This document shows, piece after piece, positions 1-64,000 of a stretch of DNA of 64,000 bases. Source of the stretch: Candidatus Omnitrophota bacterium (GTDB lineage: Bacteria; Omnitrophota; Gorgyraeia; Zapsychrales; Aceulaceae). Under the pieces are notes generated by a model. The model made no database searches, was not told the DNA's origin, and worked only from the letters and a program-made list of their open reading frames with translations. Positions within the stretch are counted from its first letter, which is position 1. Each line of letters opens with the position of its first letter. The position numbers and the translations under genes were made by a program. The stretch is taken from positions 27,716-91,715 of the forward strand of contig JAKQPK010000004.1 in the NCBI GenBank assembly GCA_029564765.1. The letters are read 5' to 3'.

Positions 1-507
1 TTGATGACCCTTTCCATGGATCTTAACAACTCTTCTTCGCTGCCTCCCGGAAGGTCACAGCGACCACATCCTCCCACGAACAACGTGTCTCCGGTCAAAA
101 GATGTCCTGGCGTGTAAAAACATTGGCATCCCGGCGTGTGGCCGGGGGTGTGTAGACATTCGATCGCGACTTTCCCGACACATATTTTTTGGCAATGTTT
201 CGTTTTCTTTAGATGCGGGCAATCAGGCAGATATAGAGTGATCTCTTTTTCTGATATATAAACGGGGATATTTAAAGCCTCTGTGAGTTCTTTGGCGCCA
301 TCGGCATGGTCATAATGTCCATGGCTCAACAAGATGCATGTGATCTTAAGATCTTTTTTCTTGGCTGTACCAAGAATGAAGGGGATATCCCATCCCGGAT
401 CAACAACAGCGATCTCCCCAGTATCTTTATCGCCAAAGAAGTAGGCAAGATTGAGCATGGGGCCTATAGGGATCGATTGAATAAGTAAACAGTCGTTATG
501 GCTCATA
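1..507 (-). CDS. MBL-fold metallo-hydrolase (glyoxalase II-like), N-terminal part; gene continues past window start
   Basis: Reverse-strand translation from ATG (505-507) reads MSHNDCLLIQSIPIGPMLNLAYFFGDK...ILLSHGHYDHADGAKEL...HTPGHTPG...TGDTLFVGG. HxHxDH zinc motif is present. Not in supplied ORF track because it has no stop inside window. Confidence 0.8.
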
Positions 508-577
508 AATTATTTCTTTGAAAAGTGAGATTATTATATCGTGAATGAAAAAAAATACAAATCCATTGTCATTGGTC

Positions 578-605
578 TTGACAGTGGTCATTAGGGGTTT
601 ATAAT
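578..605 (+). promoter_or_regulatory. sigma70-like promoter, TTGACA(578-583)-16 nt-TATAAT(600-605), upstream of redoxin-thiC
   Basis: Near-consensus hexamers read directly, followed by AAAGGAA RBS and ATG at 632. Confidence 0.55.
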
Positions 606-631
606 GAGACATCAACAACAAAGGAATTAAA

Positions 632-2781
<2,150 letters not shown>

Positions 2782-2791
2782 CAAGGATTTT

Positions 2792-4606
2792 TTATCGAGA
2801 GACGTACAGAGGGTTGACCTTTGAAAGATGGAGTCTTTCGATTTTTGCTTTGTGCTGCGCAAGACAGGTCAGGATTTCTTGCCGCTGTTCGAGGAAAATA
2901 TCTGCGTTCTTAGAAAATAGATCTTGATAATAAGCGACACCATCTAAAAGGTTCTTTTTGAACTCTTCGAATGTCGCGACTTGGGTTTCTGTCAGTGTGC
3001 ATTTGCAGTGGCGAAGTTGTTCCATGAAGTTGTCAAGATATAGCTGCAATTCCTTAATGAACATATGGGGTCGAGGTTTATTGTTCAAGACATTTGTTCG
3101 TCCATAAATATGATCGATCATCTGCGCGAGCGTCATGATGCGGGAGAAATAAGCTAAATTTGGACCTGGACAGATCGCAGGACAGCGCTCTTTGTCTTCA
3201 GTGACGATCCCGTTTTTCATCAGAACAGAGGCCCCTAGATCGAAACAAATGCATGTCTTTACGACGACATCGCTGATCTGGCGGACAGCATCCGGGTCAG
3301 CGGATTTGGCAAGCTGATCGATCTTAAGTTTTTGATATTGACGCGATGCCACACAGATCGGATGCGGAGTGAACTCGGTGTTAAATGCTAAGTGGCCTCG
3401 AGGGCAGCGGCTTCCAGGATGGTTATCGGCAAAACGTTTTTGTTGGGCAAGATTGCTTTCTGCTGTTTTAAGATTATTGAAGGGAATTCCCATCGGGGAT
3501 GAATTGCTCAGATAAAGGTCATTCTCATCCGCATCGACGAGTTTCTGAAGTGTCCGGTCGTCGACATTAGAAACTTCGGGCACCAAAAGAAATGGGGTTG
3601 CCCAACCTGTACCATCAGCATCATAATATTCCTGCAAGAACAGATCTTCTTGGGCCGTACCGATCCCGCCTTGGACGGTGATCTTTGGGCTTGGAGGATT
3701 ATGCGTGGGCATCTTTCTGGAAGCGATGGCCTCATCGTAGATCTTGCGCACACTGCCAATAAATTCATTCTTTCTTGTTTTGATCTCTTCGAGGATAGGC
3801 CCAAGGAGCAAGCCATTGGATACGAATGCGTGCCCGCCGCAATTAAGGCCTGATTCGATGCGGTATTCAGAGACCCAAAGGCCTTTTTTTGCCAGAAATT
3901 TTCCTTGTGTCAAGCATGAGCGGTAGTCGCTGACCTTTAGTACGATCTTTTTCTTGATCTGTCCTGCCGCATCGCAATAAAAATCTTTAAAGTTCTCAAT
4001 GTATGCGTATAAACGACGATTGAATCCCGCAGAAAGGATGATCGCAGAGTTCAGCGTGCTTTGCGCGTATCCACGCAACGCGGAAAGAGCGTCTGAGAAT
4101 TCTTCAGGAAGCTCGTTGCCTTCAAGATCATAATTTGTTCGATCAAGTTTTGTCATGATATTGACATCAATGCTTCCTGGCTGGATCCTTTCGCGTAATT
4201 CTTCTTGTAATTTTTGCTTGGAAGCGGCATCCTTCGTCGCGAGCATGGCATTGTATAGTTTTTTGACGCAGGATCTTTCAGGAAGTAGCTCAAAATATTT
4301 TGTTATTTCGCTTCCTTTCTCGAAAGCAGAGGACTTAAGCGCGGCGAATTGCTTGCTAACAAGTCGATCCAGGAGATTAAGATATTCAGTGATGCGCCTG
4401 GCCCTGCAGTCAGGGTCGCGGCGAGATATCTCTTGGTAGGGTTCACCATATTGCTGGCAGTAGAATTTACGCATATGTTCAATGAGAGTGTCATCAACCA
4501 GCGAGATGACAGACGAAATGCCATAGTGGGCGACCTTTAAGGGGGTATCAATAGAGAACCCCGTCCCCATAACAGGGATATGGACTGTGTGAAGTTGTTT
4601 AAACAT
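2792..4606 (-). CDS. hypothetical protein with FabK/NMO-like FMN-oxidoreductase motifs and a Cys-rich C-terminal half
   Basis: PVMGTGFS near N-terminus, NCGGHAFV (AGGH-like) and QGGIGT...GTGW spaced as in NMO/FabK TIM barrels. C-terminal 290 aa has several Cys pairs (CPRGH, CICFD, CPAICPGP). Family not recognised with certainty. Confidence 0.4.
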   Translation of the reverse strand: MFKQLHTVHIPVMGTGFSIDTPLKVAHYGISSVISLVDDTLIEHMRKFYCQQYGEPYQEISRRDPDCRARRITEYLNLLDRLVSKQFAALKSSAFEKGSEITKYFELLPERSCVKKLYNAMLATKDAASKQKLQEELRERIQPGSIDVNIMTKLDRTNYDLEGNELPEEFSDALSALRGYAQSTLNSAIILSAGFNRRLYAYIENFKDFYCDAAGQIKKKIVLKVSDYRSCLTQGKFLAKKGLWVSEYRIESGLNCGGHAFVSNGLLLGPILEEIKTRKNEFIGSVRKIYDEAIASRKMPTHNPPSPKITVQGGIGTAQEDLFLQEYYDADGTGWATPFLLVPEVSNVDDRTLQKLVDADENDLYLSNSSPMGIPFNNLKTAESNLAQQKRFADNHPGSRCPRGHLAFNTEFTPHPICVASRQYQKLKIDQLAKSADPDAVRQISDVVVKTCICFDLGASVLMKNGIVTEDKERCPAICPGPNLAYFSRIMTLAQMIDHIYGRTNVLNNKPRPHMFIKELQLYLDNFMEQLRHCKCTLTETQVATFEEFKKNLLDGVAYYQDLFSKNADIFLEQRQEILTCLAQHKAKIERLHLSKVNPLYVSR

Positions 4607-4700
4607 GGTTGTAATATACTTAATATAAGTATATAAAGCAAGTGCTTTTATATTTTATGTCTTGTTGATTTTTTTACTTTCCTAGCTTACAATACTTTCC

Positions 4701-5807
4701 ATGAGTGACAGATTTTATCAGATGTTAATTCAGAAAAGTTTCCAGAATGCTACTTTGTCGAAGCAGGTATGTCGTCAAATATTACGATCTTCCCGTCTTG
4801 ATCTTCTTAAGCTTATTCAAGCTGCGTTTGTCGTGCGTCAACGGTATTGGAAGAAAGATGTGACGATTCATATCATTAATAATGTGCAAAATGGTTCTTG
4901 CAGCGAAGACTGCCAATATTGCGCTCAGTCACGATTTTCCAAGGCCCCTATTGCTATTTATCCGATGAAGTCTGATCAAGAGATACTTGAGGAAGCCCGC
5001 CTGGCGTATCGTTCGGGTGCATTCCGTTACTGCATGGTCTTTTCGGGAAGGGAACAGGGGGATCAGCGTATCCATCGGCTCGTTGGGATCATTCGCAAGA
5101 TCAAGCGCAGATTCCACCTGGAAGTTTGCGTGTCGTGCGGCTTTATCACGCCGGCGCAAGCCTTGATCCTCAAAAAGGCTGGCTTGAACCGCCTGAACCA
5201 TAACATTAATACGTCTGAGCGTTTTTATAAACAGATCTGCTCAACACATGACTTTCAAGCGCGACTAGAGACCTTGCATGCCGCGCAATCAGCTCAGCTG
5301 GAGATCTGTTCAGGGGTGATCGTTGGCATGGGGGAAACCGTAGAGGATGTTATTGACGCAGCTTTTGTTTTGCGCCAGCATAAGAAAGTTAAGTCCATTC
5401 CTGTTAATTTTTTCTTGCCGATCAAAGGAACCAGTGTATCGCGTAAAACGCAGTTGACACCAGAGTACTGTTTGCGCGTCCTTTGTCTTTATCGTTTTCT
5501 TCATCCTAGGGCTGAGATCCGCATCGCGGCGGGTCGCGAATACCATTTGCGCGATCTTCAGATTTTAGGATTATATGCGGCAAGTTCTATTTTTATGGAT
5601 GGCTACCTGAATGTTCGGGGTGCCTCACGTCTTAAAACCCTGCAGATGATCAAGGATGCTGGCTTCCGCATCCGTTCTGATAGAGATCTTGATGATCTAA
5701 TCGCGAAAGAAAAAGAATGTGGACAAATACAGAGTGAAAACGATCGATTGACGTTCAAGCATAAGGATGGTTTGCATCGTTTTTGCAGCAAGGAGACAGC
5801 GTTATGA
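4701..5807 (+). CDS. bioB: biotin synthase-like radical SAM enzyme (BioB)
   Basis: CSEDCQYCAQS (CxxxCxxC) and LNHNINTSERFY...CSGVIVGMGET...RIAAGRE align with BioB motifs YNHNLDTS / CSGGIVGLGET / RLSAGRE. Ends in ATGA overlap with trxB. Confidence 0.7.
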   Translation: MSDRFYQMLIQKSFQNATLSKQVCRQILRSSRLDLLKLIQAAFVVRQRYWKKDVTIHIINNVQNGSCSEDCQYCAQSRFSKAPIAIYPMKSDQEILEEARLAYRSGAFRYCMVFSGREQGDQRIHRLVGIIRKIKRRFHLEVCVSCGFITPAQALILKKAGLNRLNHNINTSERFYKQICSTHDFQARLETLHAAQSAQLEICSGVIVGMGETVEDVIDAAFVLRQHKKVKSIPVNFFLPIKGTSVSRKTQLTPEYCLRVLCLYRFLHPRAEIRIAAGREYHLRDLQILGLYAASSIFMDGYLNVRGASRLKTLQMIKDAGFRIRSDRDLDDLIAKEKECGQIQSENDRLTFKHKDGLHRFCSKETAL

Positions 5808-6745
5808 TCGAAAATCTTGTGATCATTGGTTCAGGTCCGGCAGGACATACCGCTGCTATTTATGCAGCTAGGGCACAGCTTGATCCTTTGATGTTCGAGG
5901 GCCTCATGGCCGGTGGCGTTGCCGCGGGAGGACAGCTCACAACAACAACACATATCGAGAATTTCCCTGGATTTCCGGAAGGCATCTTAGGATTAGATCT
6001 TATGATGCGTATGCGACAGCAATCCATCAATGCGGGAACGCGCGTTGAAACAAAAACGGTGGAAAGTGTCGATCTTAGCAAAAAACCTTTCGAGATAAGC
6101 GTTGATGGTTATAAAGTCCTTGCAAAGGCTGTCATCATCGCAACCGGAGCAACCGCTAAGCGTTTGGGGATCGTGGGCGAGGAGCAATTTTGGCAAAAAG
6201 GAATTTCCGCATGCGCGGTTTGCGATGGTGGTTTGCCTGTTTTCCGCAATAAAGTACTTGCGGTTATTGGCGGTGGGGATACGGCTTGTGAGGAAGCCCT
6301 ATACTTAACACGCTTTGCGAGCAAGGTTTTGCTTTTTGTCCGCAGGGATGTTCTCAGGGCTTCCAAAGCTATGCAAGAAAAAGTTTTAAAGCATGCAAAG
6401 GTGGATGTCGTTTGGAAGACCCATGTTGTTGAAGCCTTAGGAGATAAGATGCTTCAAAAGATCAAAACACGCCATGCGGATACTGGGAAAGAATTAACAG
6501 TAGATATTGGTGGCCTTTTCTACGCGATCGGCCATCGCCCTAATACAGAATTTTTAAAAGGGCAGATCGATGTCGATGAAGATGGATACATCATGACAAG
6601 GCCGGGAACTACCCAGACAAACATTAAAGGTGTTTTTGCCTGCGGCGATGTCCAGGATAAGCGCTATCGGCAGGCTGTTAGCGCGGCAGGATCAGGTTGT
6701 ATGGCAGCGCTAGATGCGGATAAATACTTAAAAGAAAATGAGTAA
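5804..6745 (+). CDS. trxB: thioredoxin-disulfide reductase
   Basis: GSGPAGHTAAIYAARA FAD motif and CAVCDG redox-active disulfide. Start moved to MIENLVIIGSG with AGGAGA RBS. Confidence 0.9.
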   Translation: MIENLVIIGSGPAGHTAAIYAARAQLDPLMFEGLMAGGVAAGGQLTTTTHIENFPGFPEGILGLDLMMRMRQQSINAGTRVETKTVESVDLSKKPFEISVDGYKVLAKAVIIATGATAKRLGIVGEEQFWQKGISACAVCDGGLPVFRNKVLAVIGGGDTACEEALYLTRFASKVLLFVRRDVLRASKAMQEKVLKHAKVDVVWKTHVVEALGDKMLQKIKTRHADTGKELTVDIGGLFYAIGHRPNTEFLKGQIDVDEDGYIMTRPGTTQTNIKGVFACGDVQDKRYRQAVSAAGSGCMAALDADKYLKENE

Positions 6746-7625
6746 AGTTAGTTTTGTTCAAAAATGGTTCATGGCGATCCGGCCAAGCTCTTTGATATTG
6801 AGCGCCGCACCCGTTCTGCTTGGGACATTGCTTGCCTTTGCTGATGGCGTCGGGCACTGGCGGGCAGCTTTTTTTTCGTTTTTGGGAGCTTTTTTGCTCC
6901 ATATCCTGGTCAACCTCGTAAACGACTATTGTGATCTTAAAAAAGGCGCAGATAAGGAGGGGGACTATGATCCAATGCGAGGGATCCTGGTTGGGGCGAT
7001 CCCTTCCGAAGAAATGAAAACAGCGATCGAGATCGTTATTGCGCTTTTTCTCGTTCCGGCAGCATATTTGATCTTGCGCGGTGGATGGCCGATCACAGTG
7101 ATCGCTGTTACGGCAGTTGCATCGGCGATCTTTTATACAGCAGGAAAAAGACCTTTAGGATATCGGGGTTTTGGCGATCTTTTAGTTTTTGTCTTTTTTG
7201 GGCCTGTCGCAGTCGCGGGTACTTACTATGTTCAGTCCCTAGAGATGAATCCGGCGATCTTACTTGCGGGGATTGCTCCTGGATTGTTTGCCGCAGGAGT
7301 ACTGATGATCAATAATCTGCGGGATCGCGATCGTGATAAAGCGGTCAATAAAAAAACATTGGTTGTTCTTTTTGGAAAAGAATTTGGATGGTGTGCATAT
7401 CATATATTCATTTTCTTTGCATGTATGCTACCGCTCCTTATATATTTGTTAACGAAACAACATGAAATAACATTTATTGCTGCAGGAGTGTATTTTCTTC
7501 TTTTGCCCGCGATGAGGATCCTTGCGCGTGACTCAGAGAGGGATGCCATGAATCAAGCTCTTGGGTTAACAGTCCAAGCTTGCTTTATTTATTGCGTTTT
7601 GTTCGGGATAGGTTGGTTCTTTTAG
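6738..7625 (+). CDS. menA: 1,4-dihydroxy-2-naphthoate polyprenyltransferase (UbiA family, MenA-like)
   Basis: NDYCDLKKGADK and NNLRDRDRDKAVNKKTL aspartate-rich motifs of the UbiA/MenA family. Protein is polytopic membrane. Confidence 0.7.
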   Translation: MSKVSFVQKWFMAIRPSSLILSAAPVLLGTLLAFADGVGHWRAAFFSFLGAFLLHILVNLVNDYCDLKKGADKEGDYDPMRGILVGAIPSEEMKTAIEIVIALFLVPAAYLILRGGWPITVIAVTAVASAIFYTAGKRPLGYRGFGDLLVFVFFGPVAVAGTYYVQSLEMNPAILLAGIAPGLFAAGVLMINNLRDRDRDKAVNKKTLVVLFGKEFGWCAYHIFIFFACMLPLLIYLLTKQHEITFIAAGVYFLLLPAMRILARDSERDAMNQALGLTVQACFIYCVLFGIGWFF

Positions 7626-8134
7626 GTTGGTTCGTTGCCGCGGGCGATCAAGATCTTCCCCGTGCGCACTAATTCGATCAGGCCAAAAGGCTTTAATTCG
7701 ATCTCTAGGCCGTCGATCTCGTCACTGGTTCCTGTCTGCTCGATAATAACCGAAACATCAGTCTTTTCAATGATATGCGCATGAAATTTCTTCAGTATTT
7801 TCAGGAGAGTGATTTTTGATTGTGCTTTGTAGCGGATCTTAAAAAGCGCTAGTTCTTTTTCAATGCCTTTTTCTGGCGCGTGCTCTTCAGCGTTCAACAC
7901 GTCGATCAGCTTTCCTGCTTGCTTGATGATCTGCTCAAGCGTGGAAGGATCGCCTTGTGCGGTGATCGTCATTCGTGAAAAACGCTCATCAAACGATGGT
8001 GAGACGGTGAGTGAATCGATATTAAAACCACGACGCGCAAAAACTAAGGCAATGCGCACCAGGACCCCTGGCTTGTTCGCGACCAGCAAACTAATAGTGT
8101 GCTGATTTTTTTTCGATCGAATTGATTTTTTCAT
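7622..8134 (-). CDS. ilvN: acetolactate synthase small (regulatory) subunit
   Basis: ACT-domain sequence ISLLVANKPGVLVRIALVFARRGFNIDSLTV. Lies immediately downstream of ilvB. Start placed at second Met (MKKSIR). Confidence 0.85.
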   Translation of the reverse strand: MKKSIRSKKNQHTISLLVANKPGVLVRIALVFARRGFNIDSLTVSPSFDERFSRMTITAQGDPSTLEQIIKQAGKLIDVLNAEEHAPEKGIEKELALFKIRYKAQSKITLLKILKKFHAHIIEKTDVSVIIEQTGTSDEIDGLEIELKPFGLIELVRTGKILIARGNEPT

Positions 8135-8135
8135 G

Positions 8136-9845
8136 CTATTTTCTTTCTTTCTTAGGAGGCTCAACGATCATGTGATGTGCCGCCTTGCCTGCAGGGATCA
8201 TTGGGAACACATTGTCCTCACGAATAACATTGGCCTGGATCACTACGGGCCCTTTGTGCATGATCGCCTCAGTAAGAATATTTTTAATATCTTGAACATT
8301 ATTTAAATAAAGCCCTTTAGCGCCGTACGCTTCCGCAAGTTTTACGAAATCAGGGTTTCCTTGGAGCTCCACACCGGAAAGGCGATTATCAAAAAAGAGT
8401 TCTTGCCATTGGCGCACCATCCCAAGGTATCGATTAGCCATAATGATAACCTTAACAGGCAGCTTGTGAACAACGGCAGTTGCGAGCTCCGAAAAGGTCA
8501 TTTGGAATCCACCGTCACCGCATATAGCAAAAACAAGCTCTTGCGGGCGGCCGAATTGGGCCCCGATGGCTGAAGGGAAGCCAAATCCCATCGTTCCAGC
8601 GCCTCCTGAAGAAAGCCATTGGTCCGGCTGATCACATTTGTAGAATTGGGCGCTCCACATTTGGTGCTGGCCCACATCGGTCGCGACGATCGCTTTTCCT
8701 TGCGTTAGTTGAAAAAGTTCGTCAATGATCACCGGCGGCGTTAAGCCTTTGGAGGTATCGTAATGAAGGGGAAAATCTTTTTTTAATGTAGTGATTTCCT
8801 GGATCCATTCATCGGTATCAAGTCGGCTTATAATATCCAACAATTCTTCCAGAACATATTTCGCATCGCCAATACAATATGCGTCAGGGATGACTATTTT
8901 GCGAATTTCAGCAGGGTCAATATCAATATGCAGTTTTTTTGCGTTGACACAGAATTCAGCATTATTTCCGTTGATACGGTCATCCCAGCGGGATCCAATA
9001 GAAAAGATCAGATCACAGCGCGTAAGGGCTTTATTGGCATATGCTGTTCCATGCATCCCCACCATGCCAAGAGATAGAGGGTGAGTTTCTGGGAAAGCAC
9101 CCTTACCTAAAAGAGTGCTTACGACGGGGGCTTGTAGCTTTTCCGCGAGTTTTCGCATTTGTGCGCTTGCCTTCGCGATCACGATACCATGTCCAGCCAA
9201 AAGAAGGGGCCTTTTTGAGGCTTTAAGTAATTTAGCGATCTGGAGAATATCAGTTTTTTTACCTTTTGTCGCAAAATCATAGCCAGGAATATCCATGGGC
9301 TGGTCGATCGAAGAAGTAAATTGGCCTGCCGATACGTCTTTGGGCAGGTCCAATAGAACAGGGCCTGGACGCCCAGTTGAGGCAATGTAAAAGGCTTCTT
9401 TAAGAATACGTGGGATATCGTTTGCCGATTTGATCAAGTAGCTGTGTTTGACGATGGGCATTGTAATGCCCGTTATATCCGCCTCTTGAAAAGCATCTTT
9501 TCCGAGGAGATTGACAACGCTCTGACCACAGAGCACGATCACAGGCACAGAATCCATGTGCGCGTTCATGATACCCGTTACAGTATTTGTGGCTCCAGGG
9601 CCGCTGGTCACAAGGACCACGCCTGGTTTTCCTGTCGCGCGGGCATAGCCATCAGCAATATGCATCGCTCCTTGCTCATGCCGTGTCAAAATGAACTTGA
9701 TCTTTGATGTAAGAAGCGCGTCAAAAATCGGGATCGAAACGCCACCCGGGATCCCGAAAATATATTCCACGCCTTGCTTTTCGAGGCATTGGATGAGGAT
9801 CTCAGCACCGTTAAATATCTTTCCAACTTTTATTTCTTTTTTCAT
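8136..9845 (-). CDS. ilvB: acetolactate synthase large subunit (ThDP-dependent)
   Basis: 569 aa with [24 protein letters not shown]-terminus and typical ThDP-binding region. Confidence 0.9.
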
Positions 9846-9967
9846 AAAACACCTTTTTAATGATTTTAGGATTTACTTTTATACCATAAAAATTTTTTTG
9901 TGGCAAACAATTTTCTAGAGATAAAAAACTTGAATAACGACGATAGATAGGATAGTATATCGCCATT

Positions 9968-10981
9968 ATGAAAAAAGTGGATCATCAAAAATCCTTAAAA
10001 GCTATTGGGCTTATCTCAGGAGGTCTTGATAGTGCGCTTGCCGTCAAGATCGTTCAAGGATTAGGCGTTGAAGTTCATGGCATGCACTTTATTCTTCCGT
10101 GGCTCGATCGGCCTGCAGACACCGTTATTAAGATGGCACGCCAGCTGAACGTTCCTTTGGAAGTTTTTTTCTGTCGAGAAGAATTTTTAGAGATGATCAA
10201 GAAGCCAAAGCATGGGTATGGGGTGGCGATGAATCCCTGCATTGATTGCCATATTTATCAATTGCAAAAAGCAAAAGAATTCATGATAACGTCTGATGCG
10301 GATTTTGTGATCACAGGGGAAGTTCTCGGTCAACGGCCGATGTCGCAGAACCGTCAACAACTTTTGAATATTGAAAAGGAGAGCGGCCTCGGCGGAAAAC
10401 TTCTTCGACCGTTGTCCGCCAAGCTTTTGGCGCCGACAGAATTGGAAAGCTGTGGGGTGATCGATCGTGAAAAGTTGTTTGATTTCTCAGGACGGTCGCG
10501 CTCTGGACTGCAAAGTCTTGCGAAAAATTTAGGTATCACGGATTATATACCGACTGGTGGAGGGTGCTTGCTGACGGATAAAAATTTTGCAAAACGCCTG
10601 AAAGATCTTTTTACGTATGGCTATCGAGGCCATCATGAGATCATCCTTCTTTCTGTAGGGCGACATTTTCGTCTGTCAAACCATCACAAGGTCATTGTTG
10701 GCCGAGATGAGAATGAGAATTCTTGCCTTCTTGAGCAGGCACATCCTAAGGATGTTGTTTTACAGTTAAAAGATTTTCTGGGGCCCCTTGCGCTATTGCA
10801 GGGGAAAGAACCATCTCAGCAGATGATCGATCAGGCAGCTTTTTTAGTAAAGCGATATTCAAAATTTCGGGATCGAATGGCAGATGTTTGCTACTGGCGC
10901 AAAGAAGATCCTCTGACTTCAGAGATCGCGCGTCCAAAGGATATGCTTGAGCAGGATGTTGAGATGTTAAAGATCGCGTAA
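9968..10981 (+). CDS. PP-loop ATPase, ThiI/MnmA-like putative tRNA sulfurtransferase
   Basis: SGGLDSALA PP-loop, NPCIDCH and ITGEVLGQRPMSQ (ThiI-like GExLGQ). No THUMP domain. Exact family uncertain. Confidence 0.5.
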   Translation: MKKVDHQKSLKAIGLISGGLDSALAVKIVQGLGVEVHGMHFILPWLDRPADTVIKMARQLNVPLEVFFCREEFLEMIKKPKHGYGVAMNPCIDCHIYQLQKAKEFMITSDADFVITGEVLGQRPMSQNRQQLLNIEKESGLGGKLLRPLSAKLLAPTELESCGVIDREKLFDFSGRSRSGLQSLAKNLGITDYIPTGGGCLLTDKNFAKRLKDLFTYGYRGHHEIILLSVGRHFRLSNHHKVIVGRDENENSCLLEQAHPKDVVLQLKDFLGPLALLQGKEPSQQMIDQAAFLVKRYSKFRDRMADVCYWRKEDPLTSEIARPKDMLEQDVEMLKIA

Positions 10982-11042
10982 AATAAATAGTTTTTTATTG
11001 ACAATCTAGGATAGATATAATATTATCACACAAATTGCGGCA

Positions 11043-11078
11043 AGGACGTCCAATCGATGGGCGTCCTATTTTCTTTTT
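11043..11078 (+). terminator. intrinsic terminator-like hairpin (AGGACGTC...GGCGTCCT) plus T-tract
   Basis: 8-bp stem with one G-U pair and a 9-nt loop, followed by ATTTTCTTTTT. Lies 60 nt after PP-loop gene stop and after a promoter-like TTGACA(10998)-17-TATTAT(11021). Confidence 0.55.
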
Positions 11079-11133
11079 CAGGGATTCCGCTTTTTTTGTT
11101 AACCATATCTGCACAAAAAGTAGGCAAAAATCT

Positions 11134-11973
11134 ATGAAGATCCTTTCCAAAAGAACGCTTTTAGACAGTCCAGTATCAAAAATCGTTGAAATGAAGATCT
11201 TGTCTCCTGACATTGCGGCAAAAGCGCGTCCAGGGGAGTTCGTTGTTCTCATGGTCAGCGAGCAGGGTGAGCGCGTTCCATTGACCGTTGTTGATACCGA
11301 CCAAAGCCAAGGCTCGGTAACGATCATCTTTCAGCAGGCAGGCTTTAGCACAACTTTACTAGGATCAATGAACATCGGAGATTCTTTATACGCCTTTGTC
11401 GGACCGTTAGGGCATCCGACAGAGATAAAAAAATATGGGAAAGTTATCCTCGTTGGCGGTGGCGTCGGGATCGCAGAGATCTATCCTGTTGCGCGCGCGA
11501 TGAAAGAAGCCGGCAATCATGTTACGACTATCTTAGGCGCGCGGACAAAAGATATGCTGATCCTAGAACAGGAACTTAGGTCCGCCTCTCATGAATTGCA
11601 TGTTGCAACAGATGACGGTTCATATGGGCGGAAAGGTTTTACAGTCGACATCCTAAGAGATCTTCTAGTAAAAAGTCCCTACGATCTTGTTTATTCTGTT
11701 GGGCCGATCCCAATGATGAAGTTCACGGCACTAACGACACGTGAATTCAGTGTGAAGACCCTTGTTTCTCTGAACGCGATTATGATCGACGGGACAGGGA
11801 TGTGCGGTGGTTGCCGTGTGACAGTTGGCAATGAAGCGAAGTTTACTTGTGTTGATGGTCCTGAGTTTGATGCGCATCAGGTCGATTGGGCTGGATTGGA
11901 AAAACGAAATAAGGTTTACGCTCAAAAAGAACAGCATGCATGCCGTTTGGCAGCAGAAATGGCGAAGAAATGA
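11134..11973 (+). CDS. nfnA: PyrK-like FAD/NAD(P)-binding [2Fe-2S] subunit of NfnAB/SudAB-type oxidoreductase
   Basis: PyrK-like fold with C-terminal CGGCRV cluster motif. Paired with GltD-like subunit by an ATGA overlap. Start moved to MKILSKR (11134) because the track start at 11035 overlaps the hairpin. Confidence 0.75.
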   Translation: MKILSKRTLLDSPVSKIVEMKILSPDIAAKARPGEFVVLMVSEQGERVPLTVVDTDQSQGSVTIIFQQAGFSTTLLGSMNIGDSLYAFVGPLGHPTEIKKYGKVILVGGGVGIAEIYPVARAMKEAGNHVTTILGARTKDMLILEQELRSASHELHVATDDGSYGRKGFTVDILRDLLVKSPYDLVYSVGPIPMMKFTALTTREFSVKTLVSLNAIMIDGTGMCGGCRVTVGNEAKFTCVDGPEFDAHQVDWAGLEKRNKVYAQKEQHACRLAAEMAKK

Positions 11974-13391
11974 AAGAACCTGTCAAAATCAAAGAAAGGC
12001 CTGCTGTTGAAAGGTCCGCGACGTTCGATGAGGTTGTTTTTGGCTATAGCGAAGAGGAGGCCTTGCAAGAAGCGTCTCGGTGTCTTCAGTGTAAGAAGCC
12101 ATCCTGTAATGACGGCTGTCCTGTTGGTATTGATGTAAAACGGTTCATAGCTCATCTTGCGAAAAAAGATTATCAAGCATCTTACCTTACAATCAAAGAA
12201 AAAAGTAGTTTTCCGTCTATTTGTGGTCGCGTCTGTCCGGCAGAATATCAATGTCGAAAAGCCTGTGTTTTCACGAAGAAAGGGTCTCCTTTTGCTTCCG
12301 AGCGGGCGATCAATATCCATTTTCTTGAAAGATTTGTTGGGGATTTTGGGAATCAGGAAGGGATCGAGACTCCTGCTGAAAATAATAAAGAATTTATCGA
12401 AAAACGCGTCGCGGTCGTTGGCTCTGGTCCCGCGGGATTGTGTTGCGCGGGTGAATTGGCTCGGCAAGGAATCGATGTAACGGTTTTCGAAGGTCTTCAT
12501 AAGACCGGTGGCGTCTTGCGATACGGTATCCCTCCTTTTCGTCTACCTCGAAATATCCTTGATTTCGAGATTGATTATTTAAAGAAATATAATGTCAAGA
12601 TCGTCACGAATTATATTATCGGCAAGACGAAGTTGCTTGATGAGCTGTTCCGCGAGGGTTTTTCCGCGATCTTTTTAGGGCTGGGAGCGGGGATCCCATC
12701 TTTTTTAAATATTGATGGCGAGAATCTGTGCAATGTCTACTCGGCCAATGAATTTTTAACGCGTGTGAATTTGATGGCGGCTTTTCGTTTCCCTGAATAT
12801 CATACGCCGATCAATGTCGGTAAGCACATCATCATTGTCGGAGGTGGCAACACCGCTATGGACGCAGCACGCGTTGCGATCCGATTGCAGCGTATTCACG
12901 GCATTGAGCCAAGCACAACGGTCTTCTATCGGCGAACTGAGCTTGAGATGCCGGCGCGAAGGCTTGAGATCGAACATGCTAAAGAAGAAGGTGTTAAATT
13001 TGAGTTTTTAGTTCAGCCTGTTGCCTTTTCAGGTGATAAGGACGGCAGCTTACAAACGTTACGATGCCTGCGTTGCGAGCTGGGAGAGCCTGACGCCTCA
13101 GGCCGCCGTCGGCCAGTTTCTATTAAAGGCAGTGAGTTTGACACACCATGTGATAGCGCGATCATCGCCTTAGGATTGCAGGCGAACACAATGTTGACCA
13201 ATACAACGAAAGATCTCAAGCTTGATAAAAATAAGGATATCATTGTTGATCCTGAAACGATGCAGACATCGATCAAAGGTGTTTACGCCGGTGGAGATAT
13301 CGTGGGTGGGGAAGGGACCGTTATCGAGGCTATGGGCATGGCAAAGCGGGCTGCTCGGGCGATCGCGCAATACTTAAAAGATAAAAGTTGA
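11970..13391 (+). CDS. nfnB: glutamate synthase small-chain-like subunit (NfnB/SudA type)
   Basis: CLQCKKPSCNDGCPVGIDV ferredoxin-like region, VAVVGSGPAGLCCAGELARQG dinucleotide motif and a second GGGNTAMD motif. Confidence 0.8.
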   Translation: MKEPVKIKERPAVERSATFDEVVFGYSEEEALQEASRCLQCKKPSCNDGCPVGIDVKRFIAHLAKKDYQASYLTIKEKSSFPSICGRVCPAEYQCRKACVFTKKGSPFASERAINIHFLERFVGDFGNQEGIETPAENNKEFIEKRVAVVGSGPAGLCCAGELARQGIDVTVFEGLHKTGGVLRYGIPPFRLPRNILDFEIDYLKKYNVKIVTNYIIGKTKLLDELFREGFSAIFLGLGAGIPSFLNIDGENLCNVYSANEFLTRVNLMAAFRFPEYHTPINVGKHIIIVGGGNTAMDAARVAIRLQRIHGIEPSTTVFYRRTELEMPARRLEIEHAKEEGVKFEFLVQPVAFSGDKDGSLQTLRCLRCELGEPDASGRRRPVSIKGSEFDTPCDSAIIALGLQANTMLTNTTKDLKLDKNKDIIVDPETMQTSIKGVYAGGDIVGGEGTVIEAMGMAKRAARAIAQYLKDKS

Positions 13392-13415
13392 TTTATTAAC
13401 CTACAGGGAGGATGT

Positions 13416-14756
13416 ATGAGTAAAAAGATTGAGCTGTTTTTAGAACAAGTTGTAAAAAAGAATCCTGGTGAGCTGGAATTTCATCAGGCCGTCAAAGAGG
13501 TTATTCATTCGTTGATGCCGTTTATCGAGAAAAACCCTCGCTATGAGCGCGCCAAGATCTTGGAGCGCATGGTCGAACCGGAACGTGTTATTCTTTTTCG
13601 CGTTCCATGGCAAGATGATAAAGGTGAGATCCAGATCAATAAAGGGTACCGCATTGAAATGAATAGTGCGATCGGCCCATACAAGGGCGGACTCCGTTTT
13701 CATCCAAGCGTGAATCTTGGCATTCTAAAGTTTTTGGCCTTTGAGCAAGTTCTAAAGAACAGTTTGACGACATTACCTATGGGTGGCGGTAAGGGCGGTT
13801 CAGATTTTGACCCTAAAGGAAAATCAGATAACGAGGTTATGCGCTTTTGCCAAAGTTTTATGACAGAGCTGCAGCGCCATATCGGCCCTGATACCGATGT
13901 TCCGGCGGGGGATATCGGCGTTGGAGGGCGCGAGATCGGTTTTATGTTCGGTCAGTATAAACGTTTGCGTAATGAATTCACAGGCGTCTTAACTGGAAAA
14001 GGATTAAATTGGGGAGGAAGCTTGATCCGTCCAGAAGCAACAGGATATGGCTGTGTTTATTTTGTTCAAGAAATGCTTAAAACAAAGAAAGATTCATTAA
14101 AGGGAAAAGTTTGCGCTGTTTCAGGTTCAGGAAATGTCGCGCAATACACAACCGAAAAATTGATCGAGCTTGGCGCGAAAGTTGTTACGTTGTCAGACTC
14201 AAATGGTTCGATCTATGATGAAAAAGGGATCGACACAAAGAAGCTAGAATTCATTATGGAGCTAAAAAATGTCACGCGCGGACGCATCAAAGAATACGCA
14301 GATAAATTTGGCTGCAAATATCTTGATGGGCAAAGGCCATGGTCGGTCAAATGCGATGTCGCATTTCCGAGCGCTACGCAAAACGAGATCACTGGCGATG
14401 ATGCCAAAATGCTTGTCAAGAATGGCTGTATCGCGGTCGGAGAAGGGGCGAATATGCCAACGACCTTAGAAGGTATCGAGGTTTTTCAAGAGGCTAAGAT
14501 CCTTTATGCTCCTGGTAAAGCGGCCAACGCTGGAGGCGTGGCGACATCTGGCCTTGAAATGAGCCAGAATAGTCTTCGTTTGTCATGGTCGCGCGCTGAA
14601 GTGGATGAGCGCTTGCACAACATCATGATCAATATTCATGAAAATTGTATTCGTTATGGTAAGGAAGATAGTGGGTACACTAACTATGTCAATGGTGCCA
14701 ATATTGCCGGATTTGTGAAAGTTGCCAATGCGATGATCGATCAAGGGATCGTATAA
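13416..14756 (+). CDS. gdhA: NADP-specific glutamate dehydrogenase
   Basis: GGGKGGSDFDPKGKSD catalytic-lysine region and GSGNVAQY dinucleotide-binding motif. GGGAGG RBS. Confidence 0.9.
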   Translation: MSKKIELFLEQVVKKNPGELEFHQAVKEVIHSLMPFIEKNPRYERAKILERMVEPERVILFRVPWQDDKGEIQINKGYRIEMNSAIGPYKGGLRFHPSVNLGILKFLAFEQVLKNSLTTLPMGGGKGGSDFDPKGKSDNEVMRFCQSFMTELQRHIGPDTDVPAGDIGVGGREIGFMFGQYKRLRNEFTGVLTGKGLNWGGSLIRPEATGYGCVYFVQEMLKTKKDSLKGKVCAVSGSGNVAQYTTEKLIELGAKVVTLSDSNGSIYDEKGIDTKKLEFIMELKNVTRGRIKEYADKFGCKYLDGQRPWSVKCDVAFPSATQNEITGDDAKMLVKNGCIAVGEGANMPTTLEGIEVFQEAKILYAPGKAANAGGVATSGLEMSQNSLRLSWSRAEVDERLHNIMINIHENCIRYGKEDSGYTNYVNGANIAGFVKVANAMIDQGIV

Positions 14757-14786
14757 AGATAATACAGACTATTCGTCACGTTTAAC

Positions 14787-14818
14787 AAAAAACCCTGGCA
14801 TATTTGTCAGGGTTTTTT
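14787..14818. terminator. bidirectional intrinsic terminator between convergent gdhA and dus
   Basis: AAAAAACCCTG-gcatatttgt-CAGGGTTTTTT: stem flanked by A-tract and T-tract, read directly. Confidence 0.7.
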
Positions 14819-14819
14819 G

Positions 14820-15791
14820 TTAAGCAAGAGACTGCTTAAAGTTTGTCAGTTGGCGTATGATCTCATCTGAGTCGTTTAGGGCGATCAGGCCCGCTCGTAA
14901 TCTTGCGATAAACGGAAAGCCGCTTAAGTATCCAGCATAGTGTTTTCGAAAATCTGCCACACCGGTACGCTTGCCTTTAAATTGAACGGATAATCGAAGA
15001 TGTTCGATGCATAGATCGATACGTTCTTGCATTGTTGCTTCGGATAAGTGTTGACCGGTTGATAGGAAGTGCTTTGTCTGCTGAAAGATCCATGGGTTAG
15101 AGATTGCGGCACGGCCGATCATGATGCCATCGCAGCCCATTTCGAAAAGAATTTTCGCGTGCTCAGGGGTTTTAATATCGCCATTAGCGATCAATGGGAT
15201 TGAGATGGTTTTTCGTATTTTTTCAAGCCATGACCAATCAGCATTTCCTCCGTAACCCTGCGAACGGGTACGACAATGGACGGTCAGGGCCTTGGCGCCT
15301 TGTGCTTCAACGATCTTGGCCACATCAAGGATGACAATGTTGTCGTGATCCCACCCTAGGCGTGTTTTAACCGTGACTGGAACCGTAACGGTCGCGACGA
15401 CTTTCTTGATAATGCGTTCAAGTTTCGGGATATTCTTAAGTAGTCCCGCGCCTTCACCTCGGGCGACAAGATTCCTGACCCAGCACCCGCAATTGATATC
15501 TATAAAGTCAGGGCGAATACTTTCTGCGATACGCGCGGCATTCGCCATTGTTTCTTCGTTGGAGCCAAAGATCTGCACGCCAATAGGGCGCTCTTCATCA
15601 CGGATCGAGATCTTATGAAAAGCAGTCTTGACGTTACGGATCAGTGCTTCACTACTAGTAAATTCAGTCACAAGGACATCAGCCCCTAGGCGTTTGCAGA
15701 TGAGGCGAAACGGGGTATCGCTAACATCTTCCATAGGAGCTAAAAAAACAGGATTATGTATTTCGATCTTGCCTATTTTCATAGGCGCCAT
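14820..15791 (-). CDS. dus: tRNA-dihydrouridine synthase
   Basis: IHNPVFLAPMEDVSDTPFRLICKRLGADVLVTEF N-terminal Dus signature. Confidence 0.85.
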   Translation of the reverse strand: MAPMKIGKIEIHNPVFLAPMEDVSDTPFRLICKRLGADVLVTEFTSSEALIRNVKTAFHKISIRDEERPIGVQIFGSNEETMANAARIAESIRPDFIDINCGCWVRNLVARGEGAGLLKNIPKLERIIKKVVATVTVPVTVKTRLGWDHDNIVILDVAKIVEAQGAKALTVHCRTRSQGYGGNADWSWLEKIRKTISIPLIANGDIKTPEHAKILFEMGCDGIMIGRAAISNPWIFQQTKHFLSTGQHLSEATMQERIDLCIEHLRLSVQFKGKRTGVADFRKHYAGYLSGFPFIARLRAGLIALNDSDEIIRQLTNFKQSLA

Positions 15792-15818
15792 TATATCTTA
15801 ATTTTTTTTCTGTGCATA

Positions 15819-15846
15819 TTGAATTGTCGCATTTTACCGTTATACT
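15819..15846 (+). promoter_or_regulatory. putative promoter TTGAAT-16-TATACT ending 6 nt before mtaB ATG
   Basis: Hexamers read directly. The spacing implies a leaderless or near-leaderless transcript. Confidence 0.35.
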
Positions 15847-15852
15847 ATAGGC

Positions 15853-17142
15853 ATGAATCAGAAAGTTAAATTTTATACGCTTGGATGCCGATCGAACCAG
15901 TCGGAAACAGCGGCCTTAAAAAATCTTTTTTTACAGAAAGGTTATGTTGTCGCGCCCGCAAATAATGCCGCGGACATTGCTGTCATTAACACTTGCACCG
16001 TCACAGAGCAAGGGGATCAGGACGCGCGCAAGCTTGTTCAACGGCTTCAGCGGGATAATCCAAAAATAAAGATCGCCTTGATCGGTTGTCAGGCCCAAAC
16101 GCAGAAAGAGGAATTAAAAAAGCTTCCCAACGTTCACTGGATCGTTGGTAATGCAGAAAAGATGAATTTGATCTCTTTGATCGAAGAACTGAAGCCTTTG
16201 CTACATGAACCTCATGTCCGTGTCGGACCTATAACGACCAAAAGTTTCACTATGCCAGCGGCTGCGATAGAGTCATCACGGACTCGCGCGAACTTAAAGG
16301 TTCAGGATGGCTGTGAGTCCTTTTGCGCGTATTGCGAAGTGCCTTTTGCTCGCGGCCCGGCGAGGAGTCGTGATTTTTGTGACATCCTCAAAGAGGCAGA
16401 GATCTTGGTATTGGCAGGGTATAAGGAAATTGTTTTGACTGGGATCAATATCGGCTCCTATTCAAACTCGGATAAAACATTATTGGACGTTGTCAAGAAG
16501 CTCGAGCTTATCCATGGCCTTGAGCGTATCCGCATTTCTTCTCTAGAGCCTAATGCAATTCCCGATGATCTCATTCTTTGGATGGGTACAAAGACAAAAT
16601 TATGTCGACACTTGCATGTTCCGATCCAAAGCGCGAGCGATAGGATATTGCAGATGATGGGGCGCAAATATACCGCAAGCATGCTGGAGACGTTTTTTGA
16701 ATTTGCTTCGCAGAATATTGACGATCTGTGTATCGGGGCTGATGTTATTGTTGGCTTTCCCGGGGAAAACGAGGATGATTTTATACAAACATATGAATTT
16801 CTTGCGGATAGCCCCATCGCATATTTTCATGTTTTCAGTTATTCAAACCGAAAACATGCGCGTAGCCGACATTTTTCTGGCCAGGTTGAAAAAACGATCA
16901 TTCAGCAAAGAAGCGAGATCCTGCATCAGTTGTCCTTAAGAAAAAAACAGATTTTTCTGGACCTTTTCATTGGCACAGTTCAGAAGGTCCTTTTTGAAGA
17001 ACAGAAGAAGGGTTTCTGGAAAGGGCTAACGGATAATTATTTACGGGTTCAAGTTCAATCAAAAGGTGATATGCGTAACCGTATTTGTTCCGTAGAGATT
17101 TATGAACGGCAGGGTGATATCCTGATCGGTAAAATGGTCTAA
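15853..17142 (+). CDS. MiaB-family radical SAM methylthiotransferase (MtaB-like)
   Basis: KFYTLGCRSNQSE N-terminal MTTase domain, CAYC radical SAM motif. No obvious long TRAM extension. Confidence 0.75.
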   Translation: MNQKVKFYTLGCRSNQSETAALKNLFLQKGYVVAPANNAADIAVINTCTVTEQGDQDARKLVQRLQRDNPKIKIALIGCQAQTQKEELKKLPNVHWIVGNAEKMNLISLIEELKPLLHEPHVRVGPITTKSFTMPAAAIESSRTRANLKVQDGCESFCAYCEVPFARGPARSRDFCDILKEAEILVLAGYKEIVLTGINIGSYSNSDKTLLDVVKKLELIHGLERIRISSLEPNAIPDDLILWMGTKTKLCRHLHVPIQSASDRILQMMGRKYTASMLETFFEFASQNIDDLCIGADVIVGFPGENEDDFIQTYEFLADSPIAYFHVFSYSNRKHARSRHFSGQVEKTIIQQRSEILHQLSLRKKQIFLDLFIGTVQKVLFEEQKKGFWKGLTDNYLRVQVQSKGDMRNRICSVEIYERQGDILIGKMV

Positions 17143-17165
17143 ATTATTTTCTAATAGAGGGTTAT

Positions 17166-17642
17166 ATGAATAATAATGATATAAAATTTATGCAATTGGC
17201 GCTTAAAAAAGCTTATCAAGGTGTTCGCCAAGGCCAAACTCCATTTGGCGCTTGCATTGTTCGAAAAAATAAAGTAATAGCGTTAGCCCATAACCGTGTC
17301 TGGAAGACAACTGATATTACTGCCCACGCGGAAGTGGATGCTATCCGTAAGGCTTGTAAAAAGTTAAGAACGGTTGATCTTTCTGGTTGCACCATCTATT
17401 CTACGTGTGAGCCCTGTCCAATGTGCTTTTCGGCTTGTCATTGGGCAAGGATCGATCGTATTGTTTTTGGCGCGACGATATCGGATGCGAAACGCTATGG
17501 ATTCAACGAGTTATGTGTCTCAACGGATCACTTGAAAAGAAGAGGGAGAACATCTGTTGTTCTACGCGGTAAAGTTTTGATCCGAGAAAATCGATCGCTT
17601 TTTTGTTTCTGGCATAAAAAGCATGGCCAAAAGACATATTAG
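17166..17642 (+). CDS. CMP/dCMP-type zinc deaminase (tRNA adenosine deaminase TadA-like)
   Basis: HAEVDAIRKA and CEPCPMC zinc-binding motifs. Confidence 0.75.
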   Translation: MNNNDIKFMQLALKKAYQGVRQGQTPFGACIVRKNKVIALAHNRVWKTTDITAHAEVDAIRKACKKLRTVDLSGCTIYSTCEPCPMCFSACHWARIDRIVFGATISDAKRYGFNELCVSTDHLKRRGRTSVVLRGKVLIRENRSLFCFWHKKHGQKTY

Positions 17643-17683
17643 CCGTTGACCACTCATTATTTCTTGCCTACCTTAAATTTTCG

Positions 17684-17712
17684 TTGACATTTCTCGTAAA
17701 CAGGGATATTAT
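17684..17712 (+). promoter_or_regulatory. sigma70-like promoter TTGACA-17-TATTAT upstream of glycogen cluster
   Basis: Read directly. About 110-nt leader, then AAAGGAGGT RBS and ATG at 17824. Confidence 0.5.
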
Positions 17713-17823
17713 ACAAAATCGTTTCTAACCTCAGACAGTTTATTGACTTACGATATTTATAGAATGTGCATTCTTTGTGGAGTCTTGAATTCGATAAGAA
17801 ATCTACTTAAAGGAGGTCCCGCC

Positions 17824-18135
17824 ATGGACAAAAAGAGTAAAAAAGAAACAAAAGCTTGCTGCAGCAAGATAAAAACAAAAAAGATCGTTTTTCAACTCAA
17901 TGCCGCATCCGCTGCGAACGTTGTTTTAACAGGGGATTTTAACGCCTGGAGCAAAGAAGGCGTTAAGATGAAAAAAGACAAGGCTGGTATCTGGAAGAAT
18001 GAGATCGATCTTGCCCCTGGCCGCTATGAGTACAAGTTCGTTGTCGACGGAAAATGGTGGACAGATCCCGCAAACACCCGCACAGCGATCAATTCTTTTG
18101 GCGATGTTAATTCTGTGATCGAGGTTACAGCCTAA
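17824..18135 (+). CDS. stand-alone CBM48/AMPK-beta-like glycogen-binding domain protein
   Basis: VLTGDFNAWS...GRYEYKFVVDGKWWTDP matches the CBM48 early-set glycogen-binding signature. Start moved to MDKKSKK after a strong SD. Confidence 0.65.
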   Translation: MDKKSKKETKACCSKIKTKKIVFQLNAASAANVVLTGDFNAWSKEGVKMKKDKAGIWKNEIDLAPGRYEYKFVVDGKWWTDPANTRTAINSFGDVNSVIEVTA

Positions 18136-19295
18136 TGCGCATTGCGCTTCTTGCGTGGGAGTCTTTGCACTCCATTCACGTAGGCGGTATCGGCAATCAT
18201 ATTACAGAGCTTGGCTGTGCCCTTGAGCGCAAAGGACATGAAGTTCACGTCTTTACACGCTTAGGCCAAGCTCAACAGCCGTGGTATGAGAAGATCCACG
18301 GCGTTCATTATCATCGTTGCCCATTCGCATCGCATCCTGACTTTATTGAAGAAGTCAATAACATGTGTCGGGCATTTGTTGATGCGGTTTTTCAAACAGA
18401 AAATTATATTGGTGCTTTTGATATCGTTCACGCGCATGATTGGCTGACTGCTAATGCGTTAGCTTGGATCAAAGAAGGGCGTGGGCGCAAAGCCATTTTT
18501 ACTATACACTCGACAGAATATGGGCGCTGTGGGAATAATTTCTTTGGCGGGAATTCTGAGCGTATCCGTCATCTAGAGTGGTATGGAACATACTGCGCGG
18601 ATCATGTTGTGGCTGTTTCTCGCGCGTTAAAAAATGAGACCATGTGGACGTATAGCGTTCCTGATGGGAAGATCGATGTCATTTACAATGGGATCAATGC
18701 GTATAATTATGATGGCTGGATAGATCCCGCCGGTGTTCGTCGGCAGTACGGTATTGGCCCGGTTGATCCGATGGTCCTTTTCGTCGGCCGTATCGTTTAC
18801 CAAAAAGGGCCGGATCTGCTCGTTGATGCTATTCCGCATATCTTAAAGTTCCATCCGAACACCAAGTTCGTTTTTGCTGGGGATGGGGAGATGCGTTGGA
18901 GCATTGAGGAGCAATCAAGACGTGTCGGGGTGCATCACGCGTTAAGATTCCTTGGTTTTACAAGCGGTTGGCGCCTGGTCGATCTTTTTAAGGCAACGGA
19001 TATTGTCTGTGTCCCAAGTCGCAACGAACCTTTCGGCATCGTTCTTTTGGAAGCCTGGAGCGCTGGCAAGCCTGTTGTTGCTAGTTCATCCGGAGGCCCC
19101 GGTGAGATCATCTGGCACGAGGTCAATGGCCTTAAGGTCTATCCGAACCCTGATTCTATCGCATGGGGAGTAGGGACATGTTTTTCAGATTTTGATTATA
19201 CTCGCTGGATGGGTCGCAATGGCCGCGTGGCCGCTGAAACAGTGTTTTCGTGGGATGTTATCGCTGACGAAGTTTTAACCGTTTACCATATGTAG
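18135..19295 (+). CDS. retaining glycosyltransferase, glycogen/alpha-glucan synthase-like (GT4/GT5)
   Basis: MRIALLAWESLHSIHVGGIGNHITEL N-terminus and C-terminal EPFGIVLLEAWSAGKPVV (E-x7-E) motif. TAATG overlap with preceding gene. Confidence 0.6.
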   Translation: MRIALLAWESLHSIHVGGIGNHITELGCALERKGHEVHVFTRLGQAQQPWYEKIHGVHYHRCPFASHPDFIEEVNNMCRAFVDAVFQTENYIGAFDIVHAHDWLTANALAWIKEGRGRKAIFTIHSTEYGRCGNNFFGGNSERIRHLEWYGTYCADHVVAVSRALKNETMWTYSVPDGKIDVIYNGINAYNYDGWIDPAGVRRQYGIGPVDPMVLFVGRIVYQKGPDLLVDAIPHILKFHPNTKFVFAGDGEMRWSIEEQSRRVGVHHALRFLGFTSGWRLVDLFKATDIVCVPSRNEPFGIVLLEAWSAGKPVVASSSGGPGEIIWHEVNGLKVYPNPDSIAWGVGTCFSDFDYTRWMGRNGRVAAETVFSWDVIADEVLTVYHM

Positions 19296-19298
19296 ATC

Positions 19299-20576
19299 AT
19301 GGCGAAACTAAAAACAAAAATATCCGATAAAAAAAATCCGCGGACAAACCGTCTATCGACAACTGCGCAAACAGCTCCTTCATCATTTGTCTTGCAGCAA
19401 CCACCGCTTCAAAATCTGAACTATCAGCCGATCGGCTCTTCTGAATATCATTGTGGCACTTGGCAGAACGCTGTATCTCCTGAGCGAAATCTACAGGCCA
19501 ACAACGAATACATTCCTGTTCAGCCGCCAAAATTACGAAAATCGATCGACCTTAATGATTCTACATTGCCTGATCTCTCGCAAGCAACACGTTTGCGGTT
19601 AATGGCGCGCGATCCCCATTGGATCCACGCGTATTGGCATGTTTCTCCTTCAGCGATCGATGATGCGCAAAGGGTTTTGGGAGGACATTTTAAGCAGTCG
19701 CGTTATGTGTTGCGGATGCATGACATAACCAGTGTTCATTTTAATGGACGCAATGCCAATCGATCTTTTGATATTGAAGTTGATCTAGGTTCAAAGAGCT
19801 GGTATGTGGATACCTGGCAAGACAACGCTAGCTATTGTGCGCAGATCGGCTTAAAAACATCGCAAGGGGAATTTTATCAATTTGCGGAATCAAACCCCAT
19901 TCATACGCCTCGCTCAAGCTTTTCGGATCGCGGTGATCTTATATGGTTAGATGTCAAGCCAGAATCAAGCAAGATGCCGTTCATCTTAGTAGATACGAGC
20001 GGTAAGCGAAGACGTAGCGGCCGGATCCGATGGTATTTAACCGAGGACGATATTCGCGCGTACTACTCCAAATTATTCCCGATACTGCGAAAGATCCTTG
20101 CGGGAAAAATAGGTTTGCGTAAACGACTAGCGCGTCTTCTTGGAAAACATGTTGAAGGGGATGACGATTTACTGCTTAGCCTTCATAATAATGCCTGGAT
20201 CCGAAAAATGCTATTAGGCGCTTCCGAAGAATTGCTTGAGCAGGGAGAAGGCACGGCAAAAGCTCTTGACATTAATGGATCAGTGACGTCCTGGGGAGGG
20301 TCAAGCGAGCGTATTTCAAAACAACGTAAATTCTTTTTTGAGCTCGCTACAGAATTGATCGTGTACGGGCGAACTGAGCCAGACGCACATGTGTTGCACG
20401 GTTCAAAACATGTTCCTTTGCGGCCAGACGGAACGTTCAGTATGCGATTTGCCCTTGCGGATGACGGATTCATTCCTCTTGATTTTAAGGCCATTTCTAG
20501 CGATAAGATCGAGATCCGCAAGATCCTGACATCCGCAAAGCGCGCAAAAACGAACTACCAAACTGAAATTTCCTAA
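19299..20576 (+). CDS. conserved hypothetical protein inside the glycogen cluster
   Basis: 425 aa with W/H-rich DPHWIHAYWHVSP segment and no recognisable catalytic motif. Confidence 0.5.
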   Translation: MAKLKTKISDKKNPRTNRLSTTAQTAPSSFVLQQPPLQNLNYQPIGSSEYHCGTWQNAVSPERNLQANNEYIPVQPPKLRKSIDLNDSTLPDLSQATRLRLMARDPHWIHAYWHVSPSAIDDAQRVLGGHFKQSRYVLRMHDITSVHFNGRNANRSFDIEVDLGSKSWYVDTWQDNASYCAQIGLKTSQGEFYQFAESNPIHTPRSSFSDRGDLIWLDVKPESSKMPFILVDTSGKRRRSGRIRWYLTEDDIRAYYSKLFPILRKILAGKIGLRKRLARLLGKHVEGDDDLLLSLHNNAWIRKMLLGASEELLEQGEGTAKALDINGSVTSWGGSSERISKQRKFFFELATELIVYGRTEPDAHVLHGSKHVPLRPDGTFSMRFALADDGFIPLDFKAISSDKIEIRKILTSAKRAKTNYQTEIS

Positions 20577-20589
20577 ACGAGACTCATGA

Positions 20590-22278
20590 ATGCTTAAAGG
20601 GTACGTTTGTCTTCTGCTTCACACGCACCTGCCGTTTGTCCGCCACCCGGAAGAAGAGAATTTCCTTGAAGAAAGCTGGCTCTATGAAGCGATTACCGAA
20701 ACATACATCCCGCTGATCCAGATTTTTGATCAGCTCATCAAAGATGGTGTTGATTTTCGCATCACGATGTCCTTGACGCCCCCACTAGCGTCAATGCTCC
20801 AGGATCCGCTGCTACAAAATCGTTATATTCGCCATCTTAATAAGCTTATCGAATTGTCCGAGAAAGAGATCGAGCGAACAGCTTACGACAAGCTTTATCA
20901 TGGGCTTGCATTGATGTATCACCGAAAGTTCTTAGAGGCCAAAGATGTTTTTGTAAATCAATATCATCGTGATCTTGTCCGTGCGTTCAAAAGATTCCAA
21001 GATCTTGGATTTGTCGAGATCATCGCCTCAGCAGCAACACATGGTTTTTTACCCAATCTACAGGTCAATCCTAGCAGTGTCCATGCGCAGATCAAGATTG
21101 GCGTCGATCACTACAAAAAAACATTTGGTTGCCAACCAAAAGGATTTTGGCTTCCAGAATGCGCGTATTTTCCAGGCGTTGATAATGTGCTCAAGGAAGC
21201 AGGTATTCGCTATTTTATCGTTGATTCTCACGGCATCCTGCACGCGGACCCTCGCCCTAAATACAGCGTCTATGCACCATTATTTTGTCCGTCGGGAGTT
21301 GCCGCTTTTGGCCGCGACTGGGAGTCTTCAAAGCAGGTTTGGAGCGCCAAAGAAGGTTATCCTGGAGACGTCGATTACCGTGAATACTATCGAGATATCG
21401 GTTTCGAGCTTGATTATGATTATATCAAGCCATATATTCATCAGCTTGGTTTCCGAACAAATACAGGTATTAAGTATTGGCGTATCACCGGCAATACGGA
21501 ATACAAAGAGGTTTATCGCCCGGATTGGGCGCGCGAAAAAGCAGCGTCCCACGCGGGTAACTTTATGTTTAACCGCGAAAAACAGGTCGAGCATTTATCC
21601 GCGCACATGGACCGAAAACCTTTGATCCTGGCGCCTTACGATGCTGAACTTTTTGGCCATTGGTGGTACGAAGGGCCAATGTGGATCGATTTCTTAATGC
21701 GCAAAGTGGCCTTTGATCAAAAAACGATTAAATTCATAACACCAGGTGAGTACCTAACCCTTTATCCGACGAATCAGATGGCCATGCCTTCCGCATCGAC
21801 ATGGGGCTGGAAAGGGCACAATGAGTTCTGGCTTGAAGGCTCGAATGACTGGATCTATCCGCATCTGCACATGGCAGCAGAGCAAATGACGGAACTTGCG
21901 AAGAAATTTTCAGAACACATCGAGCGTCAACCAAAAAAGAAAACGTTGCTGCAGCGCGCGCTCAATCAAGCGGTACGCGAACTTGTTCTTGCCGAATCAA
22001 GCGATTGGCCATTTATCATGAAGACGAACACCATGGTCCCTTATGCGCATAAACGCGTTAAACAGCATCTTAATCGCTTTGGAAAGCTGCGAGAAGATAT
22101 CCTTAACGGCACGATCGATCCTGACTGGCTGACAGAAGTCGAATGGCGAGATAACATTTTTTCAGATATGGATTGCGCGGTATATTATCTGCTGCAGAAA
22201 AAAATAAAGGTAGTCAAAAAGAAAACCTGCACTAAAAAAATTCAACTTAAAAAAAGGAAGAAAAAAGCCTATGCCTAA
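20590..22278 (+). CDS. GH57 family 1,4-alpha-glucan branching enzyme
   Basis: N-terminal LLHTHLPFVRHP (GH57 region I HxHLP). Length and C-terminal helical domain fit GH57 branching enzymes. Unusual Lys-rich C-terminal tail. Confidence 0.75.
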   Translation: MLKGYVCLLLHTHLPFVRHPEEENFLEESWLYEAITETYIPLIQIFDQLIKDGVDFRITMSLTPPLASMLQDPLLQNRYIRHLNKLIELSEKEIERTAYDKLYHGLALMYHRKFLEAKDVFVNQYHRDLVRAFKRFQDLGFVEIIASAATHGFLPNLQVNPSSVHAQIKIGVDHYKKTFGCQPKGFWLPECAYFPGVDNVLKEAGIRYFIVDSHGILHADPRPKYSVYAPLFCPSGVAAFGRDWESSKQVWSAKEGYPGDVDYREYYRDIGFELDYDYIKPYIHQLGFRTNTGIKYWRITGNTEYKEVYRPDWAREKAASHAGNFMFNREKQVEHLSAHMDRKPLILAPYDAELFGHWWYEGPMWIDFLMRKVAFDQKTIKFITPGEYLTLYPTNQMAMPSASTWGWKGHNEFWLEGSNDWIYPHLHMAAEQMTELAKKFSEHIERQPKKKTLLQRALNQAVRELVLAESSDWPFIMKTNTMVPYAHKRVKQHLNRFGKLREDILNGTIDPDWLTEVEWRDNIFSDMDCAVYYLLQKKIKVVKKKTCTKKIQLKKRKKKAYA

Positions 22279-23716
22279 TATTCCAGAGATCAAAGGTGAA
22301 TTTCCGGATATCACTGTTGTTTCTTCTGATGATCGTTCGCTGGGGTCTTCCTTAGAACCTCTTTACGCGCCGTTTTCAAGCATCCATTGGCCTTCTGTCA
22401 GATCTTCGTTCGGCATCGCGCTTCATATGCATCAGCCGACCATTCCAGCAGAAACAGATGATGTGCGCAATGCGCGCCTGATCTCTAATTTGCAGCATAT
22501 GATGGAACATCAGCACACAGGGGACAACCACAATGCTCCTGTTTTTTTGAATTGCTATTCGCGCATGTCCGATATCATTCGCGAGTTGGCCGCTGCTGGT
22601 CAGAATCCAAGGGTTATGTTGGATTATTCTGGGAATTTACTATGGGGATTTAAGCAAATGGGTGAGGGGCGTGTCCTCGATAACCTTGCCCTGGTCACCT
22701 GTGATAAAAAGTATTATGCGCACGTTGAATGGCTTGGCACTACGTGGTCTCACGCGGTCGCTAGTTCAACGCCGATACCGGACATCAAGCTTCATGTGCT
22801 AGCCTGGCGAAAACATTTTGCGTCGATCTTCGGCAAAGAGGCTCTCAAGCGCGTGAAAGGTTTCTCCGCGCCGGAAATGCATTTGCCGATCCATCCAGAT
22901 GTTTGTTATGAATATCTCAAGGCGCTTAATGAATGCGGTTATCAGTGGCTAATGGTCCAAGAGCATACGATCGAAAATATGGATGGGAGTGGTATCCGAC
23001 GCCCTCATTTTCCGCATCGCCTTATCGCCCGAAATTCAAAAGGGGATGTTCAAGAGATGACCGTTCTGATCAAGACTCAGGGCTCTGACACAAAGCTGGT
23101 CGCTCAAATGCAACCTTATTATGAAGCAAAAACATTATCACCGCAGGAGTACGCTGGGATCGTTATCCCTGCGTATGTCGCTCAGATCGGCGATGGAGAG
23201 AATGGCGGTGTGATGATGAATGAATTTCCTCCGGGATATCGTCAAGCCTTTGCCGAGATTGGCCGCGAAGGAACGGTCGCAATGAATGGGTCTGAGTACC
23301 TGGAATTCATTTATGGCCTTGGCGCTCAAGAAAAGAAATTCATCCCTGTCCAACCGCGAGGACAAAAACGTATCTGGGATACTGTTGGCAGTGCTCTTGG
23401 CCCTGGTGCTTGTGATCACGCGATCGATGAGATCAAGAAAAGTGATCCCGGCTTTAATCTTGATAAAGGCTCTTGGACTAGTGATCGCGACTGGGTTAAA
23501 GGGTATGAAAGCGTCCTCGATCCTATTAATCAGTTAAGCGCGAGATTTCATCAAGTGTTCGACCCGGCCAAGGTGTCCACAGCTAATCCAAAATATAAAA
23601 ACGCTTTGCTTTATTTGTTGCTTTCACAAACAAGCTGTTTTCGTTATTGGGGAGAAGGCTTGTGGACAGAGTACGCTCGCGAGATCTGTCGTCGAGGTTT
23701 TGATACGCTTGCGTGA
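22271..23716 (+). CDS. second GH57 family glycoside hydrolase
   Basis: ALHMHQP motif near N-terminus (HxHQP of GH57). Confidence 0.55.
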   Translation: MPNIPEIKGEFPDITVVSSDDRSLGSSLEPLYAPFSSIHWPSVRSSFGIALHMHQPTIPAETDDVRNARLISNLQHMMEHQHTGDNHNAPVFLNCYSRMSDIIRELAAAGQNPRVMLDYSGNLLWGFKQMGEGRVLDNLALVTCDKKYYAHVEWLGTTWSHAVASSTPIPDIKLHVLAWRKHFASIFGKEALKRVKGFSAPEMHLPIHPDVCYEYLKALNECGYQWLMVQEHTIENMDGSGIRRPHFPHRLIARNSKGDVQEMTVLIKTQGSDTKLVAQMQPYYEAKTLSPQEYAGIVIPAYVAQIGDGENGGVMMNEFPPGYRQAFAEIGREGTVAMNGSEYLEFIYGLGAQEKKFIPVQPRGQKRIWDTVGSALGPGACDHAIDEIKKSDPGFNLDKGSWTSDRDWVKGYESVLDPINQLSARFHQVFDPAKVSTANPKYKNALLYLLLSQTSCFRYWGEGLWTEYAREICRRGFDTLA

Positions 23717-23719
23717 ACT

Positions 23720-24352
23720 ATGCAGACGATCCTTAAGCGCCTTGGCCAAAAGGACCGCCAGGCGATCCGTCAAGTCCTAAACATTTACCATGATGTTGAT
23801 AAAGAAACTCTGCGATTTGCCCGTCGGACGCATATTTCTTGCCCGCCGCGGTGCGGTCTGTGCTGTCAAAGCCCAAAGGTCGAGGCAAGCGTCCTTGAAA
23901 TGTTACCGCTGGCGGTAAAACTGTGGTCTGAAGAAAAAGGCATGTCATGCCTTGAGAATATTGAAAAAAAGCATGCGCAAAAACGTTGTTTCTTTTTCGA
24001 TCCTGATCCGCACAATGCTTTTCAAGGCCGCTGTGGCGCATATCAATGGCGGCCTTTGATCTGCCGCTTGTTCGGATTTTCTTTAAATAAAAATAAATAT
24101 GGGTCCTATGCTTACAGCGGGTGCAAAACTATTAACCATGCTTTGGCTGAAGGGCATTTTGATCTAACGAAATTGACCCAATCGAAAATTCCTCTTACGA
24201 CTATGGCGAATTTTACCATGCGCCTTTCGGGGATCAGTACCTCAAGATACGACACCAAACCTCTCGCTATCAACATGGCGATTAAATTTGCGTTAGAAAA
24301 AATTGGATTTGAACTGGAAAAACACCAGTGGAAATGTAGAATAAAGCAGTAG
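23720..24352 (+). CDS. YkgJ-family cysteine-cluster protein (CxxCxxCC)
   Basis: CPPRCGLCCQS motif and C-terminal CGAYQWRPLICRLFG. Confidence 0.55.
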   Translation: MQTILKRLGQKDRQAIRQVLNIYHDVDKETLRFARRTHISCPPRCGLCCQSPKVEASVLEMLPLAVKLWSEEKGMSCLENIEKKHAQKRCFFFDPDPHNAFQGRCGAYQWRPLICRLFGFSLNKNKYGSYAYSGCKTINHALAEGHFDLTKLTQSKIPLTTMANFTMRLSGISTSRYDTKPLAINMAIKFALEKIGFELEKHQWKCRIKQ

Positions 24353-24362
24353 AGAGGATCCT

Positions 24363-24980
24363 ATGAAACGATTTCTGGCCCACCTTAAAACATACATGTT
24401 TCGCGGTATTTTAGCCGCCATCCCGATCGTGTTATCCTACATCGTCCTTCGTTTTTTGTACCTGACGATCGACAAGCGTGTTGTTATCCTGGTCGATCAC
24501 TATTTTGGCCTTATTATCCCAGGGATAGGCATTGTGGCGTTCTTGATATTGCTATATTTCTTGGGATTACTGGCAAGTAATTTTATTGGTCGTCGGTTTT
24601 TTAGTCTTATTGAGCATATTGCCAACCGGATCCCGATCGTTAGTTCGACGTATAAGATCGGAAAACAGATCTCCTCAACTTTTTCACTGCCAGAAAAAGA
24701 GATCTTTAAAAAAGCTGTTTTACTTGAACACTTCTCAAAAGATGTTTGGACCATTGGATTTGTGACGGGGACGATCTTTGACGCGGCGACAAACGAAAAG
24801 CTCTATAAAGTTTTCGTCCCAACAGTTCCCAATCCCACGTCCGGCTTTATTGCCATCGTGAAAGAATCTCAAGTGCGTGATCCAGGCTGGTCCGTTGAAG
24901 AAGGCTTAAAAGCAGTTATATCCGCAGGGATCATTAGCCCTGCGCAGGTCTTAAGCCCTCCACAGAAAACAATTTTATGA
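24363..24980 (+). CDS. DUF502 family membrane protein
   Basis: Two N-terminal TM segments followed by RRFFSLIEHIANRIPIVSSTYKIGKQ, the DUF502 signature. Confidence 0.6.
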   Translation: MKRFLAHLKTYMFRGILAAIPIVLSYIVLRFLYLTIDKRVVILVDHYFGLIIPGIGIVAFLILLYFLGLLASNFIGRRFFSLIEHIANRIPIVSSTYKIGKQISSTFSLPEKEIFKKAVLLEHFSKDVWTIGFVTGTIFDAATNEKLYKVFVPTVPNPTSGFIAIVKESQVRDPGWSVEEGLKAVISAGIISPAQVLSPPQKTIL

Positions 24981-25330
24981 ACCGCATTCTTCTCACATGC
25001 CTGATGCTTACGGCCAGCAATGTCTTTATGACATTCGCATGGTATGCGCACCTTAAGAATCTCAGTGCGCGGCCATGGTTCTATGCCGCTATGTTTAGCT
25101 GGGGGATAGCGTTTTTTGAGTATATCATTCAAGTTCCCGCGAATCGCATAGGCCATCAAACGATGAGCCTAGGACAGCTAAAGATCTTGCAAGAAGTGAT
25201 CACTTTGTCTGTCTTCATCCCATTCGCGATCTTTTACATGAAAGAAGACCTGAAGTTGGATTATTTGTGGGCTGCTCTGTGCATTTGCGCCGCGGCATTC
25301 TTTATTTTTCGTTCCAAAGGCATTGGCTAA
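24977..25330 (+). CDS. small DMT-superfamily membrane protein (DUF486-like)
   Basis: 117 aa, four predicted TM helices. Confidence 0.5.
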   Translation: MNRILLTCLMLTASNVFMTFAWYAHLKNLSARPWFYAAMFSWGIAFFEYIIQVPANRIGHQTMSLGQLKILQEVITLSVFIPFAIFYMKEDLKLDYLWAALCICAAAFFIFRSKGIG

Positions 25331-25429
25331 TTGTTTTACGGCCGATCTTCTCAACAACTTCTTGCCTCCTAAACACTGAACGAATAAAAATAGAAATATA
25401 TTTGCGTATTTTTTAATGCATTGGATAAT

Positions 25430-26830
25430 ATGAGTATGTTTCTTAAGAGAATCCTACGAAGTCGCTTGATCAATTATAATCCGGAAGCGCTCATTCTTTT
25501 GAGTTTTATGACGGCTATCCTGATCGGCACGTTTTTGCTTAAATTGCCTATTTCGGTCCAAAACGGCCAGACGCTGTCCTGGGTAAACGCGTTCTTTACC
25601 GCAACATCCGCCACCTGCATTACAGGGTTAGGCGTTATAGATATTGGAACAGGCTTATCTTTTTTTGGTCAAATCGTTGTTTTGGTCCTGATCCAGATCG
25701 GTGGCTTAGGCATTATGACGTTATCATTGCTATTCTTAATGCTGCTTCGCCGCCGCTCATCTCTGACAACACGCTCATGCCTGATGTCATTATCCAACGA
25801 GATCGATATCAAAAGTATCCGCGGGGCGGTCTTAAAGATCCTTTCCTTCACGTTAACGATCGAATTGATCGGCGCAGGACTTCTTTTTCTTTACTTGCGA
25901 AATTATCATCCGACCCAGACGGCTATTTACAGTTCTGTGTTCCATTCGATCTCTGCGTTTTGTAACGCTGGGTTTAGCATTTACAAGGAAAATTTTCTTG
26001 TGTTCCAACGTGTTCCATATGTCCAGATCATTGCGATGGTATTAGCGATCATCGGAGGGATCGGGTTTGTCGTGATCAGTGATTTCTTTCATGTCTTTGC
26101 GCCTAAAAAGAACGGCCAGCGAAAAACACTTAGTTCCCATAGCAAAATGGCTCTCATTGGCAGCGGTTTTCTGATCGTACTAGGAGCGCTCGTGATATGG
26201 TCCTTCGAGCGCAGCGAGCAGCTATCCGCTATGCCATTATGGGACCAGATCATGAACGCGCTGTTTTTGTCGAGCGCTTCACGAACCGTTGGCTTTAATG
26301 CTCTTGATATTTCTTTACTGTCGAATGCGACATTATTCTTTGTTGTGATCCTTATGTTCATCGGCGGCTCTCCAGGGTCAACGGCAGGAGGTGTCAAGGT
26401 CAACACGGTTTTTGTGCTGCTTTGTTTTGTTGTCAGCCAGGTTAAAGGGTCCACGAGCACAAACTTTTTAAAACGCAAGATCCCTAATGATATCGTTCAT
26501 AAGGCTGCGGCGATCATTTTGATCTCGCTTGTTTTTGTTGTGCTGTCGGTCTTTGTTTTACAGGTTACGGAAAGCATTGATGATCCAGCGCGCTACGGAG
26601 GCAATAACCAGAATTTTCTGATCCTTGTTTTTGAAGCTGTATCAGCCCTTGGGACTGTGGGGCTTTCCATGGGAGTAACACAAACACTTTCGACCCATGG
26701 AAAACTGATCATCATTTTGCTGATGTATATCGGTCGCGTCGGGCCGCTCACTCTTGCTTTCGCCTTACAGAGATTATCGACGCGGCCAGCTAAATATGAA
26801 CACCCTGAAGAAGATATTTTTATTGGATAA
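25430..26830 (+). CDS. trkH: TrkH/KtrB family potassium transporter
   Basis: Repeated pore-loop motifs (TATSATCITGLGV, CNAGFS, SRTVGFN, LGTVGLSMG). Start moved to ATG at 25430. Confidence 0.85.
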   Translation: MSMFLKRILRSRLINYNPEALILLSFMTAILIGTFLLKLPISVQNGQTLSWVNAFFTATSATCITGLGVIDIGTGLSFFGQIVVLVLIQIGGLGIMTLSLLFLMLLRRRSSLTTRSCLMSLSNEIDIKSIRGAVLKILSFTLTIELIGAGLLFLYLRNYHPTQTAIYSSVFHSISAFCNAGFSIYKENFLVFQRVPYVQIIAMVLAIIGGIGFVVISDFFHVFAPKKNGQRKTLSSHSKMALIGSGFLIVLGALVIWSFERSEQLSAMPLWDQIMNALFLSSASRTVGFNALDISLLSNATLFFVVILMFIGGSPGSTAGGVKVNTVFVLLCFVVSQVKGSTSTNFLKRKIPNDIVHKAAAIILISLVFVVLSVFVLQVTESIDDPARYGGNNQNFLILVFEAVSALGTVGLSMGVTQTLSTHGKLIIILLMYIGRVGPLTLAFALQRLSTRPAKYEHPEEDIFIG

Positions 26831-26841
26831 AAGGAGGATGT

Positions 26842-27498
26842 ATGAACGCACGTAGCGCGCTTATTATCGGGTTAGGGCAGTTTGGGTCCACGCTGGTAGA
26901 AGATCTTTCGAAAAAAGGCTGGGAGCTGATCGTTATTGATAGCGATCCAGAGAAAGCCCAACACGTCAAAGACCGCGTCAGCCAGGTTATCATTGCGGAT
27001 GCCGCGAACCGAGAGATCCTGCAAAAATTTGCAACACAAGCAGAGATGACCATTGTCTGTTCCGGTGAAAAGATCGACAATAGCGTTCTTATCACGTATT
27101 ACCTGAAGGATATTGGTATCAAACGGATCTTAGCGAAGGCATCCAGCAGGGAGCACGGAGAGATCCTACGCGCGGTTGGCGCGGATCAGATATTGTTCCC
27201 AGAGCGCGAGACTGCGCAGCGCTTAGCCCTGAACCTGACTTCGCCTGATATTATGGAGGTCATTAAGCTGTCTGATAATTTTGACATTGTTGAAGCTTCT
27301 ATCCCCGATAGTTTTATCGGAAAAACGATCAAAGAATTAGCTTTACGTAATAAATATCAGATCGATGTTCTCGCGATCAAGAACGCGTTAACCGGCAATT
27401 TGATCATCATGCCGCCCGCCGAGCACAAATTTAGTCCAGATGACATCATGATCATCATCGGAGGGATCGACTCTATTGAGAAGTTCAACATCCGATGA
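26842..27498 (+). CDS. trkA: TrkA/KtrA potassium uptake regulatory subunit
   Basis: IIGLGQFGSTL Rossmann motif plus C-terminal TrkA_C-like region. Confidence 0.85.
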   Translation: MNARSALIIGLGQFGSTLVEDLSKKGWELIVIDSDPEKAQHVKDRVSQVIIADAANREILQKFATQAEMTIVCSGEKIDNSVLITYYLKDIGIKRILAKASSREHGEILRAVGADQILFPERETAQRLALNLTSPDIMEVIKLSDNFDIVEASIPDSFIGKTIKELALRNKYQIDVLAIKNALTGNLIIMPPAEHKFSPDDIMIIIGGIDSIEKFNIR

Positions 27499-27613
27499 TC
27501 CACGATTTGGCAAGATCACCAACATAAATGCTTACCGTAGCAAGCAAACATCAACGACGCATGTCGCGTGCGCCCAAGATCCATAAAAATTATTGTTATC
27601 AGAGGGTCTCTGT

Positions 27614-27630
27614 GCTATAGTTCATATAGC
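27614..27630. promoter_or_regulatory. palindrome GCTATA-gttca-TATAGC, candidate MarR operator
   Basis: Perfect 6-bp inverted repeat with 5-bp spacer, 40 nt upstream of marR ATG. Confidence 0.35.
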
Positions 27631-27670
27631 AAATAGTTAGGGAAGCTAATCATTCTCAAAGGAGTCCAGC

Positions 27671-28123
27671 ATGGCCCTCACATTAGAACGATACGCGGAA
27701 GCAGTTCTCGAGATCTTTCCGGTGATCATCCGCGAGTTCTTGCGTCAACCCAATATGAAGGTTGCCAAGATCCCCTTGACGGTCCCACAGCTGTTCATTA
27801 TGGACTATCTCTATCGCCATGACAGATCAAAGATGAAGGATTTGGCCGGTTTTATGAACGTCACAATGGCCACCATGACAGGGATCGTCGATCGGCTTGT
27901 TAGGGATGGCTATGCGGCCCGGACCGTCGACGCTAATGACCGGCGTGTTGTCAGCATTGTTTTATCAGCTAAGGGAATGGCTTTGGCTAAAAAGATCCAC
28001 CAGATCCGCCGTGAAGGGATCATGCATCTTTTTCAGAAAATCTCAATGAAGGATCGCGCGAACTACCTTAAGATCCTATCATTGATCCGTGATGCATGTC
28101 AAAAAGGCACGAATGAGAAATAA
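27671..28123 (+). CDS. MarR family transcriptional regulator
   Basis: LTVPQLFIMDYLY...LVRDGYAARTVDANDRRVVSIVLSAKG winged-helix MarR signature. Confidence 0.85.
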   Translation: MALTLERYAEAVLEIFPVIIREFLRQPNMKVAKIPLTVPQLFIMDYLYRHDRSKMKDLAGFMNVTMATMTGIVDRLVRDGYAARTVDANDRRVVSIVLSAKGMALAKKIHQIRREGIMHLFQKISMKDRANYLKILSLIRDACQKGTNEK

Positions 28124-29402
28124 AACCCAAGATACTGCCATCATTATTCTTTTCTATTTTCTTACCATTTTTTGCTGCCCACCGCCCAGCGCGTTCGCAG
28201 AAGAGCTTGTGCTGACCCTTGATGAGGCGATCACGCTTGCTTTACGGGATAATCGATCCATACGCTTACAAGCGCAGGATGTCGCGCGCATCAAAGCTCA
28301 GCTCGCAAGTGATAAAAGCGAGCTTTGGCCAACGTTGACCTTTGCCGGTACACAGCAGTACGATAAAGGATACTATCCCGCGGACATGAGCTCGACGATC
28401 ACGCAGACATCGATCCGTCAATACCTTTACAAGGGAGGCTCGATCACGAACCAGATCGAGAAAACAAAATATGATATGCAAGCCGCACAAGCGATCACGA
28501 CCAAGGCGCGGCATGAGATCATTTTAACCGTTACGAAAACTTTTTGCGCGACACTGCTAGCCCAAGAATACGCGCGCCTTAATAAAGCGATCGCAGACAA
28601 TACGCAGCAACATCTAGAATTTATTTCTGCTCGCTATCAAAAAGGGTTGGCGTCCGAGAATGATATTCTTCGGCTTAAGAACTCTTTGGAAAACGTCGCT
28701 GTGGTCTATTATGAATCGCTCGATCAGATCAGCTCGCTAAAAGCGATCCTCCGCAATGCGCTCTATCTTGAAAACGACATTGCTTTATCCCTGACAGGAG
28801 CCCTCGCGTACGAGCCAAGGGATTTTCTTTACGATGAGAGTTTCTTAGAGGCTTTGGCAAGCCGTCCTGAGATTAAAGAATTTGAGGCCCGTGAGAGATC
28901 CGGTATCAAAGCGATCGAGATCGCGAAAGCAGATGGACGTCCAACGATCCATGCCTCTTGGGATTACTACAGCCGTTCGCATATCCTTTCAACAGCATCA
29001 AAGAATTGGAACGACAACATGGTGATCGGTGTAACATTCTCTTGGCCTGTCTTTGACGGCTGGGGCACGAAAGCAAAGGTGGACCAAGCGATCACGGATC
29101 TCAAGCAAGTACAGCTCTTAAAGGAAAAAACGATCAAAGATATCGCGCTGGAACTTAAACAAGCGTATCTTATTCTAAAGGGTTCAATGTCACGGCTCCA
29201 AGCTGTCGAAGCGGAGCTTGTCTGGTATGAAAATTCGATCAAAAAGGTCGTCGCGCAATACGAAAAAGGGGAAGCAAGCCAGCTTGATCTTTCGGACGCG
29301 CAGATAGGCCGGGATATTTCGATCTTTAAAAAGACCCAAGCGGTCTATGATTACCTGATCGCTCATGCTGATTTTCTTAAGGCCACCGGAGGATTACAAT
29401 GA
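28089..29402 (+). CDS. TolC-family outer membrane efflux protein
   Basis: Signal peptide then two OEP-like helical repeats. True start may be MRNK at 28113, overlapping the marR stop. Confidence 0.75.
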   Translation: MMHVKKARMRNKTQDTAIIILFYFLTIFCCPPPSAFAEELVLTLDEAITLALRDNRSIRLQAQDVARIKAQLASDKSELWPTLTFAGTQQYDKGYYPADMSSTITQTSIRQYLYKGGSITNQIEKTKYDMQAAQAITTKARHEIILTVTKTFCATLLAQEYARLNKAIADNTQQHLEFISARYQKGLASENDILRLKNSLENVAVVYYESLDQISSLKAILRNALYLENDIALSLTGALAYEPRDFLYDESFLEALASRPEIKEFEARERSGIKAIEIAKADGRPTIHASWDYYSRSHILSTASKNWNDNMVIGVTFSWPVFDGWGTKAKVDQAITDLKQVQLLKEKTIKDIALELKQAYLILKGSMSRLQAVEAELVWYENSIKKVVAQYEKGEASQLDLSDAQIGRDISIFKKTQAVYDYLIAHADFLKATGGLQ

Positions 29403-30316
29403 AGAGAACTGTTATCATTATAACCATCTTGATCTTTAGCGTTTTTGTTGTTGTGGGATTCGCGCGTTTTTATTTGGATAAATATCGATCAAAAATAGAG
29501 ATCGTCGATCATGCCATTCCTGTTCAGGTCGAGAAGGCGCAAACGCGTACGATGAATCGAAGCTTGGAGTATGTGGGCAATGTCAGAGCTCAAGAAGAAG
29601 CGCTGATCTATCCTAAGGTTCCAGGAAAGCTGATCGAAAAAATAAAAGTAGAAGGGGATGCGGTAAAAAAAGGTGATGTGCTCATGTATATCGACCGTGA
29701 TGAAGTAGGCTTGCGCTTTGAAAAAGCTCCTGTCGAGAGCCCAATGGATGGTGTCGTCGGAGGGATATCTGTTGACCTCGGAGAACATCTAACTACGCAA
29801 ACCGCGGTTGGCTTGATCGTTAAAATGGATCAGATGAAGATCGTGATCGATATTCCTGAGATCTATGCCACAAAGATCTTTTTTGATCAAGCTGTTCATT
29901 TGCAGTTCGATGCGTATCCTGGTGATATCTTTAATGGCCGTATCACGAAGATCAGCCCGATCGTGAATACGGCAAACCGATCTTTTCCCATAGAGATCCT
30001 TATCCCTAATCCTGAGGATAAATTAAAATCAGGCATGTTCGCGAAAGTAGAGATCGTGATCGAGGCGCATCAAGACGCTATCGCGGTACGCAAAGAAGCG
30101 ATCATGGGTAAAGAGCCTAACGCGTATGTTTATGTTATCAACAACGATACTGCACAATTACGCGGCGTTACATTGGGAATTCGCAGCGCGGATCTAGTGG
30201 AGGTTACAAGCGGTGTTGATCCAGATGATGCAGTTGTGATCATGGGTCAGCAACGCCTTTTTGATGGAGCGAAGGTACGTGTTGATACGCGATCCCGGCA
30301 GGAGTTCAAGCTATGA
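29399..30316 (+). CDS. RND efflux periplasmic adaptor (MFP/HlyD family)
   Basis: N-terminal TM anchor, biotinyl-lipoyl-like and beta-barrel regions. Overlaps flanking genes by 4 nt. Confidence 0.8.
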   Translation: MKRTVIIITILIFSVFVVVGFARFYLDKYRSKIEIVDHAIPVQVEKAQTRTMNRSLEYVGNVRAQEEALIYPKVPGKLIEKIKVEGDAVKKGDVLMYIDRDEVGLRFEKAPVESPMDGVVGGISVDLGEHLTTQTAVGLIVKMDQMKIVIDIPEIYATKIFFDQAVHLQFDAYPGDIFNGRITKISPIVNTANRSFPIEILIPNPEDKLKSGMFAKVEIVIEAHQDAIAVRKEAIMGKEPNAYVYVINNDTAQLRGVTLGIRSADLVEVTSGVDPDDAVVIMGQQRLFDGAKVRVDTRSRQEFKL

Positions 30317-33300
30317 ACCTCCCTGAATTCGGCGTAAAACGTCCTGTCACCAATTTGATGATCTTTTCCGCGATCATTGTGTTAGCGATCTATAGCTTAT
30401 CACGTTTAGGTATCGACTCCATGCCAAAGATCGAACCTCCCGTGATCACGGTCATTTCCTCTTATCCGGGCGCTAGCCCTGAAGACGTGGAGGTTAAGGT
30501 CACAGAGCCTCTCGAGAATCAATTGGCGACAACACCCGGTCTGGAAAAGATCATCTCGCATTCCAGCGATGGGTTGTCCCTTATTTCGCTAAAATTTTCT
30601 TGGGAAACCGATCTTGATGCCGTTTCCAACGATATCCGTGACCGAATCGAGCTCGCCAAGCGATTTTTGCCAGATATCCCAGATGAAATGGACCTTCCAT
30701 TTATCTACAAGTTCAACACATCAAATATCCCGATCCTGTTTTTAGGGATCACCGGTCAGCAATCCTACGCGGAACTTTACGATATCATCGATAAGCGGGT
30801 CGCCGACTCATTACGCCAATTACCAGGTGTTGGAACGGTTGAGCTGATCGGAGGACTTGAGAGGCAGATCAATGTTTGGGCTGACCGCCAACGCCTAGAA
30901 GGCTACGGCCTTTCTGTTAATGACCTAGAAAACGCGTTACGCCAGGAGAATATTTCACAGCCTTTAGGCAAACTGAAATCCGGCTTAACGGATTATCTTG
31001 TTCGTTTACCTGGTGAATTCGCTAGCCCAAAAGAAATAGACAAGGTCATTCTCGCAAGGCAAGGGAATAAGCTTGTTTATTTGAAAGACGTCGCGCGTAT
31101 CGAGGATGGCTTTAAGGAAGTTGTTCTGAACGTCCGTATCAATCGTGCACCTGGCCTTCTTTTGATGATCCAAAAACAAACCGACACGAATACCGTTGAG
31201 GTCGCTCAGCGGGTCAAAAAAAGGCTAGATGAACTGCAAGGGGCCCTTCCCACGGATATCAAGATGTTCACGATCTTCGACAATTCACAGGATATCATAG
31301 ACTCGCTCAACAATCTTAAGTCAACTGTATGGATCGGGATCGTTCTGGTCATTTTTGTTGTTTGGTTCTTCTTGCGTCGTCTTTTACCGAGCATCATCAT
31401 CGCCCTTACGATCCCTTTTTCCTTGCTGATCGCATTTATTTATTTATTTTTGAGCGGACGAACGATCAATGTCATCAGCCTTTCTTCCTTGGCGATCGCC
31501 GCGGGGATGATCGTGGATAACGCCATTGTTATTGTGGACAATGTTTACCGCAAGATCGAACATGGCAACCGGCCGAATGAAGCGGCGATCTTTGGATCTA
31601 AAGAAATGTTTTTGTCCATCGCCGCATCAACATTTACGACAGTCGTTGTTTTCTTGCCAATGCTTTTTCTAACAGGGGTTGTTGGTATCATGTTCGGCGA
31701 GCTCGCGATCATCGTGACGGTTACCTTGCTCGCCTCGCTATTCACGTCCTCAAGCTTTACCCCGATGTTATGTTCAAAATGGCTCATGCCTTCTAACGTA
31801 ATTGCCCAAAAAGTTCGACGTAATAACTTTTATGCCTTGTCTGAGAACGTTTTTAGGTCCTTGGAAAATATTTACGCAGCGATGCTTGCGTGGGCACTGC
31901 GTCACAAGAAGTTCGTGATGACGATGTTCGCGGGAGTTTTTGTGGCGACTTTATTCTTAACGCCTTTTATCGGTAACGAGTTTTCTCCGGAAGAGGATAC
32001 CGGCGATCTGAGGCTCACGATCAATTTACCGCTTGGAACACGCCTGGAAGAAACAGATCAGATAGCGAGACGTGTCGAAGAGATCATACAGACACATGTC
32101 CCTGAGGCAAAATTTGTTTTTTGTCGTACAGGTGACGCCCCTGGCCGCGCGCGGGCAAGCGGCCAAGAAACAGGGCCGCATATCATTACGAGTGGCGCCA
32201 AGCTTGTGCCTAAGACAGAGCGAAAACGATCAGATAAGGAGATCGCTCAGTTTTTAAGAAATGAATTTCGAAAGATACCTGGCGTCCTGAAGATCAACGT
32301 TTCCACAGGAAATCCCATTGGACGTCTTATTTCTGGAACAGGCGGAAAAACGGTTCAGGTGGAGATCGTTGGGAATTCTTTTGAAGAAACAGATAGGGTG
32401 GCGAATACCATTAAGACTATGATGGAAAAGATCCCTGGGACGGTCGATGTTTCTATCTCTCGAGAGTTGAACAGGCCAGAGCTCATTATTGAGATCAACA
32501 GGGAAAAAGCAGCTGTTTTAGGGCTTACGATGAATGATATCGCCAAAAATCTAAACACCGCGATCGCGGGATCCACCGCGACAAAATATCGCGAAAAAGG
32601 CGAAACTTATGACATTGTCGTCCGCTTAGAAGAATCGTCACGTCAGAAGATCGAAGACCTCGAAAACCTTTCGATCTTATCACCAGCAAGAAATCAACAG
32701 ATCAAGTTGTCCAATATCGCAACGATCGCTGAAGTGCTGGGGCCTGTCAATATTGAACGACAAAATCGTGAACGCGTTGTCCGCGTGGAATGCAATACGT
32801 TCAAGCGCTCTTCGGGCAAGGTGGTTGACGATATTAAAAAAGAGCTGAAGAACATTGTTTTGCCGTCCAATATCATGGTCAGCATCGGTGGAGAGGCGGA
32901 TGAGCAGCGCAAAGCCTTTGGCGACCTTGGCTTACTTTTGCTTTTGGGCGTAACTCTTGTATACATGATCATGGCGGCACAATTTGAATCACTCGTCGAT
33001 CCGTTCATCATCATGTTCTCGATCCCTTTTACTTTTGTAGGTATTATTTTGGCGATGTTCTTGACGGGAACAACATTAAGCGTGATCAGTTATCTAGGCA
33101 TCATCATGCTTATGGGTATTGTTGTTAATAACGCGATCGTTTTGATCAGTTATATCATTATCTTGCGCAGGAGGGGAGCGTCCATGCAAGAGGCGGTAAC
33201 GGTGGCAGGGAAAGAGCGTCTACGTCCTGTCTTGATGACCACGGTAACGACACTTGCGGGATTCTTACCTCTAGCGTTCTCTCAAGGGGTCGGATCAGAA

Positions 33301-33435
33301 ACATGGCAGCCTTTAGGGATCACGATGTCTGGCGGGCTCGCTGTTTCAACGATGATCACGATGATCTTTGTCCCCACATTTTATGCTATTATACACAAAG
33401 AAAGGCCGAAAAATAAGGACGGTGCTCATGCTTAA
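30313..33435 (+). CDS. RND efflux pump inner-membrane component (AcrB/HAE1-like)
   Basis: 1040 aa, 12-TM topology with two large periplasmic loops and conserved AcrB-type TM motifs. Confidence 0.9.
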   Translation: MNLPEFGVKRPVTNLMIFSAIIVLAIYSLSRLGIDSMPKIEPPVITVISSYPGASPEDVEVKVTEPLENQLATTPGLEKIISHSSDGLSLISLKFSWETDLDAVSNDIRDRIELAKRFLPDIPDEMDLPFIYKFNTSNIPILFLGITGQQSYAELYDIIDKRVADSLRQLPGVGTVELIGGLERQINVWADRQRLEGYGLSVNDLENALRQENISQPLGKLKSGLTDYLVRLPGEFASPKEIDKVILARQGNKLVYLKDVARIEDGFKEVVLNVRINRAPGLLLMIQKQTDTNTVEVAQRVKKRLDELQGALPTDIKMFTIFDNSQDIIDSLNNLKSTVWIGIVLVIFVVWFFLRRLLPSIIIALTIPFSLLIAFIYLFLSGRTINVISLSSLAIAAGMIVDNAIVIVDNVYRKIEHGNRPNEAAIFGSKEMFLSIAASTFTTVVVFLPMLFLTGVVGIMFGELAIIVTVTLLASLFTSSSFTPMLCSKWLMPSNVIAQKVRRNNFYALSENVFRSLENIYAAMLAWALRHKKFVMTMFAGVFVATLFLTPFIGNEFSPEEDTGDLRLTINLPLGTRLEETDQIARRVEEIIQTHVPEAKFVFCRTGDAPGRARASGQETGPHIITSGAKLVPKTERKRSDKEIAQFLRNEFRKIPGVLKINVSTGNPIGRLISGTGGKTVQVEIVGNSFEETDRVANTIKTMMEKIPGTVDVSISRELNRPELIIEINREKAAVLGLTMNDIAKNLNTAIAGSTATKYREKGETYDIVVRLEESSRQKIEDLENLSILSPARNQQIKLSNIATIAEVLGPVNIERQNRERVVRVECNTFKRSSGKVVDDIKKELKNIVLPSNIMVSIGGEADEQRKAFGDLGLLLLLGVTLVYMIMAAQFESLVDPFIIMFSIPFTFVGIILAMFLTGTTLSVISYLGIIMLMGIVVNNAIVLISYIIILRRRGASMQEAVTVAGKERLRPVLMTTVTTLAGFLPLAFSQGVGSETWQPLGITMSGGLAVSTMITMIFVPTFYAIIHKERPKNKDGAHA

Positions 33436-33724
33436 AATGATTTTGATCGCATATAATGAATCTGTCGATCAGGAAATACATGATCTTTTAAGCTCCTGCA
33501 TGGTTAAGCCGAACTATACGAAGGTTGCTGGCACCTTTGGGCGTGGATCATCATCAGGAACGCATGAGGGGACTGATGTATGGCCGGGGCGCAATAATCT
33601 ATTATATGTCGCGTGCACGGCAATGGAAGCGCAGCGGATTATATCCGCTGTCCGTGAATTGCGCAAAACCTTAGGCAAAGATGGGGTTAAGGCTTTTCTT
33701 CAGCCGTTAGAAGAGATCACGTAA
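33427..33724 (+). CDS. small PII-fold-like protein translationally coupled to the RND pump
   Basis: 99 aa (MLKMILIAYNESVDQE...KVAGTFGRG...LLYVACTAMEAQRIISAV) resembles nitrogen-regulatory PII/DUF3240-like small proteins. ATG overlaps the RND stop. Confidence 0.4.
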
Positions 33725-33751
33725 GCGTAAAAGCTAAAAAAAATTGATAAA

Positions 33752-35308
33752 ATGAAAAAGAACCGAGATTCTTGGTCATCGCGCTTAGGCATTATCATGG
33801 CCGTTGCGGGATCGGCTATCGGCCTGGGTAATTTCCTTAGGTTTCCCGCGAAGGTCGCCATGAATGGCGGTGGGGCGTTCATGGTTCCATACTTTATTTC
33901 ATTATTGCTCTTAGGCGTGCCTTTGGTCTGGGTGGAGTGGACGCTTGGCCGTTATGGCGGCGGCTTTGGGCACGGGACAGCGCCTGGCATCTTTCATAGT
34001 ATCTGGCAGAAAAATCGCTTTATTAAATACTTTGGCGTCATTGGCATATTTGGCCCTTTAGTTATTTTTTCGTATTATCTTTTTATTGAATCATGGACTC
34101 TTGCCTATAGCGTCTTTTCTTTTCTTGGAAAATACCAGTTGATCACTGACCAGCAGGGGATGAAGGCCTTTTTGTCCGGCTACCAAGGTCTGACGCAAAA
34201 TCAATATTTTTCCAGCATTATGCCAGCATACACATTCTTTCTTGTGACATTCATTGCGAATATCGTGATCATTTACCATGGTATCAAAAAAGGGATCGAA
34301 AAATTTTGCAGGATCGCGATGCCATTATTATTTTTCTTTAGCGTGATCCTCTTTGTTCGTGTCTTGACCCTTGGGACCCCTGATCCATTAAAGCCGGATT
34401 GGAACATCGTCAACGGCCTTGGTTTTGTCTGGAATCCAGACTTTTCTTCACTCTTGAACGCAAAAGTCTGGCTTGAAGCAGCAGGGCAGATCTTTTTTAC
34501 CCTCAGCGTCGGTATTGGCGTTATATTGACCTATGCGAGTTATTTATCAAAAGCGGACGATGTCGTCTTGTCCGGCACGACCGCGATCAGCACCAATACG
34601 GTCGCTGAAGTCATCTTGGGCGGGACGATCATTTTGCCAGCGGCATTTGTTTTCTTTGGCCCCAACGATACGCAATCGGTCGCGAATTCTGGCATTTTCA
34701 ATCTTGGCTTTGTGACAATGCCTTTGATCATCAACCAATTGCCTTTCGCGCAAATATTTGGCTTTGCCTGGTTCTTTCTTCTGTTCCTTGCCGGCATCAC
34801 TTCATCTGTCTCGTTGGCTCAACCAGCGGTCGCTTTTCTTGAAGATGAATTCAATATCTCTCGCAAAAAAGCTGTTGGTATCTTCGCGATCGTTGCCTTT
34901 ATTTTATGTCAACCTGCGATTTTTTTCTTGAAGAACGGGGTTGTTGATGAGCTTGATTTTTGGGGAGGAACGTTCTTTTTGGTCCTTTTTGCGACCGTTG
35001 AAGTCATCCTCTTTTCCTGGGTTTTTGGTATGAATAAAGCCTGGGATGAGATCCATCAGGGAGCAGATATGCGCATACCAAGGATCTACAGGTTCATTAT
35101 CAAATACATCACTCCTGCCTTTTTATTCATCATCTTAGGTGTTTGGCTCTTTCAAGAATGGCTACCGCTTATTATGATGAAGAATGTCGCGGCCAGCGAT
35201 CAGCTCTATATTTTATTGACACGCGCAGGTCTGCTGTTTTTGCTATGCGTCCTTGCAGGGCTTGTCCATTTTGCCTGGAAAAAAAGAAAAATTCCGCAGA
35301 GATCGTAA
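33752..35308 (+). CDS. sodium-dependent transporter, NSS/SNF family
   Basis: GLGNFLRFP...GGGAF N-terminal NSS signature and 12 TM helices. Confidence 0.85.
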   Translation: MKKNRDSWSSRLGIIMAVAGSAIGLGNFLRFPAKVAMNGGGAFMVPYFISLLLLGVPLVWVEWTLGRYGGGFGHGTAPGIFHSIWQKNRFIKYFGVIGIFGPLVIFSYYLFIESWTLAYSVFSFLGKYQLITDQQGMKAFLSGYQGLTQNQYFSSIMPAYTFFLVTFIANIVIIYHGIKKGIEKFCRIAMPLLFFFSVILFVRVLTLGTPDPLKPDWNIVNGLGFVWNPDFSSLLNAKVWLEAAGQIFFTLSVGIGVILTYASYLSKADDVVLSGTTAISTNTVAEVILGGTIILPAAFVFFGPNDTQSVANSGIFNLGFVTMPLIINQLPFAQIFGFAWFFLLFLAGITSSVSLAQPAVAFLEDEFNISRKKAVGIFAIVAFILCQPAIFFLKNGVVDELDFWGGTFFLVLFATVEVILFSWVFGMNKAWDEIHQGADMRIPRIYRFIIKYITPAFLFIILGVWLFQEWLPLIMMKNVAASDQLYILLTRAGLLFLLCVLAGLVHFAWKKRKIPQRS

Positions 35309-35373
35309 TCACTAACTCCCTGCCTTTCTTTTTCGTATCGCTTAATAAATAAAAATAATCGTATATTGAATTT

Positions 35374-35426
35374 TTACTAATTCCCGATATAATGAATTGG
35401 GTCATTTCCATTCTCAGTTACTAATT
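35374..35426 (+). promoter_or_regulatory. two copies of TTACTAATT (35374-35382 and 35418-35426) flanking a TATAAT, upstream of pstS
   Basis: Exact 9-nt direct repeat 44 nt apart. Candidate regulator-binding sites. Confidence 0.3.
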
Positions 35427-35442
35427 GAAAGAATTTCGTCAA

Positions 35443-36305
35443 TGTTCACAAAACGACACGCGTTTCTGGTTTTTACGCTTTTAATATTCTGTACATCCTG
35501 CATTTTTAATCCACCCTCAAAAAATTCTTTGCAGATCAAAGGTTCGGACACAATGGTAAACCTAATACAGGCTTGGGCAGAGGATTTCATGTCCAAAGAC
35601 CCTGATGTGTTCATTGCTGTTACTGGCGGTGGTTCCGGAACAGGCATAGCCAGCTTGATCAATGGCACATGCGATATCGCGATGACGTCTCGCAACATCA
35701 AACCAAAAGAGATCAAGCTTGCTCAAAAACGCGGGATCGATCCTTTTGAGATCATTGCCGCCTTAGACGGCCTAGCCGTTGTCGTTCACCCTAAAAATCC
35801 AGTTAAAAAACTTACTATTGATCAGCTAGCTCAGATCTTTTCCGGTCATATCACTAATTGGAAAGATGTTGGCGGGATGGACCAAAGTATCGTTGTCCTT
35901 TCTAGGGAAGTAAATTCAGGGACACATATTTATTTTAAAGAACATGTTCTTCGGCAGAATAAAAAAGACTCGAAAGAAGAATTTGCTCCAACAGCGCTTT
36001 TGCTCTCATCGTCACAAGCCATCGCCGATGAAGTCGCGACAAATACAGGCGCAATAGGATATTACGGAATGGGTTATATTTCGCCAAAACATAAGGCGAT
36101 CGCCATTGCGCTTGATGAGCGTTCACCGTATGCGGATCCAACGATCGAAAATGTCATAAACCAGACTTATCCAATATCTAGGCCGCTATATTTGTACACA
36201 AAGGGTGAGCCTCAAGGCGCGATCAAGATGTTCATTGATTTTGCCCATTCACCGCAAGGGCAGGAGATAGTTTTGATCAATGATTTTGTTCCACTGCAGA
36301 AATAA
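35443..36305 (+). CDS. pstS: phosphate ABC transporter substrate-binding protein
   Basis: KGSDTMVNLIQAWAEDF...TGGGSGTGIASLINGTCDIAMTSR PstS signature. Start moved to MFTKRHAF with signal peptide. Confidence 0.85.
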
Positions 36306-36309
36306 TAAT

Positions 36310-37179
36310 ATGCGAAAGATCAAAGAATTTATTATTGAAAAGCTGATATTCTTCTGCGGCCTCGCGTCCATCTTTTTTGTTATCCTGATCTTCCTTTTCT
36401 TACTGAAGGAAGGGCTTTCCTTGCTGACGATCGTCGGCCCCTTTGAATTCCTTGCTGGAAAAAGCTGGTATCCGATCTCAGAACCGCCTCAGTTGGGTAT
36501 TTTACCATTGATCCTTGGCTCATTATTTGTGACTATTGGCGCGGCGATCATCTCTGTACCGATCGGGATAGCCTGCGCGGTCTATATCGCTGAGATCGCG
36601 CCCGCTAAGATCAAAGAGGTCCTTAAAGCGGGTATTGAGCTTTTAGCGGCGATCCCAAGCGTTGTGCTGGGGTTTATCGGCATGATGACCCTCGTTCCCT
36701 GGGTCAAGAATTTATTTGACATCCCCACAGGGTTAACTGCTTTTTCAGGTTCTATTATGCTCGCGTTCATGGCAATGCCAACGATCGTATCTATCGCCGA
36801 AGACGCGCTCTATTCTGTTCCGAAGTCTTATAAAGAAGGAGCTTTGGCTCTGGGGGCCACGCATTGGCAGACCATCTACCGCGTGATCCTGCCAGCGGCT
36901 AGTTCCGGGATCGTCGCGGCGGTCATGTTAGGTATCGGGCGAGTGATCGGAGAAACCATGGCAGTGATGATGATCACAGGCAACGCAGCAGCGATACCAA
37001 AAAGTATCCTGCAGCCCGTGAGAACATTGACGGCGACTATCGCTGCTGAAATGGGTGAGACCGTGGTCGGCAGTGAGCATTATTTTGCTTTGTTCGCGAT
37101 CGGCATTGTTTTATTCGTGATCAGCTTCGCGATCAATGTGACATCTGACTTTTTCTTGCATAAGGATCAAAGAGTATGA
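36310..37179 (+). CDS. pstC: phosphate ABC transporter permease PstC
   Basis: ABC permease with EAA-type loop; position in operon. Confidence 0.85.
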   Translation: MRKIKEFIIEKLIFFCGLASIFFVILIFLFLLKEGLSLLTIVGPFEFLAGKSWYPISEPPQLGILPLILGSLFVTIGAAIISVPIGIACAVYIAEIAPAKIKEVLKAGIELLAAIPSVVLGFIGMMTLVPWVKNLFDIPTGLTAFSGSIMLAFMAMPTIVSIAEDALYSVPKSYKEGALALGATHWQTIYRVILPAASSGIVAAVMLGIGRVIGETMAVMMITGNAAAIPKSILQPVRTLTATIAAEMGETVVGSEHYFALFAIGIVLFVISFAINVTSDFFLHKDQRV

Positions 37180-38021
37180 CATCACTTCAACGACAAAAGA
37201 TCGCATTTGCCCTTTTATTTCTCGCGAACCTTTTGGTCATTGTTCCGGTAGGATTGATCGTCTTCATTATCATCCAAAAAGGATGGCCGGCCATGACATG
37301 GCAGTTCATTACCGATATCCCACGCCAGGGAATGCGTGCCGGCGGCATCTTTCCCGCGATCGTGGGGACCATCTATTTGGTCTCTGGGGCTATCGTTTTC
37401 GCTTTACCCGTCGGTTTGCTGGCAGCGATCTATTTAAGTGAATACGCGAAAGACAACCTTTTAACACGCATCATCAAGCTCGCGATCGTTAACCTCGCGG
37501 GTGTTCCATCGGTCGTTTATGGACTTTTTGGCCTCGTTCTCTTTGTGTCTTTTTGCAAATTCGGCGCGTCGATCCTTTCTGGATCCTTGACACTTGGCAT
37601 TATGATATTGCCGATCATCATCACCGCGTCACGTGAGGCCTTAGAGAGCGTTCCTCATGTTTTTCGAGAGGTCAGCCTATCTCTTGGCGCGAGTAAATGG
37701 CAGACTATTCGCCACATTGTTCTGCCCAACGCCATCCCTGGAATTATTACCGGAACGATCCTGGGGATCGGCCGGGCCGCGGGGGAAACCGCGCCTATCC
37801 TTTTTACGGTAGCCGCTTTTTATCTGCCACGCCTTCCTTCGTCGGTTTTTGATCAGGTAATGGCCTTGCCGTATCACTTGTACGTGATCTCAACACAGGT
37901 CCCTAACGTTGATCCTAAGATCACCTATGGAACAGCGTTGGTTCTATTGATATTGGTGCTTTTTGTTAATTTGATCGCGATCATCATTCGCGCGCGATTT
38001 CGGAAGAAGAAAAAATGGTAA
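37176..38021 (+). CDS. pstA: phosphate ABC transporter permease PstA
   Basis: Second permease paralog, 4-nt overlap with pstC. Confidence 0.85.
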   Translation: MTSLQRQKIAFALLFLANLLVIVPVGLIVFIIIQKGWPAMTWQFITDIPRQGMRAGGIFPAIVGTIYLVSGAIVFALPVGLLAAIYLSEYAKDNLLTRIIKLAIVNLAGVPSVVYGLFGLVLFVSFCKFGASILSGSLTLGIMILPIIITASREALESVPHVFREVSLSLGASKWQTIRHIVLPNAIPGIITGTILGIGRAAGETAPILFTVAAFYLPRLPSSVFDQVMALPYHLYVISTQVPNVDPKITYGTALVLLILVLFVNLIAIIIRARFRKKKKW

Positions 38022-38761
38022 AGATCGATATCCAACGATTAAATATTTGGTTCGGGGCAGCCCAAGCGCTCAAGAATATCACCATGCAGGTGAAAAAAAA
38101 CGAGATCCTTTGCGCGATTGGCCCATCGAACAGCGGAAAAACATCATTCTTGCGCATGCTCAATCGCCTTAATGATCTTACGCTTAGCTTTCGTATGTCC
38201 GGCAGCGTTCTTTTGGATGGCCGCGATATCACAAAAATAGATATCGAGCTGATCCGCAAGAAGATCGGGATGGTGTTCGCGATGCCTTCGCCTTTGCCTT
38301 TATCCGTCTTCGACAATGTCGCATACGGGGTTCGCATGAGCGGTGTCCGTAATAAACACAGCCTCGAGGAGGCTGTGGAAACAGCCCTCAAGCAAGCGTA
38401 TCTTTGGCAAGAAATGAAGGATCGCCTGCATGAATCTGCTTTTAAGCTCTCAGGAGGGCAGCAGCAAAGACTTTGTATCGCTCGGACATTGGCTGTTCAG
38501 CCTGAAGTGATCTTGTTCGATGAACCATGTTCTGGCCTAGATCCGATCTCAACGGCAAAAGTGGAAGAAGCCATGCTAAAGTTGAAAAAAGATTATACGA
38601 TCATCCTTGTGACCAACAATGTCAAGCAGGCGGCTCGCGTCGGCGACCGAACAGCGTTCTTTCTGACCGGAGAACTGATCGAGCTCGATCAGACCGAAAA
38701 AATATTTACAGCGCCTTCTGACCGCCGCACGGATGATTATATTCGAGGGAGATTTGGTTGA
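38015..38761 (+). CDS. pstB: phosphate ABC transporter ATPase PstB1 with degenerate Q-loop and H-loop
   Basis: Walker A GPSNSGKT, signature LSGGQQQR and Walker B ILFDEPC are intact. Q-loop reads GMVFAMPSP (Gln to Ala) and H-loop reads LVTNN (His to Asn). Confidence 0.85.
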
Positions 38762-39507
38762 TGGCAAAGATCGAGATAAAAAACCTTGACCTATGGTATG
38801 GCGATTTTCAAGCGTTAAAAAATATCAATTTAGCGCTGGAAGAAAAACGCATCATCGCCGTTATCGGTCCATCCGGCTGTGGTAAATCCACGCTACTGCG
38901 TGTTTTTAATCGCATGAACGACCTTGTGGAAGGCATTAAAATTAAAGGCCAGTTCGTCATAGACGGTGAGAATATCCTGGACCAGAGGACCAACCTCGTG
39001 ACCCTTCGCAAGAAAGTGGGCATGGTCTTTCAACGCCCGAATCCTTTTCCGCTATCCATCTACGACAACCTTGTTTTTGGGCTTAAGGTCCACGGCATCA
39101 AACGCGACCTTGATCCATTCGTTGAGAAAAGTTTAAAAGCGGTCTTTCTTTGGGATGAGCTAAAAGATCGTCTAAACCGTTCTGCGTTTAGCTTGACGCT
39201 AGAGCAACGTCAACGCTTGTGCATCGCGCGCCTGATCGCTGTTAAACCGGATATCCTTTTGATGGATGAACCCTGTTCCGCCCTGGATCCACAATCAACG
39301 ACTGGCATCGAAGACCTTATGCGCGAGTTAAAAAAGAATTTCACGATCATCATTGTCACGCACAACATGCAACAGGCCGCCCGCGTCTCGGACGAAACGG
39401 GATTCATGCTGCTTGGAGAGCTTGTTGAATTCAATAAAACAGAGGTGATCTTTACAAAACCCCAAGATAGTCGGACCGAGGGTTATATCACAGGACGATA
39501 CGGTTAA
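38758..39507 (+). CDS. pstB: phosphate ABC transporter ATPase PstB2 with degenerate signature motif
   Basis: Walker [11 protein letters not shown]-loop GMVFQRPNP, Walker B LLMDEPC and H-loop VTHNM are intact. Signature reads LTLEQRQR instead of LSGGQQQR. Confidence 0.85.
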
Positions 39508-39516
39508 GGAGGCATC

Positions 39517-40200
39517 ATGCAAAGACATTTTGACGAAGATCTACGTAATTTGAACGCGAACATCATTAAAATGGCATCATTAGCAGAAGATGCCATTCAG
39601 AACGCCACGCGGGCGCTTAAAGACCAAGACCCGGCTTTGGCGCGTACTGTCATAAACAATGACCAACAGATCGATGAAATGGAGCTCTTCATTGAAGAGC
39701 AAGCGATCGACCTCTTGGCCCGTATGCAGCCAATGGCCAGCGACCTTCGTTTTATAACGACAGGAATGAAGATCAACGCGGAACTTGAACGTATCGCGGA
39801 TCTTGCTGTCAATATCGCCCATCGCGTCCTTGAGCTTTCGGGGATGCCGCATTTGAAGCCATTGGTCGATATCCCAAAACTTTCGGCACTGACCTCAAGC
39901 ATGGTCAAGAACGCGATCGATGCGTTCGTAAATCATGATGAAAGTATCGCGCGCAAGGTCATCCTTTCTGATTCTGAGGTCGACCAATTGAATAATGTTA
40001 TTCGTCAAGAGCTGGTCAATGACTACATGATCAAAGACAGCAAGACAGTGACCCGCGCCGTGCCTTTGCTTTTGATCGCGCGACACTTGGAAAGGATCGG
40101 CGATCACGCGACGAATATTGCGGAAGATGTCATTTATATGGTCCACGCCAAGATCGTGAAGCACCATCCTGAAAAGTTAGACGACGGACAATCCATTTAA
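39517..40200 (+). CDS. phoU: phosphate signaling complex protein PhoU
   Basis: Two PhoU repeats containing the conserved ExxxD-type motif (ELERIADLAVNIA, ERIGDHATNIAEDVIYM). Confidence 0.9.
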   Translation: MQRHFDEDLRNLNANIIKMASLAEDAIQNATRALKDQDPALARTVINNDQQIDEMELFIEEQAIDLLARMQPMASDLRFITTGMKINAELERIADLAVNIAHRVLELSGMPHLKPLVDIPKLSALTSSMVKNAIDAFVNHDESIARKVILSDSEVDQLNNVIRQELVNDYMIKDSKTVTRAVPLLLIARHLERIGDHATNIAEDVIYMVHAKIVKHHPEKLDDGQSI

Positions 40201-40212
40201 CGCGGAGGATCC

Positions 40213-41763
40213 ATGCCCACTTCTTTAGATCTTCAGGTCAAGCCGTTAGGTAAGAAGGCAGGCTTTGATAACGAAAAATACCTCTGCGAACAAGCCAATG
40301 AGATCCTCGAGCGCGTAAAGCGGTTCGATAACAAGCTTTATCTTGAGTTTGGCGGAAAGCTTTTGTTTGATTATCACGCTTCTCGTGTCTTACCGGGTTT
40401 TGACCCAAACGTCAAGATCAAACTCCTCAAGCGTCTTGAAAATGACGCGGACATTATCTTGTGTATCCACGCGGGCGATATTGAGCGACGAAAGATCCGC
40501 GCGGATTTTGGGATCACTTATGATGTCGACGCGTTAAAGCTGATCGATGACCTTAAGGACTGGGGGATCGATATCTGCGCGGTCGTGATCACTCGCTTCA
40601 ATCAACAACCTGCCGCGACCATTTTTAAGAACAAGCTTGAACGATTGGGGGTACGTGTTTACACGCACGCCTTCACGAAAGGATATCCGACGAATGTTGA
40701 CCTGATCGTTAGCGAAGAAGGTTACGGCGCGAATGAATATATCTCAACGACCAAGCGCCTTGTGATCGTGACCGGCCCAGGGCCGGGCAGCGGCAAACTT
40801 GCCACGTGCCTCTCACAGCTTTATCATGAACATAAACAAGGGATCAACGCGGGCTACGCGAAATTTGAAACATTCCCAATTTGGAGCATTCCGCTCAAGC
40901 ATCCCGTTAATGTCGCCTATGAATCCGCAACGGCTGACATCAAGGATTTTAATATGATCGATCCTTTTCATTTGCAAGCGTACGACAAACTGGCCATCAA
41001 TTACAATCGTGATGTGGAAGTATTCCCGGTGGTCAAACGTATCCTTGAAAAGATCACGGGTGATGAAATTTACCATTCGCCAACAGATATGGGAGTCAAT
41101 CGCGCAGGATTCGGCATTACCGATGATCAAGCGGTCCAGGAAGCCGCGTGCCAAGAGATCATCCGACGTTATTTTCGGTATAAATGTGAGTACGCGCTGG
41201 GCCTGGTCGATAAGGAATCCGTTGAGCGAGGAGAGCTGCTGATGAAGGAGATGAACATCAACACCAGTGATCGCAAGGTCGTCGAAGCCGCCCGAACGGC
41301 CGCGGAACAAGCGCAACAACAAGGCAAAGGCAATAAAGGGATATTTTGCGGGGCAGCTATCGAACTGGCCGATGGCCGTATCATCACGGGCAAGAATTCC
41401 TCGCTCATGCACGCGGCATCAAGCCTGATCTTAAACGCGCTCAAGGAATTGGCCGATGTCCCTGATAAGATCCCGCTATTGTCCAAAACATCCATTGACT
41501 CGATATCGAACCTGAAAAAAGATATTTTAAAGATGAAAACATTAAGCCTTGATCTAGATGAAGCCTTGATCAGCTTAAGTATTAGCGCGACAACAAGCCC
41601 TGTTTCACAACTGGCCTTAGAAAAGATCAGTGAATTACGTGGCTGCGAGATGCACATGACCCATATCCCAACGCCAGGGGACGAAGCTGGCTTACGCCGG
41701 TTAGGGATCAATCTGACAACAGATCCAAACCTATCGTCCAGCAGCCTCTGTGACTATTCTTAA
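40213..41763 (+). CDS. UPF0371/DUF1846-like protein of unknown function
   Basis: N-terminal FDNEKYL...LYLEFGGKLLFDYHASRVLPGFDPNVK resembles the UPF0371 family. Starts 13 nt after phoU. Confidence 0.5.
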   Translation: MPTSLDLQVKPLGKKAGFDNEKYLCEQANEILERVKRFDNKLYLEFGGKLLFDYHASRVLPGFDPNVKIKLLKRLENDADIILCIHAGDIERRKIRADFGITYDVDALKLIDDLKDWGIDICAVVITRFNQQPAATIFKNKLERLGVRVYTHAFTKGYPTNVDLIVSEEGYGANEYISTTKRLVIVTGPGPGSGKLATCLSQLYHEHKQGINAGYAKFETFPIWSIPLKHPVNVAYESATADIKDFNMIDPFHLQAYDKLAINYNRDVEVFPVVKRILEKITGDEIYHSPTDMGVNRAGFGITDDQAVQEAACQEIIRRYFRYKCEYALGLVDKESVERGELLMKEMNINTSDRKVVEAARTAAEQAQQQGKGNKGIFCGAAIELADGRIITGKNSSLMHAASSLILNALKELADVPDKIPLLSKTSIDSISNLKKDILKMKTLSLDLDEALISLSISATTSPVSQLALEKISELRGCEMHMTHIPTPGDEAGLRRLGINLTTDPNLSSSSLCDYS

Positions 41764-41764
41764 A

Positions 41765-42553
41765 ATGCGCAAAAGAATATTTTTATCCATACGCTCCTTT
41801 CTTTTTCTTTCGCTCTGCCTGGTGTTTTACGCATGCAGCCCCTCAAAACCAACAACGCCAAGTGTCATCTTTCAATCTTCTGTTATGGACGCGCTTTCTC
41901 AAGGTGTCTTTGAGGGGGATCTAACCTGCGCAGAGCTTTTGCAGCAAGGAGATTTTGGCCTTGGCACCTTCAATGACCTTGACGGCGAAATGATCGTTCT
42001 GGATGGCCAAGTCTATCAAGTCAAATCTGACGGGAGCGTCCTGAAGCCAGACCCATCAACACAACTGCCTTTCGCGACCGTGACATTCTTTAGGCCTGAT
42101 CAGAAGATCTCCTTGGATAAAGAACTGAGCTACGCTCAAATAAAAGACCTTTTGGATGCCGCTTTGCCGTTTAAGAATATCTTTTATGCTATCCGTATCG
42201 ACGGAAAATTCTCCCAGGTTACTGTGCGCAGTGTTCCTCCGCAGTGGAAGCCTTATCCCGATCTCGCTCAAGCCATAAGCGAACAAAGAATATTCCAGAA
42301 AAATGATCTTGCCGGGACCATCATCGGTTTTTGGTTCCCTCATTACGCGAAAAATATCAATGCCACCGGATATCATTTTCATTTCATTGATCGAACGCGA
42401 ACATTCGCCGGCCACTTACTGGACGCGCGATTGATATCCGCAACAGCATCGATCCAAAGCGTTTACAAACTGAATATTGCGTTACCAAAAACAGCGAACT
42501 TTGATAGTACCGACCTAACACAAGAACAACACGTCATAATACCTGAAAAATAG
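41765..42553 (+). CDS. alpha-acetolactate decarboxylase family protein with signal/lipoprotein peptide
   Basis: GDFGLGTFNDLDGEMIVLDGQVYQ and IRIDGKFSQVTVRSVP...TGYHFHFI align closely with ALDC. Hydrophobic N-terminus ends in a Cys. Confidence 0.8.
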   Translation: MRKRIFLSIRSFLFLSLCLVFYACSPSKPTTPSVIFQSSVMDALSQGVFEGDLTCAELLQQGDFGLGTFNDLDGEMIVLDGQVYQVKSDGSVLKPDPSTQLPFATVTFFRPDQKISLDKELSYAQIKDLLDAALPFKNIFYAIRIDGKFSQVTVRSVPPQWKPYPDLAQAISEQRIFQKNDLAGTIIGFWFPHYAKNINATGYHFHFIDRTRTFAGHLLDARLISATASIQSVYKLNIALPKTANFDSTDLTQEQHVIIPEK

Positions 42554-42556
42554 AAT

Positions 42557-43252
42557 ATGGATGATCACGCGGTCATTGCTGGGTCGGTCACGATCCGGCC
42601 TTATCATACGAGCGATCGTGACGCGCTACGGCGTATAAGCTGCGCGACAGCTTTTTTGGGCCTGCCCTTATCATTATTCGTTGATGATGATGTCATCGTC
42701 GCGGATATCCTGACGCGATACTACACGGACTTCGAACCGCGATCTTGCTTTGTTGCTGTCGTTGGGAATACCGTTGTTGGCTATATCATTGGATCAACGG
42801 ACACGAAAAAGGCTCGGCAGATCTTTATGCGGCAGATCATGATGCCCGCATTATGGCGCGCGGTCAGAAAAGGCATTTTCCTTAAGAAAAATGCCTTGCG
42901 ATTCCTTAGGCATCTTATGGTCAGCGTGATCAAAGGTGAATTCCGCGATCCGGATTTCTCGCGCCTCTATCCCGCGACCTTGCATATCAACATTGACAAG
43001 AACTTTCATCGTCATCGCATAGGGTCTAAATTGATCGCGCGATATCTGGAGTATCTGCAAAACGATCATATTGCCGGAGTGCATTTGGGCACGATCTCTT
43101 CAAGCGCTAAGGAATTTTTTATCAAGAATGGTTTTTCACTTTTATATAGCGGCCGTCGCTCATATTTATGCTATATTACCAAAGACATCGCGAACTATTA
43201 TATTCTAGGAAAAAACTCTCAGAACAAGTTAACGTATGACATTCTTCCGTAA
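42557..43252 (+). CDS. GNAT family N-acetyltransferase
   Basis: Acetyl-CoA-binding-like RHRIGSKLIARYLEY region. Confidence 0.55.
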   Translation: MDDHAVIAGSVTIRPYHTSDRDALRRISCATAFLGLPLSLFVDDDVIVADILTRYYTDFEPRSCFVAVVGNTVVGYIIGSTDTKKARQIFMRQIMMPALWRAVRKGIFLKKNALRFLRHLMVSVIKGEFRDPDFSRLYPATLHINIDKNFHRHRIGSKLIARYLEYLQNDHIAGVHLGTISSSAKEFFIKNGFSLLYSGRRSYLCYITKDIANYYILGKNSQNKLTYDILP

Positions 43253-44651
43253 GCTACGATTCAGTATCCTGATCAGCATCTTTTTAGTGCTTTTATTCAT
43301 TGCGCTAGGGGATTATCTTCGCCATCCTTCACGCCAGGCCTGGATCTCGACAACTCCCGCTCCAAGCACGGATCGCATCCTCATCCTTGCTCCTCATCCG
43401 GATGATGAAGTTTTAGGGTGCGCTGGCATCATTCAGCGCGCGCGACGTAACGGTGTCCCGGTGAAGATCGTTTTCTTAACCTATGGGGACAATAATCAAT
43501 GGTCCTTTCTTGTTTACCGAAAACACTTTGTCTTAATGCCCAAGGCCGTCCGCCTTATGGGTGAGATGCGCCGTCAGGAGGGAATTGAAGCAGGCAAGAT
43601 CTTAGGTGTTGATGAGCAAGACCTCATTTTTCTTGGCTACCCGGATTTTAAGACATTGAACATCTGGTATACCAATTGGGGTCAAAGTTCGCCGATCAAA
43701 AGCATGTTAACCCATGTTCGCGCTGTTCCATATCAAACAGCTTTCCGTCCCGGGGCTGAATATAAGGGCGAAGATATCTTAGAAGACCTAAAGTCGATCA
43801 TTCGTGATTTTAAACCAACAAAGATCTTTGTTTCTCATCCCGCGGACCATAATCCAGACCATCGATCCTTATACTTATTCACAAAAGTCGCGCTGTTCGA
43901 TCTTGAGAATGAGCTACGCCCAGCACTGAACCCCTATCTGATCCATTATAAGCATTGGCCGCGGCCTGCTGGTTATTATCCGCAAAGCAAGTTAGATCCA
44001 CCTCAAGCGCTTGCGGATGAAATCTCCTGGAGATCGATCACCCTGACATCTGATGAGATCGCGATCAAGCATTTGGCTATTCAAAAGCATCATTCCCAGT
44101 TCATCTCAAGCCCTGGATATCTTTTATCCTTCGTCAGGTCCCCGGAATTATTCGGTGATTTTCCAGATATCATCGTGAATAAAGATGCTTCCGGCCGAAC
44201 ACTGACCAAGGACAGGGAAGATGATCTGCGCCTTCCTCCTGAAGAGCTTGAGGATGAAGAGATCGCCTCCTTCGTTGGCATTGAAAAACGGTCCGTCTTC
44301 CTTGAAAATGATTGCCTCGTGATCACCTTGGCCCTTTCAAGGCCTTTAGGAAAGACCGTTGGCCTATCCCTTTTTACGTTTGGATATAAAAAAGATGTGC
44401 CGTTCAAGGATATGCCGAAGATCCGCATCCGCTTTGGAACACTGTGGCACAAGGTCTTTGACCAGCGCAAACAGATCAAAGGAAAAGGTGTTGTCATCAA
44501 GAGGAGCGCAAAAAAGATAACCGTTCGCATCCCGCTTGACTTATTAGGAAAACCTGAGAAGATATTCACAAGCGCCAATACGTATCTCGGCGCTGTTCCG
44601 CTCGATTGGGTGTCATGGCGTATTCTCGATCTGTCAGGGCAAAAACCATAA
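43236..44651 (+). CDS. PIG-L/LmbE family de-N-acetylase with N-terminal TM anchor and C-terminal extension
   Basis: LILAPHPDDEVLGCAG motif. About 200-aa extra C-terminal domain of unknown function. Confidence 0.7.
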   Translation: MTFFRKLRFSILISIFLVLLFIALGDYLRHPSRQAWISTTPAPSTDRILILAPHPDDEVLGCAGIIQRARRNGVPVKIVFLTYGDNNQWSFLVYRKHFVLMPKAVRLMGEMRRQEGIEAGKILGVDEQDLIFLGYPDFKTLNIWYTNWGQSSPIKSMLTHVRAVPYQTAFRPGAEYKGEDILEDLKSIIRDFKPTKIFVSHPADHNPDHRSLYLFTKVALFDLENELRPALNPYLIHYKHWPRPAGYYPQSKLDPPQALADEISWRSITLTSDEIAIKHLAIQKHHSQFISSPGYLLSFVRSPELFGDFPDIIVNKDASGRTLTKDREDDLRLPPEELEDEEIASFVGIEKRSVFLENDCLVITLALSRPLGKTVGLSLFTFGYKKDVPFKDMPKIRIRFGTLWHKVFDQRKQIKGKGVVIKRSAKKITVRIPLDLLGKPEKIFTSANTYLGAVPLDWVSWRILDLSGQKP

Positions 44652-44661
44652 AAGGAGGGAC

Positions 44662-45997
44662 CATGTTGCGTAAAATCGGCATTGGGATCATCAGCAGTTT
44701 TATCATTCTCACGGTCGTTGCAGAGGCAAAGGCAGAGGTAAAATTTAAATGGGGCCCTTATTTACGCGCGCGTTATGAATATTGGAAAAACTGGCGTGAC
44801 ATGGACAACACCCAGCTTGATAACCGTAGTTTCTTCAGGATCAAGACATCCCTCTGGGGACAAGCGGACCTTGATGAAAAATATTCTTTTTATTGCAAAT
44901 TAACGAATGAAACAAAGGCCTATACGTATTTCGCCCCTTCCAGTTCAAAACCCAGCGGAAAGACCGAAAAAGGCCTTCGTTACGATATTAATGAAGTTGT
45001 TTTTGACAATATATATTTTGATTTTAAGAAAGTCCTTGATGCCCCGGTCAACATCCGCTTGGGCCGCCAGGATCTTTTTGGGTATGGAGAGAACTTTCTT
45101 TTAGCGGACGGTACTCCCAACGACGGTTCCCGCACGTATTATTTTAACGCGATGAAAACGTCGTGGTCGATCAATGAGCGCAACACCTTTGACTTTATTT
45201 ATATCCGCAATCCAAAAGACGACACCTATTTGCCGATCATCAATGAAGACAAATCCCCCCAAAATTTGAACACGACCGATGAAGAAGGCTATGTTGGCTA
45301 TCTGCGCAATCGATCGATCCAGAATCTCGCGCTCGATGGATATTACATCTACAAACGTGAAGATGCAGATGGCGGCGTAGGGTACCAGTCCCAAAAAGGG
45401 ATCATTAACACGATCGGTTCTTTTGCCCGCTATGATTTTCCTACCTGGGCCATTAAAGGGCAGGCCGCATATCAGTTTGGTGATTATGGCGCGAATAGCC
45501 GTGAAGCCCTGGGTGGATATGGGTATGTTGAAAAGAACTTCAAGGATATGCGCTGGACACCAACAGCGAAAGCAGGATTTATCTATCTTTCTGGTAATAA
45601 AGCAGGAACAGATAAGAATGAAGCCTGGGATCCTTTATTCTCTCGCTATCCATGGTTTTCGGAGCTCTACAGTTTGAGCATGGCAGCGGAAACAGGCATT
45701 GTTGACTACTGGACGAACATTTCCGCTTATTGCGCGGAATTCGCGGTTAAACCAACAGAAAAAACAAAGCTTTCTTTAAACTACTATTTTCTGCGTGCCA
45801 ATGAGCAAGTGGCCGCGAACACGATCTTTTCCGGCAGAGGGAAGACGCGAGGGCATCTTCCTGAGGTGCGTGTCGATTACGCTTTGACAAAATCAATATC
45901 AATGTATGTTCTCGCTGAATATCTGATCCCTGGGAACTTTTACAAGAATGATGACCCAGGATTATTTGTTCGTACGGAATTCCAGATCAAATTCTAA
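44662..45997 (+). CDS. outer-membrane beta-barrel protein, alginate-export (AlgE)-like porin
   Basis: AAGGAGGG RBS, signal peptide, alternating beta-strand pattern, C-terminal ...EFQIKF with terminal Phe. Confidence 0.5.
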
Positions 45998-46031
45998 TAT
46001 CCTTGATCACAGCTAAAGAGGTATTCTGCAT

Positions 46032-46364
46032 ATGAAAAAAAGCGTCAACACCATCCGCGGGATCGCGCTGGATCTTTCAAGCCTCGTTTCTTATCAGAAA
46101 AATTCTGTGATCAGCCGTGAGATCATCAAAGGCGAAAGTGGAACAGTAACGCTTTTCGCCTTTGACAAAAATGAAGGATTAAGCGAGCACACAGCTCCGT
46201 TCGATGCGATGGTCATTGTTTTGGACGGCTCCGTAAAGATCTGCATCAGCAAAAAACCGCATCTTCTTAAAAAAGGTCAGTCCATTATTATGCCGGCGCA
46301 TCAACCGCACAGCCTTAAAGCTATCAAACGATTTAAAATGTTATTGATTCTCATAAAAAAATAA
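46032..46364 (+). CDS. cupin domain protein
   Basis: Cupin motifs G(X)5HXH-like (SEHTAPFDAMVIVLDGS) and PAHQPHSL. TAATG-coupled to the response regulator. Confidence 0.6.
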   Translation: MKKSVNTIRGIALDLSSLVSYQKNSVISREIIKGESGTVTLFAFDKNEGLSEHTAPFDAMVIVLDGSVKICISKKPHLLKKGQSIIMPAHQPHSLKAIKRFKMLLILIKK

Positions 46365-47068
46365 TGTTTTCTTCGCCACAAAAGATCCTCATCGTCGAAG
46401 ACGATCGAAATATATCCAAACTTGTTCGCTATAATCTAGAAAAAGCTGACCTCGAATGCCTGACGTGCATCTGCGGGGAAGAAGCGTTCGAGATACTAGA
46501 TCAAAAACCGATCGATCTGATCATTTTGGATATTATGCTCCCGAAAATGGACGGCCTTTCTGTCTGCCGTGAGATCCGCAACAACGAACGATTAAAGCAT
46601 ATACCGATCGTAATACTCACCGCGAAAGGCGAGGAGATCGATAGGGTCGTCGGCCTTGAGTTGGGCGCGGATGATTATATGGTCAAACCCTTTAGCCCTC
46701 GCGAGCTTGTCTTAAGGGTCAAAGCGATCTTGCGCCGCAAAAAGACCGTTGAAACAAAAAAAGATATCGTGTCGATCGGCGATATTTGCGTGGACATCCC
46801 TCGCCATAAGGCTACGGTCAAAGATAAAGAGATCGAATTGACCGCGATGGAGTTCAAGCTCCTGACAGTGCTCATGGAGCGACGCGGACGCGTTCAGACG
46901 CGCGACACACTGCTTGCGGATGTCTGGGGGATGAGCTCTGAGATCTATACACGCACGATCGATACCCATGTCAAACGCCTTCGGCAAAAGTTAGGCAAGG
47001 CCGGAAAGCGCATTGAGACCATAGTTGGCGTTGGATACAAGATGCGAGATGACATCGATGCGGATTAA
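46364..47068 (+). CDS. OmpR/PhoB-family response regulator (probable PhoB/PhoP of this Pho locus)
   Basis: Receiver domain (ILIVEDD...LDIMLPKMDG) plus winged-helix output domain. Its neighbours are Pho-related genes. Confidence 0.8.
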   Translation: MFSSPQKILIVEDDRNISKLVRYNLEKADLECLTCICGEEAFEILDQKPIDLIILDIMLPKMDGLSVCREIRNNERLKHIPIVILTAKGEEIDRVVGLELGADDYMVKPFSPRELVLRVKAILRRKKTVETKKDIVSIGDICVDIPRHKATVKDKEIELTAMEFKLLTVLMERRGRVQTRDTLLADVWGMSSEIYTRTIDTHVKRLRQKLGKAGKRIETIVGVGYKMRDDIDAD

Positions 47069-48830
47069 GCTGCATTGGAAGCTGACTCTGTTCTTTTGCT
47101 CAGCGGCACTCTTAGGGCTTGTTGCCGGTTACTTTCTTCTAACGACCCCTCTTCAGGATTATCTTGAAAAAAGCCTAAAGAAAAACCTTCACGCCCAGCT
47201 ATCCCTTGGGCGTAAATTTCTTGTCTCCCAAATAGATCTTTTAAGGGACGCGACCCCTTTTGACGCGATCTCTGATGATCTGGGCCGTCAATTGAACGTC
47301 CGGGTCACGATCATTGATAATAGCGGAACCGTATTAGGGGACAGTGATCTTGACCAAGAGAAATTAAGGACCGCTGAGAACCATAGCGATCGCCAAGAGA
47401 TCCAGCAAGCTGCCAAAACGGGTTTCGGCTTTATCAAGCGATACAGCTATACGATCAAGGATTATCTGCTATACGTCGCCATCCCTTTTTCCTATAACGA
47501 AAAAAATGCGTTTTTGCGATTTGCCATCCCGCTTACCGATGTTAGGGCCCTTCAAGAAAAATTCCAGCTAACGATCGCGCTCACACTATTACTCGTTTTT
47601 ATCCTAAGCCTTGCGCTGACTTTCTTGATATCCAGCATTGTTTCACGTCCTCTGTCGCAGATGGCCAACATCGCCAAGGCAATGGCGCAAGGGGATTTTT
47701 CCATAAAGCCGTCCATCTACTCGACCGATGAGATAGGGGACTTGGCTTCTGCCTTGACACATATGTCCGATGAGATCAACAATAAGATCGAACGGATCCG
47801 TCACGAAAGCGCTAAATTAGATGCTGTGCTCTCAAGCATGTTCGAGGGGATCATGGTCGTCAACAGCCGCGGCGAGATCATTTTAATGAACCCATCCTTA
47901 AAAAAGCTGTTCTTTGTGGACACGGAACCTTTAGGCCGCAAGCCGATCGAAGCGATCCGCAACGCGCTTGTCCAACAGGTCACAGATCAAATACTGGGAC
48001 TAAGCCAAAATTTTATCTCTCAAGAAGTCCAGATCACTCATCCCAACGACAAGATTTTGCGCGTCAACGGGACGCCGATCATCAGGGATAATCGGCTTGA
48101 AGGCGCGGTATTGGTTTTCCACGACATTACTGAACTGCGGCGCCTGGAAAGGATCCGCCAAGAGTTCGTCGCCAATGTTTCACATGAATTACGCACACCC
48201 ATCTCCAGCATCAAAGGTTACGCGGAGACCTTACTATCAGGAGCCATCGAAGATAAGGAGAACGCGAAAGATTTCATTAATATTATTTATCAGGACAGTA
48301 ACCGCCTGGCCAGCCTGATCAGCGACCTTTTGGACCTGGCTAAGATCGAATCTGAAAAATTACAAATGGAATTCCTGCCGGTTGAGATCAAGCCCTTAGT
48401 CCTGCGCTGCATCAGTATCCTTAAAAAAACGATCGATGAAAAACAATTAACCGTCTCCTGCGAGATCTCTGAAAAACTGCCTAAGGCCATGGCTGATGAC
48501 GCGCGTTTGTCGCAGGTACTGTTGAACTTATTGGATAATGCTGTCAAATACACTCCTCAAAAAGGAACGATCAGGATCGGCGCGCAAGTAGCCGAGAAAT
48601 ATATCCAGATCGATATTTCTGATACGGGTATCGGCATCCCACAAGAAGATATTCCGCGTATTTTTGAACGATTTTATCGTGTCGACAAAGCCCGCTCGCG
48701 GGAATTAGGCGGCACCGGCCTTGGCCTTTCTATCGCCAAGCACATCGTCCTATCGCACGGCGGCCAGATCTGGGCCCACTCCAAACCCGGCGAAGGAACG
48801 ACCTTTAGCTTCACCATCCCTGAAGCATAA
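47049..48830 (+). CDS. sensor histidine kinase (PhoR-like) with periplasmic sensor, HAMP, PAS and HisKA/HATPase
   Basis: H-box FVANVSHELRTPISSI, N-box LLDNAVKYT and G-boxes DTGIGIP / GGTGLGLSI. Confidence 0.8.
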   Translation: MTSMRIKLHWKLTLFFCSAALLGLVAGYFLLTTPLQDYLEKSLKKNLHAQLSLGRKFLVSQIDLLRDATPFDAISDDLGRQLNVRVTIIDNSGTVLGDSDLDQEKLRTAENHSDRQEIQQAAKTGFGFIKRYSYTIKDYLLYVAIPFSYNEKNAFLRFAIPLTDVRALQEKFQLTIALTLLLVFILSLALTFLISSIVSRPLSQMANIAKAMAQGDFSIKPSIYSTDEIGDLASALTHMSDEINNKIERIRHESAKLDAVLSSMFEGIMVVNSRGEIILMNPSLKKLFFVDTEPLGRKPIEAIRNALVQQVTDQILGLSQNFISQEVQITHPNDKILRVNGTPIIRDNRLEGAVLVFHDITELRRLERIRQEFVANVSHELRTPISSIKGYAETLLSGAIEDKENAKDFINIIYQDSNRLASLISDLLDLAKIESEKLQMEFLPVEIKPLVLRCISILKKTIDEKQLTVSCEISEKLPKAMADDARLSQVLLNLLDNAVKYTPQKGTIRIGAQVAEKYIQIDISDTGIGIPQEDIPRIFERFYRVDKARSRELGGTGLGLSIAKHIVLSHGGQIWAHSKPGEGTTFSFTIPEA

Positions 48831-48852
48831 GCTTTTTCTTCCTTTTTCATAT

Positions 48853-48868
48853 TTCACGCAAAGTTCAC
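48853..48868 (+). promoter_or_regulatory. Pho-box-like direct repeat TTCAC-N6-TTCAC (11-bp periodicity)
   Basis: TTCACgcaaagTTCACacac read directly downstream of phoR and upstream of small ORF, porin and pstS2. Confidence 0.35.
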
Positions 48869-48958
48869 ACACTCTCCATATCACCGTGACAGCTTCTTTT
48901 TATACTCAAAGCACCATATTCATTGCGAATAACGTAGGGTGACGAGAGGAGGTGAATC

Positions 48959-49156
48959 ATGCACCAGGAAATCCAGATATTTTCAGCACTGGATCAAGAC
49001 ATATTTATGAGCCAACTACGTTCGCAAATCCATAAACTTAATACAATTATTTTTAATCTGGAAAATCAAAGGACAGATTTCTCATATGCGGCAATGCTCG
49101 TAAAAGAGATCGAAAAGAATTTACGGCGTATCCGCAAAACATGGCTGGAAAACTAA
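48959..49156 (+). CDS. small hypothetical protein (65 aa) with strong SD
   Basis: GAGGAGGTG-6 nt-ATG. Predicted helical, no recognisable motif. Confidence 0.45.
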   Translation: MHQEIQIFSALDQDIFMSQLRSQIHKLNTIIFNLENQRTDFSYAAMLVKEIEKNLRRIRKTWLEN

Positions 49157-49169
49157 ACGGAGGAATTTC

Positions 49170-50468
49170 ATGAAAAAATTATTTATGATCGCAGTGCTTG
49201 CATTGCTGAGCGTATGCGTCATGGCGCCGCAGGCAAAAGCAGGCGAAGTCGACATGCTTATCCAAAAGCTTGTCGAAAAAGGCATCTTGACTCCTGGCGA
49301 AGGAGCCACCTTGATTGTGGAAACCAAGGAAGAGGTTAAAAAACAACTGGCTTCCGGTAAATCCGAAAGCGTACCCTCATGGGTTCAAACCATGAAGCTT
49401 AAAGGTGATTTTCGCTTTCGCTATCAATTTGACAGACACACAAGCACATCGAACGAAAACCGTGCTCGTATGCGCGCTCGTGTCGGCGTTGAAGCAAAAG
49501 CCAATGATAAGATGAAAGTCGGTATTGGAATCGCGACCGGTAAAGTAAATGATCCACGCTCAACGAATATTACCTTAGGTCAGACCGGAAGCAAAGACTC
49601 CACTTTCAATACGAACACCCCAGGCTCATTTAAAAATATTATCTTAGATTATGCCTACGGTGAGTATGCTTTTAACAATAACCTCTCGCTTATAGCTGGT
49701 AAGTTTAGCAATCCATTATGGCGCGTCACAGACCTTCTCTGGGATGGAGACATCAACCCTGAAGGTGTTGCCGTAAACTTAACACACAAATTATCCACAT
49801 CTATAGATCTATTCATGAACAATTTATTGTTCATCTTAGATGAAAATACATCCGTAGAATCAAAATATCCGATGATGGGTGCAATTCAGCCTGGATTTAA
49901 CTACGCGATAAGCGATTCTTTGAAATTAAAAGGTGCTGTCACGGGTTATTTCTTTAGCGGTGTTGAAAAACGTGCATCATTTAGAAACCGCTCAACCAAT
50001 ACACTTAACGGCAGTGTTTATAAGTATAACTATAATTCCGTTAACCCAAGCATGGAATTCAGCATCAAAGAACCGTTTGGCGGCATTGTTCCTTCCGCGT
50101 CTATCTTCAGTGAAGGCGTTTTCAATGTTTCCGAAGATGTTGATAATGCCCGTGGCGGTTTTGCTGCTGGCGTAAAGTTTGGAGCGGAAAGAGTCAGCAA
50201 TAAAGGCGACTGGCAGGCAAGACTGATCTATGGCAAATTAAGCCGTGATGCCTGGCTTGACATCTTCCCGGATTCAGATCGTTACAGCGGAAGAACTAAT
50301 ATGAAAAGTTATGAAGCGATCTTTTCCTATGGGTTAGGAAAGAACACATCGCTTGATTTTGATTATTACTATAGCCAAGACTTGAACAAGGTTGCCACCT
50401 CAAGCTCAGGCCCAGCAGGATATAGGCCGTCCCATATGTTGCAGGTTGACTGGAATCTAAAGTTCTAA
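49170..50468 (+). CDS. outer-membrane porin, candidate phosphate-selective porin
   Basis: Signal peptide, beta-barrel pattern, C-terminal WNLKF. Immediately precedes pstS2. Confidence 0.5.
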   Translation: MKKLFMIAVLALLSVCVMAPQAKAGEVDMLIQKLVEKGILTPGEGATLIVETKEEVKKQLASGKSESVPSWVQTMKLKGDFRFRYQFDRHTSTSNENRARMRARVGVEAKANDKMKVGIGIATGKVNDPRSTNITLGQTGSKDSTFNTNTPGSFKNIILDYAYGEYAFNNNLSLIAGKFSNPLWRVTDLLWDGDINPEGVAVNLTHKLSTSIDLFMNNLLFILDENTSVESKYPMMGAIQPGFNYAISDSLKLKGAVTGYFFSGVEKRASFRNRSTNTLNGSVYKYNYNSVNPSMEFSIKEPFGGIVPSASIFSEGVFNVSEDVDNARGGFAAGVKFGAERVSNKGDWQARLIYGKLSRDAWLDIFPDSDRYSGRTNMKSYEAIFSYGLGKNTSLDFDYYYSQDLNKVATSSSGPAGYRPSHMLQVDWNLKF

Positions 50469-50486
50469 CCATGAAAGGATAATGAA

Positions 50487-51299
50487 ATGAAAACTCTTAA
50501 TAAAATTCTGCTTACCGGGCTTGCGGTCTTGAGTATCGCAATGCCTGCTTTTGCAGAAAAGATCGTTGTTACGGGCTCAACAACAGTTTTACCGCTTTCA
50601 CAAAAAGCCGCGGAAGTTTTTATGCAAAACAATCCTAATGCGGATATTTCTATACGCGGCGGGGGTTCCGGTGTTGGGATAGCTTCCATCATTGATGGTA
50701 GTTGTGATATTGCTAATTCATCACGACCGATCAGAGATGTTGAGCTTCAAAAAGGTGCTTCCAACGGCCGCGACATCAAGGCACACATTGTTGCTATGGA
50801 TGGGATCGCGATCGTTGTCCACCCTTCGAACGGGATCAGCGCTTTGACCAAATCCCAAGTAAGAGATATTTATACCGGGAAAATTTCCAATTGGTCTCAA
50901 GTTGGAGGAAAAAACGAAAAGATCGTCGCCATCTCTCGTGATACCTCCAGCGGAACCTTTGAAGCGTTCATGGAGCTTGTTTTGGATAAGCAAAAGGTGC
51001 GTCCTGATGCCATTATGCAAGCATCAAATCAGGCGATCGCAACAACTGTCGCACGTACGCCAAATGCGATCGGCTACGTTGGACTTGGCTTTCTTTCCGG
51101 TGATATTAAAGCGGTTACAATCGACGGTGTAATGCCTTCCAAGGAAACGGTTTTACTTGGGAAATATAAGGTTGGACGTCCGCTGTTCATGTATACCAAC
51201 GGCGCTCCTAAAGGCCTCGCTAAAGATTATCTTGACTTCATCAAAAGTGCTCAAGGACAAAGCATTGCTGATGAGTTAGGGTATGTTGGATTAAAATAA
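50487..51299 (+). CDS. pstS: phosphate ABC transporter substrate-binding protein, second copy
   Basis: TGSTTVLPLSQKAAEVF...GGGSGVGIASIIDGSCDIANSSR. Confidence 0.85.
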   Translation: MKTLNKILLTGLAVLSIAMPAFAEKIVVTGSTTVLPLSQKAAEVFMQNNPNADISIRGGGSGVGIASIIDGSCDIANSSRPIRDVELQKGASNGRDIKAHIVAMDGIAIVVHPSNGISALTKSQVRDIYTGKISNWSQVGGKNEKIVAISRDTSSGTFEAFMELVLDKQKVRPDAIMQASNQAIATTVARTPNAIGYVGLGFLSGDIKAVTIDGVMPSKETVLLGKYKVGRPLFMYTNGAPKGLAKDYLDFIKSAQGQSIADELGYVGLK

Positions 51300-51314
51300 G
51301 AAAACAAGCCACCA

Positions 51315-51355
51315 GACAAAGGAGCTTTGGTTTTCTAAAACAAAGCTCCTTTGTC
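51315..51355 (+). other. perfect 15-bp stem-loop between pstS2 and pstC2
   Basis: GACAAAGGAGCTTTG-gttttctaaaa-CAAAGCTCCTTTGTC read directly, followed by TCTTAAAATTTT. Confidence 0.65.
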
Positions 51356-51381
51356 TCTTAAAATTTTGTATAATAAGTATT

Positions 51382-52272
51382 ATGTCATTATTTCGTCTTA
51401 AAGAAAAGATCATACAAGGCGTTTTTACTGTTTTGGCATTCTCATCATTGCTTTTTCTTGTTGGGATCATCTTTGTCCTCTTTAAAGAAGGCCTTCCAAT
51501 CTTTAAGGATGTTAAAATATCAGATTTCTTATTTGGCCGTTTTTGGTATCCTACATACGAACCTCCAGAGTTCGGCGTCTTGCCATTGATCGTTGGATCA
51601 TTCTATGTTTCCTTAGGGGCAATGTTCGTGTGTGTTCCTCTGGGTATCGGAAGCGCTCTTTATATCAATGAGATGGCAAGCTACAAGCAAAAAGCTATCT
51701 TGAAGCCTCTCATTGAGATCCTGGCAAGCGTTCCATCTATTATCTATGGCTTCTTTGCTATGGCTATCCTCGCGCCATTCTTGCAGAAAACGTTCAACAT
51801 CCCTATCGGTCTTTGCACCCTGAACGCAAGTATTATTTTAGGGGTAATGGCAACGCCGACGGTTTGTAGCCTTGCTGAAGATGCCCTCAGCTATGTCCCG
51901 CGCTCCTTTCGCGAAGCTTCTTTTGCCGTAGGCGCGACCCGCTGGCAAACATTGATCAAGGTTGTTATTCCAGCCGCAGGATCAGGGATATCGACTGCTG
52001 TGATCCTTGGTATGAGCCGCGCGATCGGAGAAACCATGACCGTCTTGATGGCCGCTGGAGGAGCGGCGATCATTCCCACATCTATTTTTGATCCTGTCCG
52101 CCCAATGACCGCCGCCATTGCCGCGGAAATGGGAGAAGCTCCTGTAGGGGGAGACCATTATCATGCGCTTTTTGCCATTGCATTGGCTTTATTTTTAATA
52201 ACATTCTTTTTTAATATTCTTGCGGAGATCATTAGCCGGCGTTTTCGCATCAAATTGGGATTATCCGGATGA
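51382..52272 (+). CDS. pstC: phosphate ABC transporter permease PstC, second copy
   Basis: Paralogous to 36310-37179. Confidence 0.85.
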   Translation: MSLFRLKEKIIQGVFTVLAFSSLLFLVGIIFVLFKEGLPIFKDVKISDFLFGRFWYPTYEPPEFGVLPLIVGSFYVSLGAMFVCVPLGIGSALYINEMASYKQKAILKPLIEILASVPSIIYGFFAMAILAPFLQKTFNIPIGLCTLNASIILGVMATPTVCSLAEDALSYVPRSFREASFAVGATRWQTLIKVVIPAAGSGISTAVILGMSRAIGETMTVLMAAGGAAIIPTSIFDPVRPMTAAIAAEMGEAPVGGDHYHALFAIALALFLITFFFNILAEIISRRFRIKLGLSG

Positions 52273-53120
52273 ACCAAAACACTATTCAAAAGATTGGCTT
52301 TGGATTCCTATCGTTTTCTGTTATCGCAACGATCTCATTCTTGTTCATTATTATTTTCTTTATCGCAGCCCGTGGTATCCGTGTTATTTCCTGGGAGTTC
52401 TTAACAGCCGGCCCTCGCGATGGTATGACAGCAGGCGGAGTCGCGCCAGCCATCGTTGGAACTTTTTATTTAACCCTGGGAGCGATTATTTTCGCTCTGC
52501 CCTTAGGCATCGCATGTGCGATCTATCTTTGTGAATATTCGCCTAAGGGGGCCGTTGTCAACATTATCCGCTTAAGTATTAACAATTTAGCCGGCGTCCC
52601 TTCTGTTGTCTTCGGGCTTTTTGGCTTAGCAGTGTTCGTAAAATTCTTCAACTTTGGCGCCTCTATTCTTTCGGGAAGTTTAAGCCTTGGTATTTTGGTC
52701 TTACCGCTCATTATTTCAGCAACTCAGGAAGCATTGCTGGCGATCCCGCATTCAATACGTGAAGCCTCCATGGCCTTAGGTGCGACAAAATGGCAAACCA
52801 TTAAAAAGATTGTTTTGCCTGCAGCCGTTCCAGGAATCTTAACAGGAACGATCCTTAGTATCGGCCGTGTCGCAGGAGAGACCGCTCCTATTTTATTTAC
52901 TGCGGCAGCATTTTATTTAAAAGGATACCCGAAATCCGTTTTTTCAGAGGTCATGGCCCTTCCTTACCACATCTACGCTCTGATGACAGAAGGCGTTTAT
53001 CCTGAAAAACAAACAGCGATCGCCTATGGCTGCAGTTTTATCTTGCTGGTCTTGGTTCTTTTGGTTTCCGGCCTGGCGATCTTTATCCGTCAACGACAGA
53101 GGAGTTATTATCATGGATAA
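52269..53120 (+). CDS. pstA: phosphate ABC transporter permease PstA, second copy
   Basis: Paralogous to 37176-38021. Confidence 0.85.
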
Positions 53121-53877
53121 TCTACCGATCAAAATGCGCGCGCATGGCGTCGACTTTTTTTACGGCCAACACCACGCCCTAAAGAACATCAATCTCGATA
53201 TCGCCAAAAACCATGTCACGGCGATCATCGGGCCATCGGGATGTGGAAAATCAACCTTTATCCGCCTTTTAAACCGTATGAATGAAATGGTGCCCAACAC
53301 GACCTTAACGGGCAAGATCTATCTTGATTGCCTGGATATTTTAAGCCCGTGCATCGATCCGGCGGAAGTCCGACGTCGCGTCGGCATGGTCTTTCAAAAA
53401 CCAAATCCGTTTCCAAAAAATATCTTTGAAAATATCAGCTACGGTCTTGAAGTCAACGGGATCAAGAACAAACAGCTTATTGAAGATCGTGTCGTCGAGT
53501 CGTTAAAAAAATCTGCTATTTGGGATGAGGTCAAGGATAGACTGCATGATAGCGCGCTAAGGCTTTCCGGGGGTCAGCAGCAGCGTCTTTGCATCGCGCG
53601 TTGTCTGGCGATCCAGCCGGAAGTCCTCTTGTTCGATGAGCCGTGCGCCAGCTTGGATCCGATCTCAACACGCAAGATCGAAGAACTCATTTTAGAGCTA
53701 AAAAAAGACTACACGATTGCCATTGTCACGCACAACATGCAACAGGCCGCGCGTATTTCAGATTATACGGGATTTTTTCTTTTGGGGGACCTGATCGAAT
53801 TTGATAAAACAGAAAAGATCTTTAAAGCGCCGCATGACTCTCGAACGGAAGACTATATTACGGGAAGGTTCGGATAA
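53113..53877 (+). CDS. pstB: phosphate ABC transporter ATPase PstB, fully canonical
   Basis: [45 protein letters not shown] and [13 protein letters not shown] are all consensus. Start moved to MDNLPIK after GAGGAG. Confidence 0.85.
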
Positions 53878-53878
53878 A

Positions 53879-54268
53879 ATGAAAAATATTCTTTTTGTCT
53901 GCATTGAGAATTCTTGCCGAAGTCAGATCGCCGAAGGTTTTGCAAAAATGATGGCAGGGGACTTATTTAACGTCTATAGCGCTGGCTCGCGGCCATCGGG
54001 AGTTGTCAATCCAACTGCCATAAATGTTATGCAAGAGATTGGTATTGATATTTCTAAGAATGACTCTAAAGGCTTTGATGATCTTCCTGTTAAAAAATTT
54101 GACCGTGTCATAACGCTTGGATGCGGTGATCAATGTCCTTTTGTCCCAGCAGACGTCCATATAGATTGGAAAATACCTGACCCTAAAGGGCACGACCTGG
54201 AATTCTTTCGCTCTGTGCGTGATCTGATCAAGCAACACGTCCAACAGCTGATCCAAGAATTAACATAG
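53879..54268 (+). CDS. arsC: thioredoxin-coupled arsenate reductase / LMW-PTP family protein
   Basis: MKNILFVCIENSCRSQIAEG (CX5R P-loop) and downstream GCGDQCPF cysteine pair as in Bacillus-type ArsC. Confidence 0.7.
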   Translation: MKNILFVCIENSCRSQIAEGFAKMMAGDLFNVYSAGSRPSGVVNPTAINVMQEIGIDISKNDSKGFDDLPVKKFDRVITLGCGDQCPFVPADVHIDWKIPDPKGHDLEFFRSVRDLIKQHVQQLIQELT

Positions 54269-54276
54269 GAGAAAAA

Positions 54277-54942
54277 ATGCAACGACATTTTGATGAAGAA
54301 TTACGTAAACTCAAAGACGGGATCCTCATAATGGCCACGTCTGTTGATCAAGCCATCTTGGAATCGGTTGAGGCGCTAAAAACACTGGATGCGTCCAAGG
54401 CAAAAGACGTGATCACTTGTGATCAAAAGATCGACGAGATGGAAAACACTTTGCAAGAGCATTGCCTGAATTTACTTGCCTGTCAGCAACCTATGGCCAT
54501 TGATCTGCGATTCTTAACCATGGCCATGAGCATCACAACAGACCTTGAGCGCATGGCAGACCTCGCAGTCGATATCGCACAGCGTGTTTGCGAGCTTGCG
54601 GATAAACCACTCTTAAAACCTCTGATCGATATTCCTCAATTAACTGTGATCGCCCAACAAATGATCAAGAAAGCGATCAACGCTTTCTTGAACAATGACG
54701 CGGACCTCGCGCGCAAAGTGATCTTGATGGATAACGAAGCGGATCGCTTGCGCAATCTCATCCAAAAAGAGCTCATCTGTGACTATATGGCGAAAGATCC
54801 AACGACAGCAACCCGCGCTGTTCCGCTGCTGTTGATCGCAAGGCATCTGGAGCGGATCTGCGACCATGCCACAAACATCGCCGAAGATATCATTTATATG
54901 ATAGACGCGAAAGTGGTCAAACATCACCCTGAAAATCTTTAA
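54277..54942 (+). CDS. phoU: PhoU, second copy
   Basis: Paralogous to 39517-40200 and shares the MQRHFDE N-terminus. Confidence 0.9.
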   Translation: MQRHFDEELRKLKDGILIMATSVDQAILESVEALKTLDASKAKDVITCDQKIDEMENTLQEHCLNLLACQQPMAIDLRFLTMAMSITTDLERMADLAVDIAQRVCELADKPLLKPLIDIPQLTVIAQQMIKKAINAFLNNDADLARKVILMDNEADRLRNLIQKELICDYMAKDPTTATRAVPLLLIARHLERICDHATNIAEDIIYMIDAKVVKHHPENL

Positions 54943-54996
54943 AAAGATTTTTATTTAATTATTTGTAAAATACCCAGCAAGTTCTATAATGACACT

Positions 54997-55019
54997 AAAG
55001 CGCCCTATAAAGGCGCTTT
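54997..55019 (+). terminator. 8-bp hairpin AAAGCGCC/GGCGCTTT after the pst2-phoU2 operon
   Basis: Read directly. Weak T-tract. Preceded by a TTGTAA-16-TATAAT promoter-like element, so it may be a 5' stem of the next transcript instead. Confidence 0.35.
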
Positions 55020-55061
55020 AGGCATTTTAACAGAACTTTTACAAATATTAATGGAGGATGT

Positions 55062-55526
55062 ATGCGTACGTTTTACTTGGCGATCGTTTTAGGGGTTTGC
55101 GTGGTAGGCTGTAGTTCAAAAAGCAATGAAACAGCGATGCTGCCAACTGATCTGACAGCCGCCAACAAGGAGATCACGATCTCATTGACCGATCCATCGA
55201 TGCCGCCGACAACCGAAATGACGACCACAACAGCAACCGCGACGCTCCCTTCTGTATCACAAATCATGCCAGACACACAAACATCCACAACAGCCTTAGA
55301 GACCCCAACGACAAAGCAGATCCAGCAGGCACTTCAAAACGCTGGCCTATATCAAGGGAAGATCGATGGCGTGATCGGAAGTAAAACAAAAGCCGCTATC
55401 AAAGCGTTCCAGGAGGGAAATGGCCTGACCGCGGACGGCAAGGTCGGCAAGAAAACATGGGCGAAATTAGCACCTTTCTTAAATAATCCCGCTGCGGCAC
55501 CGAGCGCGGTTTTGCCGTCACGTTAA
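55062..55526 (+). CDS. lipoprotein with Thr-rich linker and peptidoglycan-binding (PG_binding_1) domain
   Basis: LGVCVVGCSS lipobox, TTEMTTTTATAT linker, and QQALQNAGLYQGKIDGVIGSKTKAAIKAFQEGNGLTADGKVG. Confidence 0.7.
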   Translation: MRTFYLAIVLGVCVVGCSSKSNETAMLPTDLTAANKEITISLTDPSMPPTTEMTTTTATATLPSVSQIMPDTQTSTTALETPTTKQIQQALQNAGLYQGKIDGVIGSKTKAAIKAFQEGNGLTADGKVGKKTWAKLAPFLNNPAAAPSAVLPSR

Positions 55527-55553
55527 TGAGCGGACAGCTAACGCGTACTTTCA

Positions 55554-55587
55554 AAGCGCCAGAAAAAGTTTCTGGCGCTTTTTCTTT
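55554..55587 (+). terminator. intrinsic terminator, 10-bp stem AAGCGCCAGA/TCTGGCGCTT plus T-tract
   Basis: Read directly after the PG-binding lipoprotein gene. Confidence 0.65.
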
Positions 55588-55611
55588 GCGGCCAACAGGT
55601 CTTTTGATCGC

Positions 55612-56874
55612 ATGAACACAACAGCCTCTACCTACGATATCGCTATCATCGGTGCCGGAGCAGCTGGATGTATGGCAGCCATCCGCGCAAGTGATGGATG
55701 CCGCCGTGTGATTCTGATCGACAAGAATCAAGCGATCGGATGTAAATTGCTTTTGACCGGTCATCATCGCTGCAATCTGACCAATACAGCTTCAATCGAC
55801 AATATGGTCGCGGCATTCGAGCACGCGGGACGCTTCTTAAAGCCGTCCTTGCTCACGTTCTCCAATCAGCACCTTCAAGATTTTTTTGCGCGTTATGGCC
55901 TTGCGCTGAAAGTTGAGGACAACGGCCGGGTCTTTCCCGCAACGGATCGATCACGATCGGTCATCGCGGTCCTTGAAGAACTTCTGAAGAAAAATTCTGT
56001 TACCACATGCTTTAATACCTGTGTTCTTGATATCGAAAAAAATGACGATCTTTTCTGCCTGCGCACGCAGGATCCTGTTTCGATACGCGCGAAAAAGCTC
56101 ATCATCGCCACAGGCGGATGCTCTTATCCGAAAACCGGCTCGACAGGTGACGGTGCGCGCTTCGCGAAAATATTTGGCCACAAAACCCTTACTGTTTTTC
56201 CAGCCCTGACCCCGCTCAAGACAGAGGACGCTTGGGCAAAGTCGCTGCAAGGGATCTCCATAAAAAATGTTACCGTCGCCTTGATCGACCGAACAAAAAA
56301 GGTCATTTGCGGGCCAGGGGAAATGCTGTTCACTCATTTTGGTGTCTCTGGTCCTCTGATCCTGGACATAAGTCGATCGGTCTTAAAAGCCCTGGCTCAA
56401 AAGCCGACAGCAACGCTTTTCTTGAATTTCCTTCCTTCAACTAAGCCTCAGGACCTCGAAAAAGAGATCCTCAAAGCATGCTCTCGGCCAATGGCTTCAA
56501 CTGTCGGTGACTTTCTGCGCGACTACCTGCCCAAGAACGTGGCGAAAACCTTGCTAACGCTTATAACGCTCCCAGCTGAAAAACGATTGAACCAGATCAC
56601 GAAGAATGAGCGAAAAGCCCTTATGATGATCTTGCAAAAACAGCCTCTGACGATCAATGGATGCCTGTCTTGGGAAAGCGCGATGGCCACCGAAGGAGGC
56701 GTCGCCATGGAAGACATCAACCCGAAAACAATGGGATCACGCCTTGTGCCAGGCCTTTATTTTGCCGGCGAAACCATCGAGGGCCGCGGCCCCAGTGGCG
56801 GATACAACCTGCAGCAAGCCTTCTCCACCGGATATTTAGCAGGGGAATCGGCGAAAAAAAGCCTTCAAGAATAG
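55612..56874 (+). CDS. HI0933-like NAD(FAD)-utilizing dehydrogenase family flavoprotein
   Basis: YDIAIIGAGAAGCMAAIRA and GHHRCNLTN typical of the HI0933/YhiN family. Confidence 0.8.
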   Translation: MNTTASTYDIAIIGAGAAGCMAAIRASDGCRRVILIDKNQAIGCKLLLTGHHRCNLTNTASIDNMVAAFEHAGRFLKPSLLTFSNQHLQDFFARYGLALKVEDNGRVFPATDRSRSVIAVLEELLKKNSVTTCFNTCVLDIEKNDDLFCLRTQDPVSIRAKKLIIATGGCSYPKTGSTGDGARFAKIFGHKTLTVFPALTPLKTEDAWAKSLQGISIKNVTVALIDRTKKVICGPGEMLFTHFGVSGPLILDISRSVLKALAQKPTATLFLNFLPSTKPQDLEKEILKACSRPMASTVGDFLRDYLPKNVAKTLLTLITLPAEKRLNQITKNERKALMMILQKQPLTINGCLSWESAMATEGGVAMEDINPKTMGSRLVPGLYFAGETIEGRGPSGGYNLQQAFSTGYLAGESAKKSLQE

Positions 56875-56884
56875 CAAAAGGTTT

Positions 56885-56912
56885 TTGCTAATTTTTAAAA
56901 ATCTCGTATAAT
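56885..56912 (+). promoter_or_regulatory. promoter-like TTGCTA-16-TATAAT upstream of ppk2
   Basis: Hexamers read directly, 17 nt before the ATG. Confidence 0.4.
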
Positions 56913-56928
56913 AAAAATACTTTTATTT

Positions 56929-57804
56929 ATGATATCTAAAATAAAAAACTTCATTCAACCTTACAAGATCACCAGCGGAAAAAATTTCCGCCTCAAGGAT
57001 TTTGATCCAGCGGATACAGCGCACCTGCGTTCAAAGGAACAAGCCGAAGAACTCCTTTCTCAAGGCATCAAGCGCGTGCGTGCGCTGCAAGAAAAGCTCT
57101 ACGCCCAGGACCAATGGTCACTGCTGTTGATCTTTCAGGCCATGGATGCCGCGGGCAAAGACGGAGCGATCAAACACGTGATGTCCGGCGTCAACCCTCA
57201 GGGCTGCCAGGTGTTTTCCTTCAAAGAACCGTCCCGCGAAGAACTTGACCACGATTTCTTATGGCGGACAACCTGTCGATTACCCGAGCGCGGCCGTATT
57301 GGCATCTTTAACCGCTCTTACTATGAAGAAGTCCTCACTGTTTGCGTTCATCCCAAGATCTTGCAGAACCAAAAGCTTCCAAAAAAACTTATCACAAAAG
57401 ACATCTTTGGCCAACGCTATGAAAGTATCCGCGATCTTGAAAAACATCTTGCGCGCAATGGCACATCCGTTCACAAATTTTTCCTTAATATTTCCAAGCA
57501 GGAGCAGCACAAACGGCTTTTACGCCGCCTGGATGACCCCTGCCGCAACTGGAAATTTTCCATGGCAGACCTTCGCGAGCGTGAATACTGGGATGCGTAC
57601 ATGAAAGCGTATGAAGAGACGATCAGGAAAACAGCAACAAAGAACGCGCCCTGGTATGTTGTGCCAGCGAATAACAAGTGGTTCTCGCGCCTTGTCATCG
57701 CCGCGGCTGTCATTGACGCGTTAGAGAGCTTGGACCTGGCATTCCCGCAGCTGAACGCGCGGCAGAAGAAAGAACTTTTAAGCGCAAAACGGTCATTAGC
57801 CTAA
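56929..57804 (+). CDS. ppk2: polyphosphate kinase 2 (polyphosphate:nucleotide phosphotransferase)
   Basis: DAAGKDG Walker A-like P-loop, CRLPERGRIGIFNRSYYEEVL and PPK2 lid region. Confidence 0.85.
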   Translation: MISKIKNFIQPYKITSGKNFRLKDFDPADTAHLRSKEQAEELLSQGIKRVRALQEKLYAQDQWSLLLIFQAMDAAGKDGAIKHVMSGVNPQGCQVFSFKEPSREELDHDFLWRTTCRLPERGRIGIFNRSYYEEVLTVCVHPKILQNQKLPKKLITKDIFGQRYESIRDLEKHLARNGTSVHKFFLNISKQEQHKRLLRRLDDPCRNWKFSMADLREREYWDAYMKAYEETIRKTATKNAPWYVVPANNKWFSRLVIAAAVIDALESLDLAFPQLNARQKKELLSAKRSLA

Positions 57805-57823
57805 ACGGCCTAAAGGAGGCTTT

Positions 57824-58231
57824 ATGGAACAGATCAAGATCAAATACGATGGTGGATTACGCTGCAGCGCCACGAACGATCTCGGCGGATCGCTGATCAC
57901 GGATGCGCCTAAAAAGTTTGGAGGCAAGGCGGAATCGTTTTCACCGACCGGGGCATTGGTCGCGAGCCTTGGCGCCTGTATCTTAACGATGATGGATGTT
58001 GTCGCGCAAAAGCACGGCTTTTCCATCGCTTCAACAACGATCAACGCCCTTGAAGAAATGGCGGAAAAACCATCTTTGCGTATCGCGAAGATCATCCTGG
58101 CTTTTCACATGGCAAAAAATATCCCGGTCGAAAAACGCCCGCTGATCGAGAATGTCGTAAAGCTGTGCCCGGTCCATAACAGCCTTGATCCAAACATTGT
58201 TTATGATGTCACGTTCACGTATCCCGACTAA
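57824..58231 (+). CDS. OsmC/Ohr family peroxiredoxin-like protein
   Basis: Size and GALVASLGACILTMM / VKLCPVHNSL cysteine positions typical of OsmC. Confidence 0.65.
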   Translation: MEQIKIKYDGGLRCSATNDLGGSLITDAPKKFGGKAESFSPTGALVASLGACILTMMDVVAQKHGFSIASTTINALEEMAEKPSLRIAKIILAFHMAKNIPVEKRPLIENVVKLCPVHNSLDPNIVYDVTFTYPD

Positions 58232-58244
58232 AGAAAGACCGCTC

Positions 58245-58613
58245 ATGAAAAAATCCCTGCTTCTCTTGATCGTTCTGCTTATTTCTTTCGTAAGACTATC
58301 CTTGGCCCAAGACCAGGATTATTTTCAACCCCTAGGGAACCAAAGCTTTCAAGGAAAGATCACAGACGTTATTTACGACGATCGTATGGTCATTGTCCGC
58401 TACAACATGGACACCAGCGCAAGTCTTGACTCTGACGATTACGAGCAGGTCAACTGCTATGTCGCCAACGTGACCCAGCTAACCAAGGACGGAAAACCGA
58501 TCAGCTTTGACGATCTGCATGAGGGACAAAAAGTACATGTTGATATTATGGTCGATGAAGACGGCCACCGAGTAACAAACGTGATCAACGTTCTTTCAAA
58601 AGAAGACATGTGA
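58245..58613 (+). CDS. small secreted hypothetical protein
   Basis: MKKSLLLLIVLLISFVRLSLA signal peptide. Acidic mature part. Confidence 0.4.
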   Translation: MKKSLLLLIVLLISFVRLSLAQDQDYFQPLGNQSFQGKITDVIYDDRMVIVRYNMDTSASLDSDDYEQVNCYVANVTQLTKDGKPISFDDLHEGQKVHVDIMVDEDGHRVTNVINVLSKEDM

Positions 58614-59188
58614 TGAAAGCCCTGCTCGCTTCCTTTCTCTTTATCTTTCTAGCGGAAATGGGGGATAAGACCCAATTGCTGGCCATGTCGTTAGCGGCAA
58701 AACACAAGATCCGCGACGTCTTGATCGCGATCTTTACCGCGACCTTGGTCAATCAATCACTAGCGGTCTTTGCCGGGCACTTTTTGACAACAGTTTTGCC
58801 TCTGAAGCCCATCATGCTCATGGCCGCGATCTCTTTTATCGTCTTTGGCTTCTGGATGCTGCGCGATGAACCGGCTGACACCAAGGATAAAAACTTTTCA
58901 AAATTAGGCCCGATCATGACGATCGCGGCCACATTCTTTTTAGCGGAATTAGGGGACAAGACCCAGATCGCCACCATTAGCTTAGCGATCCGCTATCAGC
59001 ATCTCACGGCTGTCCTCGCGGGCACAACGCTTGCAATGCTCTCGGCGAACGCGGTTGGCATCGTGGCAGGTGTCATCATGCACAAACATCTTCCAGAAAA
59101 AACGATCAAGTGGTGTTCCGCGGCCCTTTTTATCCTTTTTGGGATCTATAGCGGATACCGTGTCCTTATCCAACAACCGGTCATGTGA
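58610..59188 (+). CDS. GDT1/TMEM165 (UPF0016) family cation transporter
   Basis: Two E-x-G-D-K-T motifs (EMGDKTQ, ELGDKTQ) in a 6-TM protein. Confidence 0.8.
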   Translation: MMKALLASFLFIFLAEMGDKTQLLAMSLAAKHKIRDVLIAIFTATLVNQSLAVFAGHFLTTVLPLKPIMLMAAISFIVFGFWMLRDEPADTKDKNFSKLGPIMTIAATFFLAELGDKTQIATISLAIRYQHLTAVLAGTTLAMLSANAVGIVAGVIMHKHLPEKTIKWCSAALFILFGIYSGYRVLIQQPVM

Positions 59189-59189
59189 A

Positions 59190-59969
59190 ATGAACATTCT
59201 TGACGCTGTATTTTTAGGGATCATCGAAGGGCTGACAGAATTCTTGCCAGTCTCATCGACCGGCCATTTAATGATCACGGCCCGCCTGCTCAAGGTCCCG
59301 ACAACAGAATTCTTAAAAAGTTTTGAGATCGCGATCCAATTAGGCGCCATCTCTTCGGTCATCGTCCTTTACTTTAGGTCACTCGTCTTAGATCATGAGA
59401 TCATCAAGCGTGTCTGTGTCGCGTTCTTGCCAACAGCCGTGATCGGCCTTGCCCTTTACAAAGTGATCAAGAATTATTTATTAGGGGATGTTCGCATCGT
59501 TCTGCTTTCTTTGTTCTTAGGAGGGATCTTCTTGATCGTCTTTGAAACCTTCCGACGTCCGCGGCCTGAGGCAGAAGAAAAAATAGAGGCGATCACGTAC
59601 CGTCAGGCTTTTTTGATCGGCATCGCGCAATCGCTGGCCGTGATCCCTGGCGTTTCCCGTTCCGCGGCGACCATTATCGCGGGGCTTATGTTAGGGCTCA
59701 AACGCACAACGATCGCTGAGTTCTCATTTTTGCTGGCGGTCCCAACGATGCTGGCGGCCACGGCACTTGATCTGCTGAAGACCGCGCATCAATTCACGCG
59801 TGAGGAGGCAGGCCTGTTGGCCGTCGGCCTTCTGGTATCATTTCTCGTCGCTTTGGCATCGATCAAATTCTTTTTATCGTTCATTAAGAAAAACAGCTTT
59901 ATCACTTTTGGCGTTTACAGGATCCTGATCGCTATAGCATTATTTATATTTTTCTCGTATAATCAATAA
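59190..59969 (+). CDS. uppP: undecaprenyl-diphosphatase
   Basis: MNILDAVFLGIIEGLTEFLPVSSTGHL N-terminal UppP/BacA signature and PGVSRS motif. Confidence 0.9.
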   Translation: MNILDAVFLGIIEGLTEFLPVSSTGHLMITARLLKVPTTEFLKSFEIAIQLGAISSVIVLYFRSLVLDHEIIKRVCVAFLPTAVIGLALYKVIKNYLLGDVRIVLLSLFLGGIFLIVFETFRRPRPEAEEKIEAITYRQAFLIGIAQSLAVIPGVSRSAATIIAGLMLGLKRTTIAEFSFLLAVPTMLAATALDLLKTAHQFTREEAGLLAVGLLVSFLVALASIKFFLSFIKKNSFITFGVYRILIAIALFIFFSYNQ

Positions 59970-60019
59970 AACCTTAGTGGCGCGATACGCGTGCCATCAA
60001 CTAACAACCCCGATACCGA

Positions 60020-62446
60020 ATGATGATGGAGATCACAGACCCAGTCCTAATGTTTTCGTTCATTATGTTCCTCTTGCTGATCGCGCCGATCATCTCGCGA
60101 AAGTTCAAGATACCGGAGATCGTGGGCCTGATCCTGGCTGGCATCTTTGTTGGACCGCACGGGCTTGGGATCCTTCGGCCAGAAGGGTCAATAGCCCTTT
60201 TCGCGTCCGTTGGGCTGATCTACATCATGTTCCTGGCCGGGCTTGAGATCAACACTCATGAGTTCAACCGTCAAAAACAATACAGCATTCTCTTCGGCTC
60301 CTTGACGTTCGGTATCCCTATGCTCTTGGGAACCCTGGGCGCCAAAGCTCTTTTTCAATTTTCATGGCCAACAGCGCTCCTTTTGGCCAGTATGTTCGCC
60401 TCGCACACGCTTATTTCTTTTCCAGCAACTGTCCAGTTAGGCATCAGCAGGGAACGCTCTGTAGTCGCGGCAGTCGGGGGCACGATCATCACTGATACCG
60501 CGGCCATGCTTGTCCTCGCGATCATTGCAGAATACGCCAGCGCGAGTTTATCCGCGGCGTTCTGGACCAGGCAACTATTCCTACTCTGTGGATTAGTTAT
60601 TTTTTCTTTATGGCTTTTGCCGAAAATAGCGCAATTTTTCCTGCGTATCTTGTCCCCGGAAGACAAGGCTGAATTTATTTTTGTGCTCGCGCTTGTCTTT
60701 CTGACAGCGTATCTGGCGCATTTGGCTGGCGTGGAACCGATCATCGGAGCGTTCTTGGCAGGGCTTGCCTTAAGCCGCATGATCTCAGAGCAAAGCCCGT
60801 TGATGAACCGCTTGGAATTTATCGGTAACGCGCTTTTTATACCGTTCTTTTTGATATCCGTTGGTATGCTCGTTAATCTTCGCGTTCTTGCCGCGGGAGG
60901 GAAGGTTTGGGCCGTGGCTCTTTTTATGGTCAGCGCCGTGATCGCTTGCAAATACGCGGCGAGCATGTTGTTCGCGCGCCTTGCAAAATTTTCTAAGGAC
61001 GAAGGACGGCTGATCTTTGGGCTGAGCATCAATCAAGCCGCCGCGACATTAGCGGCTGTCATCGTGGGCTTGCGATTGGGAATATTCGACGAATCGATCC
61101 TTAACGGCACGATCCTGATGATCTTGATCACGTGTATCGTTGGCCCCGTATATACAGAAAAATACGGCAAAAAGATCGCCCTAGGACATACCAAACCGCC
61201 AGACCATATCCAACATGGCGATGAAAGGGTGATGGTAGGGGTCAGCCGCTCGGAATCGGTCGAATTCCTAACAGATATCGCTTTAAAACTACGACCCAAG
61301 GACTCCCAGGAGCCTTTATTCCCGCTCTACGTTGTCCAGGACGGAGAAAATCTTGACCAGCGCGTAGCGGCAGGGGAAAAGCTCTTGGGTAAGATCGTCA
61401 CGCGTGCCGTGGCCGCGAATATCCCGGTCTCACCGATCAATCGTATCGACGTCAACATCCCTGGAGGCATCCTGCACGCGCTCCATGAATGGCATATCGA
61501 CACGTTCGTGATGGGTGCCAGCCGTTATGAATCCAGTTTTAAAACAATGCTATTCGGTGTCCATGAAAAAATATCGCAGGAAAGCCGTCAGCTTATTTTC
61601 TTGTGCCAAATCACCCATGATCTGAGTATCGATAAAAAAATGTTCTTCATCCTTCCTCCGATCGCGGAACTTCATGCTGGATTTTACCGCGCAGTAGAGG
61701 CAACCCTCAAGCTGGCCGCGAACAATAAACTTCAGGCCCATATCGTCGCCACACCCGAAACGATCGCGCACTTGAAAGCAACGTTCAAAAAAGAACTCGC
61801 GACAGCGGATGTGGTGTGGGTATCACTGTCCCAGGCCAAAGAATTTTCGCAGTACCTTAAAGATATCCGCATGCAGGGAAGTGACGCGATCGTTTTCTTT
61901 AGTCCACGCCGGGGACAGATCGGCTCACGTCCGTCGATCGAACGCCTTTATTACCAGCTGTGCCATCAGTTCCCCAAAAATAATATCTTCCTCGTGCACC
62001 CTTCAGACCTTCAGAACACCTCAAAGAGTTTAACGCCCAACGATACGCGCTTATCTGAAAATATCCGCAATCATCCATTTTTAAGCAGCCCAGCAACGAA
62101 TATTCACGCGCAAAACCCTCAGCAGGCGGTTGAAACGCTTTTGGCGTCATATTTTGGGGCGCAACCACGAATGATCGCGCAATTAATAAAAGATTTTCTA
62201 CCGCTGGACCCTCTGGAGCTGACACCCGAGATCCTGCTGCTGCACACGCACACTGACAATATCGATCAGCCCATAGTTTTGCTGGGGATCAACCACGGAG
62301 ACTTTGTTTTTCCGCCTTTGGCAAAGAAAACCTCTGCCTTTTTCCTTCTGATCAGTCCGCGAACGGAAACATCGCTTCATTTGCAAACCCTTGCCAAGAT
62401 CGCTCGGATCGCCAAAGAATTCCACGGATCTGATCATCGATCATAA
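60020..62446 (+). CDS. cation:proton antiporter (Na_H exchanger domain) fused to C-terminal tandem USP-like domains
   Basis: About 390-aa 12-TM exchanger domain, then about 400 aa with two UspA-like segments (VMVGVSRSES..., LYVV...). Confidence 0.7.
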   Translation: MMMEITDPVLMFSFIMFLLLIAPIISRKFKIPEIVGLILAGIFVGPHGLGILRPEGSIALFASVGLIYIMFLAGLEINTHEFNRQKQYSILFGSLTFGIPMLLGTLGAKALFQFSWPTALLLASMFASHTLISFPATVQLGISRERSVVAAVGGTIITDTAAMLVLAIIAEYASASLSAAFWTRQLFLLCGLVIFSLWLLPKIAQFFLRILSPEDKAEFIFVLALVFLTAYLAHLAGVEPIIGAFLAGLALSRMISEQSPLMNRLEFIGNALFIPFFLISVGMLVNLRVLAAGGKVWAVALFMVSAVIACKYAASMLFARLAKFSKDEGRLIFGLSINQAAATLAAVIVGLRLGIFDESILNGTILMILITCIVGPVYTEKYGKKIALGHTKPPDHIQHGDERVMVGVSRSESVEFLTDIALKLRPKDSQEPLFPLYVVQDGENLDQRVAAGEKLLGKIVTRAVAANIPVSPINRIDVNIPGGILHALHEWHIDTFVMGASRYESSFKTMLFGVHEKISQESRQLIFLCQITHDLSIDKKMFFILPPIAELHAGFYRAVEATLKLAANNKLQAHIVATPETIAHLKATFKKELATADVVWVSLSQAKEFSQYLKDIRMQGSDAIVFFSPRRGQIGSRPSIERLYYQLCHQFPKNNIFLVHPSDLQNTSKSLTPNDTRLSENIRNHPFLSSPATNIHAQNPQQAVETLLASYFGAQPRMIAQLIKDFLPLDPLELTPEILLLHTHTDNIDQPIVLLGINHGDFVFPPLAKKTSAFFLLISPRTETSLHLQTLAKIARIAKEFHGSDHRS

Positions 62447-62541
62447 AAAATAAGATGTTTTTTATCTTTCGCATACGCTGTGTTAAAATAACATATCAAT
62501 AAGATCGATCTTAAGCAGTATTAAAAAACCCTAAGAAAATA

Positions 62542-64000
62542 ATGGCTCTTCCTATCGAATTTCTCATATTGATCGCGGCCGCCTTAACGCTTTTGAGCGT
62601 GCTCGCCAGCAAGATCTCTGACCGTCTGGCCGTGCCGGCACTCTTGCTATTTTTACTGATCGGAATGGCCGCCGGATGTGAGGGGATCGGCGGCATTTAT
62701 TTTAACAATTATCATATCGCCAAATTCATCGGCATTGTCGCCCTTATTTTCATTATCTTTTTAGGAGGCATTGACACCTCCTGGAAAGCCATCAAACCCG
62801 TGATCGGCCCAGGGATCGTGCTCTCGACCCTGGGAGTCCTTTTGACAGCCTTTATTGTCGGGGTCTTCGCCGTTGCGATCCTAAAATTCACGCTCATTGA
62901 AGGCCTTCTAATGGGTGCCATCGTTTCTTCAACTGATGCCGCGGCTGTCTTTAGCGTGCTTCGATCCCGAAGGATATCATTACGACGTAATTTGAAGCCC
63001 TTACTTGAGCTTGAATCCGGCAGTAATGACCCCATGGCCGTATTCTTGACGGTCGGATTGTTGAGCATCCTCACGCGGACGAACAATACCTTTTTTAGTG
63101 TTGCGCTCTCTTTCTTGCTCGACATGGGCCTGGGCGCTTTTATCGGCTACAGCATGGCACGGATCACTGTCGCGACCATCAATCGGGTCAAGCTTGAGTA
63201 CGAAGGATTATACCCGGTCTTGACGATATCCCTTGTCCTTCTGACATACGCGATCACGACCTTGGTCAAGGGAAATGGATTTTTGGCAGTATATGTCCTG
63301 GGGCTTTTTTTAAGCCGAAGCGATTTCGCGCACAAACGCACCCTTGTCCGCTTCCACGAAGGCATCGCCTGGCTGATGCAGATCATCATGTTCTTGACCC
63401 TTGGGCTACTTGTCACGCCGACCGAGATCGTTCCTGTTGTCGGCAAAGGGCTTCTGATCGCCGCGATCCTGATCTTTTTGGCGCGCCCGATCAGTATTTT
63501 CCTGTGCTTAGCGCCGTTTAAATTCTCTTTGCCGGAAAAAGGCATGATCTCCTGGGTGGGGCTACGCGGGGCTGTGCCGATCATCTTGGCAACCTTCCCG
63601 CTGCTCGCGGATATCCCGCAAGCCCAGACGATGTTCAATATCGTCTTTTTCGTTGTCCTGACCTCGGTCCTTCTGCAGGGAACGTCTATCCCTTTCGTGG
63701 CTAAACTGTTGAAGGTCCAAGCGCCTTACGATGCCCGCAAACGTTTCCCGATCGAATTTGATCAGACCGAAGGGATGGACGCGTTTTTAGAGAACATTAT
63801 CGTCCCTTACAATTCGGTCGTTGTTAAAAAAGCGATCTTCGAGCTAAAGGTGCCTCCACGCGCGCTCATTGTCCTGATCTCACGTAATGAAAAGTTCATC
63901 ATCCCCAGCGGATCGACGCTGATCGAAGGCGGGGACGTGCTTTTGATCCTGGCCAATGAAAAAGATTTCAAGACCCTGCAACATGCCGTCGCGAAACTTA
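62542..64000 (+). CDS. NhaP2-type K+(Na+)/H+ antiporter with C-terminal TrkA_C domain, 5' part; continues past window end
   Basis: My own + strand translation from ATG 62542 gives MALPIEFLILIAAALTLLSVLASKISDRLAVPALLLFLLIGMAAG...ESGSNDP...WVGLRGAVPIILA...LIVLISRNEKFIIPSGSTLIEGGDVLLIL with no stop to position 64000. Absent from the ORF track. The minus-strand ORFs listed here are antisense artefacts. Confidence 0.75.
   Translation, partial: MALPIEFLILIAAALTLLSVLASKISDRLAVPALLLFLLIGMAAGCEGIGGIYFNNYHIAKFIGIVALIFIIFLGGIDTSWKAIKPVIGPGIVLSTLGVLLTAFIVGVFAVAILKFTLIEGLLMGAIVSSTDAAAVFSVLRSRRISLRRNLKPLLELESGSNDPMAVFLTVGLLSILTRTNNTFFSVALSFLLDMGLGAFIGYSMARITVATINRVKLEYEGLYPVLTISLVLLTYAITTLVKGNGFLAVYVLGLFLSRSDFAHKRTLVRFHEGIAWLMQIIMFLTLGLLVTPTEIVPVVGKGLLIAAILIFLARPISIFLCLAPFKFSLPEKGMISWVGLRGAVPIILATFPLLADIPQAQTMFNIVFFVVLTSVLLQGTSIPFVAKLLKVQAPYDARKRFPIEFDQTEGMDAFLENIIVPYNSVVVKKAIFELKVPPRALIVLISRNEKFIIPSGSTLIEGGDVLLILANEKDFKTLQHAVAKL

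Follow-up and report, generated by a model that had tools for sequence, protein, structure and literature searches.

The classical glycogen operon (GlgC, a GT5 GlgA and a GH13 GlgB, with GlgP/GlgX) encodes a synthase together with a branching-type enzyme for a cytoplasmic alpha-1,4/alpha-1,6 glucan store. A different pairing, in which a GT4 alpha-1,4-glucosyltransferase-like gene lies beside a GH57 branching-type gene, occurs in archaea and in mycobacterial Rv3032/Rv3031, for methylglucose lipopolysaccharide (MGLP) (PMC2674218, PMC11046441); the MGLP cluster, Rv3030-Rv3037c, combines its GT4 and GH57 genes with SAM methyltransferases and an acetyltransferase (PMC2674218). It has been suggested that GT4 genes lying within groups of GH57 genes encode glycogen synthases yet to be characterised, and a review considers that the role of (archaeal) GT4 genes beside GH57 genes still requires clarification (PMC11046441).

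Among the GH57 enzymes, 'true' branching enzymes carry a flexible loop of 17-20 aa with a conserved Tyr and two beta-strands, most GH57 "branching enzymes" branch poorly, and the AmyC type branches at 10.5 mU/mg, vs 480-550 for the T. kodakarensis enzyme (PMC10346327). In plants, a starch synthase is targeted by PTST1, a CBM48 protein without catalytic activity (PMC6322578).

Here we analyse a 64,000-nt stretch of DNA, hereafter the window, from a metagenome-assembled genome of Candidatus Omnitrophota. Five of its genes probably form a cytoplasmic, non-classical operon for the synthesis and remodelling of a glycogen-like alpha-glucan, a reading to which we give a probability of roughly 55%. 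The kind of system, alpha-glucan metabolism, is ordinary, and this variant of it is uncharacterised. The inferred job would be that of the classical operon, with a synthase and a branching-type enzyme likewise encoded together, but the synthase is GT4-like and the branching-type enzyme belongs to GH57 instead of GH13. Furthermore, the window lacks GlgC, GlgP and GlgX, and adds a CBM48 protein, a DUF4912 protein and a second GH57. These three additions are not described in the Rv3032/Rv3031 or archaeal GT4/GH57 clusters and, unlike the MGLP cluster, the region 17166-25330 contains no methyl-, acetyl- or acyltransferase gene.

Organization and conservation of the gene cluster

Five ORFs, all on the + strand and at the coordinates that the ORF list confirmed for the first-pass annotation, make up the cluster. 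A putative sigma-70-like promoter, TTGACA-17-TATTAT (17684..17712, + strand; a consensus match only, 11/12), is the top-scoring site of its type within 15500-28500 (13 kb), and close relatives (loci L084 and L085) have a TTGACA promoter-like site at the equivalent position. It is followed by a Shine-Dalgarno sequence, AAGGAGG (17810..17816, + strand), read directly 7 nt 5' of the ATG of the first gene. This gene (17824..18135) encodes a stand-alone, AMPK-beta-type CBM48 protein of 103 aa, assigned through Pfam, with a basic, Cys-containing N-terminal tail. The TAATG that closes it contains the start codon of the second gene (18135..19295), for a GT4-type, glucan-synthase-like retaining glycosyltransferase of 386 aa, also assigned through Pfam. 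The remaining three genes encode a 425-aa DUF4912 protein (19299..20576; PF16258), a first GH57 'branching enzyme' of the T. maritima AmyC/TmGBE57 type (ORF4, 562 aa, 20590..22278; PF03065 plus BE_C) and a divergent second GH57, an enzyme predicted from a structure model and motifs (ORF5, 481 aa, 22271..23716), whose start overlaps the end of ORF4 by 8 nt.

Three further + strand genes follow ORF5 at spacings of 3, 10 and -4 nt and may be co-transcribed with the cluster: a CxxCxxCC protein (23720-24352; PF03692), a DUF502 membrane protein (24363-24980; PF04367) and a 117-aa membrane protein (24977-25330; ORF list). The CxxC-DUF502 pair is probably not core, because L004 and L084, the closest relatives, are the only loci where it comes after the cluster.

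The first-pass description of an alpha-glucan cluster built on GH57 enzymes and a GT4-type synthase, without classical GlgC, GlgA or GlgB in the window, was borne out. In particular, a scan of 20 other window ORFs, which comprise all but one of those of at least 400 aa, detected no GlgC, GlgP or GH13, and the window contains no GlgX. The cluster itself includes no sugar transporter, phosphorylase or secretion signal. As read from the sequences, the N-termini of all five proteins have neither a signal peptide nor a transmembrane segment, and the system would therefore be cytoplasmic.

The gene order GT4-DUF4912-GH57-GH57 is present in 16 of 17 Omnitrophota-type loci with enough flanking DNA, so the layout is not due to chance. 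The same four genes occur in Chitinivibrionales (L001), Acidobacteriota (L046, L052) and Gemmataceae/Planctomycetota (L071). The CBM48 gene heads approximately half of the Omnitrophota clusters, always directly before GT4. The module thus consists of four core genes (GT4, DUF4912 and two GH57), found in several phyla, with CBM48 as an accessory head gene.

The CBM48 and DUF4912 proteins

The first-pass assignment of the 103-aa protein to CBM48 was supported; it is a genuine, intact module. It matched Pfam AMPK1_CBM (PF16561; E=1.2e-15, 57.9 bits, cut-off 26.8) and CBM_48 (PF02922; E=4e-10, 40.3 bits, cut-off 22.4), and aligned end to end with the glycogen-binding domain of AMPK beta1 (1z0n, E=7e-9), its closest solved structure by sequence. 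In that alignment the Trp/Lys/Trp/Gly/Asn glycogen-binding residues are shared, with W100, K126, W133, G147 and N150 of AMPK beta1 corresponding to W42, K71, W78, G93 and N96; across 53 homologues all five are invariant save K71, which is nearly so. Mutation of W100, K126, W133 or G147 in AMPK beta1 abolishes or weakens glycogen binding (PMC6274970), and the window domain looks functional, with glycogen binding predicted. Comparison with L084-L086 yielded dN/dS values of 0.08-0.15; the gene is under purifying selection and is no gene fragment.

Conversely, the view that a free-standing CBM48 is unusual had to be abandoned: proteins of this free-standing kind are common. The 117 word-index homologues all measure between 61 and 181 aa, and their existing NCBI name is "glycogen-binding domain-containing protein". 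A single metagenome scan produced at least 571 CBM48 matches. The CBM48 profile matched 21,568 cluster representatives out of 1.84 billion searched, a figure that reflects family size and not the stand-alone fraction, the listed top matches being multi-repeat CBM48 proteins.

The protein may serve, hypothetically, as a scaffold or primer-binding subunit for the synthase. The tie between the CBM48 gene and the synthase gene extends beyond the window: among the 17 nearest loci from metagenomes, GT4 comes directly next in 16, CBM48 is upstream in every linked locus, and the spacing is 0-100 nt, mostly below 40 nt. In a neighbour-joining tree, the GT4-linked CBM48s form a single clade, apart from other small CBM48 proteins. 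Plant PTST1/FLO6, which target GBSS to starch, are likewise non-enzymatic AMPK1_CBM/CBM48 proteins with a genetic link to a glucan synthase (PMC6322578, PMC13475482). However, PTST1 is a protein of ~26 kDa with a coiled-coil that binds the GT5 enzyme GBSS, whereas the window protein has only a basic tail (residues 1-19) and the CBM48 (~20-103), with no coiled-coil or other synthase-binding domain in its 103 aa, and its tie to a GT4 neighbour is known from gene adjacency and TAATG coupling.

The scaffold idea is complicated because, in sister lineages, the gene at this position is an XRE-HTH-CBM48 fusion. Such HTH_3+AMPK1_CBM proteins, of 156-185 aa, are encoded directly 5' of GT4 in 10-11 of ~30 linked loci (HTH_3 at 6.5e-18 in L008 and 1.1e-14 in L013). 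Nine of ten fusions retain, at the start position of the solo CBM48, a strong internal AAGGAGG/GGAGG and an in-frame ATG. Upstream of the fusion genes we found a conserved promoter/operator-like motif, TTGACA..GTTAAC..TGTGnCATAAT, whose six matches in 3.7 Mb all lie 58-127 nt upstream of fusion genes. Together, the fusions point to glucan sensing or regulation being as likely a role for CBM48 as that of a synthase scaffold. A mutual exclusion between a small CBM48 and a downstream GH13 GlgB (0/8 vs 4/9) was also considered and rejected, because the numbers are small and L008 contains both GlgB and an HTH-CBM48.

The CBM48 could then be mainly a regulatory or sensing domain, an alternative that we regard as possible but rather unlikely for the window. 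It would provide the ligand-sensing part of an XRE repressor circuit that responds to glucan, the HTH half having been lost here or being supplied in trans, and through competition for glucan ends the solo CBM48 would tune expression or activity. Besides the fusions, their internal starts and their upstream motif, this is favoured by the nesting of the window's solo clade among HTH-fused forms, although the tree is built on ~85 residues and has no support values, and by AMPK beta, a case of this CBM type able to sense glycogen (PMC2642990). The AMPK beta domain is part of a eukaryotic kinase scaffold subunit, whereas the window domain is bacterial and stands alone. Against the regulatory reading, the window ORF has no DNA-binding domain, and its 27 in-frame upstream codons gave no HTH match; the window promoter has no TGTGnCA/GTTAAC motif; no XRE gene adjoins the cluster; and a regulator would not need translational coupling to an enzyme gene.

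A second complication for the scaffold idea is that fusion to a GT4 enzyme is seen for DUF4912, not for CBM48. The 425-aa product, initially described as of unknown function, contains a DUF4912 domain (PF16258; E=1.8e-32, 112.5 bits vs a cut-off of 29.4, residues 96-211). The protein has a disordered basic N-terminus, the domain (~95-205), a helical middle and a second beta domain (~350-415); DUF4912 is predicted to fold as an FN3-like beta-sandwich. In two phyla DUF4912 is fused to a GT4 paralogue; orthology of this fused GT4 to that of the window was rejected, as it is a 28-30% identical paralogue encoded beside the orthologue. In the literature searched, DUF4912 is mentioned rarely and in unrelated contexts only. 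It is an obligate member of the module. Two non-catalytic proteins of beta-sandwich type, CBM48 and DUF4912, travel with the enzymes, the fold of DUF4912 being a predicted one.

The GT4 glycosyltransferase

The GT4 protein matched Pfam Glycos_transf_1, Glyco_transf_4 and Glyco_transf_5, and its orthologues are 57-75% identical across phyla. Its best NCBIfam model was glgA_Coryne (TIGR02149), a GlgM-type model, at 149.9 bits against a cut-off of 302.4; TIGR02095 (glgA) reached 92.4 bits against 328.45, and the NF0019xx GlgA equivalogs were all far below cut-off. Because the protein falls below every NCBIfam equivalog cut-off, family membership does not fix its donor and acceptor. Its PDB neighbours are MshA, BshA, GlgM (6tvp, among the top matches) and P. 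abyssi GlgA.

These matches raise the question of a GlgM/GlgE-like or other oligosaccharide pathway, in which the GT4 would make maltose-1-phosphate or a glucosyl-primer and one GH57 would polymerise or branch, as with Rv3032 (GT4) and Rv3031 (GH57) in the MGLP pathway. The adjacency of GT4 and GH57 in Rv3030-Rv3037c (PMC2674218) is consistent with it, as is the fact that ~32% of annotated GlgA homologues are GT4 proteins, many of them really GlgM (PMC11046441). Nevertheless, we consider this pathway improbable: the score to the GlgM-type model is about half its cut-off, and MshA and BshA score level with GlgM in the PDB search; no GlgE (GH13_3), TreS/Mak, methyltransferase or acyltransferase was detected in the cluster or in the 20 other scanned ORFs; and homologues of ORF5 stand alone in cyanobacteria, which use GlgA.

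The two GH57 proteins

ORF4 carries both GH57 (PF03065, 131.8 bits) and BE_C (PF09210, 121.5 bits) domains, and five structures of GH57 branching enzymes (GBEs) matched it at E<=7e-69. The best comparison is with T. maritima AmyC (2b5d, E=5.7e-155), to which ORF4 aligns over its full length and nearly gap-free. Compared with the Tk/Ph/Tt GBEs (5wu7, 3n8t, 1ufa), ORF4 is gapped where they carry the flexible Tyr loop and the inserted beta-strands, and AmyC also lacks both. ORF4 is thus of the Thermotoga AmyC type, without the tyrosine loop of strong branching enzymes, and its naming as a GH57 branching enzyme holds for the domains but not for that loop. Branching in the window's genome is therefore not secured, because AmyC-type GH57s branch poorly and in some relatives the cluster also contains a GH13 GlgB. 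The literature examined on AmyC does not describe the operon partners GT4, DUF4912, ORF5 and CBM48. ORF4 further differs from AmyC in a Lys-rich C-terminal tail of ~30 aa; Lys-rich tails as a shared targeting signal of the cluster proteins were discarded, since only in some relatives do the GH57 proteins end in a basic tail.

The sequence of ORF5 by itself matched nothing in Pfam, NCBIfam or PDB, with no GH57 profile hit even at E<=1. Its assignment required a structure model, because neither the single sequence nor a profile of 51 sequences had any significant match in PDB. Still, 23 of the 51 family members matched PF03065, including two homologues 75-77% identical to ORF5 (P0002 and P0005; 34 and 28 bits, cut-off 21.2). 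The AF2 model (pLDDT 87.6, pTM 0.91) had as best Foldseek match the GH57 4-alpha-glucanotransferase 1k1x (E=1.6e-11), followed by GH57 amylopullulanase, GBE and maltose-forming amylase; the top matches, 1k1x, 7e1y, 5wu7 and 4cmr, had probability 1.00, and the clan relative GH38 was interleaved from rank 6. The model thus shows a predicted (beta/alpha)7-barrel GH57 fold. All 51 homologues keep H52/H54/Q55/P56, E202 and D308-G-E310-N unchanged. E202 aligns, weakly, with the nucleophile Glu of the WLPE motif of GH57 GBE (hhalign E=0.0047; conserved regions 2-3 only), and D308 (IGDGEN) is a candidate Asp acid/base by motif resemblance only. Listed homologues are 64-86% identical, with a mean column identity of 73% in the 51-sequence aligned subset, and the neighbours of the cyanobacterial ones include no informative conserved partner. 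From the model, ORF5 is a putative, highly conserved but divergent GH57.

A chiefly catabolic cluster, breaking down imported maltodextrin or starch inside the cell with two GH57 amylases and a substrate-capturing CBM48, would accord with the high hydrolytic and alpha-1,4-transfer and low branching activity of AmyC-type enzymes (PMC10346327) and with the amylolytic folds nearest to ORF5, but is very doubtful given the synthase-like GT4 fixed in the module across phyla, the lack of transporter, phosphorylase and secretion signal in the cluster, and the glycogen synthesis inferred for Omnitrophota MAGs (PMC8542988).

Discussion

Under the favoured reading, a glucan synthesis and remodelling operon, family and context suggest that the GT4 would use an NDP-glucose donor to lengthen alpha-1,4 chains. 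The AmyC-type GH57 would form alpha-1,6 branches, weakly for its type, and reshuffle chains; ORF5, which keeps both putative catalytic residues, would trim or disproportionate them in an amylase-like or 4-alpha-glucanotransferase-like manner. The CBM48 protein would bind glucan and bring its partner to it, this partner most likely being, in the window's genome, GT4, with which it is co-translated, or the set of enzymes bound to the granule, and in sister lineages the fused XRE DNA-binding domain. The HTH fusions suggest that CBM48 may have a sensing or regulatory role instead of a targeting one. DUF4912 could be another beta-sandwich protein without catalytic activity that partners the GT4/GH57 machinery.

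Several observations weigh against this operon reading. About half of the clusters work without a CBM48 gene, the CBM48 protein has no obvious protein-interaction domain, GlgC and phosphorylase are missing (within the window, as distinct from the rest of the genome), and the GT4 fused to DUF4912 is a paralogue.

A more ambitious version, which we consider unlikely, would see in GT4, DUF4912, AmyC-type GH57 and the 480-aa GH57 a distinct multi-phylum route to a glycogen-like polymer. GT4-type synthases would then depend on DUF4912 as an obligate subunit for binding glucan or for priming, and the AMPK-beta-like CBM48 would be a bacterial glycogen sensor. It would be made alone or, from a two-start gene, fused to XRE-HTH, and the fusion would keep the operon repressed until titrated by glucan.

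The locus provides a concrete, multi-phylum candidate module for testing the role of GT4 genes beside GH57 genes. Should glucan binding be coupled to gene control through the CBM48 and HTH-CBM48 genes, this would constitute a bacterial counterpart of AMPK beta glycogen sensing; if it is not, the locus would simply be the Omnitrophota version of a storage-polysaccharide operon.

A conserved gene module with a proposed role in glucan metabolism

The five genes that the first-pass annotation had grouped as a glucan cluster were recovered as co-directional ORFs on the + strand, encoding a 103-aa CBM48 protein (ORF1; 17824-18135), a 386-aa GT4 glycosyltransferase (ORF2; 18135-19295), a 425-aa DUF4912 protein (ORF3; 19299-20576) and two GH57 proteins, the AmyC-type ORF4 of 562 aa (20590-22278) and the divergent ORF5 of 481 aa (22271-23716). 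From ORF1 to ORF5, the successive junctions are TAATG, +3 nt, +13 nt and an 8-nt overlap, and tight packing on the same strand extends to position 25330, with gaps of 3, 10 and -4 nt, through genes for a CxxCxxCC protein, a DUF502 protein and a 117-aa membrane protein. The predicted promoter, a sigma-70-like TTGACA-17-TATTAT at 17684-17712 (+ strand), was the top match within 15.5-28.5 kb, and a strong Shine-Dalgarno sequence, AAGGAGG, lies 7 nt 5′ of the first ATG, that of the CBM48 gene; both had been anticipated from the sequence. No strong intrinsic-terminator-like site was found on the + strand within the gene array in our scan. The top homologues of all genes were from Omnitrophota.

To gauge conservation, we counted ORF5-anchored genome loci with at least 5 kb of upstream sequence, 17 of which were Omnitrophota-type. 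The GT4, DUF4912 and AmyC-type GH57 genes occurred in the same order in 16 of these 17, with DUF4912 between GT4 and GH57 in all 16 conserved loci. Among the variants, a GH13 GlgB (CBM48, alpha-amylase and C-domain) lies 3′ of ORF5 in 4/17; cluster GlgB genes, of 642-684 aa, were located among the fetched related loci (L numbers) at L019:11560-13488, L020:11665-13629, L023:4200-6134, L028:11537-13483, L060:4212-6266 and L008:2869-4872, so that GH57 and GH13 branching-type enzymes coexist in the clusters of some relatives. In the closest relatives, ORF5 and the CxxCxxCC gene are separated by a third GH57 gene (L004:3766-4929 and L084:13877-15037; about 387 aa, PF03065 E=6.7e-32); the window lacks it, and its ORF5 and CxxCxxCC genes are only 3 nt apart. 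The CxxCxxCC (PF03692) gene follows ORF5 in the window (23720-24352), in L004 and in L084, and also in an Oscillatoriales cyanobacterium (L076:9370-9957), possibly by coincidence. Consistent with the earlier statement that the window holds no GlgC and no classical GH13 GlgB/GlgX, no GlgC, GlgP, GH13 or GlgE was found in 20 other window ORFs, among them all but one of those of at least 400 aa. A 604-aa ORF on the - strand (2792-4606) had no Pfam match at E<=1e-5.

Enzymes of the cluster

ORF4 consists of PF03065 and a branching-enzyme C-domain, and its nearest structure is AmyC from T. maritima (2b5d; E=5.7e-155). In an alignment with the enzymes of P. horikoshii, T. kodakarensis and T. thermophilus, the gaps in ORF4 coincide exactly with the beta-strand insertion and the flexible tyrosine loop, which places it in the large (about 92%) loop-less GH57 group. 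Enzymes of this group are reported to show low branching activity (10.5 mU/mg versus about 480-550) and relatively high alpha-1,4-transglycosylation (PMC10346327). At its C-terminus (22190-22278), ORF4 extends about 30 aa past the AmyC homology as a Lys-rich tail (KKKIKVVKKKTCTKKIQLKKRKKKAYA); among relatives, only some (L010, L093, L014) have a similar basic tail.

ORF5 gave no direct family match when its own sequence was searched against Pfam, NCBIfam and PDB sequences. Its AlphaFold model was confident (pLDDT 87.6, pTM 0.91), and the top structural matches were GH57 enzymes (4-alpha-glucanotransferase, amylopullulanase, branching enzyme and maltose-forming amylase), with the clan relative GH38 interleaved from rank 6. 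PF03065 was matched by 23/51 homologues, and homologues of 75-77% identity passed its threshold over residues 49-233. The motifs HxHQP (52-56), E202 in SAPEMH and D308-G-E-N were invariant among the 51 homologues; in a weak hhalign alignment, E202 is paired with the Glu nucleophile in the GBE motif WLPE. With more than 8000 matches, the best 120 of which are 64-86% identical, the family is unusually conserved. Cyanobacterial homologues (from Nostoc, Synechocystis salina, Oscillatoria and others; L035-L083, match at about 10001-11460) are 53-57% identical and their gene stands alone, no informative conserved neighbour being found in these loci.

The GT4 protein contains GT-B group-1/GT4 domains and a match to the starch-synthase N-domain PF08323. 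Its top NCBIfam model was glgA_Coryne (TIGR02149), at 150 bits versus a cut-off of 302; it fell far under the threshold of the GT5 glgA models, and MshA, BshA, GlgM and P. abyssi GlgA scored alike as PDB neighbours. With a score under the cut-off and equal-scoring neighbours, homology does not fix donor or acceptor, and it is the gene context that suggests a glucan synthase. GT4 orthologues from Omnitrophota, Acidobacteriota, Chitinivibrionales, Gemmataceae and a Verrucomicrobia-labelled MAG are 57-75% identical, as would be expected for a core enzyme.

The DUF4912 protein

The AlphaFold model of the 425-aa protein, which carries DUF4912, was built from an 85-sequence alignment and has four parts: a basic disordered N-terminus, a beta-sandwich with an inserted helix (about 95-205), a helical middle and a beta domain (about 350-415). 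Confidence is high for the sandwich and the beta domain, and low for the helical middle. In Chitinivibrionales (L001) and Gemmataceae (L071), DUF4912 is fused to a GT4 enzyme that adjoins the orthologue of the window's GT4; as this fused enzyme is a paralogue, only 28-30% identical, DUF4912 is tied to GT4-type transferases generally and not to the window's enzyme specifically. The literature searched contained only unrelated mentions of DUF4912.

An intact CBM48 protein linked to GT4

The 103-aa protein matched AMPK1_CBM (E=1.2e-15) and CBM_48 (E=4e-10) in Pfam, and its residues 22-101 align to the crystal structure of the AMPK beta1 glycogen-binding domain (1z0n; E=7e-9). Counted along this alignment, AMPK beta1 W100, K126, W133, G147 and N150 correspond to W42, K71, W78, G93 and N96; K71 is nearly invariant, and the other four invariant, among 53 homologues. 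In AMPK, glycogen binding is abolished by W100G and K126Q, and weakened by W133L and G147R (PMC6274970). All 117 homologues found are of 61-181 aa, the nearest 18 (66-99% identity) being of 99-109 aa, and dN/dS was 0.08-0.15 against three relatives, with dS partly saturated. The domain and residue matches, together with homologue lengths and dN/dS, therefore indicate a bona fide CBM48 and not a fragment, so that neither of the two refuting outcomes named in the first-pass annotation was found. The basic N-terminal tail (residues 1-20; 17824-17885) contains a conserved Cys cluster, KACCSK, which takes the form C-x3-4-CC or C-x-C in L084-L086; K/R-rich tails or linkers are common to all GT4-linked CBM48s.

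The claim that had made the locus stand out, that a free-standing CBM48 is unusual, did not hold. Such proteins already have names at NCBI (glycogen-binding domain-containing protein or isoamylase early set domain-containing protein), a single pattern scan of metagenomes returned at least 571 confirmed relatives, encoded by small ORFs in most of the 80 loci fetched from these, and 21,568 of 1.84 billion cluster representatives matched the profile at E<=1e-3. Among the latter, many proteins (within P0358-P0507) carry 3-20 tandem copies of this AMPK-beta-like CBM48, including a large four-copy group of about 480 aa and giants of 5000-7400 aa.

What is specific is a CBM48 sub-clade encoded directly 5′ of the GT4 gene. 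This arrangement was present in 16/17 of the closest metagenomic loci among the matches listed, and a small CBM48 or HTH-CBM48 gene heads the cluster, directly upstream of GT4, in 8/17 Omnitrophota-type genome loci. The spacing ranges from overlap to about 100 nt, mostly below 40 nt. In a neighbour-joining tree, computed on a short domain and without support values, all GT4-linked copies clustered together, separately from small CBM48 proteins of other contexts.

HTH-CBM48 fusions

Of about 30 GT4-linked loci, 10-11 have in this position a fusion gene, whose product is CBM48 preceded by an XRE-type HTH domain (in L008, Pfam HTH_3 6.5e-18 and AMPK1_CBM 7e-17; values were similar in L013). These genes, of 156-185 aa and directly 5′ of GT4, lie at L008:5313-5810, L013:5237-5737, L014:189-692, L021:5477-5947, L025:5210-5752, L087:497-1006, L088:442-966, L089:7758-8312, L094:40-594 and L095:68-538. 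Nine of ten contain a strong AAGGAGG or GGAGG 5-8 nt 5′ of an internal in-frame ATG, 23-28 codons 5′ of the GDF motif and near the start position of solo genes (36 codons in the window); this internal start is either a relic of two genes having fused or a means of making two products, one long and one short. Upstream of the fusion genes lies a conserved promoter/operator-like element, TTGACA-(A)AGTTAAC-N-TGTGnCATAAT; its pattern matched six times across the 3.7 Mb of loci fetched (L014:128, L021:5388, L087:370, L089:7682, L090:7682 and L095:10; + strand), in each case 58-127 nt 5′ of an HTH-CBM48 ORF. Its GTTAAC/TGTGnCA part is not present in the window's promoter. The window's solo clade sits inside the HTH-fused forms in the neighbour-joining tree, and no description of this architecture was found in the literature searched. 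What the fusions show concerns close relatives, in which evolution has joined this glucan-binding module to a DNA-binding domain besides enzymes.

Proposed function

No signal peptide or membrane segment was found in the sequences of the five proteins, so the polymer would be cytoplasmic. The analysis shows family membership, gene linkage, and conservation of sequences and residues, and the enzymatic steps are inferred: GT4 would elongate alpha-1,4 chains, ORF4 would branch or reshuffle them and ORF5 would trim or disproportionate them, with DUF4912 and CBM48 as putative non-catalytic subunits binding glucan or a partner. We favour for CBM48 a role as glucan-tethering accessory of the co-translated GT4 or of the enzyme set. 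That it is instead a sensing or regulatory element is a strong rival, because HTH fusions occupy the same position in relatives. In concept, the CBM48 protein is similar to plant PTST1 (PMC6322578), but without the coiled-coil.

The system would work like a glycogen operon. In membership tests it belonged to none of the classical GlgCAB set, the GlgM/GlgE route and the MGLP cluster. An association of GT4 with GH57, lacking DUF4912, ORF5 and CBM48, is on record for archaea and mycobacteria (PMC11046441, PMC2674218). The cluster appears to be a well-conserved, uncharacterised glycogen-type module, whose two helper proteins, CBM48 and DUF4912, merit experimental work together with the HTH-CBM48 relatives.

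Follow-up and report, generated by a model that had tools for sequence, protein, structure and literature searches.

Organisation of the locus

Why does one genome keep two complete phosphate transport (Pst) systems, each with its own PhoU, beside a single pair of regulator genes? The question is raised by a Candidatus Omnitrophota MAG, where a phosphate-uptake cluster with two pst-phoU sets occupies positions 35442–54942 on the plus strand of the 64-kb stretch analysed here (the window). With gene classes assigned by Pfam and NCBIfam matches, the order is pstS1-C1-A1-B1a-B1b-phoU1, five other genes, cupin-phoB-phoR, an ORF of 65 aa, a Porin_5 porin and pstS2-C2-A2-B2-arsC-phoU2 (Table 1). An earlier note on this DNA had described such a same-strand locus and every gene class that it named was found on the plus strand, close to where it had placed them; the TAATG overlap by which it coupled the cupin gene to the regulator is real (46362–46366), but the six genes that it counted between phoU1 and cupin are five. 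Mechanically called ORF starts were too long in several cases, the likely starts being 35442 (pstS1), 53113 (pstB2) and 53879 (arsC), with 47058 (phoR) and 44663 (AlgE-like gene) as other likely revisions, and with refined starts each gap from pstS1 to phoR is at most 34 nt.

Table 1. Features of the phosphate locus and its surroundings in the window
Feature	Position	Strand	Evidence and remarks
pst1 promoter, sigma-70-type	35366–35393	+	TTGAAT-16-TATAAT, 10/12 consensus matches
pstS1	35442–36305	+	TIGR02136, 255.7 bits; signal peptide, possibly lipoprotein
pstC1, permease	36280–37179 (alternative start 36310)	+	TIGR02138, 299 bits
pstA1, permease	37176–38021	+	TIGR00974, 296.5 bits
pstB1a	38015–38761	+	degenerate half-site subunit (predicted)
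pstB1b	38761–39507	+	catalytically complete subunit, degenerate signature (predicted)
phoU1	39517–40200	+	TIGR02135, 215.9 bits
Five-gene block, phoU1 to cupin	40213–45997	+	tight spacing
DUF1846 gene	40213–41763	+	
ALDC-like lipoprotein gene	41765–42553	+	
GNAT gene	42557–43252	+	
PIG-L deacetylase gene	43236–44651	+	membrane-anchored
AlgE-like gene	44663–45997	+	outer-membrane barrel
cupin gene (Cupin_2)	46032–46364	+	TAATG overlap with phoB
phoB-like gene	46364–47068	+	OmpR-family response regulator; TIGR02154, 236 bits, below cut-off 296
phoR, PhoR/PnpS-type histidine kinase	47058–48830	+	NF046044 PnpS, 448.7 bits, cut-off 400
Pho-box promoter	48852–48906	+	four hexamer repeats, 11-bp period, just 3' of phoR
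65-aa ORF, helical-hairpin protein	48959–49156	+	ribosome-binding site, homologs; first gene of Pho-box unit
Porin_5 outer-membrane porin	49170–50468	+	signal peptide
pstS2	50487–51299	+	281.7 bits; S-type, GSTT type
pstC2	51382–52272	+	290.6 bits
pstA2	52269–53120	+	296.1 bits
pstB2	53113–53877	+	389.3 bits; single, fully canonical PstB
arsC, LMWP-type	53879–54268	+	Cys8-X5-Arg14, Cys82-X3-Cys86, Asp101
phoU2	54277–54942	+	193.7 bits
ppk2 (PPK2 family)	56929–57804	+	TIGR03709, 385.9 bits

The kinase contains TM, sCache-like, HAMP, PAS, HisKA and HATPase domains, and its counterparts in related Omnitrophota loci are 98% (closest) and 45–56% identical. Proteins that match those of the locus exactly or almost exactly bear the name Candidatus Omnitrophota. 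The cupin-phoB pair is also present in the related loci L001 and L101, and the Porin_5 gene of the relatives is always located upstream of pstS. Synteny of the five middle genes is retained only in the closest relatives (L001, L026 and L064); these genes lack a known link to phosphate, which was counted against the explanation favoured below. As for the small ORF of the earlier note, a candidate at 48721–48942 overlaps the 3' end of phoR and is probably not a real gene.

Downstream of phoU2 a hairpin (54997–55019) likely marks the end of the unit. The gene ppk2, which the earlier note placed shortly after the locus, does follow it by ~2 kb, but two unrelated genes and a strong terminator with a 13-bp stem (55553–55581) lie between, ppk2 has a promoter-like site of its own (56885–56912), and no ppk2 was found in any of the related loci. 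It just lies near the phosphate locus and shows no tie to it, whether by conservation or by regulation.

Origin of the two Pst systems

When comparing the two sets, identities of 41% (PstS), 49% (PstC), 58% (PstA), 53–54% (PstB) and 60% (PhoU) were found, and for either type many related loci contain separate orthologs that are at least 65% identical. Among the PstA proteins of the relatives 46 are of pst1 type, 13 of pst2 type and six of other types. The tandem arrangement of a pst2-type and a pst1-type system with one phoBR pair recurs in L050, L051, L054, L058 and L101, and in L092 both types are found ~8.5 kb apart. By these identities and separate orthologs the sets are old paralogs and not a recent duplication, the distinction that the earlier note had asked for.

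The ATPase subunits

The earlier note had pointed to distinct ATPase architectures, and the motifs reveal a larger difference than that note could see. Both PstB proteins of the first system match TIGR00972 (346.6 and 367.9 bits). PstB1a has the Walker A sequence GPSNSGKT, Ala for the Q-loop Gln and Asn for the H-loop His together with an intact LSGGQ, while the signature of PstB1b reads LTLEQ instead of LSGGQ. With Q- and H-loop defects in the one subunit and a degenerate signature in its partner, the pair is predicted to form a consensus ATP site and a degenerate one. Hydrolysis is probably lost at the degenerate site; PstB1a retains the Walker A Lys and the Walker B Asp-Glu, so that some residual hydrolysis there is possible.

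This complementary pattern is well conserved. The PstB1a motifs recur in ~160 homologs (40 orthologs and 120 closest homolog clusters) wherever the motif is readable, and the PstB1b signature is degenerate in all 32 readable orthologs out of 35. The pattern is also present in a genome of 69% GC (GCA_031372565.1). For PstB2, 19 orthologs fit the canonical pattern wherever the motifs are readable.

Phosphate-binding proteins and ArsC

Phosphate-binding proteins have been divided into D-type and S-type classes (PMC13614923), and alignments showed that PstS1 and PstS2 both are S-type, with Ser instead of the Asp of the low-barrier hydrogen bond and with the Arg, the SGT loop and the Asp-Arg pair present. 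For one S-type protein a discrimination between phosphate and arsenate of only ~150-fold is reported (PMC5381212). A specialisation in arsenate discrimination, as suggested in the earlier note, finds no support in two proteins that both lack the Asp (PMC5381212, PMC13614923). Their ligand residues differ at one position, that of Thr12 in PBP-1 of C. perfringens, where PstS1 has GSDT and PstS2 GSTT, and thus the identical specificity residues which that note had named as evidence against specialisation were not found. PstS1 shares GSDT and a WAE motif with PDB entries 4OMB and 4PQJ, while PstS2 has all phosphate ligands of PBP-1 but for Ser13, the proposed proton acceptor, which is replaced by Thr; the two residues are treated as equivalent (PMC13614923).

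The gene arsC starts 1 nt after pstB2 and ends 8 nt before phoU2. The nearest solved structures of its product are arsenate reductases (E 7e-28 to 2.5e-17), with LMW protein tyrosine phosphatases at E 4e-7 or worse, and Cys8, Cys82 and Cys86 are conserved; the protein, which reaches the NCBIfam cut-off of neither ArsC equivalog, is a putative arsenate reductase. The subfamily adjoins a pst operon in nearly every sampled case: arsC is located between pstB and phoU in L005, L007, L008, L017, L044 and L092, it follows pstB in L013 and L050 where phoU was not detected after it, and of five further homologs four lie between pstB and phoU and the fifth adjoins phoU. The orthologous operons of L006 and L011 are without arsC. 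A search of the 64 kb for genes of arsenite efflux (ArsB, Acr3), arsR, aio and arr gave none.

Promoters and the Pho box

The promoter of pst1 is followed by a conserved block, TGGGTCATTTCCATTC (35398–35413), and both hexamers and block are kept in L026 and L064. Situated just after the -10 box, the block could be an operator for another regulator.

The Pho box consists of the repeats TTCACG, TTCACA, a weak TCCATA and GTGACA, with a TATACT 9 nt downstream. The same layout directly 3' of the phoR stop codon recurs in 13 related loci; in sister lineages the version TTT(T/A)ACA is found. A PWM built from relatives, excluding the window and L001, scored 24.8 bits at 48852 and 12.0 bits at the next best position on either strand of the 64 kb; most related loci of ~20 kb contain a single Pho box at a threshold of 12 bits. 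No Pho box was found with the PWM 5' of pstS1 or 5' of cupin/phoB. The earlier note had placed both sets under one regulator pair; given the single strong match in 64 kb, the visible PhoB link appears limited to the unit of the small ORF, porin, pst2, arsC and phoU2. In other lineages pst1-type operons do have a Pho box, and in the lineage of the window pst1 may have a PhoB site that is distal or went unrecognised.

A model with two transcription units and its alternatives

On balance we favour a model in which two transcription units, each with a job of its own, make up this core phosphate-acquisition locus. Unit 1 (~35366 to 48830) would be transcribed, presumably constitutively, from the conserved sigma-70-type promoter without Pho box, and most likely spans pstS1CAB1aB1b-phoU1, the five middle genes and cupin-phoB-phoR, so that the two-component sensor would be made along with a basal Pst importer and the PhoU belonging to it. 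Its motor would be an obligate PstB1a/PstB1b heterodimer, in which the defective Q- and H-loops and the variant Walker A of PstB1a are placed opposite the degenerate signature of PstB1b, and ATP would be hydrolysed only at the composite site of the PstB1b catalytic motifs and the LSGGQ of PstB1a. Unit 2 (48852 to ~55019) has a four-repeat Pho box in place of a -35 element; at low phosphate, PhoB~P would turn on the small helical protein, the Porin_5 pore, the second Pst importer (driven by a homodimer of canonical PstB), ArsC and PhoU2. Since both PstS lack the strongly discriminating Asp, arsenate taken up along with scavenged phosphate would be reduced by the co-transcribed ArsC. The proposed operon boundaries are based on spacing and on consensus scans whose matches are no commoner than in shuffled sequence. 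Also counted against the model, besides the five middle genes, were the Pho boxes of pst1-type operons in other lineages, the conserved block after the pst1 -10 box, the catalytic residues retained in PstB1a, the ArsC score below both NCBIfam cut-offs and the absence of arsB, acr3 and arsR from the 64 kb. The reading given in the earlier note is supported in part: old paralogy, distinct ATPase architectures and non-identical PstS ligand residues agree with it, while a regulator pair over both sets, better arsenate discrimination by one PstS and a tie to ppk2 find no support.

The differences could also be drift without functional meaning, both systems being ordinary high-affinity importers of one PhoBR regulon. 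Such plain redundancy agrees with the same Pho-box type at both pst operons in L050, L051, L054 and L101 and with the identity of eight of nine ligand-contacting PstS residues, but it is doubtful when the types are kept distinct across lineages whose PhoR is only 45–56% identical, when the PstB degeneracy is complementary in every ortholog with readable motifs and when the pst1 promoter of the window lineage has conserved -35 and -10 boxes and no Pho box. Rather unlikely, too, is that pst1 serves mainly as a phosphate sensor, with the half-dead ATPase pair and PhoU1, co-transcribed with phoBR, as a signalling complex that keeps PhoR off when phosphate is plentiful. Here the degenerate site, the co-linearity of pst1-phoU1 with phoBR at gaps of at most 34 nt and the precedent of S. 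pneumoniae, where the two-component system has its master negative regulator in PhoU of the constitutive system (PMC4913102), have to be set against the completeness of PstS1, PstC1 and PstA1, whose scores exceed the family cut-offs by far, the sufficiency of one consensus ATP site for transport in other ABC systems (PMC3971661), and many relatives with only a pst1-type operon beside phoBR (as seen in 10–20 kb per locus; a second system may lie elsewhere in those genomes).

That the pst2-arsC unit takes up or detoxifies arsenate instead of scavenging phosphate is very unlikely: arsC is embedded in the operon and Pst genes do occur in arsenic islands (PMC3834237), yet a Pho box just 3' of phoBR stands at the head of the unit, PstS2 keeps the PBP-1 phosphate ligands save for the Ser13 to Thr exchange, arsR, arsB, acr3, aio and arr are absent from the window and some orthologous operons (L006, L011) do without arsC. 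Recent horizontal acquisition of one Pst system, which the earlier note had raised against specialisation, is hardly credible. Only the somewhat low GC3 of arsC and the small ORF (0.39, window mean 0.50, sd 0.06) hints at it, against GC and GC3 of both sets inside the window range, both types being common in Omnitrophota with all named homologs from that group, and a local gene order common to relatives.

Comparison with known systems

The PhoP boxes of B. subtilis consist of TT(A/T/C)ACA repeats ~5 nt apart, four per promoter. The predicted Pho box resembles these in its direct hexamer repeats with 11-bp period, its four positions and the lack of a -35 element, and differs in its TTCACA consensus. 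PhoE of E. coli and OprP/OprO of Pseudomonas are phosphate-starvation porins whose genes are placed under a Pho box, as the outer-membrane pore gene is here, but the present porin belongs to the fold family Porin_5 (PF16930) with no Porin_O_P match, and its gene lies inside the pst operon itself. The gene phoE is listed in PMC3834237. Arsenic islands, which combine ars, aio and pst/pho genes, likewise link arsenate and phosphate genes on the chromosome (PMC3834237); here, in contrast, a single arsC is located between pstB and phoU of a Pho-box operon with no arsR, arsB/acr3 or aio nearby.

Ser replaces Asp also in the S-type proteins PBP-1 of C. perfringens (4Q8R; PMC5381212), SphX and Sll0540 of Synechocystis (PMC13614923) and 4OMB/4PQJ, where GSTT of PstS2 resembles GSTS of PBP-1 and GSDT with WAE of PstS1 resembles 4OMB. 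Unlike these, the present locus pairs two subtypes.

A functional precedent is found in S. pneumoniae (PMC4913102), which has one constitutive and one inducible Pst system and a single two-component system. In both cases there are two evolutionarily distinct Pst-PhoU systems (Pst1/Pst2 with PhoU1/PhoU2 in S. pneumoniae), one two-component system (PnpRS in S. pneumoniae) directly upstream of the inducible operon and one Pst system that appears independent of the regulator, and the kinase of the present locus passes the NCBIfam PnpS model. The Omnitrophota host differs in being diderm, with an outer-membrane porin, a small protein and ArsC added to the inducible operon, and its non-induced system appears to be co-transcribed with the regulator genes and carries a degenerate site in the ATPase pair.

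While the locus is of a known kind, this ATPase pair is its main new point. Two adjacent pstB genes in one pst operon, also found in Firmicutes (E. faecalis, PMC12096839; B. subtilis PstBA/PstBB, PMC11466899), imply a heterodimeric motor, but in the tandem pair of E. faecalis both PstB1 and PstB2 are canonical (PMC12096839) whereas the present pair has complementary defects that would remove one composite site. In this it resembles heterodimeric ABC exporters such as TM287/288, where degenerate catalytic motifs face the degenerate signature of the partner and the other ATP site is fully canonical (PMC3971661, PMC7756269). A review of such degenerate sites describes them in exporters only, and among B. 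subtilis importers the fused RbsA and NupO were the only ones in which they were noted (PMC11466899). The exporters have fused transmembrane domains; the PstB pair, in contrast, belongs to a type I importer dependent on a binding protein.

Gene content of the phosphate locus

Scans with Pfam and NCBIfam bore out the gene list of the earlier note for the region at 35.4-57.8 kb, with all genes on the + strand, and several gene starts were relocated from the mechanical ORF calls. Five genes, and not six, were counted between phoU1 and the cupin gene, and the small ORF between phoR and the porin gene exists, preceded by an AGGAGG ribosome-binding site, but not at 48721-48942, an interval which overlaps the end of phoR and is without family match. 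All nine PstS, PstC, PstA and PstB proteins scored above the NCBIfam cut-offs (TIGR02136, TIGR02138, TIGR00974, TIGR00972), PstB1a narrowly so (346.6 bits, TIGR00972 cut-off 343.2), and both PhoU proteins, recognised by two PhoU domains, exceeded the TIGR02135 cut-off of 130.25 (PhoU1 215.9 bits, PhoU2 193.7 bits). The regulator stayed below the cut-off of the PhoB equivalog TIGR02154 (236.2 against 296.2 bits), yet its receiver and Trans_reg_C domains are present and it is therefore described as an OmpR-family regulator, PhoB-like by context. The kinase, of HAMP-PAS-HisKA-HATPase architecture, passed the PnpS model NF046044 (448.7 bits, cut-off 400) and fell below the phoR_proteo model TIGR02966 (302.7 bits, cut-off 334.2). 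Porin_5 (PF16930, E 4.8e-48) was the sole family reported for the porin, the family scan giving no match to Porin_O_P (PF07396, phosphate-selective porin O/P).

Features of the locus and of its surroundings in the window
Feature	Position	Strand	Description or basis
Large ORF	2792-4606	-	604 aa, no Pfam match at E 1e-6
Glycogen-type cluster	17743-22278		CBM48 protein, GT4/GT5 glycosyltransferase, DUF4912, GH57 branching enzyme
Large ORF	22271-23716	+	481 aa, no Pfam match at E 1e-6
Efflux operon	27671-33435		MarR gene, then outer-membrane factor, membrane-fusion protein, AcrB-type RND pump; ordinary, upstream of the locus
ORF between acrB and SNF transporter gene	33368-33724		Weak P-II-like match (E 0.003, below cut-off), may be spurious
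Unit 1	~35366-48830		Proposed unit, pst1 promoter to phoR
pst1 promoter	35366-35393		TTGAAT-16-TATAAT, upstream of pstS1
Direct repeat TTACTAATT	35376-35384, 35419-35427		Flanks the -10 region of pst1
Block TGGGTCATTTCCATTC	35398-35413		Just after the -10 box
PstS1, PstC1, PstA1, two PstB, PhoU1	from 35442	+	Pfam/NCBIfam
PstB1a	38015-38761	+	First tandem ATPase of pst1
PstB1b	38761-39507	+	Second tandem ATPase of pst1
DUF1846, alpha-acetolactate-decarboxylase-family protein (ALDC; lipoprotein-type signal peptide), GNAT, PIG-L deacetylase (471 aa, membrane-anchored), AlgE-like barrel (outer-membrane)	40213-45997	+	Pfam/NCBIfam
Cupin, 110 aa		+	Stop overlaps start of the OmpR-type regulator (TAATG, 46362-46366)
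PnpS/PhoR kinase, 590 aa		+	NF046044
Unit 2	48852-~55019		Proposed unit, Pho box to past phoU2
Pho box	48852-48906		Predicted, directly after phoR
65-aa ORF	48959-49156	+	Between Pho box and porin gene
Porin_5 porin, PstS2, PstC2, PstA2, one PstB, LMWP-type ArsC, PhoU2	to 54942	+	Pfam/NCBIfam
PstB2	53113-53877	+	Single ATPase of pst2
Hairpin	54997-55019		After phoU2
Terminator	55553-55581		13-bp stem
Promoter-like site of ppk2	56885-56912		Separate from the locus
Peptidoglycan-binding lipoprotein, HI0933-type flavoprotein, PPK2	3' of PhoU2	+	Pfam/NCBIfam

Elsewhere in the window the genes are ordinary ones for housekeeping and transport. The ppk2 gene, previously counted as part of the phosphate locus, does lie downstream on the same strand, but a terminator stands between, and it was ruled out as a member by its own promoter-like site together with its absence from every related locus. 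Its product matched PF03976 (222.9 bits) and TIGR03709 (385.9 bits, cut-off 247.2) and was below the cut-off of the ADP-polyphosphate phosphotransferase equivalog (419.2 against 450 bits).

The PstB pair of pst1

The distinct ATPase architectures that had been claimed for the two systems were confirmed, pst1 having a degenerate/consensus PstB1a-PstB1b pair and pst2 a canonical single PstB2. When judged by the motifs of a canonical PstB, PstB2 passes (H-loop VTHN) and both PstB1a and PstB1b fail. In PstB1a the Walker A reads GPSNSGKT, the Q-loop Gln is lost and the H-loop is VTNN with loss of the His, LSGGQQQR and DEP being kept; in PstB1b every catalytic motif is present and the signature is LTLEQRQR instead of LSGGQ. 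In an ABC dimer one subunit contributes its Walker, Q-loop and H-loop motifs to each ATP site and its partner completes the site with the signature, and with this composite geometry all the defects of the pair would therefore fall on one site and leave the other fully consensus, so that the motor of pst1 is predicted to be asymmetric in its ATPase activity.

The complementary pattern was found in 40 PstB1a and 35 PstB1b orthologs wherever the motifs were readable, and all single PstB proteins were canonical (19/19). It is also found in the 120 closest PstB1a clusters, where the named ones are all from Omnitrophota and annotated merely as phosphate ABC transporter ATP-binding protein. Representatives of 50%-identity clusters are canonical for most of the neighbours, the degenerate pattern recurring in a few other clusters. 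That the pattern reaches beyond the low-GC lineage of the window is shown by one of these only (L106, GCA_031372565.1, 69% GC, 3310-7550), in which pstS-C-A are followed by two PstB genes, the first product having GPAGGGKT with Q-to-A and H-to-N changes and the second LPLEQ, no phoU following this pair. The pattern in total covers ~160 PstB1a and 35 PstB1b homologs plus this distant high-GC genome.

In the literature, neither protein of the tandem PstB1/PstB2 in E. faecalis departs from the canonical motifs (PMC12096839), degenerate sites are treated as an exporter feature in a structural review (PMC3971661) and for the importers of B. subtilis they are noted just in the fused RbsA and NupO (PMC11466899). 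The open-access reviews that were searched ascribe such sites to exporters and not to importers dependent on a binding protein, and no description of degenerate sites in PstB was found in the open-access literature.

The PstS proteins and ArsC

PstS1 and PstS2 both match the solved structures 4Q8R/4GD5 and 1TWY (E 1e-36 to 1e-41), and an alignment with E. coli PstS and C. perfringens PBP-1 revealed a Ser in both at the position of E. coli Asp56 (TSR, SSR). The PDB alignments independently bear this out. The Ser makes both proteins S-type in the sense of PMC13614923, the definitions of this type being those of PMC5381212 and PMC13614923. Also kept in both are the Arg and SGT loop (SRExxSGT and SRDxxSGT) and the Asp-Arg pair behind the Thr/Ser proton acceptor (LDGLA/MDGIA; SRPL/GRPL). 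Identical specificity-determining residues would, by the earlier note, have spoken against specialisation; the ligand residues differ at one position only, that of PBP-1 Thr12, where PstS1 and its clade have GSDT versus GSTT in PstS2 and its clade; GSDT is also found in 4OMB and 4PQJ. A difference in arsenate discrimination had been suggested as an example of specialisation. For PBP-1 the discrimination between phosphate and arsenate is only ~150-fold (PMC5381212), which does not point to a strong discriminator in either PstS and would be a reason to express an arsenate reductase alongside.

ArsC (129 aa) is encoded 1 nt past pstB2, with 8 nt between its end and phoU2. Among solved structures the arsenate reductases Synechocystis 2L17 (E 7e-28) and pI258 ArsC (E 1e-24) come closest to it, protein tyrosine phosphatases following at 4e-7 or worse, and it has the CX5R P-loop of the LMWP type in the context NSCRSQ(M/I)AEG (Cys8-X5-Arg14, VCIENSCRSQIAEGF) and the general-acid Asp (Asp101). 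A conserved Cys82-X3-Cys86 is spaced unlike the Cys82/Cys89 of pI258 and the Cys80/Cys82 of Synechocystis. An identical protein is named 'arsenate reductase ArsC' by NCBI, and the scores lie below the NCBIfam equivalogs (118.1 against 157.6 bits for TIGR02689, 107.5 against 174.3 bits for TIGR02691); its arsenate reductase activity is putative. No other ars genes, arsenite efflux included, were found in the window.

This ArsC subfamily is located between pstB and phoU in six of the loci compared and in four of five further homologs (60-68% identity), the fifth adjoining phoU. In two loci (L013, L050) arsC follows pstB with no phoU detected beyond, and in three (L003, L004, L061) a different LMWP subtype comes after phoU. 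In L110 (3681-4393), a Ratteibacteria-labelled contig, a Cupin_2 gene precedes the ArsC gene with a 4-nt overlap, and the pair adjoins, end to end, the phoU of an oppositely oriented pst operon; this cupin has no detectable relation to that of the window (E 0.13). An ArsC in a Pho-box uptake operon, together with poorly discriminating S-type PstS, would deal economically with the arsenate that phosphate scavenging brings in, and its conserved placement beside or within the pst operon adds to the interest of the locus, less so than the PstB asymmetry.

Proposed transcriptional units and their promoters

Directly 3' of the phoR stop a shared layout was identified in 13 related loci, consisting of two TTCACA repeats 5 nt apart, then a weak third repeat and a fourth, GTnACA, that keeps the 11-bp register, with TATACT 9 nt further on. 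These direct repeats of 11-bp period stand in place of a -35 box upstream of a -10 box, and are conserved upstream of Pho genes. The raw pattern TTCAC-N6-TTCAC occurs no more often than expected in the 64 kb (3 matches, 4.2 expected) and was rejected as evidence; the site at 48852 was singled out solely by a PWM built from eleven relatives, excluding the window and its near-twin L001. On both strands of the 64 kb this site scored best with 24.8 bits, the runner-up having 12.0 bits, and at a 12-bit threshold most relatives contain a single box per ~20 kb, L003, L015 and L016 having additional weaker boxes ~130 bp upstream of phoB. Between phoR and the porin gene L003 (11841, 12621) and L004 (11840, 12620) have another OmpR-type regulator of full length as well as a stand-alone receiver, each with its own strong Pho box, a layer absent from the window.

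The single site points to a visible PhoB link only for the small ORF-porin-pstS2CAB2-arsC-phoU2 unit. The proposal that one regulator pair controls both systems is not supported for this window: pst2 has a predicted Pho box, and the PWM gave none at pst1. The hairpin after phoU2 is followed by a promoter-like site for the lipoprotein gene. In other lineages Pho boxes do precede pst1-type operons, of the TTCACA type in L012 and L088 and in many loci of a TTT(T/A)ACA type, a matching type heading the porin operon there, and the box-less pst1 would thus be a feature of the sub-lineage of the window. In L012 (2702-3438) a pst1-type operon follows phoBR, with a Pho box and a small beta-barrel-like gene with signal peptide at the usual place of Porin_5.

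Two loci with the common gene order snf-pst1-phoU1-DUF1846-ALDC-GNAT-PIG-L-AlgE, L026 and L064, conserve the hexamers of the pst1 promoter and also the downstream block TGGGTCATTTCCATTC. The block is possibly an operator or a transcript-start element, and no second copy of it occurs in the window. A structured leader RNA was rejected, 35398-35460 folding no better than shuffles (z = 0.95). No gap from pstS1 to phoR exceeds 34 nt and no promoter-like element was seen before the cupin gene, which argues for one long unit including phoBR. Within it the genes from DUF1846 to AlgE come after phoU1, no gap being longer than 12 nt, an order kept in L001, L026 and L064, and may serve surface-polymer modification or export; a literature search found no function for DUF1846.

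Nine loci (L001, L002-L004, L013, L050, L054, L058, L101) encode homologs of the 65-aa protein immediately 5' of the porin gene, with the conserved stretches LRSQLxxLxxIL and ESLKEIExNLRxIRK; several relatives have a stand-alone receiver domain in front of them. A word-based search returned just two near-identical proteins and Pfam gave no match. A helical hairpin was predicted with confidence (pLDDT 90), and a CsoR/RcnR/FrmR-type fold was discarded, the best fold-search matches having E 0.2-0.5.

Origin of the two systems

A scan with PhoR using one genome per species gave one contig with 98% identity and sixteen loci at 45-56%, most of them titled Candidatus Omnitrophota, and the exact 65-aa and ArsC proteins are on record as proteins of Candidatus Omnitrophota MAGs. 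The core conserved in related loci is phoB-phoR-(receiver)-Porin_5-pstSCAB-(arsC)-phoU. A metagenome scan with PstS1 revealed 80 loci (63-83% identity) carrying pstSCAB-B-phoU, and PstA sequences sort into 46 of pst1-type, 13 of pst2-type and 6 others. In L050, L051, L054, L058 and L101 a single contig with one phoBR carries both types; L092 has both as well, ~8.5 kb apart.

A recent duplication or a transfer of one copy had been named as alternatives. The two sets are 41% identical in PstS, 49% in PstC, 58% in PstA, 53-54% in PstB and 60% in PhoU, and the GC and GC3 of both are within the spread of the window. With both types recurring together among relatives, pst1 and pst2 are on this comparison old paralogs, repeatedly kept together, and not the product of a recent duplication or a recent transfer.

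Discussion

We propose tentatively, giving the proposal as a whole slightly less than an even chance, that pst1-type systems form a widespread undescribed class of Pst with an obligate PstB heterodimer and one catalytic ATP site, a type I importer built like the asymmetric exporters, and that Omnitrophota have a two-tier phosphate economy in which this class works alongside a canonical porin-Pst-ArsC module driven from a Pho box. If so, the pst1 motor would spend one ATP per cycle and not two, and would offer an asymmetric surface for PhoU/PhoR signalling. From the expression pattern that we infer, unit 1 would supply an importer for basal uptake together with its PhoU and the sensor pair, and unit 2, induced by PhoB, would serve scavenging and bring an outer-membrane gate and an arsenate safeguard of its own. 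The footprinted Pho box is furthermore a means to predict Pho regulons across Omnitrophota, to our knowledge a phylum without cultured members.

Textbooks cover dual Pst systems, Pho boxes and porins induced by starvation, and as a dual Pst locus this one is of a known kind, a well-organised but ordinary Pho cluster whose novelty is that the pst1-type motor has a complementary degenerate ATP site. Of the systems studied in detail, S. pneumoniae comes closest: one of its Pst systems is expressed constitutively and has a PhoU that holds PnpRS in check, the second system being induced >100-fold (PMC4913102).

Follow-up and report, generated by a model that had tools for sequence, protein, structure and literature searches.

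The window analysed here, a stretch of 64,000 nucleotides from a Candidatus Omnitrophota bacterium, carries a phosphate-uptake operon with two adjacent pstB genes, all of it on the forward strand. The first gene, pstS1 (35397–36305; start codon uncertain), encodes a phosphate-binding protein (Pfam PBP_like_2, E=2.9e-51) and has an orthologue in the same position in those related loci that reach far enough upstream. Two permease genes follow, pstC1 (36280–37179) and pstA1 (37176–38021), both recognized by Pfam BPD_transp_1; pstC1 is 80–89% identical across most Omnitrophota-type loci. The stop codon of pstA1 overlaps the start codon of pstB1 (ATGGTAA), and pstB1 itself, supported by its ORF, alignments, and TIGR00972, spans 38015–38761. 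For pstB2 (38761–39507) the mechanical ORF start is a TTG at 38758; the ATG at 38761, which forms a TGATG overlap with the pstB1 stop codon and agrees with homologues of 248 aa, is likely the real one. This stop/start overlap suggests that the two genes are translationally coupled, and both reading frames are intact. The phoU1 gene (39517–40200; Pfam PhoU, E=3.3e-47) lies downstream, and its position 3' of the PstB pair is conserved in most related loci.

A second pstSCAB-phoU system, also on the forward strand and canonical throughout, is present in the same window. Its pstS2, pstC2, pstA2, and pstB3 genes occupy 50487–53877, with pstB3 at 53113–53877, and they serve here as a comparison system outside the proposed heterodimer. 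All three PstB proteins give full-length matches to the NCBIfam PstB equivalog model TIGR00972, for which the curated cutoff is 343.2 bits: PstB3 scores 389.8 bits, PstB2 367.9 bits, and PstB1, which clears the cutoff narrowly, 346.6 bits. PstB1 also aligned over its full length with E. coli PstB (PDB 9k3x) in phmmer (E=5e-83), and its identity to PstB2 is 50% in the three-way alignment. Both proteins sit in a pstS-pstC-pstA-pstB-phoU operon, an order that is kept in related loci.

The two neighbours differ in which of the ABC motifs they retain. PstB1 has a Walker A motif GPSNSGKT (38120–38143) with the Lys kept but with the changes G46N, C47S, and S50T in E. coli numbering. Its Q-loop reads MVFAMP (38270–38287), with Ala89 replacing Gln, and its H-loop reads VTNNV (38609–38623), with Asn201 replacing His. 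The signature LSGGQ (38447–38461) is canonical, the Walker B motif LFDEP (38513–38527) keeps the catalytic Glu, and the D-loop CSGLD (38528–38542) has Gly replacing Ala. The A-loop aromatic residue, the Walker A Lys-Thr, and the Walker B Asp-Glu are all retained. PstB2 displays the complementary state: Walker A, Q-loop, Walker B, and H-loop (VTHNM, 39355–39369) are canonical, and the signature is LTLEQ (39193–39207), with Leu-Glu replacing Gly-Gly. Only PstB3 has the full catalytic set of Q-loop Gln, LSGGQ, and H-loop His; PstB1 lacks the Gln and the His, and PstB2 lacks the Gly-Gly.

The motif regions are free of gaps in the alignment of PstB1, PstB2, and PstB3 and in the phmmer alignment to the PDB 9k3x PstB, so LTLEQ occupies the exact position of LSGGQ and the Q-loop and H-loop residues are rightly assigned. 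An earlier note on this DNA had read PstB1 as a protein with intact Walker A, signature, and Walker B motifs but with Ala in the Q-loop and Asn in the H-loop, PstB2 as one with a canonical core and a non-LSGGQ signature, and PstB3 as fully canonical. The alignments bear out each of these assignments, and the comparison with the characterised E. coli protein revealed no misassigned motif. Beyond what that note described, PstB1 also deviates in Walker A, in the D-loop, and in residues flanking the H-loop.

These substitutions mark two types of PstB and reflect neither chance nor drift. Canonical PstB sequences (n=154) have the Q-loop Gln, the H-loop His, and the signature Gly-Gly in 100% each. 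Among PstB1-type sequences (n=158), Ala is found in the Q-loop in 99% and Asn in the H-loop in 100%, and PstB2-type sequences (n=162) have the signature Leu-Glu in 95%. The Ala, the Asn, and SGLD were seen together in 120/120 of the closest PstB1 homologues listed, and a more distant PstB1-type clade shows these changes in all 120 of its members listed. The closest PstB2 homologues listed combine L[ST]LE[QE] with a canonical core, again in 120/120. LSGGQ is invariant in the PstB1-type sequences examined, all of which also keep the Walker B Asp-Glu. The PstB2-type signature occurs as LSLEQ, LTLEQ, LPLDQ, LPLEQ, LQLEQ, LSAEQ, and LSEEM, with an acidic residue at the position of the second Gly in nearly all lineages; one sequence, P0267, has LTEEQ. 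The deviant residues are invariant across clades that are only ∼50% identical and that span several phyla. Values of dN/dS are 0.03–0.10 for pstB1 and pstB2 alike, with PstB1 no higher, and both genes are under strong purifying selection.

The two types also travel together. We could examine gene order in 38 loci, namely 31 genome loci with downstream DNA, L082, L085, L086, L087, and L088, and finally L089 and L090, and the order pstS-pstC-pstA-PstB1-type-PstB2-type was found in 38/38. A PstB1-type gene is followed by a PstB2-type gene in 31/31 of the genome loci and in L082, L085, L086, L087, and L088, and the PstB2-type genes of L089 and L090 have a PstB1-type gene directly before them. The motifs were canonical in the single-gene PstBs sampled and in each of the two copies of the sampled Bacillaceae tandem pairs. 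The earlier note had suggested looking in related genomes for pairs with the same substitutions; related loci do contain them, always together and in a fixed order, and the substitutions are absent from the single-gene and Bacillaceae tandem PstBs sampled.

In a neighbour-joining tree built with the motif columns masked, PstB1-type (34/34) and PstB2-type (31/31) sequences each form a clade of their own, and the two clades branch internally in a similar way. They are not sisters in this midpoint-rooted tree, which carries no support values. The carriers of the pair are metagenome-assembled genomes (MAGs) labelled Omnitrophota, Planctomycetota (including Phycisphaerales and Sedimentisphaerales), Ignavibacteriota/Melioribacteraceae, Verrucomicrobiota (including Kiritimatiellales), Deltaproteobacteria, and others. 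When a cultured carrier was sought, the named clusters with Ignavibacteria, Melioribacteraceae, Verrucomicrobiae, Kiritimatiellales, Acidobacteriota, and Syntrophomonadaceae labels were found to consist of MAG entries throughout. In a comparison aimed at the permease on which PstB1 docks, the permeases of degenerate-type operons differ from canonical ones in the EAA/coupling-helix columns by three type-specific changes in PstA (EASLALGAT to EVSLSLGAS) and two in PstC, a comparison that is confounded by phylogeny. The EAA helix encoded by pstA1 reads REVSLSLGAS against the canonical REASLALGAT, which we regard as a weak lead.

In the structure of E. coli PstSCAB, PstA and PstC each carry one PstB, and every ATP lies between the Walker A/B motifs of one PstB and the LSGGQ of its partner (PMC12976172). 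Under this geometry the aligned core deviations of PstB1 and the signature deviation of PstB2 fall within a single composite site, which leaves the second site fully consensus. The same holds for the families, in which the type-specific invariant changes (Walker A, Q-loop, and H-loop of the PstB1 type and signature of the PstB2 type) gather in one composite site. We propose that PstB1 and PstB2 both belong to one phosphate importer, PstS-PstC-PstA-PstB1-PstB2, as its two non-identical nucleotide-binding subunits. In a head-to-tail dimer the PstB2 core (Walker A, Walker B, Q-loop, and H-loop) would lie opposite the PstB1 LSGGQ and form a consensus, hydrolytic ATP site, and the PstB1 core, with no Q-loop Gln, no H-loop His, and an altered Walker A, would lie opposite L-x-L-(E/D)-Q of PstB2 and form a degenerate one. 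The earlier note had divided the sites in this way, and the motif comparison supports that division. As far as the motifs tell, a complete site is available only in the heterodimer: Gln and His would be missing twice from a PstB1 homodimer, and Gly-Gly twice from a PstB2 homodimer.

Physical association of the two subunits is most likely, judging from the complementarity, the co-occurrence, and the start/stop overlap. With its A-loop aromatic residue, Walker A Lys, and Walker B Asp-Glu all present, the PstB1 core of the degenerate site most likely still binds ATP, and this ATP would hold or prime the dimer while its hydrolysis would be slow or absent. The pump would in that case use ∼1 ATP per cycle instead of two and act asymmetrically on an already asymmetric PstC/PstA. 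Overall, we have good confidence in the reading that PstB1 and PstB2 form an obligate heterodimer, in which one site is consensus and the other, degenerate one probably binds ATP with little or no hydrolysis. The retained Walker B Glu of PstB1 may allow residual hydrolysis at the degenerate site. Loss of this Glu is called the hallmark of degenerate sites in PMC7544095, and PstB1-type sequences keep Asp-Glu instead of showing that replacement. Asn in the H-loop alone need not abolish catalysis, since MRP1 kept transport with His-to-Asn or His-to-Gln in the H-loop of its active site (PMC7756269). It could also be that the acidic residue in place of the second signature Gly keeps this site from closing in an ATP-dependent manner.

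A wider departure would be that the deviant site is no usual ATP site. It might then work as a permanent nucleotide-free latch, with the signature Glu/Asp at the γ-phosphate position, or as an ADP-specific site, or it might sense cytosolic Pi, the ATP/ADP ratio, or another such ligand. Such repurposing would fit the acidic second position of nearly all lineages and the several co-varying changes found in this one pocket (Walker A position 4, the H-loop Asn, and Q213K in E. coli numbering). However, the residues that PstB1 keeps in the A-loop, in Walker A (Lys-Thr), and in Walker B (Asp-Glu) are as expected for Mg-ATP binding, and the Pdr5 site with its LNVEQ signature still binds ATP, which makes repurposing quite unlikely in our view.

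Alternatively, no heterodimer would form, transport would be powered by a PstB2 homodimer, and PstB1 would bind ATP in an accessory or regulatory role, such as PhoU/PhoR phosphate signalling. A role of PstB in this signalling is known, according to a reference cited in PMC12976172. The tandem PstB paralogues of E. faecalis, both canonical in the published alignment, are non-equivalent, and PstB2 in excess can replace lost PstB1 (PMC12096839); tandem PstBs are thus not always obligate heterodimers. A PstB2 homodimer of the present type would, however, have the Leu-Glu signature at both sites, where all 154 canonical PstBs have Gly-Gly, and the only canonical LSGGQ of the operon is the invariant one of PstB1. 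The strict co-occurrence, the fixed order, and the start/stop overlap fit a 1:1 PstB1:PstB2 assembly, and we consider transport by PstB2 alone very unlikely. Relaxed selection on a decaying redundant duplicate, which the fully canonical second Pst system in the window would make tolerable, has next to no chance of being correct, and pseudogene status or decay of either PstB is rejected, because the ORFs are intact, the dN/dS values are low, and the deviant residues are invariant and complementary and not scattered.

The proposed PstB1-PstB2 heterodimer shares features with several known systems. Like the heterodimeric exporters TM287/288, TmrAB, BmrCD, TAP1/2, and CFTR/ABCC, it would have two different nucleotide-binding domains (NBDs), with the deviations in one composite site and the other site consensus (PMC3971661, PMC7756269). 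Those exporters are type IV transporters with NBDs fused to membrane domains and with the Walker B Glu lost, whereas Pst is one of the type I importers that depend on a binding protein, and its NBDs are separate subunits. The core changes of PstB1 affect the Q-loop (Gln to Ala), the H-loop (His to Asn), Walker A, and the D-loop, and its Walker B Glu is kept, unlike in TAP1, CFTR NBD1, TM287, and Pdr5. The deviant NBS1 of yeast Pdr5/Cdr1 has LNVEQ, which resembles LSLEQ/LTLEQ of PstB2 in having a hydrophobic residue and then Glu for Gly-Gly, and the H-loop His of the partner NBD is replaced as in PstB1. ATP stays bound at the deviant Pdr5 site through the cycle without being hydrolysed. Pdr5 differs from PstB1 in having lost the Walker A Lys as well as the Walker B Glu, and it is a full-length exporter of eukaryotes; the resemblance is convergence, not family membership.

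Closer relatives differ in other respects. The Firmicutes tandem PstBs (B. subtilis PstBA/PstBB and E. faecalis PstB1/PstB2) are likewise encoded by two adjacent pstB genes after pstS, pstC, and pstA, and PstBA-PstBB of B. subtilis has been modelled as a heterodimer (PMC11466899). They fall outside both the PstB1-type and the PstB2-type clade in our tree, and the adjacency is shared with the Bacillaceae pairs sampled but not the motif pattern, as those are canonical in both copies. E. coli PstSCAB (PDB 9k3x, 9k3s) belongs to the same family and operon type, but it has a PstB homodimer with two identical consensus sites and two ATP bound. The earlier note had held that such asymmetry is known from ABC exporters and is not commonly described for a type I phosphate importer. 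This stands for Pst, for which we found no such description, but importers as a group are not without degenerate sites: the CUT2-type RbsA and NupO have one by sequence analysis (PMC11466899). In these two proteins a single polypeptide carries both NBDs and the Walker A Lys is missing from the degenerate site; their transporter class and substrate are different as well.

Our search of the open-access literature and bioRxiv preprints uncovered no description of a degenerate PstB pair, although an earlier one may exist elsewhere. All named database entries examined for either partner are called just PstB or phosphate ABC transporter ATP-binding protein, a uniform annotation that masks the asymmetry. 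The debate over the need for hydrolysis at both importer sites, and over the number of ATP per substrate, has drawn chiefly on homodimeric NBDs with engineered mutations (PMC3971661). The PstB1/PstB2 system, which occurs in nature and is strongly conserved over multiple phyla, is a type I importer that appears to be powered by just one consensus site, and the canonical Pst paralogue in the same genome provides a built-in comparison. We think it unlikely that the deviant interface has evolved into a regulatory pocket, either as a latch permanently filled with ATP or ADP or as a means of sensing cytosolic Pi or energy charge. If this were true, Pst would be a one-ATP, allosterically gated importer. 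It would also be the first type I importer found in nature to allow direct tests of what the second site does and of the long-debated number of ATP spent per substrate. If the carrier lineages are largely anaerobic and energy-limited, a single-site pump might be an adaptation that saves ATP.

Operon 1 of the window is complete, with the order pstS1 (35397-36305), pstC1 (36280-37179), pstA1 (37176-38021), pstB1 (38015-38761), pstB2 (ending at 39507) and phoU1 (39517-40200). PstB2, whose homologues are proteins of 248 aa, probably begins at ATG 38761; this codon shares bases with the pstB1 stop (TGATG) and lies downstream of a GGGAGA box. PstB1, PstB2 and PstB3, the ATPase of operon 2 (53113-53877), score 346.6, 367.9 and 389.8 bits against the NCBIfam PstB equivalog model, and all three therefore exceed its cutoff of 343.2 bits, PstB1 narrowly. 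The motifs and their flanks are gap-free both in the three-way alignment and in that with E. coli PstB (cryo-EM structure 9k3x), and the residues that the earlier note assigned to the PstB1 and PstB2 motifs are therefore correct. The H-loop is VT-N-NV in PstB1 and VTHNM in PstB2 (a further 29 motif residues of each protein are not shown), and PstB3 is canonical in every motif, as had been claimed.

Operon 2, downstream of operon 1, comprises a porin gene, pstS2, pstC2, pstA2, pstB3, a low-molecular-weight phosphatase-like gene and phoU2. Ahead of it lies a PhoB/PhoR-like two-component pair (response regulator, 46364-47068; HAMP-PAS histidine kinase, 47025-48830), and the porin, of the Porin_5 outer-membrane family (49170-50468), lies directly upstream of pstS2; the pair, the porin and canonical operon 2 probably constitute a Pho regulon cluster from 46364 onward. 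The phosphatase-like gene (53801-54268, between pstB3 and phoU2; Pfam LMWPc, phosphotyrosine phosphatase/ArsC-like) has a homologue directly 3' of a canonical pstB in three other loci (L009, L010 and L015), where this pstB adjoins the degenerate-pair operon. A DUF1846 protein gene with N- and C-terminal domains (40213-41763, E=3.7e-169) starts 13 bases 3' of phoU1 on the same strand and may be co-transcribed with operon 1. Immediately 5' of operon 1, the genes for an AcrB-family RND pump (30313-33435) and an SNF-family sodium:solute symporter (33752-35308), together spanning 30313-35308, bear no relation to the PstB pair.

A scan of species-representative genomes yielded 80 loci, and in all 31 that have a PstB1-type gene (Q-loop Ala, H-loop Asn) and enough DNA beyond it, the gene immediately following is PstB2-type, with a deviant signature; in L012 and L022, which are not among the 31, the locus DNA stops before the partner gene. 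More distant representatives led to five further loci with the same arrangement, carrying the signatures LPLEQ (L082, a high-GC MAG), LQLEQ (L085), LPLDQ (L086, Verrucomicrobiae, and L088, Melioribacteraceae) and LTLEQ (L087). Pairing was also kept in the reverse direction, from PstB2-type queries, in L089 (query protein labelled Sedimentisphaerales) and L090 (LSAEQ), and no unpaired gene of either type was present in the 31 scan loci or these seven. The changes described in the earlier note recur in related genomes, paired in every testable locus, and the single-gene PstBs of the same scan, like both Bacillaceae tandem copies, are canonical (Q-loop Gln, H-loop His, signature Gly-Gly). The order pstS-pstC-pstA-B1-B2 is conserved, with phoU next in most loci that reach far enough. 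In a neighbour-joining tree with motif columns masked, PstB1-type (34/34) and PstB2-type (31/31) proteins form separate monophyletic groups, and the early branches of the two groups hold the same lineages, a match that would fit long co-inheritance of the pair.

The deviant residues are nearly invariant. Among the matches listed, the 120 closest PstB1 homologues (73–98% identical) all have Q-loop Ala, H-loop Asn, CSGLD and GP[SA]NSGKT, with [LI]SGGQ and Asp-Glu intact, and the 120 closest PstB2 homologues all have L[ST]LE[QE][KR]QR, their Walker A, Q-loop, Walker B and H-loop being canonical. In a joint alignment, Gln, His and Gly-Gly are each at 100% in 154 canonical PstBs; Ala reaches 99% and Asn 100% in 158 PstB1-type proteins, and signature Leu and Glu 95% each in 162 PstB2-type proteins. 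Other invariant changes specific to one type (E. coli numbering) are Y20F in the A-loop (still aromatic), G46N/C47S/S50T in Walker A, F103L in the Q-loop, A183G in the D-loop and I207L/M212V/Q213K around the H-loop for PstB1-type, and K99R and I187Q for PstB2-type proteins. Most PstB1 changes lie in its own nucleotide-pocket elements, and the PstB2 signature change in the element closing that pocket. Pairwise dN/dS is 0.03–0.10 for pstB1 and pstB2 in ten genome pairs, with PstB1 constrained no less than PstB2, and these values and the near-invariance of the deviant residues argue against chance or decay as their source.

The family of degenerate PstB pairs is large and spans several phyla. A profile of divergent PstB1-type sequences retrieved a further 120 proteins among the matches listed, all with Ala/Asn/SGLD, with named sources in Ignavibacteria, Melioribacteraceae, Verrucomicrobia, Kiritimatiellales and other MAGs; the best 150 representatives of 50%-identity clusters include ∼10 PstB1-like and ∼8 PstB2-like proteins. 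The locus closest to the window (L001) has 98% protein identity, and named homologues at ∼75% mostly bear the label of Candidatus Omnitrophota MAGs, some that of Planctomycetales or Planctomycetes. An uncultured bacterium resembling Omnitrophota is the probable source of the window. All named entries examined for either partner are called PstB or phosphate ABC transporter ATP-binding protein. In one MAG the PstB1-type gene (L029:2646-3389) shows, compared with its tblastn match, an in-frame stop in the first ∼23 codons; either the sequence or its assembly is wrong here, or translation starts further on, and the remaining ORF (2715-3389) keeps all motifs. The metagenomic pst operon of L085 (2465-4765) has three PstB-like genes in a row, with GMP synthase, not phoU, directly downstream. 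The first is PstB1-like (Q-loop without Gln, H-loop Asn), the second is the PstB2-like LQLEQ protein, and the third, deviant in core and signature (Walker A GPLGSGRT, with Arg for Lys; FLNAAP; signature LNRGL; H-loop ATNDN), may be a non-catalytic regulator. Six cluster representatives (P0326, P0346, P0364, P0378, P0382 and P0387) are likewise PstB-like with both deviations, for example LPLDW with FDD and ATNDL.

As established for ABC proteins in general and confirmed in E. coli PstSCAB, each ATP is sandwiched by Walker A/B from one NBD and LSGGQ from its partner; in PstSCAB, PstA carries one PstB and PstC the second (PMC12976172). With this geometry, a complete site would arise only in a PstB1-PstB2 heterodimer, from the core of PstB2 and the signature of PstB1, and both sites would be defective in either homodimer. 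The deviant motifs complement each other, the two genes co-occur strictly and their stop and start codons overlap; from this we infer that an obligate heterodimer, as proposed in the earlier note, is the best reading. That it combines one consensus with one functionally degenerate site is likely; that the degenerate site binds ATP without hydrolysing it is less certain. PstB1 probably retains nucleotide binding, since it keeps the A-loop aromatic residue, Walker A Lys-Thr and Walker B Asp-Glu. The Q-loop Gln is a gamma-phosphate sensor and provides coupling to the membrane domain; the gamma-phosphate is also touched by the signature and by the H-loop His, a residue important for hydrolysis (PMC7756269). 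Hydrolysis at the PstB1 core is probably slow or absent, judging from the missing Gln and His and the altered facing signature. There are three caveats, namely that the catalytic Glu is present in all PstB1-type proteins examined, that MRP1 NBD2 tolerated His-to-Asn (PMC7756269) and that the acidic residue of the signature could, alternatively, make closure on ATP less favourable. The PstA coupling helix (EAA motif; PstA1 residues 164-173) is REVSLSLGAS in degenerate-pair operons versus REASLALGAT in canonical ones, with three type-specific changes in PstA and two in PstC, a comparison confounded by phylogeny; subject to that confounding, the PstA changes may point to the permease contacted by the deviant PstB1 Q-loop.

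The nearest functional precedent is the deviant site of Pdr5/Cdr1, whose signature (LNVEQ) shares the position of its Glu with PstB2-type proteins and where ATP stays bound through the whole cycle (PMC7756269). Exporters are reported to combine a consensus with a degenerate site frequently (PMC3971661, PMC7756269), and sequence analysis has pointed to the same combination in RbsA and NupO, importers with fused NBDs (PMC11466899). Firmicutes also have tandem pstB genes, but unlike PstB1/PstB2 both copies are canonical, as in the published alignment of E. faecalis PstB1 and PstB2; according to that 2025 paper, tandem pstB paralogues had not been compared in any study before it (PMC12096839). The asymmetry was said to be not commonly described for a type I phosphate importer, and no account of a PstB pair whose degenerate motifs complement one another was found in open-access papers and preprints. 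The principle of a consensus plus a degenerate site is already known, and what sets PstB1/PstB2 apart is the setting, a type I importer of phosphate whose NBDs are separate subunits, together with the pair's particular motif solution, in which the Q-loop, the H-loop and the signature (Gly-Gly to Leu-Glu) are changed and the Walker B Glu is retained.

Follow-up and report, generated by a model that had tools for sequence, protein, structure and literature searches.

The six genes that follow phoU1 at positions 40213-46364 of the window, a 64,000-nucleotide stretch of a Candidatus Omnitrophota MAG, are probably a lineage-specific string of co-directional genes in a compact genome, in which four or more units without a functional link stand behind a phosphate-uptake operon. 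On this reading, the first unit would be DUF1846, a PyrJ-type ammonia-dependent CTP synthase and highly conserved housekeeping gene, and the second an acetolactate decarboxylase (ALDC) that is secreted or lipid-anchored. As the third, an O-GlcNAcase-AT-like GNAT acting in the cytoplasm would form a conserved pair with a PIG-L/LmbE zinc de-N-acetylase that is exported and bears a sugar-binding domain of CBM9/DOMON-like type. The fourth would be an AlgE-fold porin, more likely for uptake than for export, with a small cupin behind it. The array would be read through from the sigma-70 promoter of pstS1, giving co-expression by position and no dedicated phosphate-starvation pathway, while the regulator and kinase downstream would be part of a different unit, a second Pho cassette carried by this species only.

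Layout of the block and its flanks

All six ORFs predicted by the gene caller, with families assigned by profile search, lie on the plus strand directly after phoU1 and are separated by -17 to +34 nt. By the gene-caller starts, phoU1 and DUF1846 are 12 nt apart, with a GGAGGA ribosome-binding site before DUF1846; the later junctions are, in order, 1, 3, -17, 11 and 34 nt, and the cupin meets the response regulator at -1 nt. The GTG and TTG starts that the ORF finder gave for the ALDC and porin genes are probably upstream of the true ATG starts. A preliminary description of this DNA had reported six packed genes lying after phoU and before the Pho regulators, and both the layout and the families it named agree with our gene calls and profile matches. 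The spacing itself is unremarkable: 58 of the 63 genes in the window are on the plus strand, and 78% of same-strand junctions (42 of 54) are at most 35 nt, with a median of 3.5 nt, so tight spacing is the norm and not special to the six-gene block.

Upstream is the first phosphate ABC transporter operon (35442-40200, plus strand), identified by Pfam and NCBIfam as pstS1, pstC1, pstA1, a tandem pstB pair and phoU1. It matches PBP_like_2, two BPD_transp_1 and two ABC_tran profiles, has internal gaps of -7 to 9 nt, and ends with a gene scoring 215.9 bits against PhoU TIGR02135 (cutoff 130). Downstream, NCBIfam profiles identify a PhoB-like response regulator and a PnpS/PhoR-like histidine kinase (46364-48830, plus strand); the kinase scores 448.7 bits against PnpS NF046044, above the cutoff of 400, and the regulator 236 bits against PhoB TIGR02154, under its cutoff. 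These are the first genes of a second Pho cassette, the rest of which (48959-54942, plus strand) comprises a 65-aa ORF, a Porin_5 porin, pstS2, pstC2, pstA2, pstB2, an LMWPc phosphatase/ArsC-like gene and phoU2. A PPK2 gene also lies near the block.

The second Pho cassette (46364-54942, 8.6 kb) is missing at the corresponding place in three close relatives, L085, L087 and L172. Because the ortholog of window positions 55062-55526 directly follows the cupin gene in L087 and L172, the segment 46364-54942 is an indel, and on this sequence comparison the cassette of response regulator, kinase, Porin_5, pst2 and phoU2 is limited to the window's species. The position of the six genes between phoU and Pho regulators is thus due to a cassette that the three close relatives lack.

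Transcription signals

Upstream of pstS1 lies a sigma-70-like promoter, TTGAAT-N16-TATAAT (35366-35393, plus strand), with 10 of 12 consensus matches, and TTGAAT/TTGAAA-N16-TATAAT is conserved upstream of pstS in L085 and L087. This site is likely to be the start of a long transcription unit. The preliminary description had seen no terminator after phoU1, and our terminator scan agrees, finding no terminator-like hairpin at any block junction; nor did we find a terminator combined with an independent promoter between phoU and UPF0371. Weak plus-strand terminator-like matches at 42311, 43148, 44142 and 45058 all fall within genes, and the total of 17 compares with 16.8 expected from shuffled sequence. 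Between pstS1 and the kinase gene every gap is 34 nt or shorter and no terminator intervenes, so transcription from the pstS1 promoter probably runs through the whole array; for the block such read-through appears plausible. A phosphate transporter gene lies 11-28 nt from DUF1846 in the window and in three related lineages, and this retained junction also makes co-transcription with the phosphate-uptake operon plausible.

A direct repeat with an 11-bp register, TTCACgcaaagTTCACa, occurs at 48853-48869 on the plus strand, in the intergenic 128 nt downstream of the kinase gene. In scans with E. coli/B. subtilis-type patterns, from which the host's PhoB site may differ, Pho-box-like matches were found only at 48853 and 55027, a window-wide count at chance level, and none was found upstream of pstS1 or within the block. 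As a Pho box, the repeat at 48853 is a lead only.

Identities of the six genes

The first gene (40213-41763, plus strand) carries both domains of its family, DUF1846 (PF08903, 562 bits) and DUF1846_C (PF20921, 183 bits), and scores 764 bits against NCBIfam NF010184 (cutoff 631). The profile check proposed for UPF0371 in the preliminary description gave a full-length match to PDB 7f00, an S. pneumoniae protein, at E 2.7e-157, with residues 14-507 aligned onto 4-488. According to a preprint that is the sole functional report, DUF1846/UPF0371 is PyrJ (Spd_0310), an ammonia-dependent CTP synthase of S. pneumoniae that converts UTP to CTP with ammonia and is synthetically lethal with pyrG, both known from S. 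pneumoniae alone (bioRxiv 10.1101/2024.09.24.614635); an earlier proposal was hemin binding instead (PMC9238395). The label 'uncharacterised', applied earlier to genes of the block, therefore no longer fully holds for this one, which is a candidate ortholog of PyrJ and a candidate ammonia-dependent CTP synthase. The window contains no pyrG. Inspection of representative sequences identified glutamate dehydrogenase-like genes (7 loci) and carbamoyl-phosphate synthase-like genes (5 loci) beside other DUF1846 genes, and in L172 the gene adjoins a cytidine/dCMP deaminase; this context supports the view, put forward recently, that CTP synthases include a second type, DUF1846. Conservation of the protein within this uncultured phylum is very high, with 73-86% identity among Omnitrophota.

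The second gene (41765-42553, plus strand) encodes a homolog of alpha-acetolactate decarboxylase that begins with a signal peptide (MRKRIFLSIRSFLFLSLCLVFYAC...). It scores 276 bits against PF03306 and 261.6 bits against the equivalog TIGR01252, above the cutoff of 180.65, and aligns with PDB 6j92 at E 1.6e-58, including the H-x-H...H zinc motif (YHFHF...GH against YHEHF...GH). At the other end of the block, the sixth gene (46032-46364, plus strand), whose stop overlaps the response regulator start, encodes a small single-domain Cupin_2 protein of 110 aa. Its PDB matches, 3rns (9.9e-25) and 1yhf (SPy1581, 1.8e-19), are both structures of unknown function.

The third gene (42557-43252, plus strand) has a weak GNAT match in the profile search as a single protein, and PF00583 matches 23 of 23 members of its family. 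The family profile finds 4bmh at 1.4e-27, 3zj0 at 1.4e-16 and residues 715-895 of human OGA at 9e-5, so that SsAT, OgpAT and the OGA C-terminal domain are its closest similarities; the family alignment reveals an insertion of about 50 residues in the GNAT core, which places the protein in the O-GlcNAcase-AT-like (SsAT/OgpAT) subfamily. The fourth gene (43236-44651, plus strand) encodes a predicted exported PIG-L/LmbE-family (CE14) zinc de-N-acetylase, with a hydrophobic N-terminal anchor, a PIG-L domain of LmbE fold at aa 49-219, and HPDD and HxxDH metal and catalytic motifs. The catalytic residues are invariant, and the signal-peptide or lipobox N-termini of homologs suggest export. The extra C-terminal domain noted earlier is indeed present: it folds as a CBM9/DOMON-like beta-sandwich, is specific to the family, and among 1.84 billion representatives is found in no more than about 320 clusters at 50% identity. 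Identification as a BshB, MshB or Mca enzyme was rejected on score (BshB2 46.8 bits against a cutoff of 195, BshB1 45.8 against 182, Mca 21.6 against 277, MshB 19.7 against 224) and on its predicted export, unlike those enzymes. We infer that the GNAT/PIG-L pair may act in two places, with acetylation of a compound of amino-sugar type in the cell interior and, outside the cell, de-N-acetylation of an envelope or periplasmic glycan that bears GlcNAc.

The fifth gene (44663-45997, plus strand) encodes an AlgE-like outer-membrane beta-barrel of the Alginate_exp family, with 54.2 bits against PF13372 (cutoff 25.2) and 18 strands in the model. Its top Foldseek match is AlgE 3rbh (E 8e-16, TM about 0.65), to which it is 12-13% identical. 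In three distant Omnitrophota (L169-L171) the porin gene stands in the order Symport_access, SSF symporter, porin, IorA/IorB and phenylacetate-CoA-ligase-like genes. This partnership with an SSF Na+/solute symporter suggests that the AlgE-fold barrel works with an inner-membrane symporter, in uptake rather than export. The export role proposed in the preliminary description thus finds a context of solute uptake and aromatic amino-acid fermentation instead. An alginate or exopolysaccharide export system was considered and rejected: no polymer synthase, co-polymerase or modification genes accompany the barrel, either around the block in the window or beside its homologs in L169-L171.

Conservation of the neighbourhood

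We compared about 170 related loci, including 80 DUF1846 loci (8 kb), 80 PIG-L loci (10 kb) and the close relatives L085, L087 and L172. The order phosphate transporter, DUF1846, ALDC, PIG-L, porin, cupin is kept only in the close relatives, at 67% PIG-L identity or more, and even on this backbone we found indels of DUF2062, DUF3108, Fer4, a deaminase and two oxidoreductases, with the GNAT gene missing from its place in L087. At 61% PIG-L identity the order has become GNAT, PIG-L, PG_binding, Na_Ca_ex, ALDC, and the association of the block is lost there and in the 160 wider loci. Neither phoU, pstSCA nor any other block gene lies within 8 kb of DUF1846 at any of the 80 loci from other Omnitrophota; DUF1846, ALDC and cupin genes are likewise found within 10 kb of PIG-L at 0 of 80 loci, and real pst/phoU genes at 2 of 80. 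A small number of distant PIG-L loci do have phosphorus-related genes close by, namely L018 (phoU, pstB), L037 (pstSCAB) and L038 (PPK2), and these count against the reading we favour. Neighbourhood conservation of UPF0371 and of the PIG-L/porin pair is therefore confined to close relatives, and the linkage to pst/pho genes is present within one family-level clade and absent outside it.

The exception is the GNAT/PIG-L pair, adjacent at 26 of the 80 PIG-L loci (12 with GNAT upstream, 14 downstream); GNAT is the only block partner that recurs, and the two make up the only likely functional unit within the block. That some two-thirds of PIG-L loci lack this adjacency, and that L087 has no GNAT at this place, are points against the reading we favour. 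The repeated pairing of an O-GlcNAcase-type GNAT with a predicted exported LmbE-family deacetylase offers a genomic handle on the function of this acetyltransferase subfamily. Separately, DUF1846 is preceded by a phosphate transporter in the window and three related lineages, with two non-homologous types represented (Pst/PhoU, and PiT/PhoU_div in L172); such linkage could reflect selection rather than inherited synteny.

Neighbourhood comparison thus shows that the parts of the apparent module have had separate histories, a warning that in compact co-directional genomes such as those of Omnitrophota operon-like spacing can mislead as a sign of function.

Alternative explanations

The idea of a conserved phosphate-starvation module is weakly supported. 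We think it quite unlikely that the six genes form such a module, in which the neighbouring PhoB/PhoR-type system would control them together with pst and their products would remodel or export an envelope glycoconjugate. The part of the preliminary proposal that stands is the absence of a break after phoU and the retained transporter-DUF1846 junction, even where the transporter type differs; the block is also flanked by a PnpS/PhoR-type kinase and, on either side, by a Pst operon, the PIG-L protein combines predicted export with a sugar-binding-type domain, and PPK2 is found both near the block and adjoining PIG-L/GNAT in L038. What fails is conservation (pst/phoU near none of the 80 DUF1846 loci and 2 of the 80 PIG-L loci), and the regulator cassette is a species-specific indel. 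Moreover, the conserved partners of the porin are uptake and fermentation genes, DUF1846 is a reported CTP synthase, the block holds no glycosyltransferase, synthase or polymerase gene of the kind required for export, and pstS1 lacks a Pho-box-like repeat and has full consensus -35/-10 elements, which are atypical of activator-dependent Pho promoters. A possible though doubtful alternative is that the block is independent of pst, with DUF1846 and later genes driven by internal promoters missed by the consensus scan and the juxtaposition having no regulatory consequence. Steady expression would be expected of a gene as conserved as DUF1846 (housekeeping-grade phylum-wide), weak promoter-like sites do occur within the block (40799, 42762, 43176 and 44281), and the promoters of Omnitrophota may differ from the consensus; against this, promoter-like sites number 16, below the 22.8 of shuffled sequence, and the junctions are tight or overlapping, have Shine-Dalgarno sequences and show no terminator-like site.

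Adjacency of the PIG-L and porin genes (11 nt) in the window and three close relatives, AlgE as the best fold match of the porin, and the predicted export and CBM-like domain of PIG-L would all suit a periplasmic de-N-acetylase/outer-membrane exporter pair for a GlcNAc-containing exopolysaccharide, comparable to PgaB/PgaA or the alginate system. Such a pair is nevertheless very improbable: an Alginate_exp homolog lies within 10 kb at 1 of 80 PIG-L loci, where it lies at a distance of 8 kb and has 23% identity, the porin is gone from the locus at 61% PIG-L identity, its homologs elsewhere adjoin an SSF symporter, and no synthase, co-polymerase or TPR scaffold gene is near. A bolder extension of the favoured reading, a string of unrelated units, seems rather unlikely to us: that GNAT/PIG-L is an undescribed two-compartment envelope system of the Omnitrophota/PVC, with cytoplasmic acetylation and periplasmic de-N-acetylation of a GlcNAc-bearing glycan or glycolipid, which in one family has been captured, with PyrJ and an uptake porin, into a phosphate-transporter unit. 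If so, envelope modification and CTP supply would track phosphate status.

Comparison with known systems

The array resembles Pst-PhoU/PhoBR (PnpRS) regulons in its canonical pstSCAB-phoU order, its PnpS-type kinase above the NCBIfam cutoff, and the porin before the second pst operon. It differs in that six unrelated genes extend it past phoU with no terminator, pstB is present as a tandem pair, the regulator pair stands at the 3' end in a cassette absent from the site in close relatives, and no recognisable Pho box precedes pstS1. The DUF1846 gene shares full-length homology and both Pfam domains with S. pneumoniae PyrJ, and its Omnitrophota neighbours (glutamate dehydrogenase-like, carbamoyl-phosphate synthase-like, deaminase) fit pyrimidine and ammonia metabolism; its place after phoU is a linkage absent from the 80 other DUF1846 loci.

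Brevibacillus brevis ALDC is made with a signal peptide, and the window ALDC aligns with this AldB-type enzyme (4bt2) over residues 32-259 at E 2.5e-56. Unlike it, the window gene does not adjoin acetolactate synthase or butanediol dehydrogenase genes, and its possible lipobox is non-canonical. The porin shares with AlgE and PgaA-PgaB an 18-stranded barrel, AlgE as top structural match, and a gene adjoining a predicted periplasmic deacetylase; it departs from them in its low identity to AlgE, the lack of a polymer synthase nearby, and homologs that elsewhere lie between Na+/solute symporter and IorAB/PaaK-like genes, suggesting import.

Known LmbE/PIG-L (CE14) members are, to our knowledge, cytoplasmic and single-domain. 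Compared with MshB, BshB/BC1534, archaeal diacetylchitobiose deacetylase and teicoplanin Orf2*, proteins of the window family start with a signal peptide or membrane anchor and carry at the C-terminus a private CBM9/DOMON-like beta-sandwich. SsAT (4BMH) has a large insertion in its GNAT core (PMC3919268), as does the window GNAT, and OgpAT (3ZJ0) adjoins a GH84 O-GlcNAcase (PMC3814719), much as the window GNAT adjoins an enzyme of a GlcNAc-processing family. In contrast to SsAT, OgpAT and OGA, the partner here is a predicted exported de-N-acetylase and not a glycoside hydrolase.

Layout of the block

Profile searches confirmed the six genes and all of the families named in the preliminary description. 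ORF calls place six ORFs on the + strand between 40213 and 46364, matching, in order, DUF1846, ALDC, GNAT, PIG-L, Alginate_exp and Cupin_2. They are preceded on the same strand by pstS, pstC, pstA, two tandem pstB genes and phoU, and followed by a second Pho cassette of 8.6 kb (46364-54942), which contains a PhoB-like response regulator, a kinase, a 65-aa ORF, Porin_5, a second pstSCAB, LMWPc and a second phoU (phoU2). The kinase scores above the PnpS equivalog cutoff (448.7 versus 400).

The stop codon of phoU lies 12 nt ahead of the DUF1846 start, with a GGAGGA ribosome-binding site in between, and the junctions that follow measure 1, 3, -17, 11, 34 and -1 nt with gene-caller starts. Between pstS1 at 35442 and the 3' end of the kinase gene at 48830, the largest gap is 34 nt. 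We found no terminator-like hairpin at any block junction; in the region from 35 to 50 kb, terminator-like sites number 17, against a shuffle expectation of 16.8. The earlier observation of tight spacing without a terminator after phoU therefore stands. Packing of this kind is ordinary for the host genome: 58 of the 63 genes in the window lie on the + strand, and 42 of 54 same-strand junctions (78%) are 35 nt or shorter, with a median of 3.5 nt, so that spacing alone cannot tell a functional operon from simple compaction. The PIG-L protein has an identical counterpart that NCBI assigns to a Candidatus Omnitrophota MAG, and the locus was also found on metagenome contigs of several samples. The block does not stand out in base composition, a search for flanking repeats marking a mobile insertion returned only short chance-level matches between 35000 and 50000, and no Rfam family reached its gathering score anywhere in the window.

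Gene neighbourhoods outside the clade

The first gene of the block matches the N and C domains of DUF1846 (562 and 183 bits) and NF010184 (764 bits), and aligns over its full length with the crystal structures 7f00 from S. pneumoniae (E 2.7e-157) and 3bh1 (E 1.1e-153). Hemin binding was an earlier proposal for a DUF1846 protein (PMC9238395). More recently, Spd_0310 of S. pneumoniae was reported to be synthetic lethal with pyrG, a defect rescued by cytidine, and to convert UTP to CTP with ammonia, and was renamed PyrJ (bioRxiv 10.1101/2024.09.24.614635, a 2024 preprint). Identity across Omnitrophota is 73-86%, a housekeeping-grade level of conservation. We examined 80 metagenome loci with homologs 61-73% identical: phoU, pstS/C/A, ALDC, GNAT, PIG-L, porin and cupin were absent from all 80. 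The weakly recurrent neighbours, their identities read from representative sequences, are glutamate dehydrogenase-like (7 loci), carbamoyl-phosphate synthase-like (5 loci) and beta-CASP-like proteins (L089-L168). In L172, a close relative, a cytidine/dCMP deaminase adjoins DUF1846 (7651-8097). The deaminase and the first two of these neighbours are consistent with the proposed role of DUF1846 as an ammonia-dependent CTP synthase.

The third gene has a weak GNAT profile match and falls in the O-GlcNAcase-AT-like subfamily of SsAT and OgpAT. In SsAT a large insertion is reported to build a tunnel-like acceptor pocket fit for a small molecule (PMC3919268), and the OgpAT gene adjoins a GH84 O-GlcNAcase gene (PMC3814719). 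In the fourth protein the PIG-L domain occupies residues 49-219 of 471, and all catalytic and metal residues are kept across 23 homologs. Because the N-terminus of each of these homologs carries a signal peptide, a lipobox or a membrane anchor, we infer that the enzyme is exported. Its C-terminal domain, a CBM9/DOMON-like beta-sandwich, retrieved only 320 clusters when searched alone against 1.84 billion representatives; nearly all matches lie C-terminal in proteins of the same architecture, or are fragments of such proteins. Rare fusions (P0071 and P0096, 682 aa) join an N-terminal ICMT/PEMT-type membrane methyltransferase and an extra membrane span to the full PIG-L and C-terminal domain, and weakly support a membrane-proximal, periplasm-facing catalytic domain.

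For PIG-L we compared 80 genome loci with homologs 37-60% identical and flanks of up to 10 kb, using TBLASTN with all window proteins. GNAT is present in 26, in each case as an immediate same-strand neighbour (upstream in 12, downstream in 14). No locus has DUF1846, ALDC or cupin; one has an Alginate_exp homolog, 8 kb away, and two (L018 and L037) have genuine pst/phoU genes. Neighbourhood comparison of this kind was the check proposed in the preliminary description. Outside the clade, only GNAT and PIG-L behave like a functional pair.

Two other neighbourhoods of PIG-L were considered as clues. In about 17 loci of one Omnitrophota lineage it sits in a fixed block of SecA, Lnt, (CDF transporter), PIG-L, PF04008 'adenosine-specific kinase', LpxL-like acyltransferase and BioY, from which GNAT is absent (loci listed, near position 10001: L036, L047-L049, L051, L052, L054, L055, L057, L061, L067, L072, L074, L075 and L082). 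As this is a single fixed block in one lineage, we treated it as inherited synteny and dropped Lnt, SecA and the LpxL-like protein as indications of a lipid pathway. A PG_binding_1 lipoprotein, which would have suggested a peptidoglycan substrate, was rejected as a conserved neighbour: it is confined to the close clade (L087, L172, L173) and was found by BLASTP and HMM in none of the 80 genome loci. Separately, the window carries a PPK2 polyphosphate kinase gene at 56929-57804, 2 kb downstream from phoU2, and a PPK2 44% identical to it directly follows PIG-L and GNAT at a distant locus (L038:7431).

The porin was followed in three distant Omnitrophota (L169, L170 and L171; porin at 8001 in each, 52-57% identical), which share an array of Symport_access, SSF symporter, Alginate_exp porin, IorA, IorB, AMP-binding ligase and ACT (repeated). 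Judged by gene content, this array connects the AlgE-fold barrel with the import of solutes and the fermentation of aromatic amino acids.

Close relatives

Three further lineages retain the block backbone, with PIG-L 67-78% and DUF1846 86-93% identical and many indels. The order in L085/L086 is SNF, Fer4, pstSCABB, phoU, DUF1846, ALDC, (DUF2062), DUF3108, GNAT, PIG-L, porin, cupin and giant proteins. L087 has AcrB, a 98-aa ORF, SNF, pstSCABB, phoU, DUF1846, ALDC, PIG-L, porin, two oxidoreductases, cupin and PG_binding, with GNAT missing at the block position. L172 has TrkH, TrkA, SNF, PhoU_div, PHO4 (a PiT-type transporter), DUF1846, the deaminase, ALDC, DUF2062, GNAT, PIG-L, porin, cupin and PG_binding. 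In L173 (61% PIG-L identity) the order is GNAT, PIG-L, PG_binding, Na_Ca_ex and ALDC, without porin or cupin. The PhoU_div and PHO4 pair of L172 (4435-7642) fills the exact slot between SNF and DUF1846 that pstSCABB-phoU holds in the window (compare 35442-41763), L085 and L087, and is a functionally analogous, non-homologous system at the same locus.

The regulator pair and second pst operon do not follow the cupin in L085/L086, L087 or L172. Directly after the cupin, L087 has an ortholog of the window gene at 55062-55526 (TBLASTN), and in L172 the corresponding position is held by a PG_binding lipoprotein gene; segment 46364-54942 is thus an indel peculiar to the window species.

Several features of these loci are recorded in their own right. 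The 65-aa ORF between the kinase gene and Porin_5 (48959-49156) has a strong Shine-Dalgarno sequence, and is called on three independent same-species contigs; no family match is recorded for it. A 98-aa ORF directly after AcrB (33428-33724) has no Pfam match; its counterparts in L069, L081 and L087 (47-54% identical) likewise follow AcrB homologs. The tandem pstB pair of the first pst operon (38015-39507; about 50% mutual identity) is retained in L085 and L087 and also at L018, a distant locus. Two very large ORFs without a Pfam match come after the cupin in L085, the closest relative (13307-21425): one encodes 1540 aa, and the other, truncated where the locus ends, exceeds 1783 aa.

Regulatory signals

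Upstream of pstS1, at 35366-35393, is a near-consensus sigma-70 promoter (TTGAAT-N16-TATAAT), retained in L085 and L087 (three lineages with the window); a conserved ATTTCCATTC-like element comes after it. For a Pho promoter that depends on an activator, so close a match to the sigma-70 consensus is unexpected. Searches for TTCAC-N6-TTCAC, TTHACA-N5-TTHACA and the E. coli consensus gave no Pho box either ahead of pstS1 or in the block and chance-level total counts, these patterns being the consensus of other bacteria, from which the Omnitrophota PhoB site may differ. With at most one mismatch, TTHACA-N5-TTHACA has only two + strand matches in the Pho region: the TTCACgcaaagTTCACA site at 48853-48869, after the kinase gene, and 55027-55043, after phoU2. 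Both lie in intergenic gaps bordering the second Pho cassette and are candidate response-regulator sites, with a window-wide count at chance.

Interpretation of the block

The preliminary description suggested a phosphate-starvation module for envelope or glycoconjugate remodelling and export. One point favours such a link, namely that a phosphate transporter precedes DUF1846 throughout the clade, even where its type differs; however, differential loss from an ancestral cluster with both transporters would account for this equally well. Outside the one clade, the PIG-L, DUF1846 and porin loci place every component in a separate context, and we consider a dedicated module of this kind quite unlikely. 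The gene content and order of the block are best explained by a run of unrelated genes specific to this lineage. The run is appended to the phosphate-uptake operon; co-transcription with that operon is plausible, and the block is probably read through from its promoter.

The run would comprise a PyrJ-type CTP synthase, a secreted ALDC, the GNAT and exported PIG-L pair, and an uptake-type AlgE-fold porin with a cupin. What stands out in it is that an O-GlcNAcase-type acetyltransferase is repeatedly paired with a LmbE-family deacetylase that is exported and bears a private sugar-binding-like domain. The ALDC has a signal peptide, exceeds the TIGR01252 cutoff (261.6 versus 180.65 bits) and matches the characterised ALDC 6j92 (E 1.6e-58) with the zinc histidines conserved. 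The cupin, a Cupin_2 match, resembles structural-genomics proteins of unassigned function. The porin matches Alginate_exp at 54 bits and is modelled as an 18-stranded barrel; in structure comparison AlgE matches it best (E 8e-16, TM about 0.65), at 12-13% identity.
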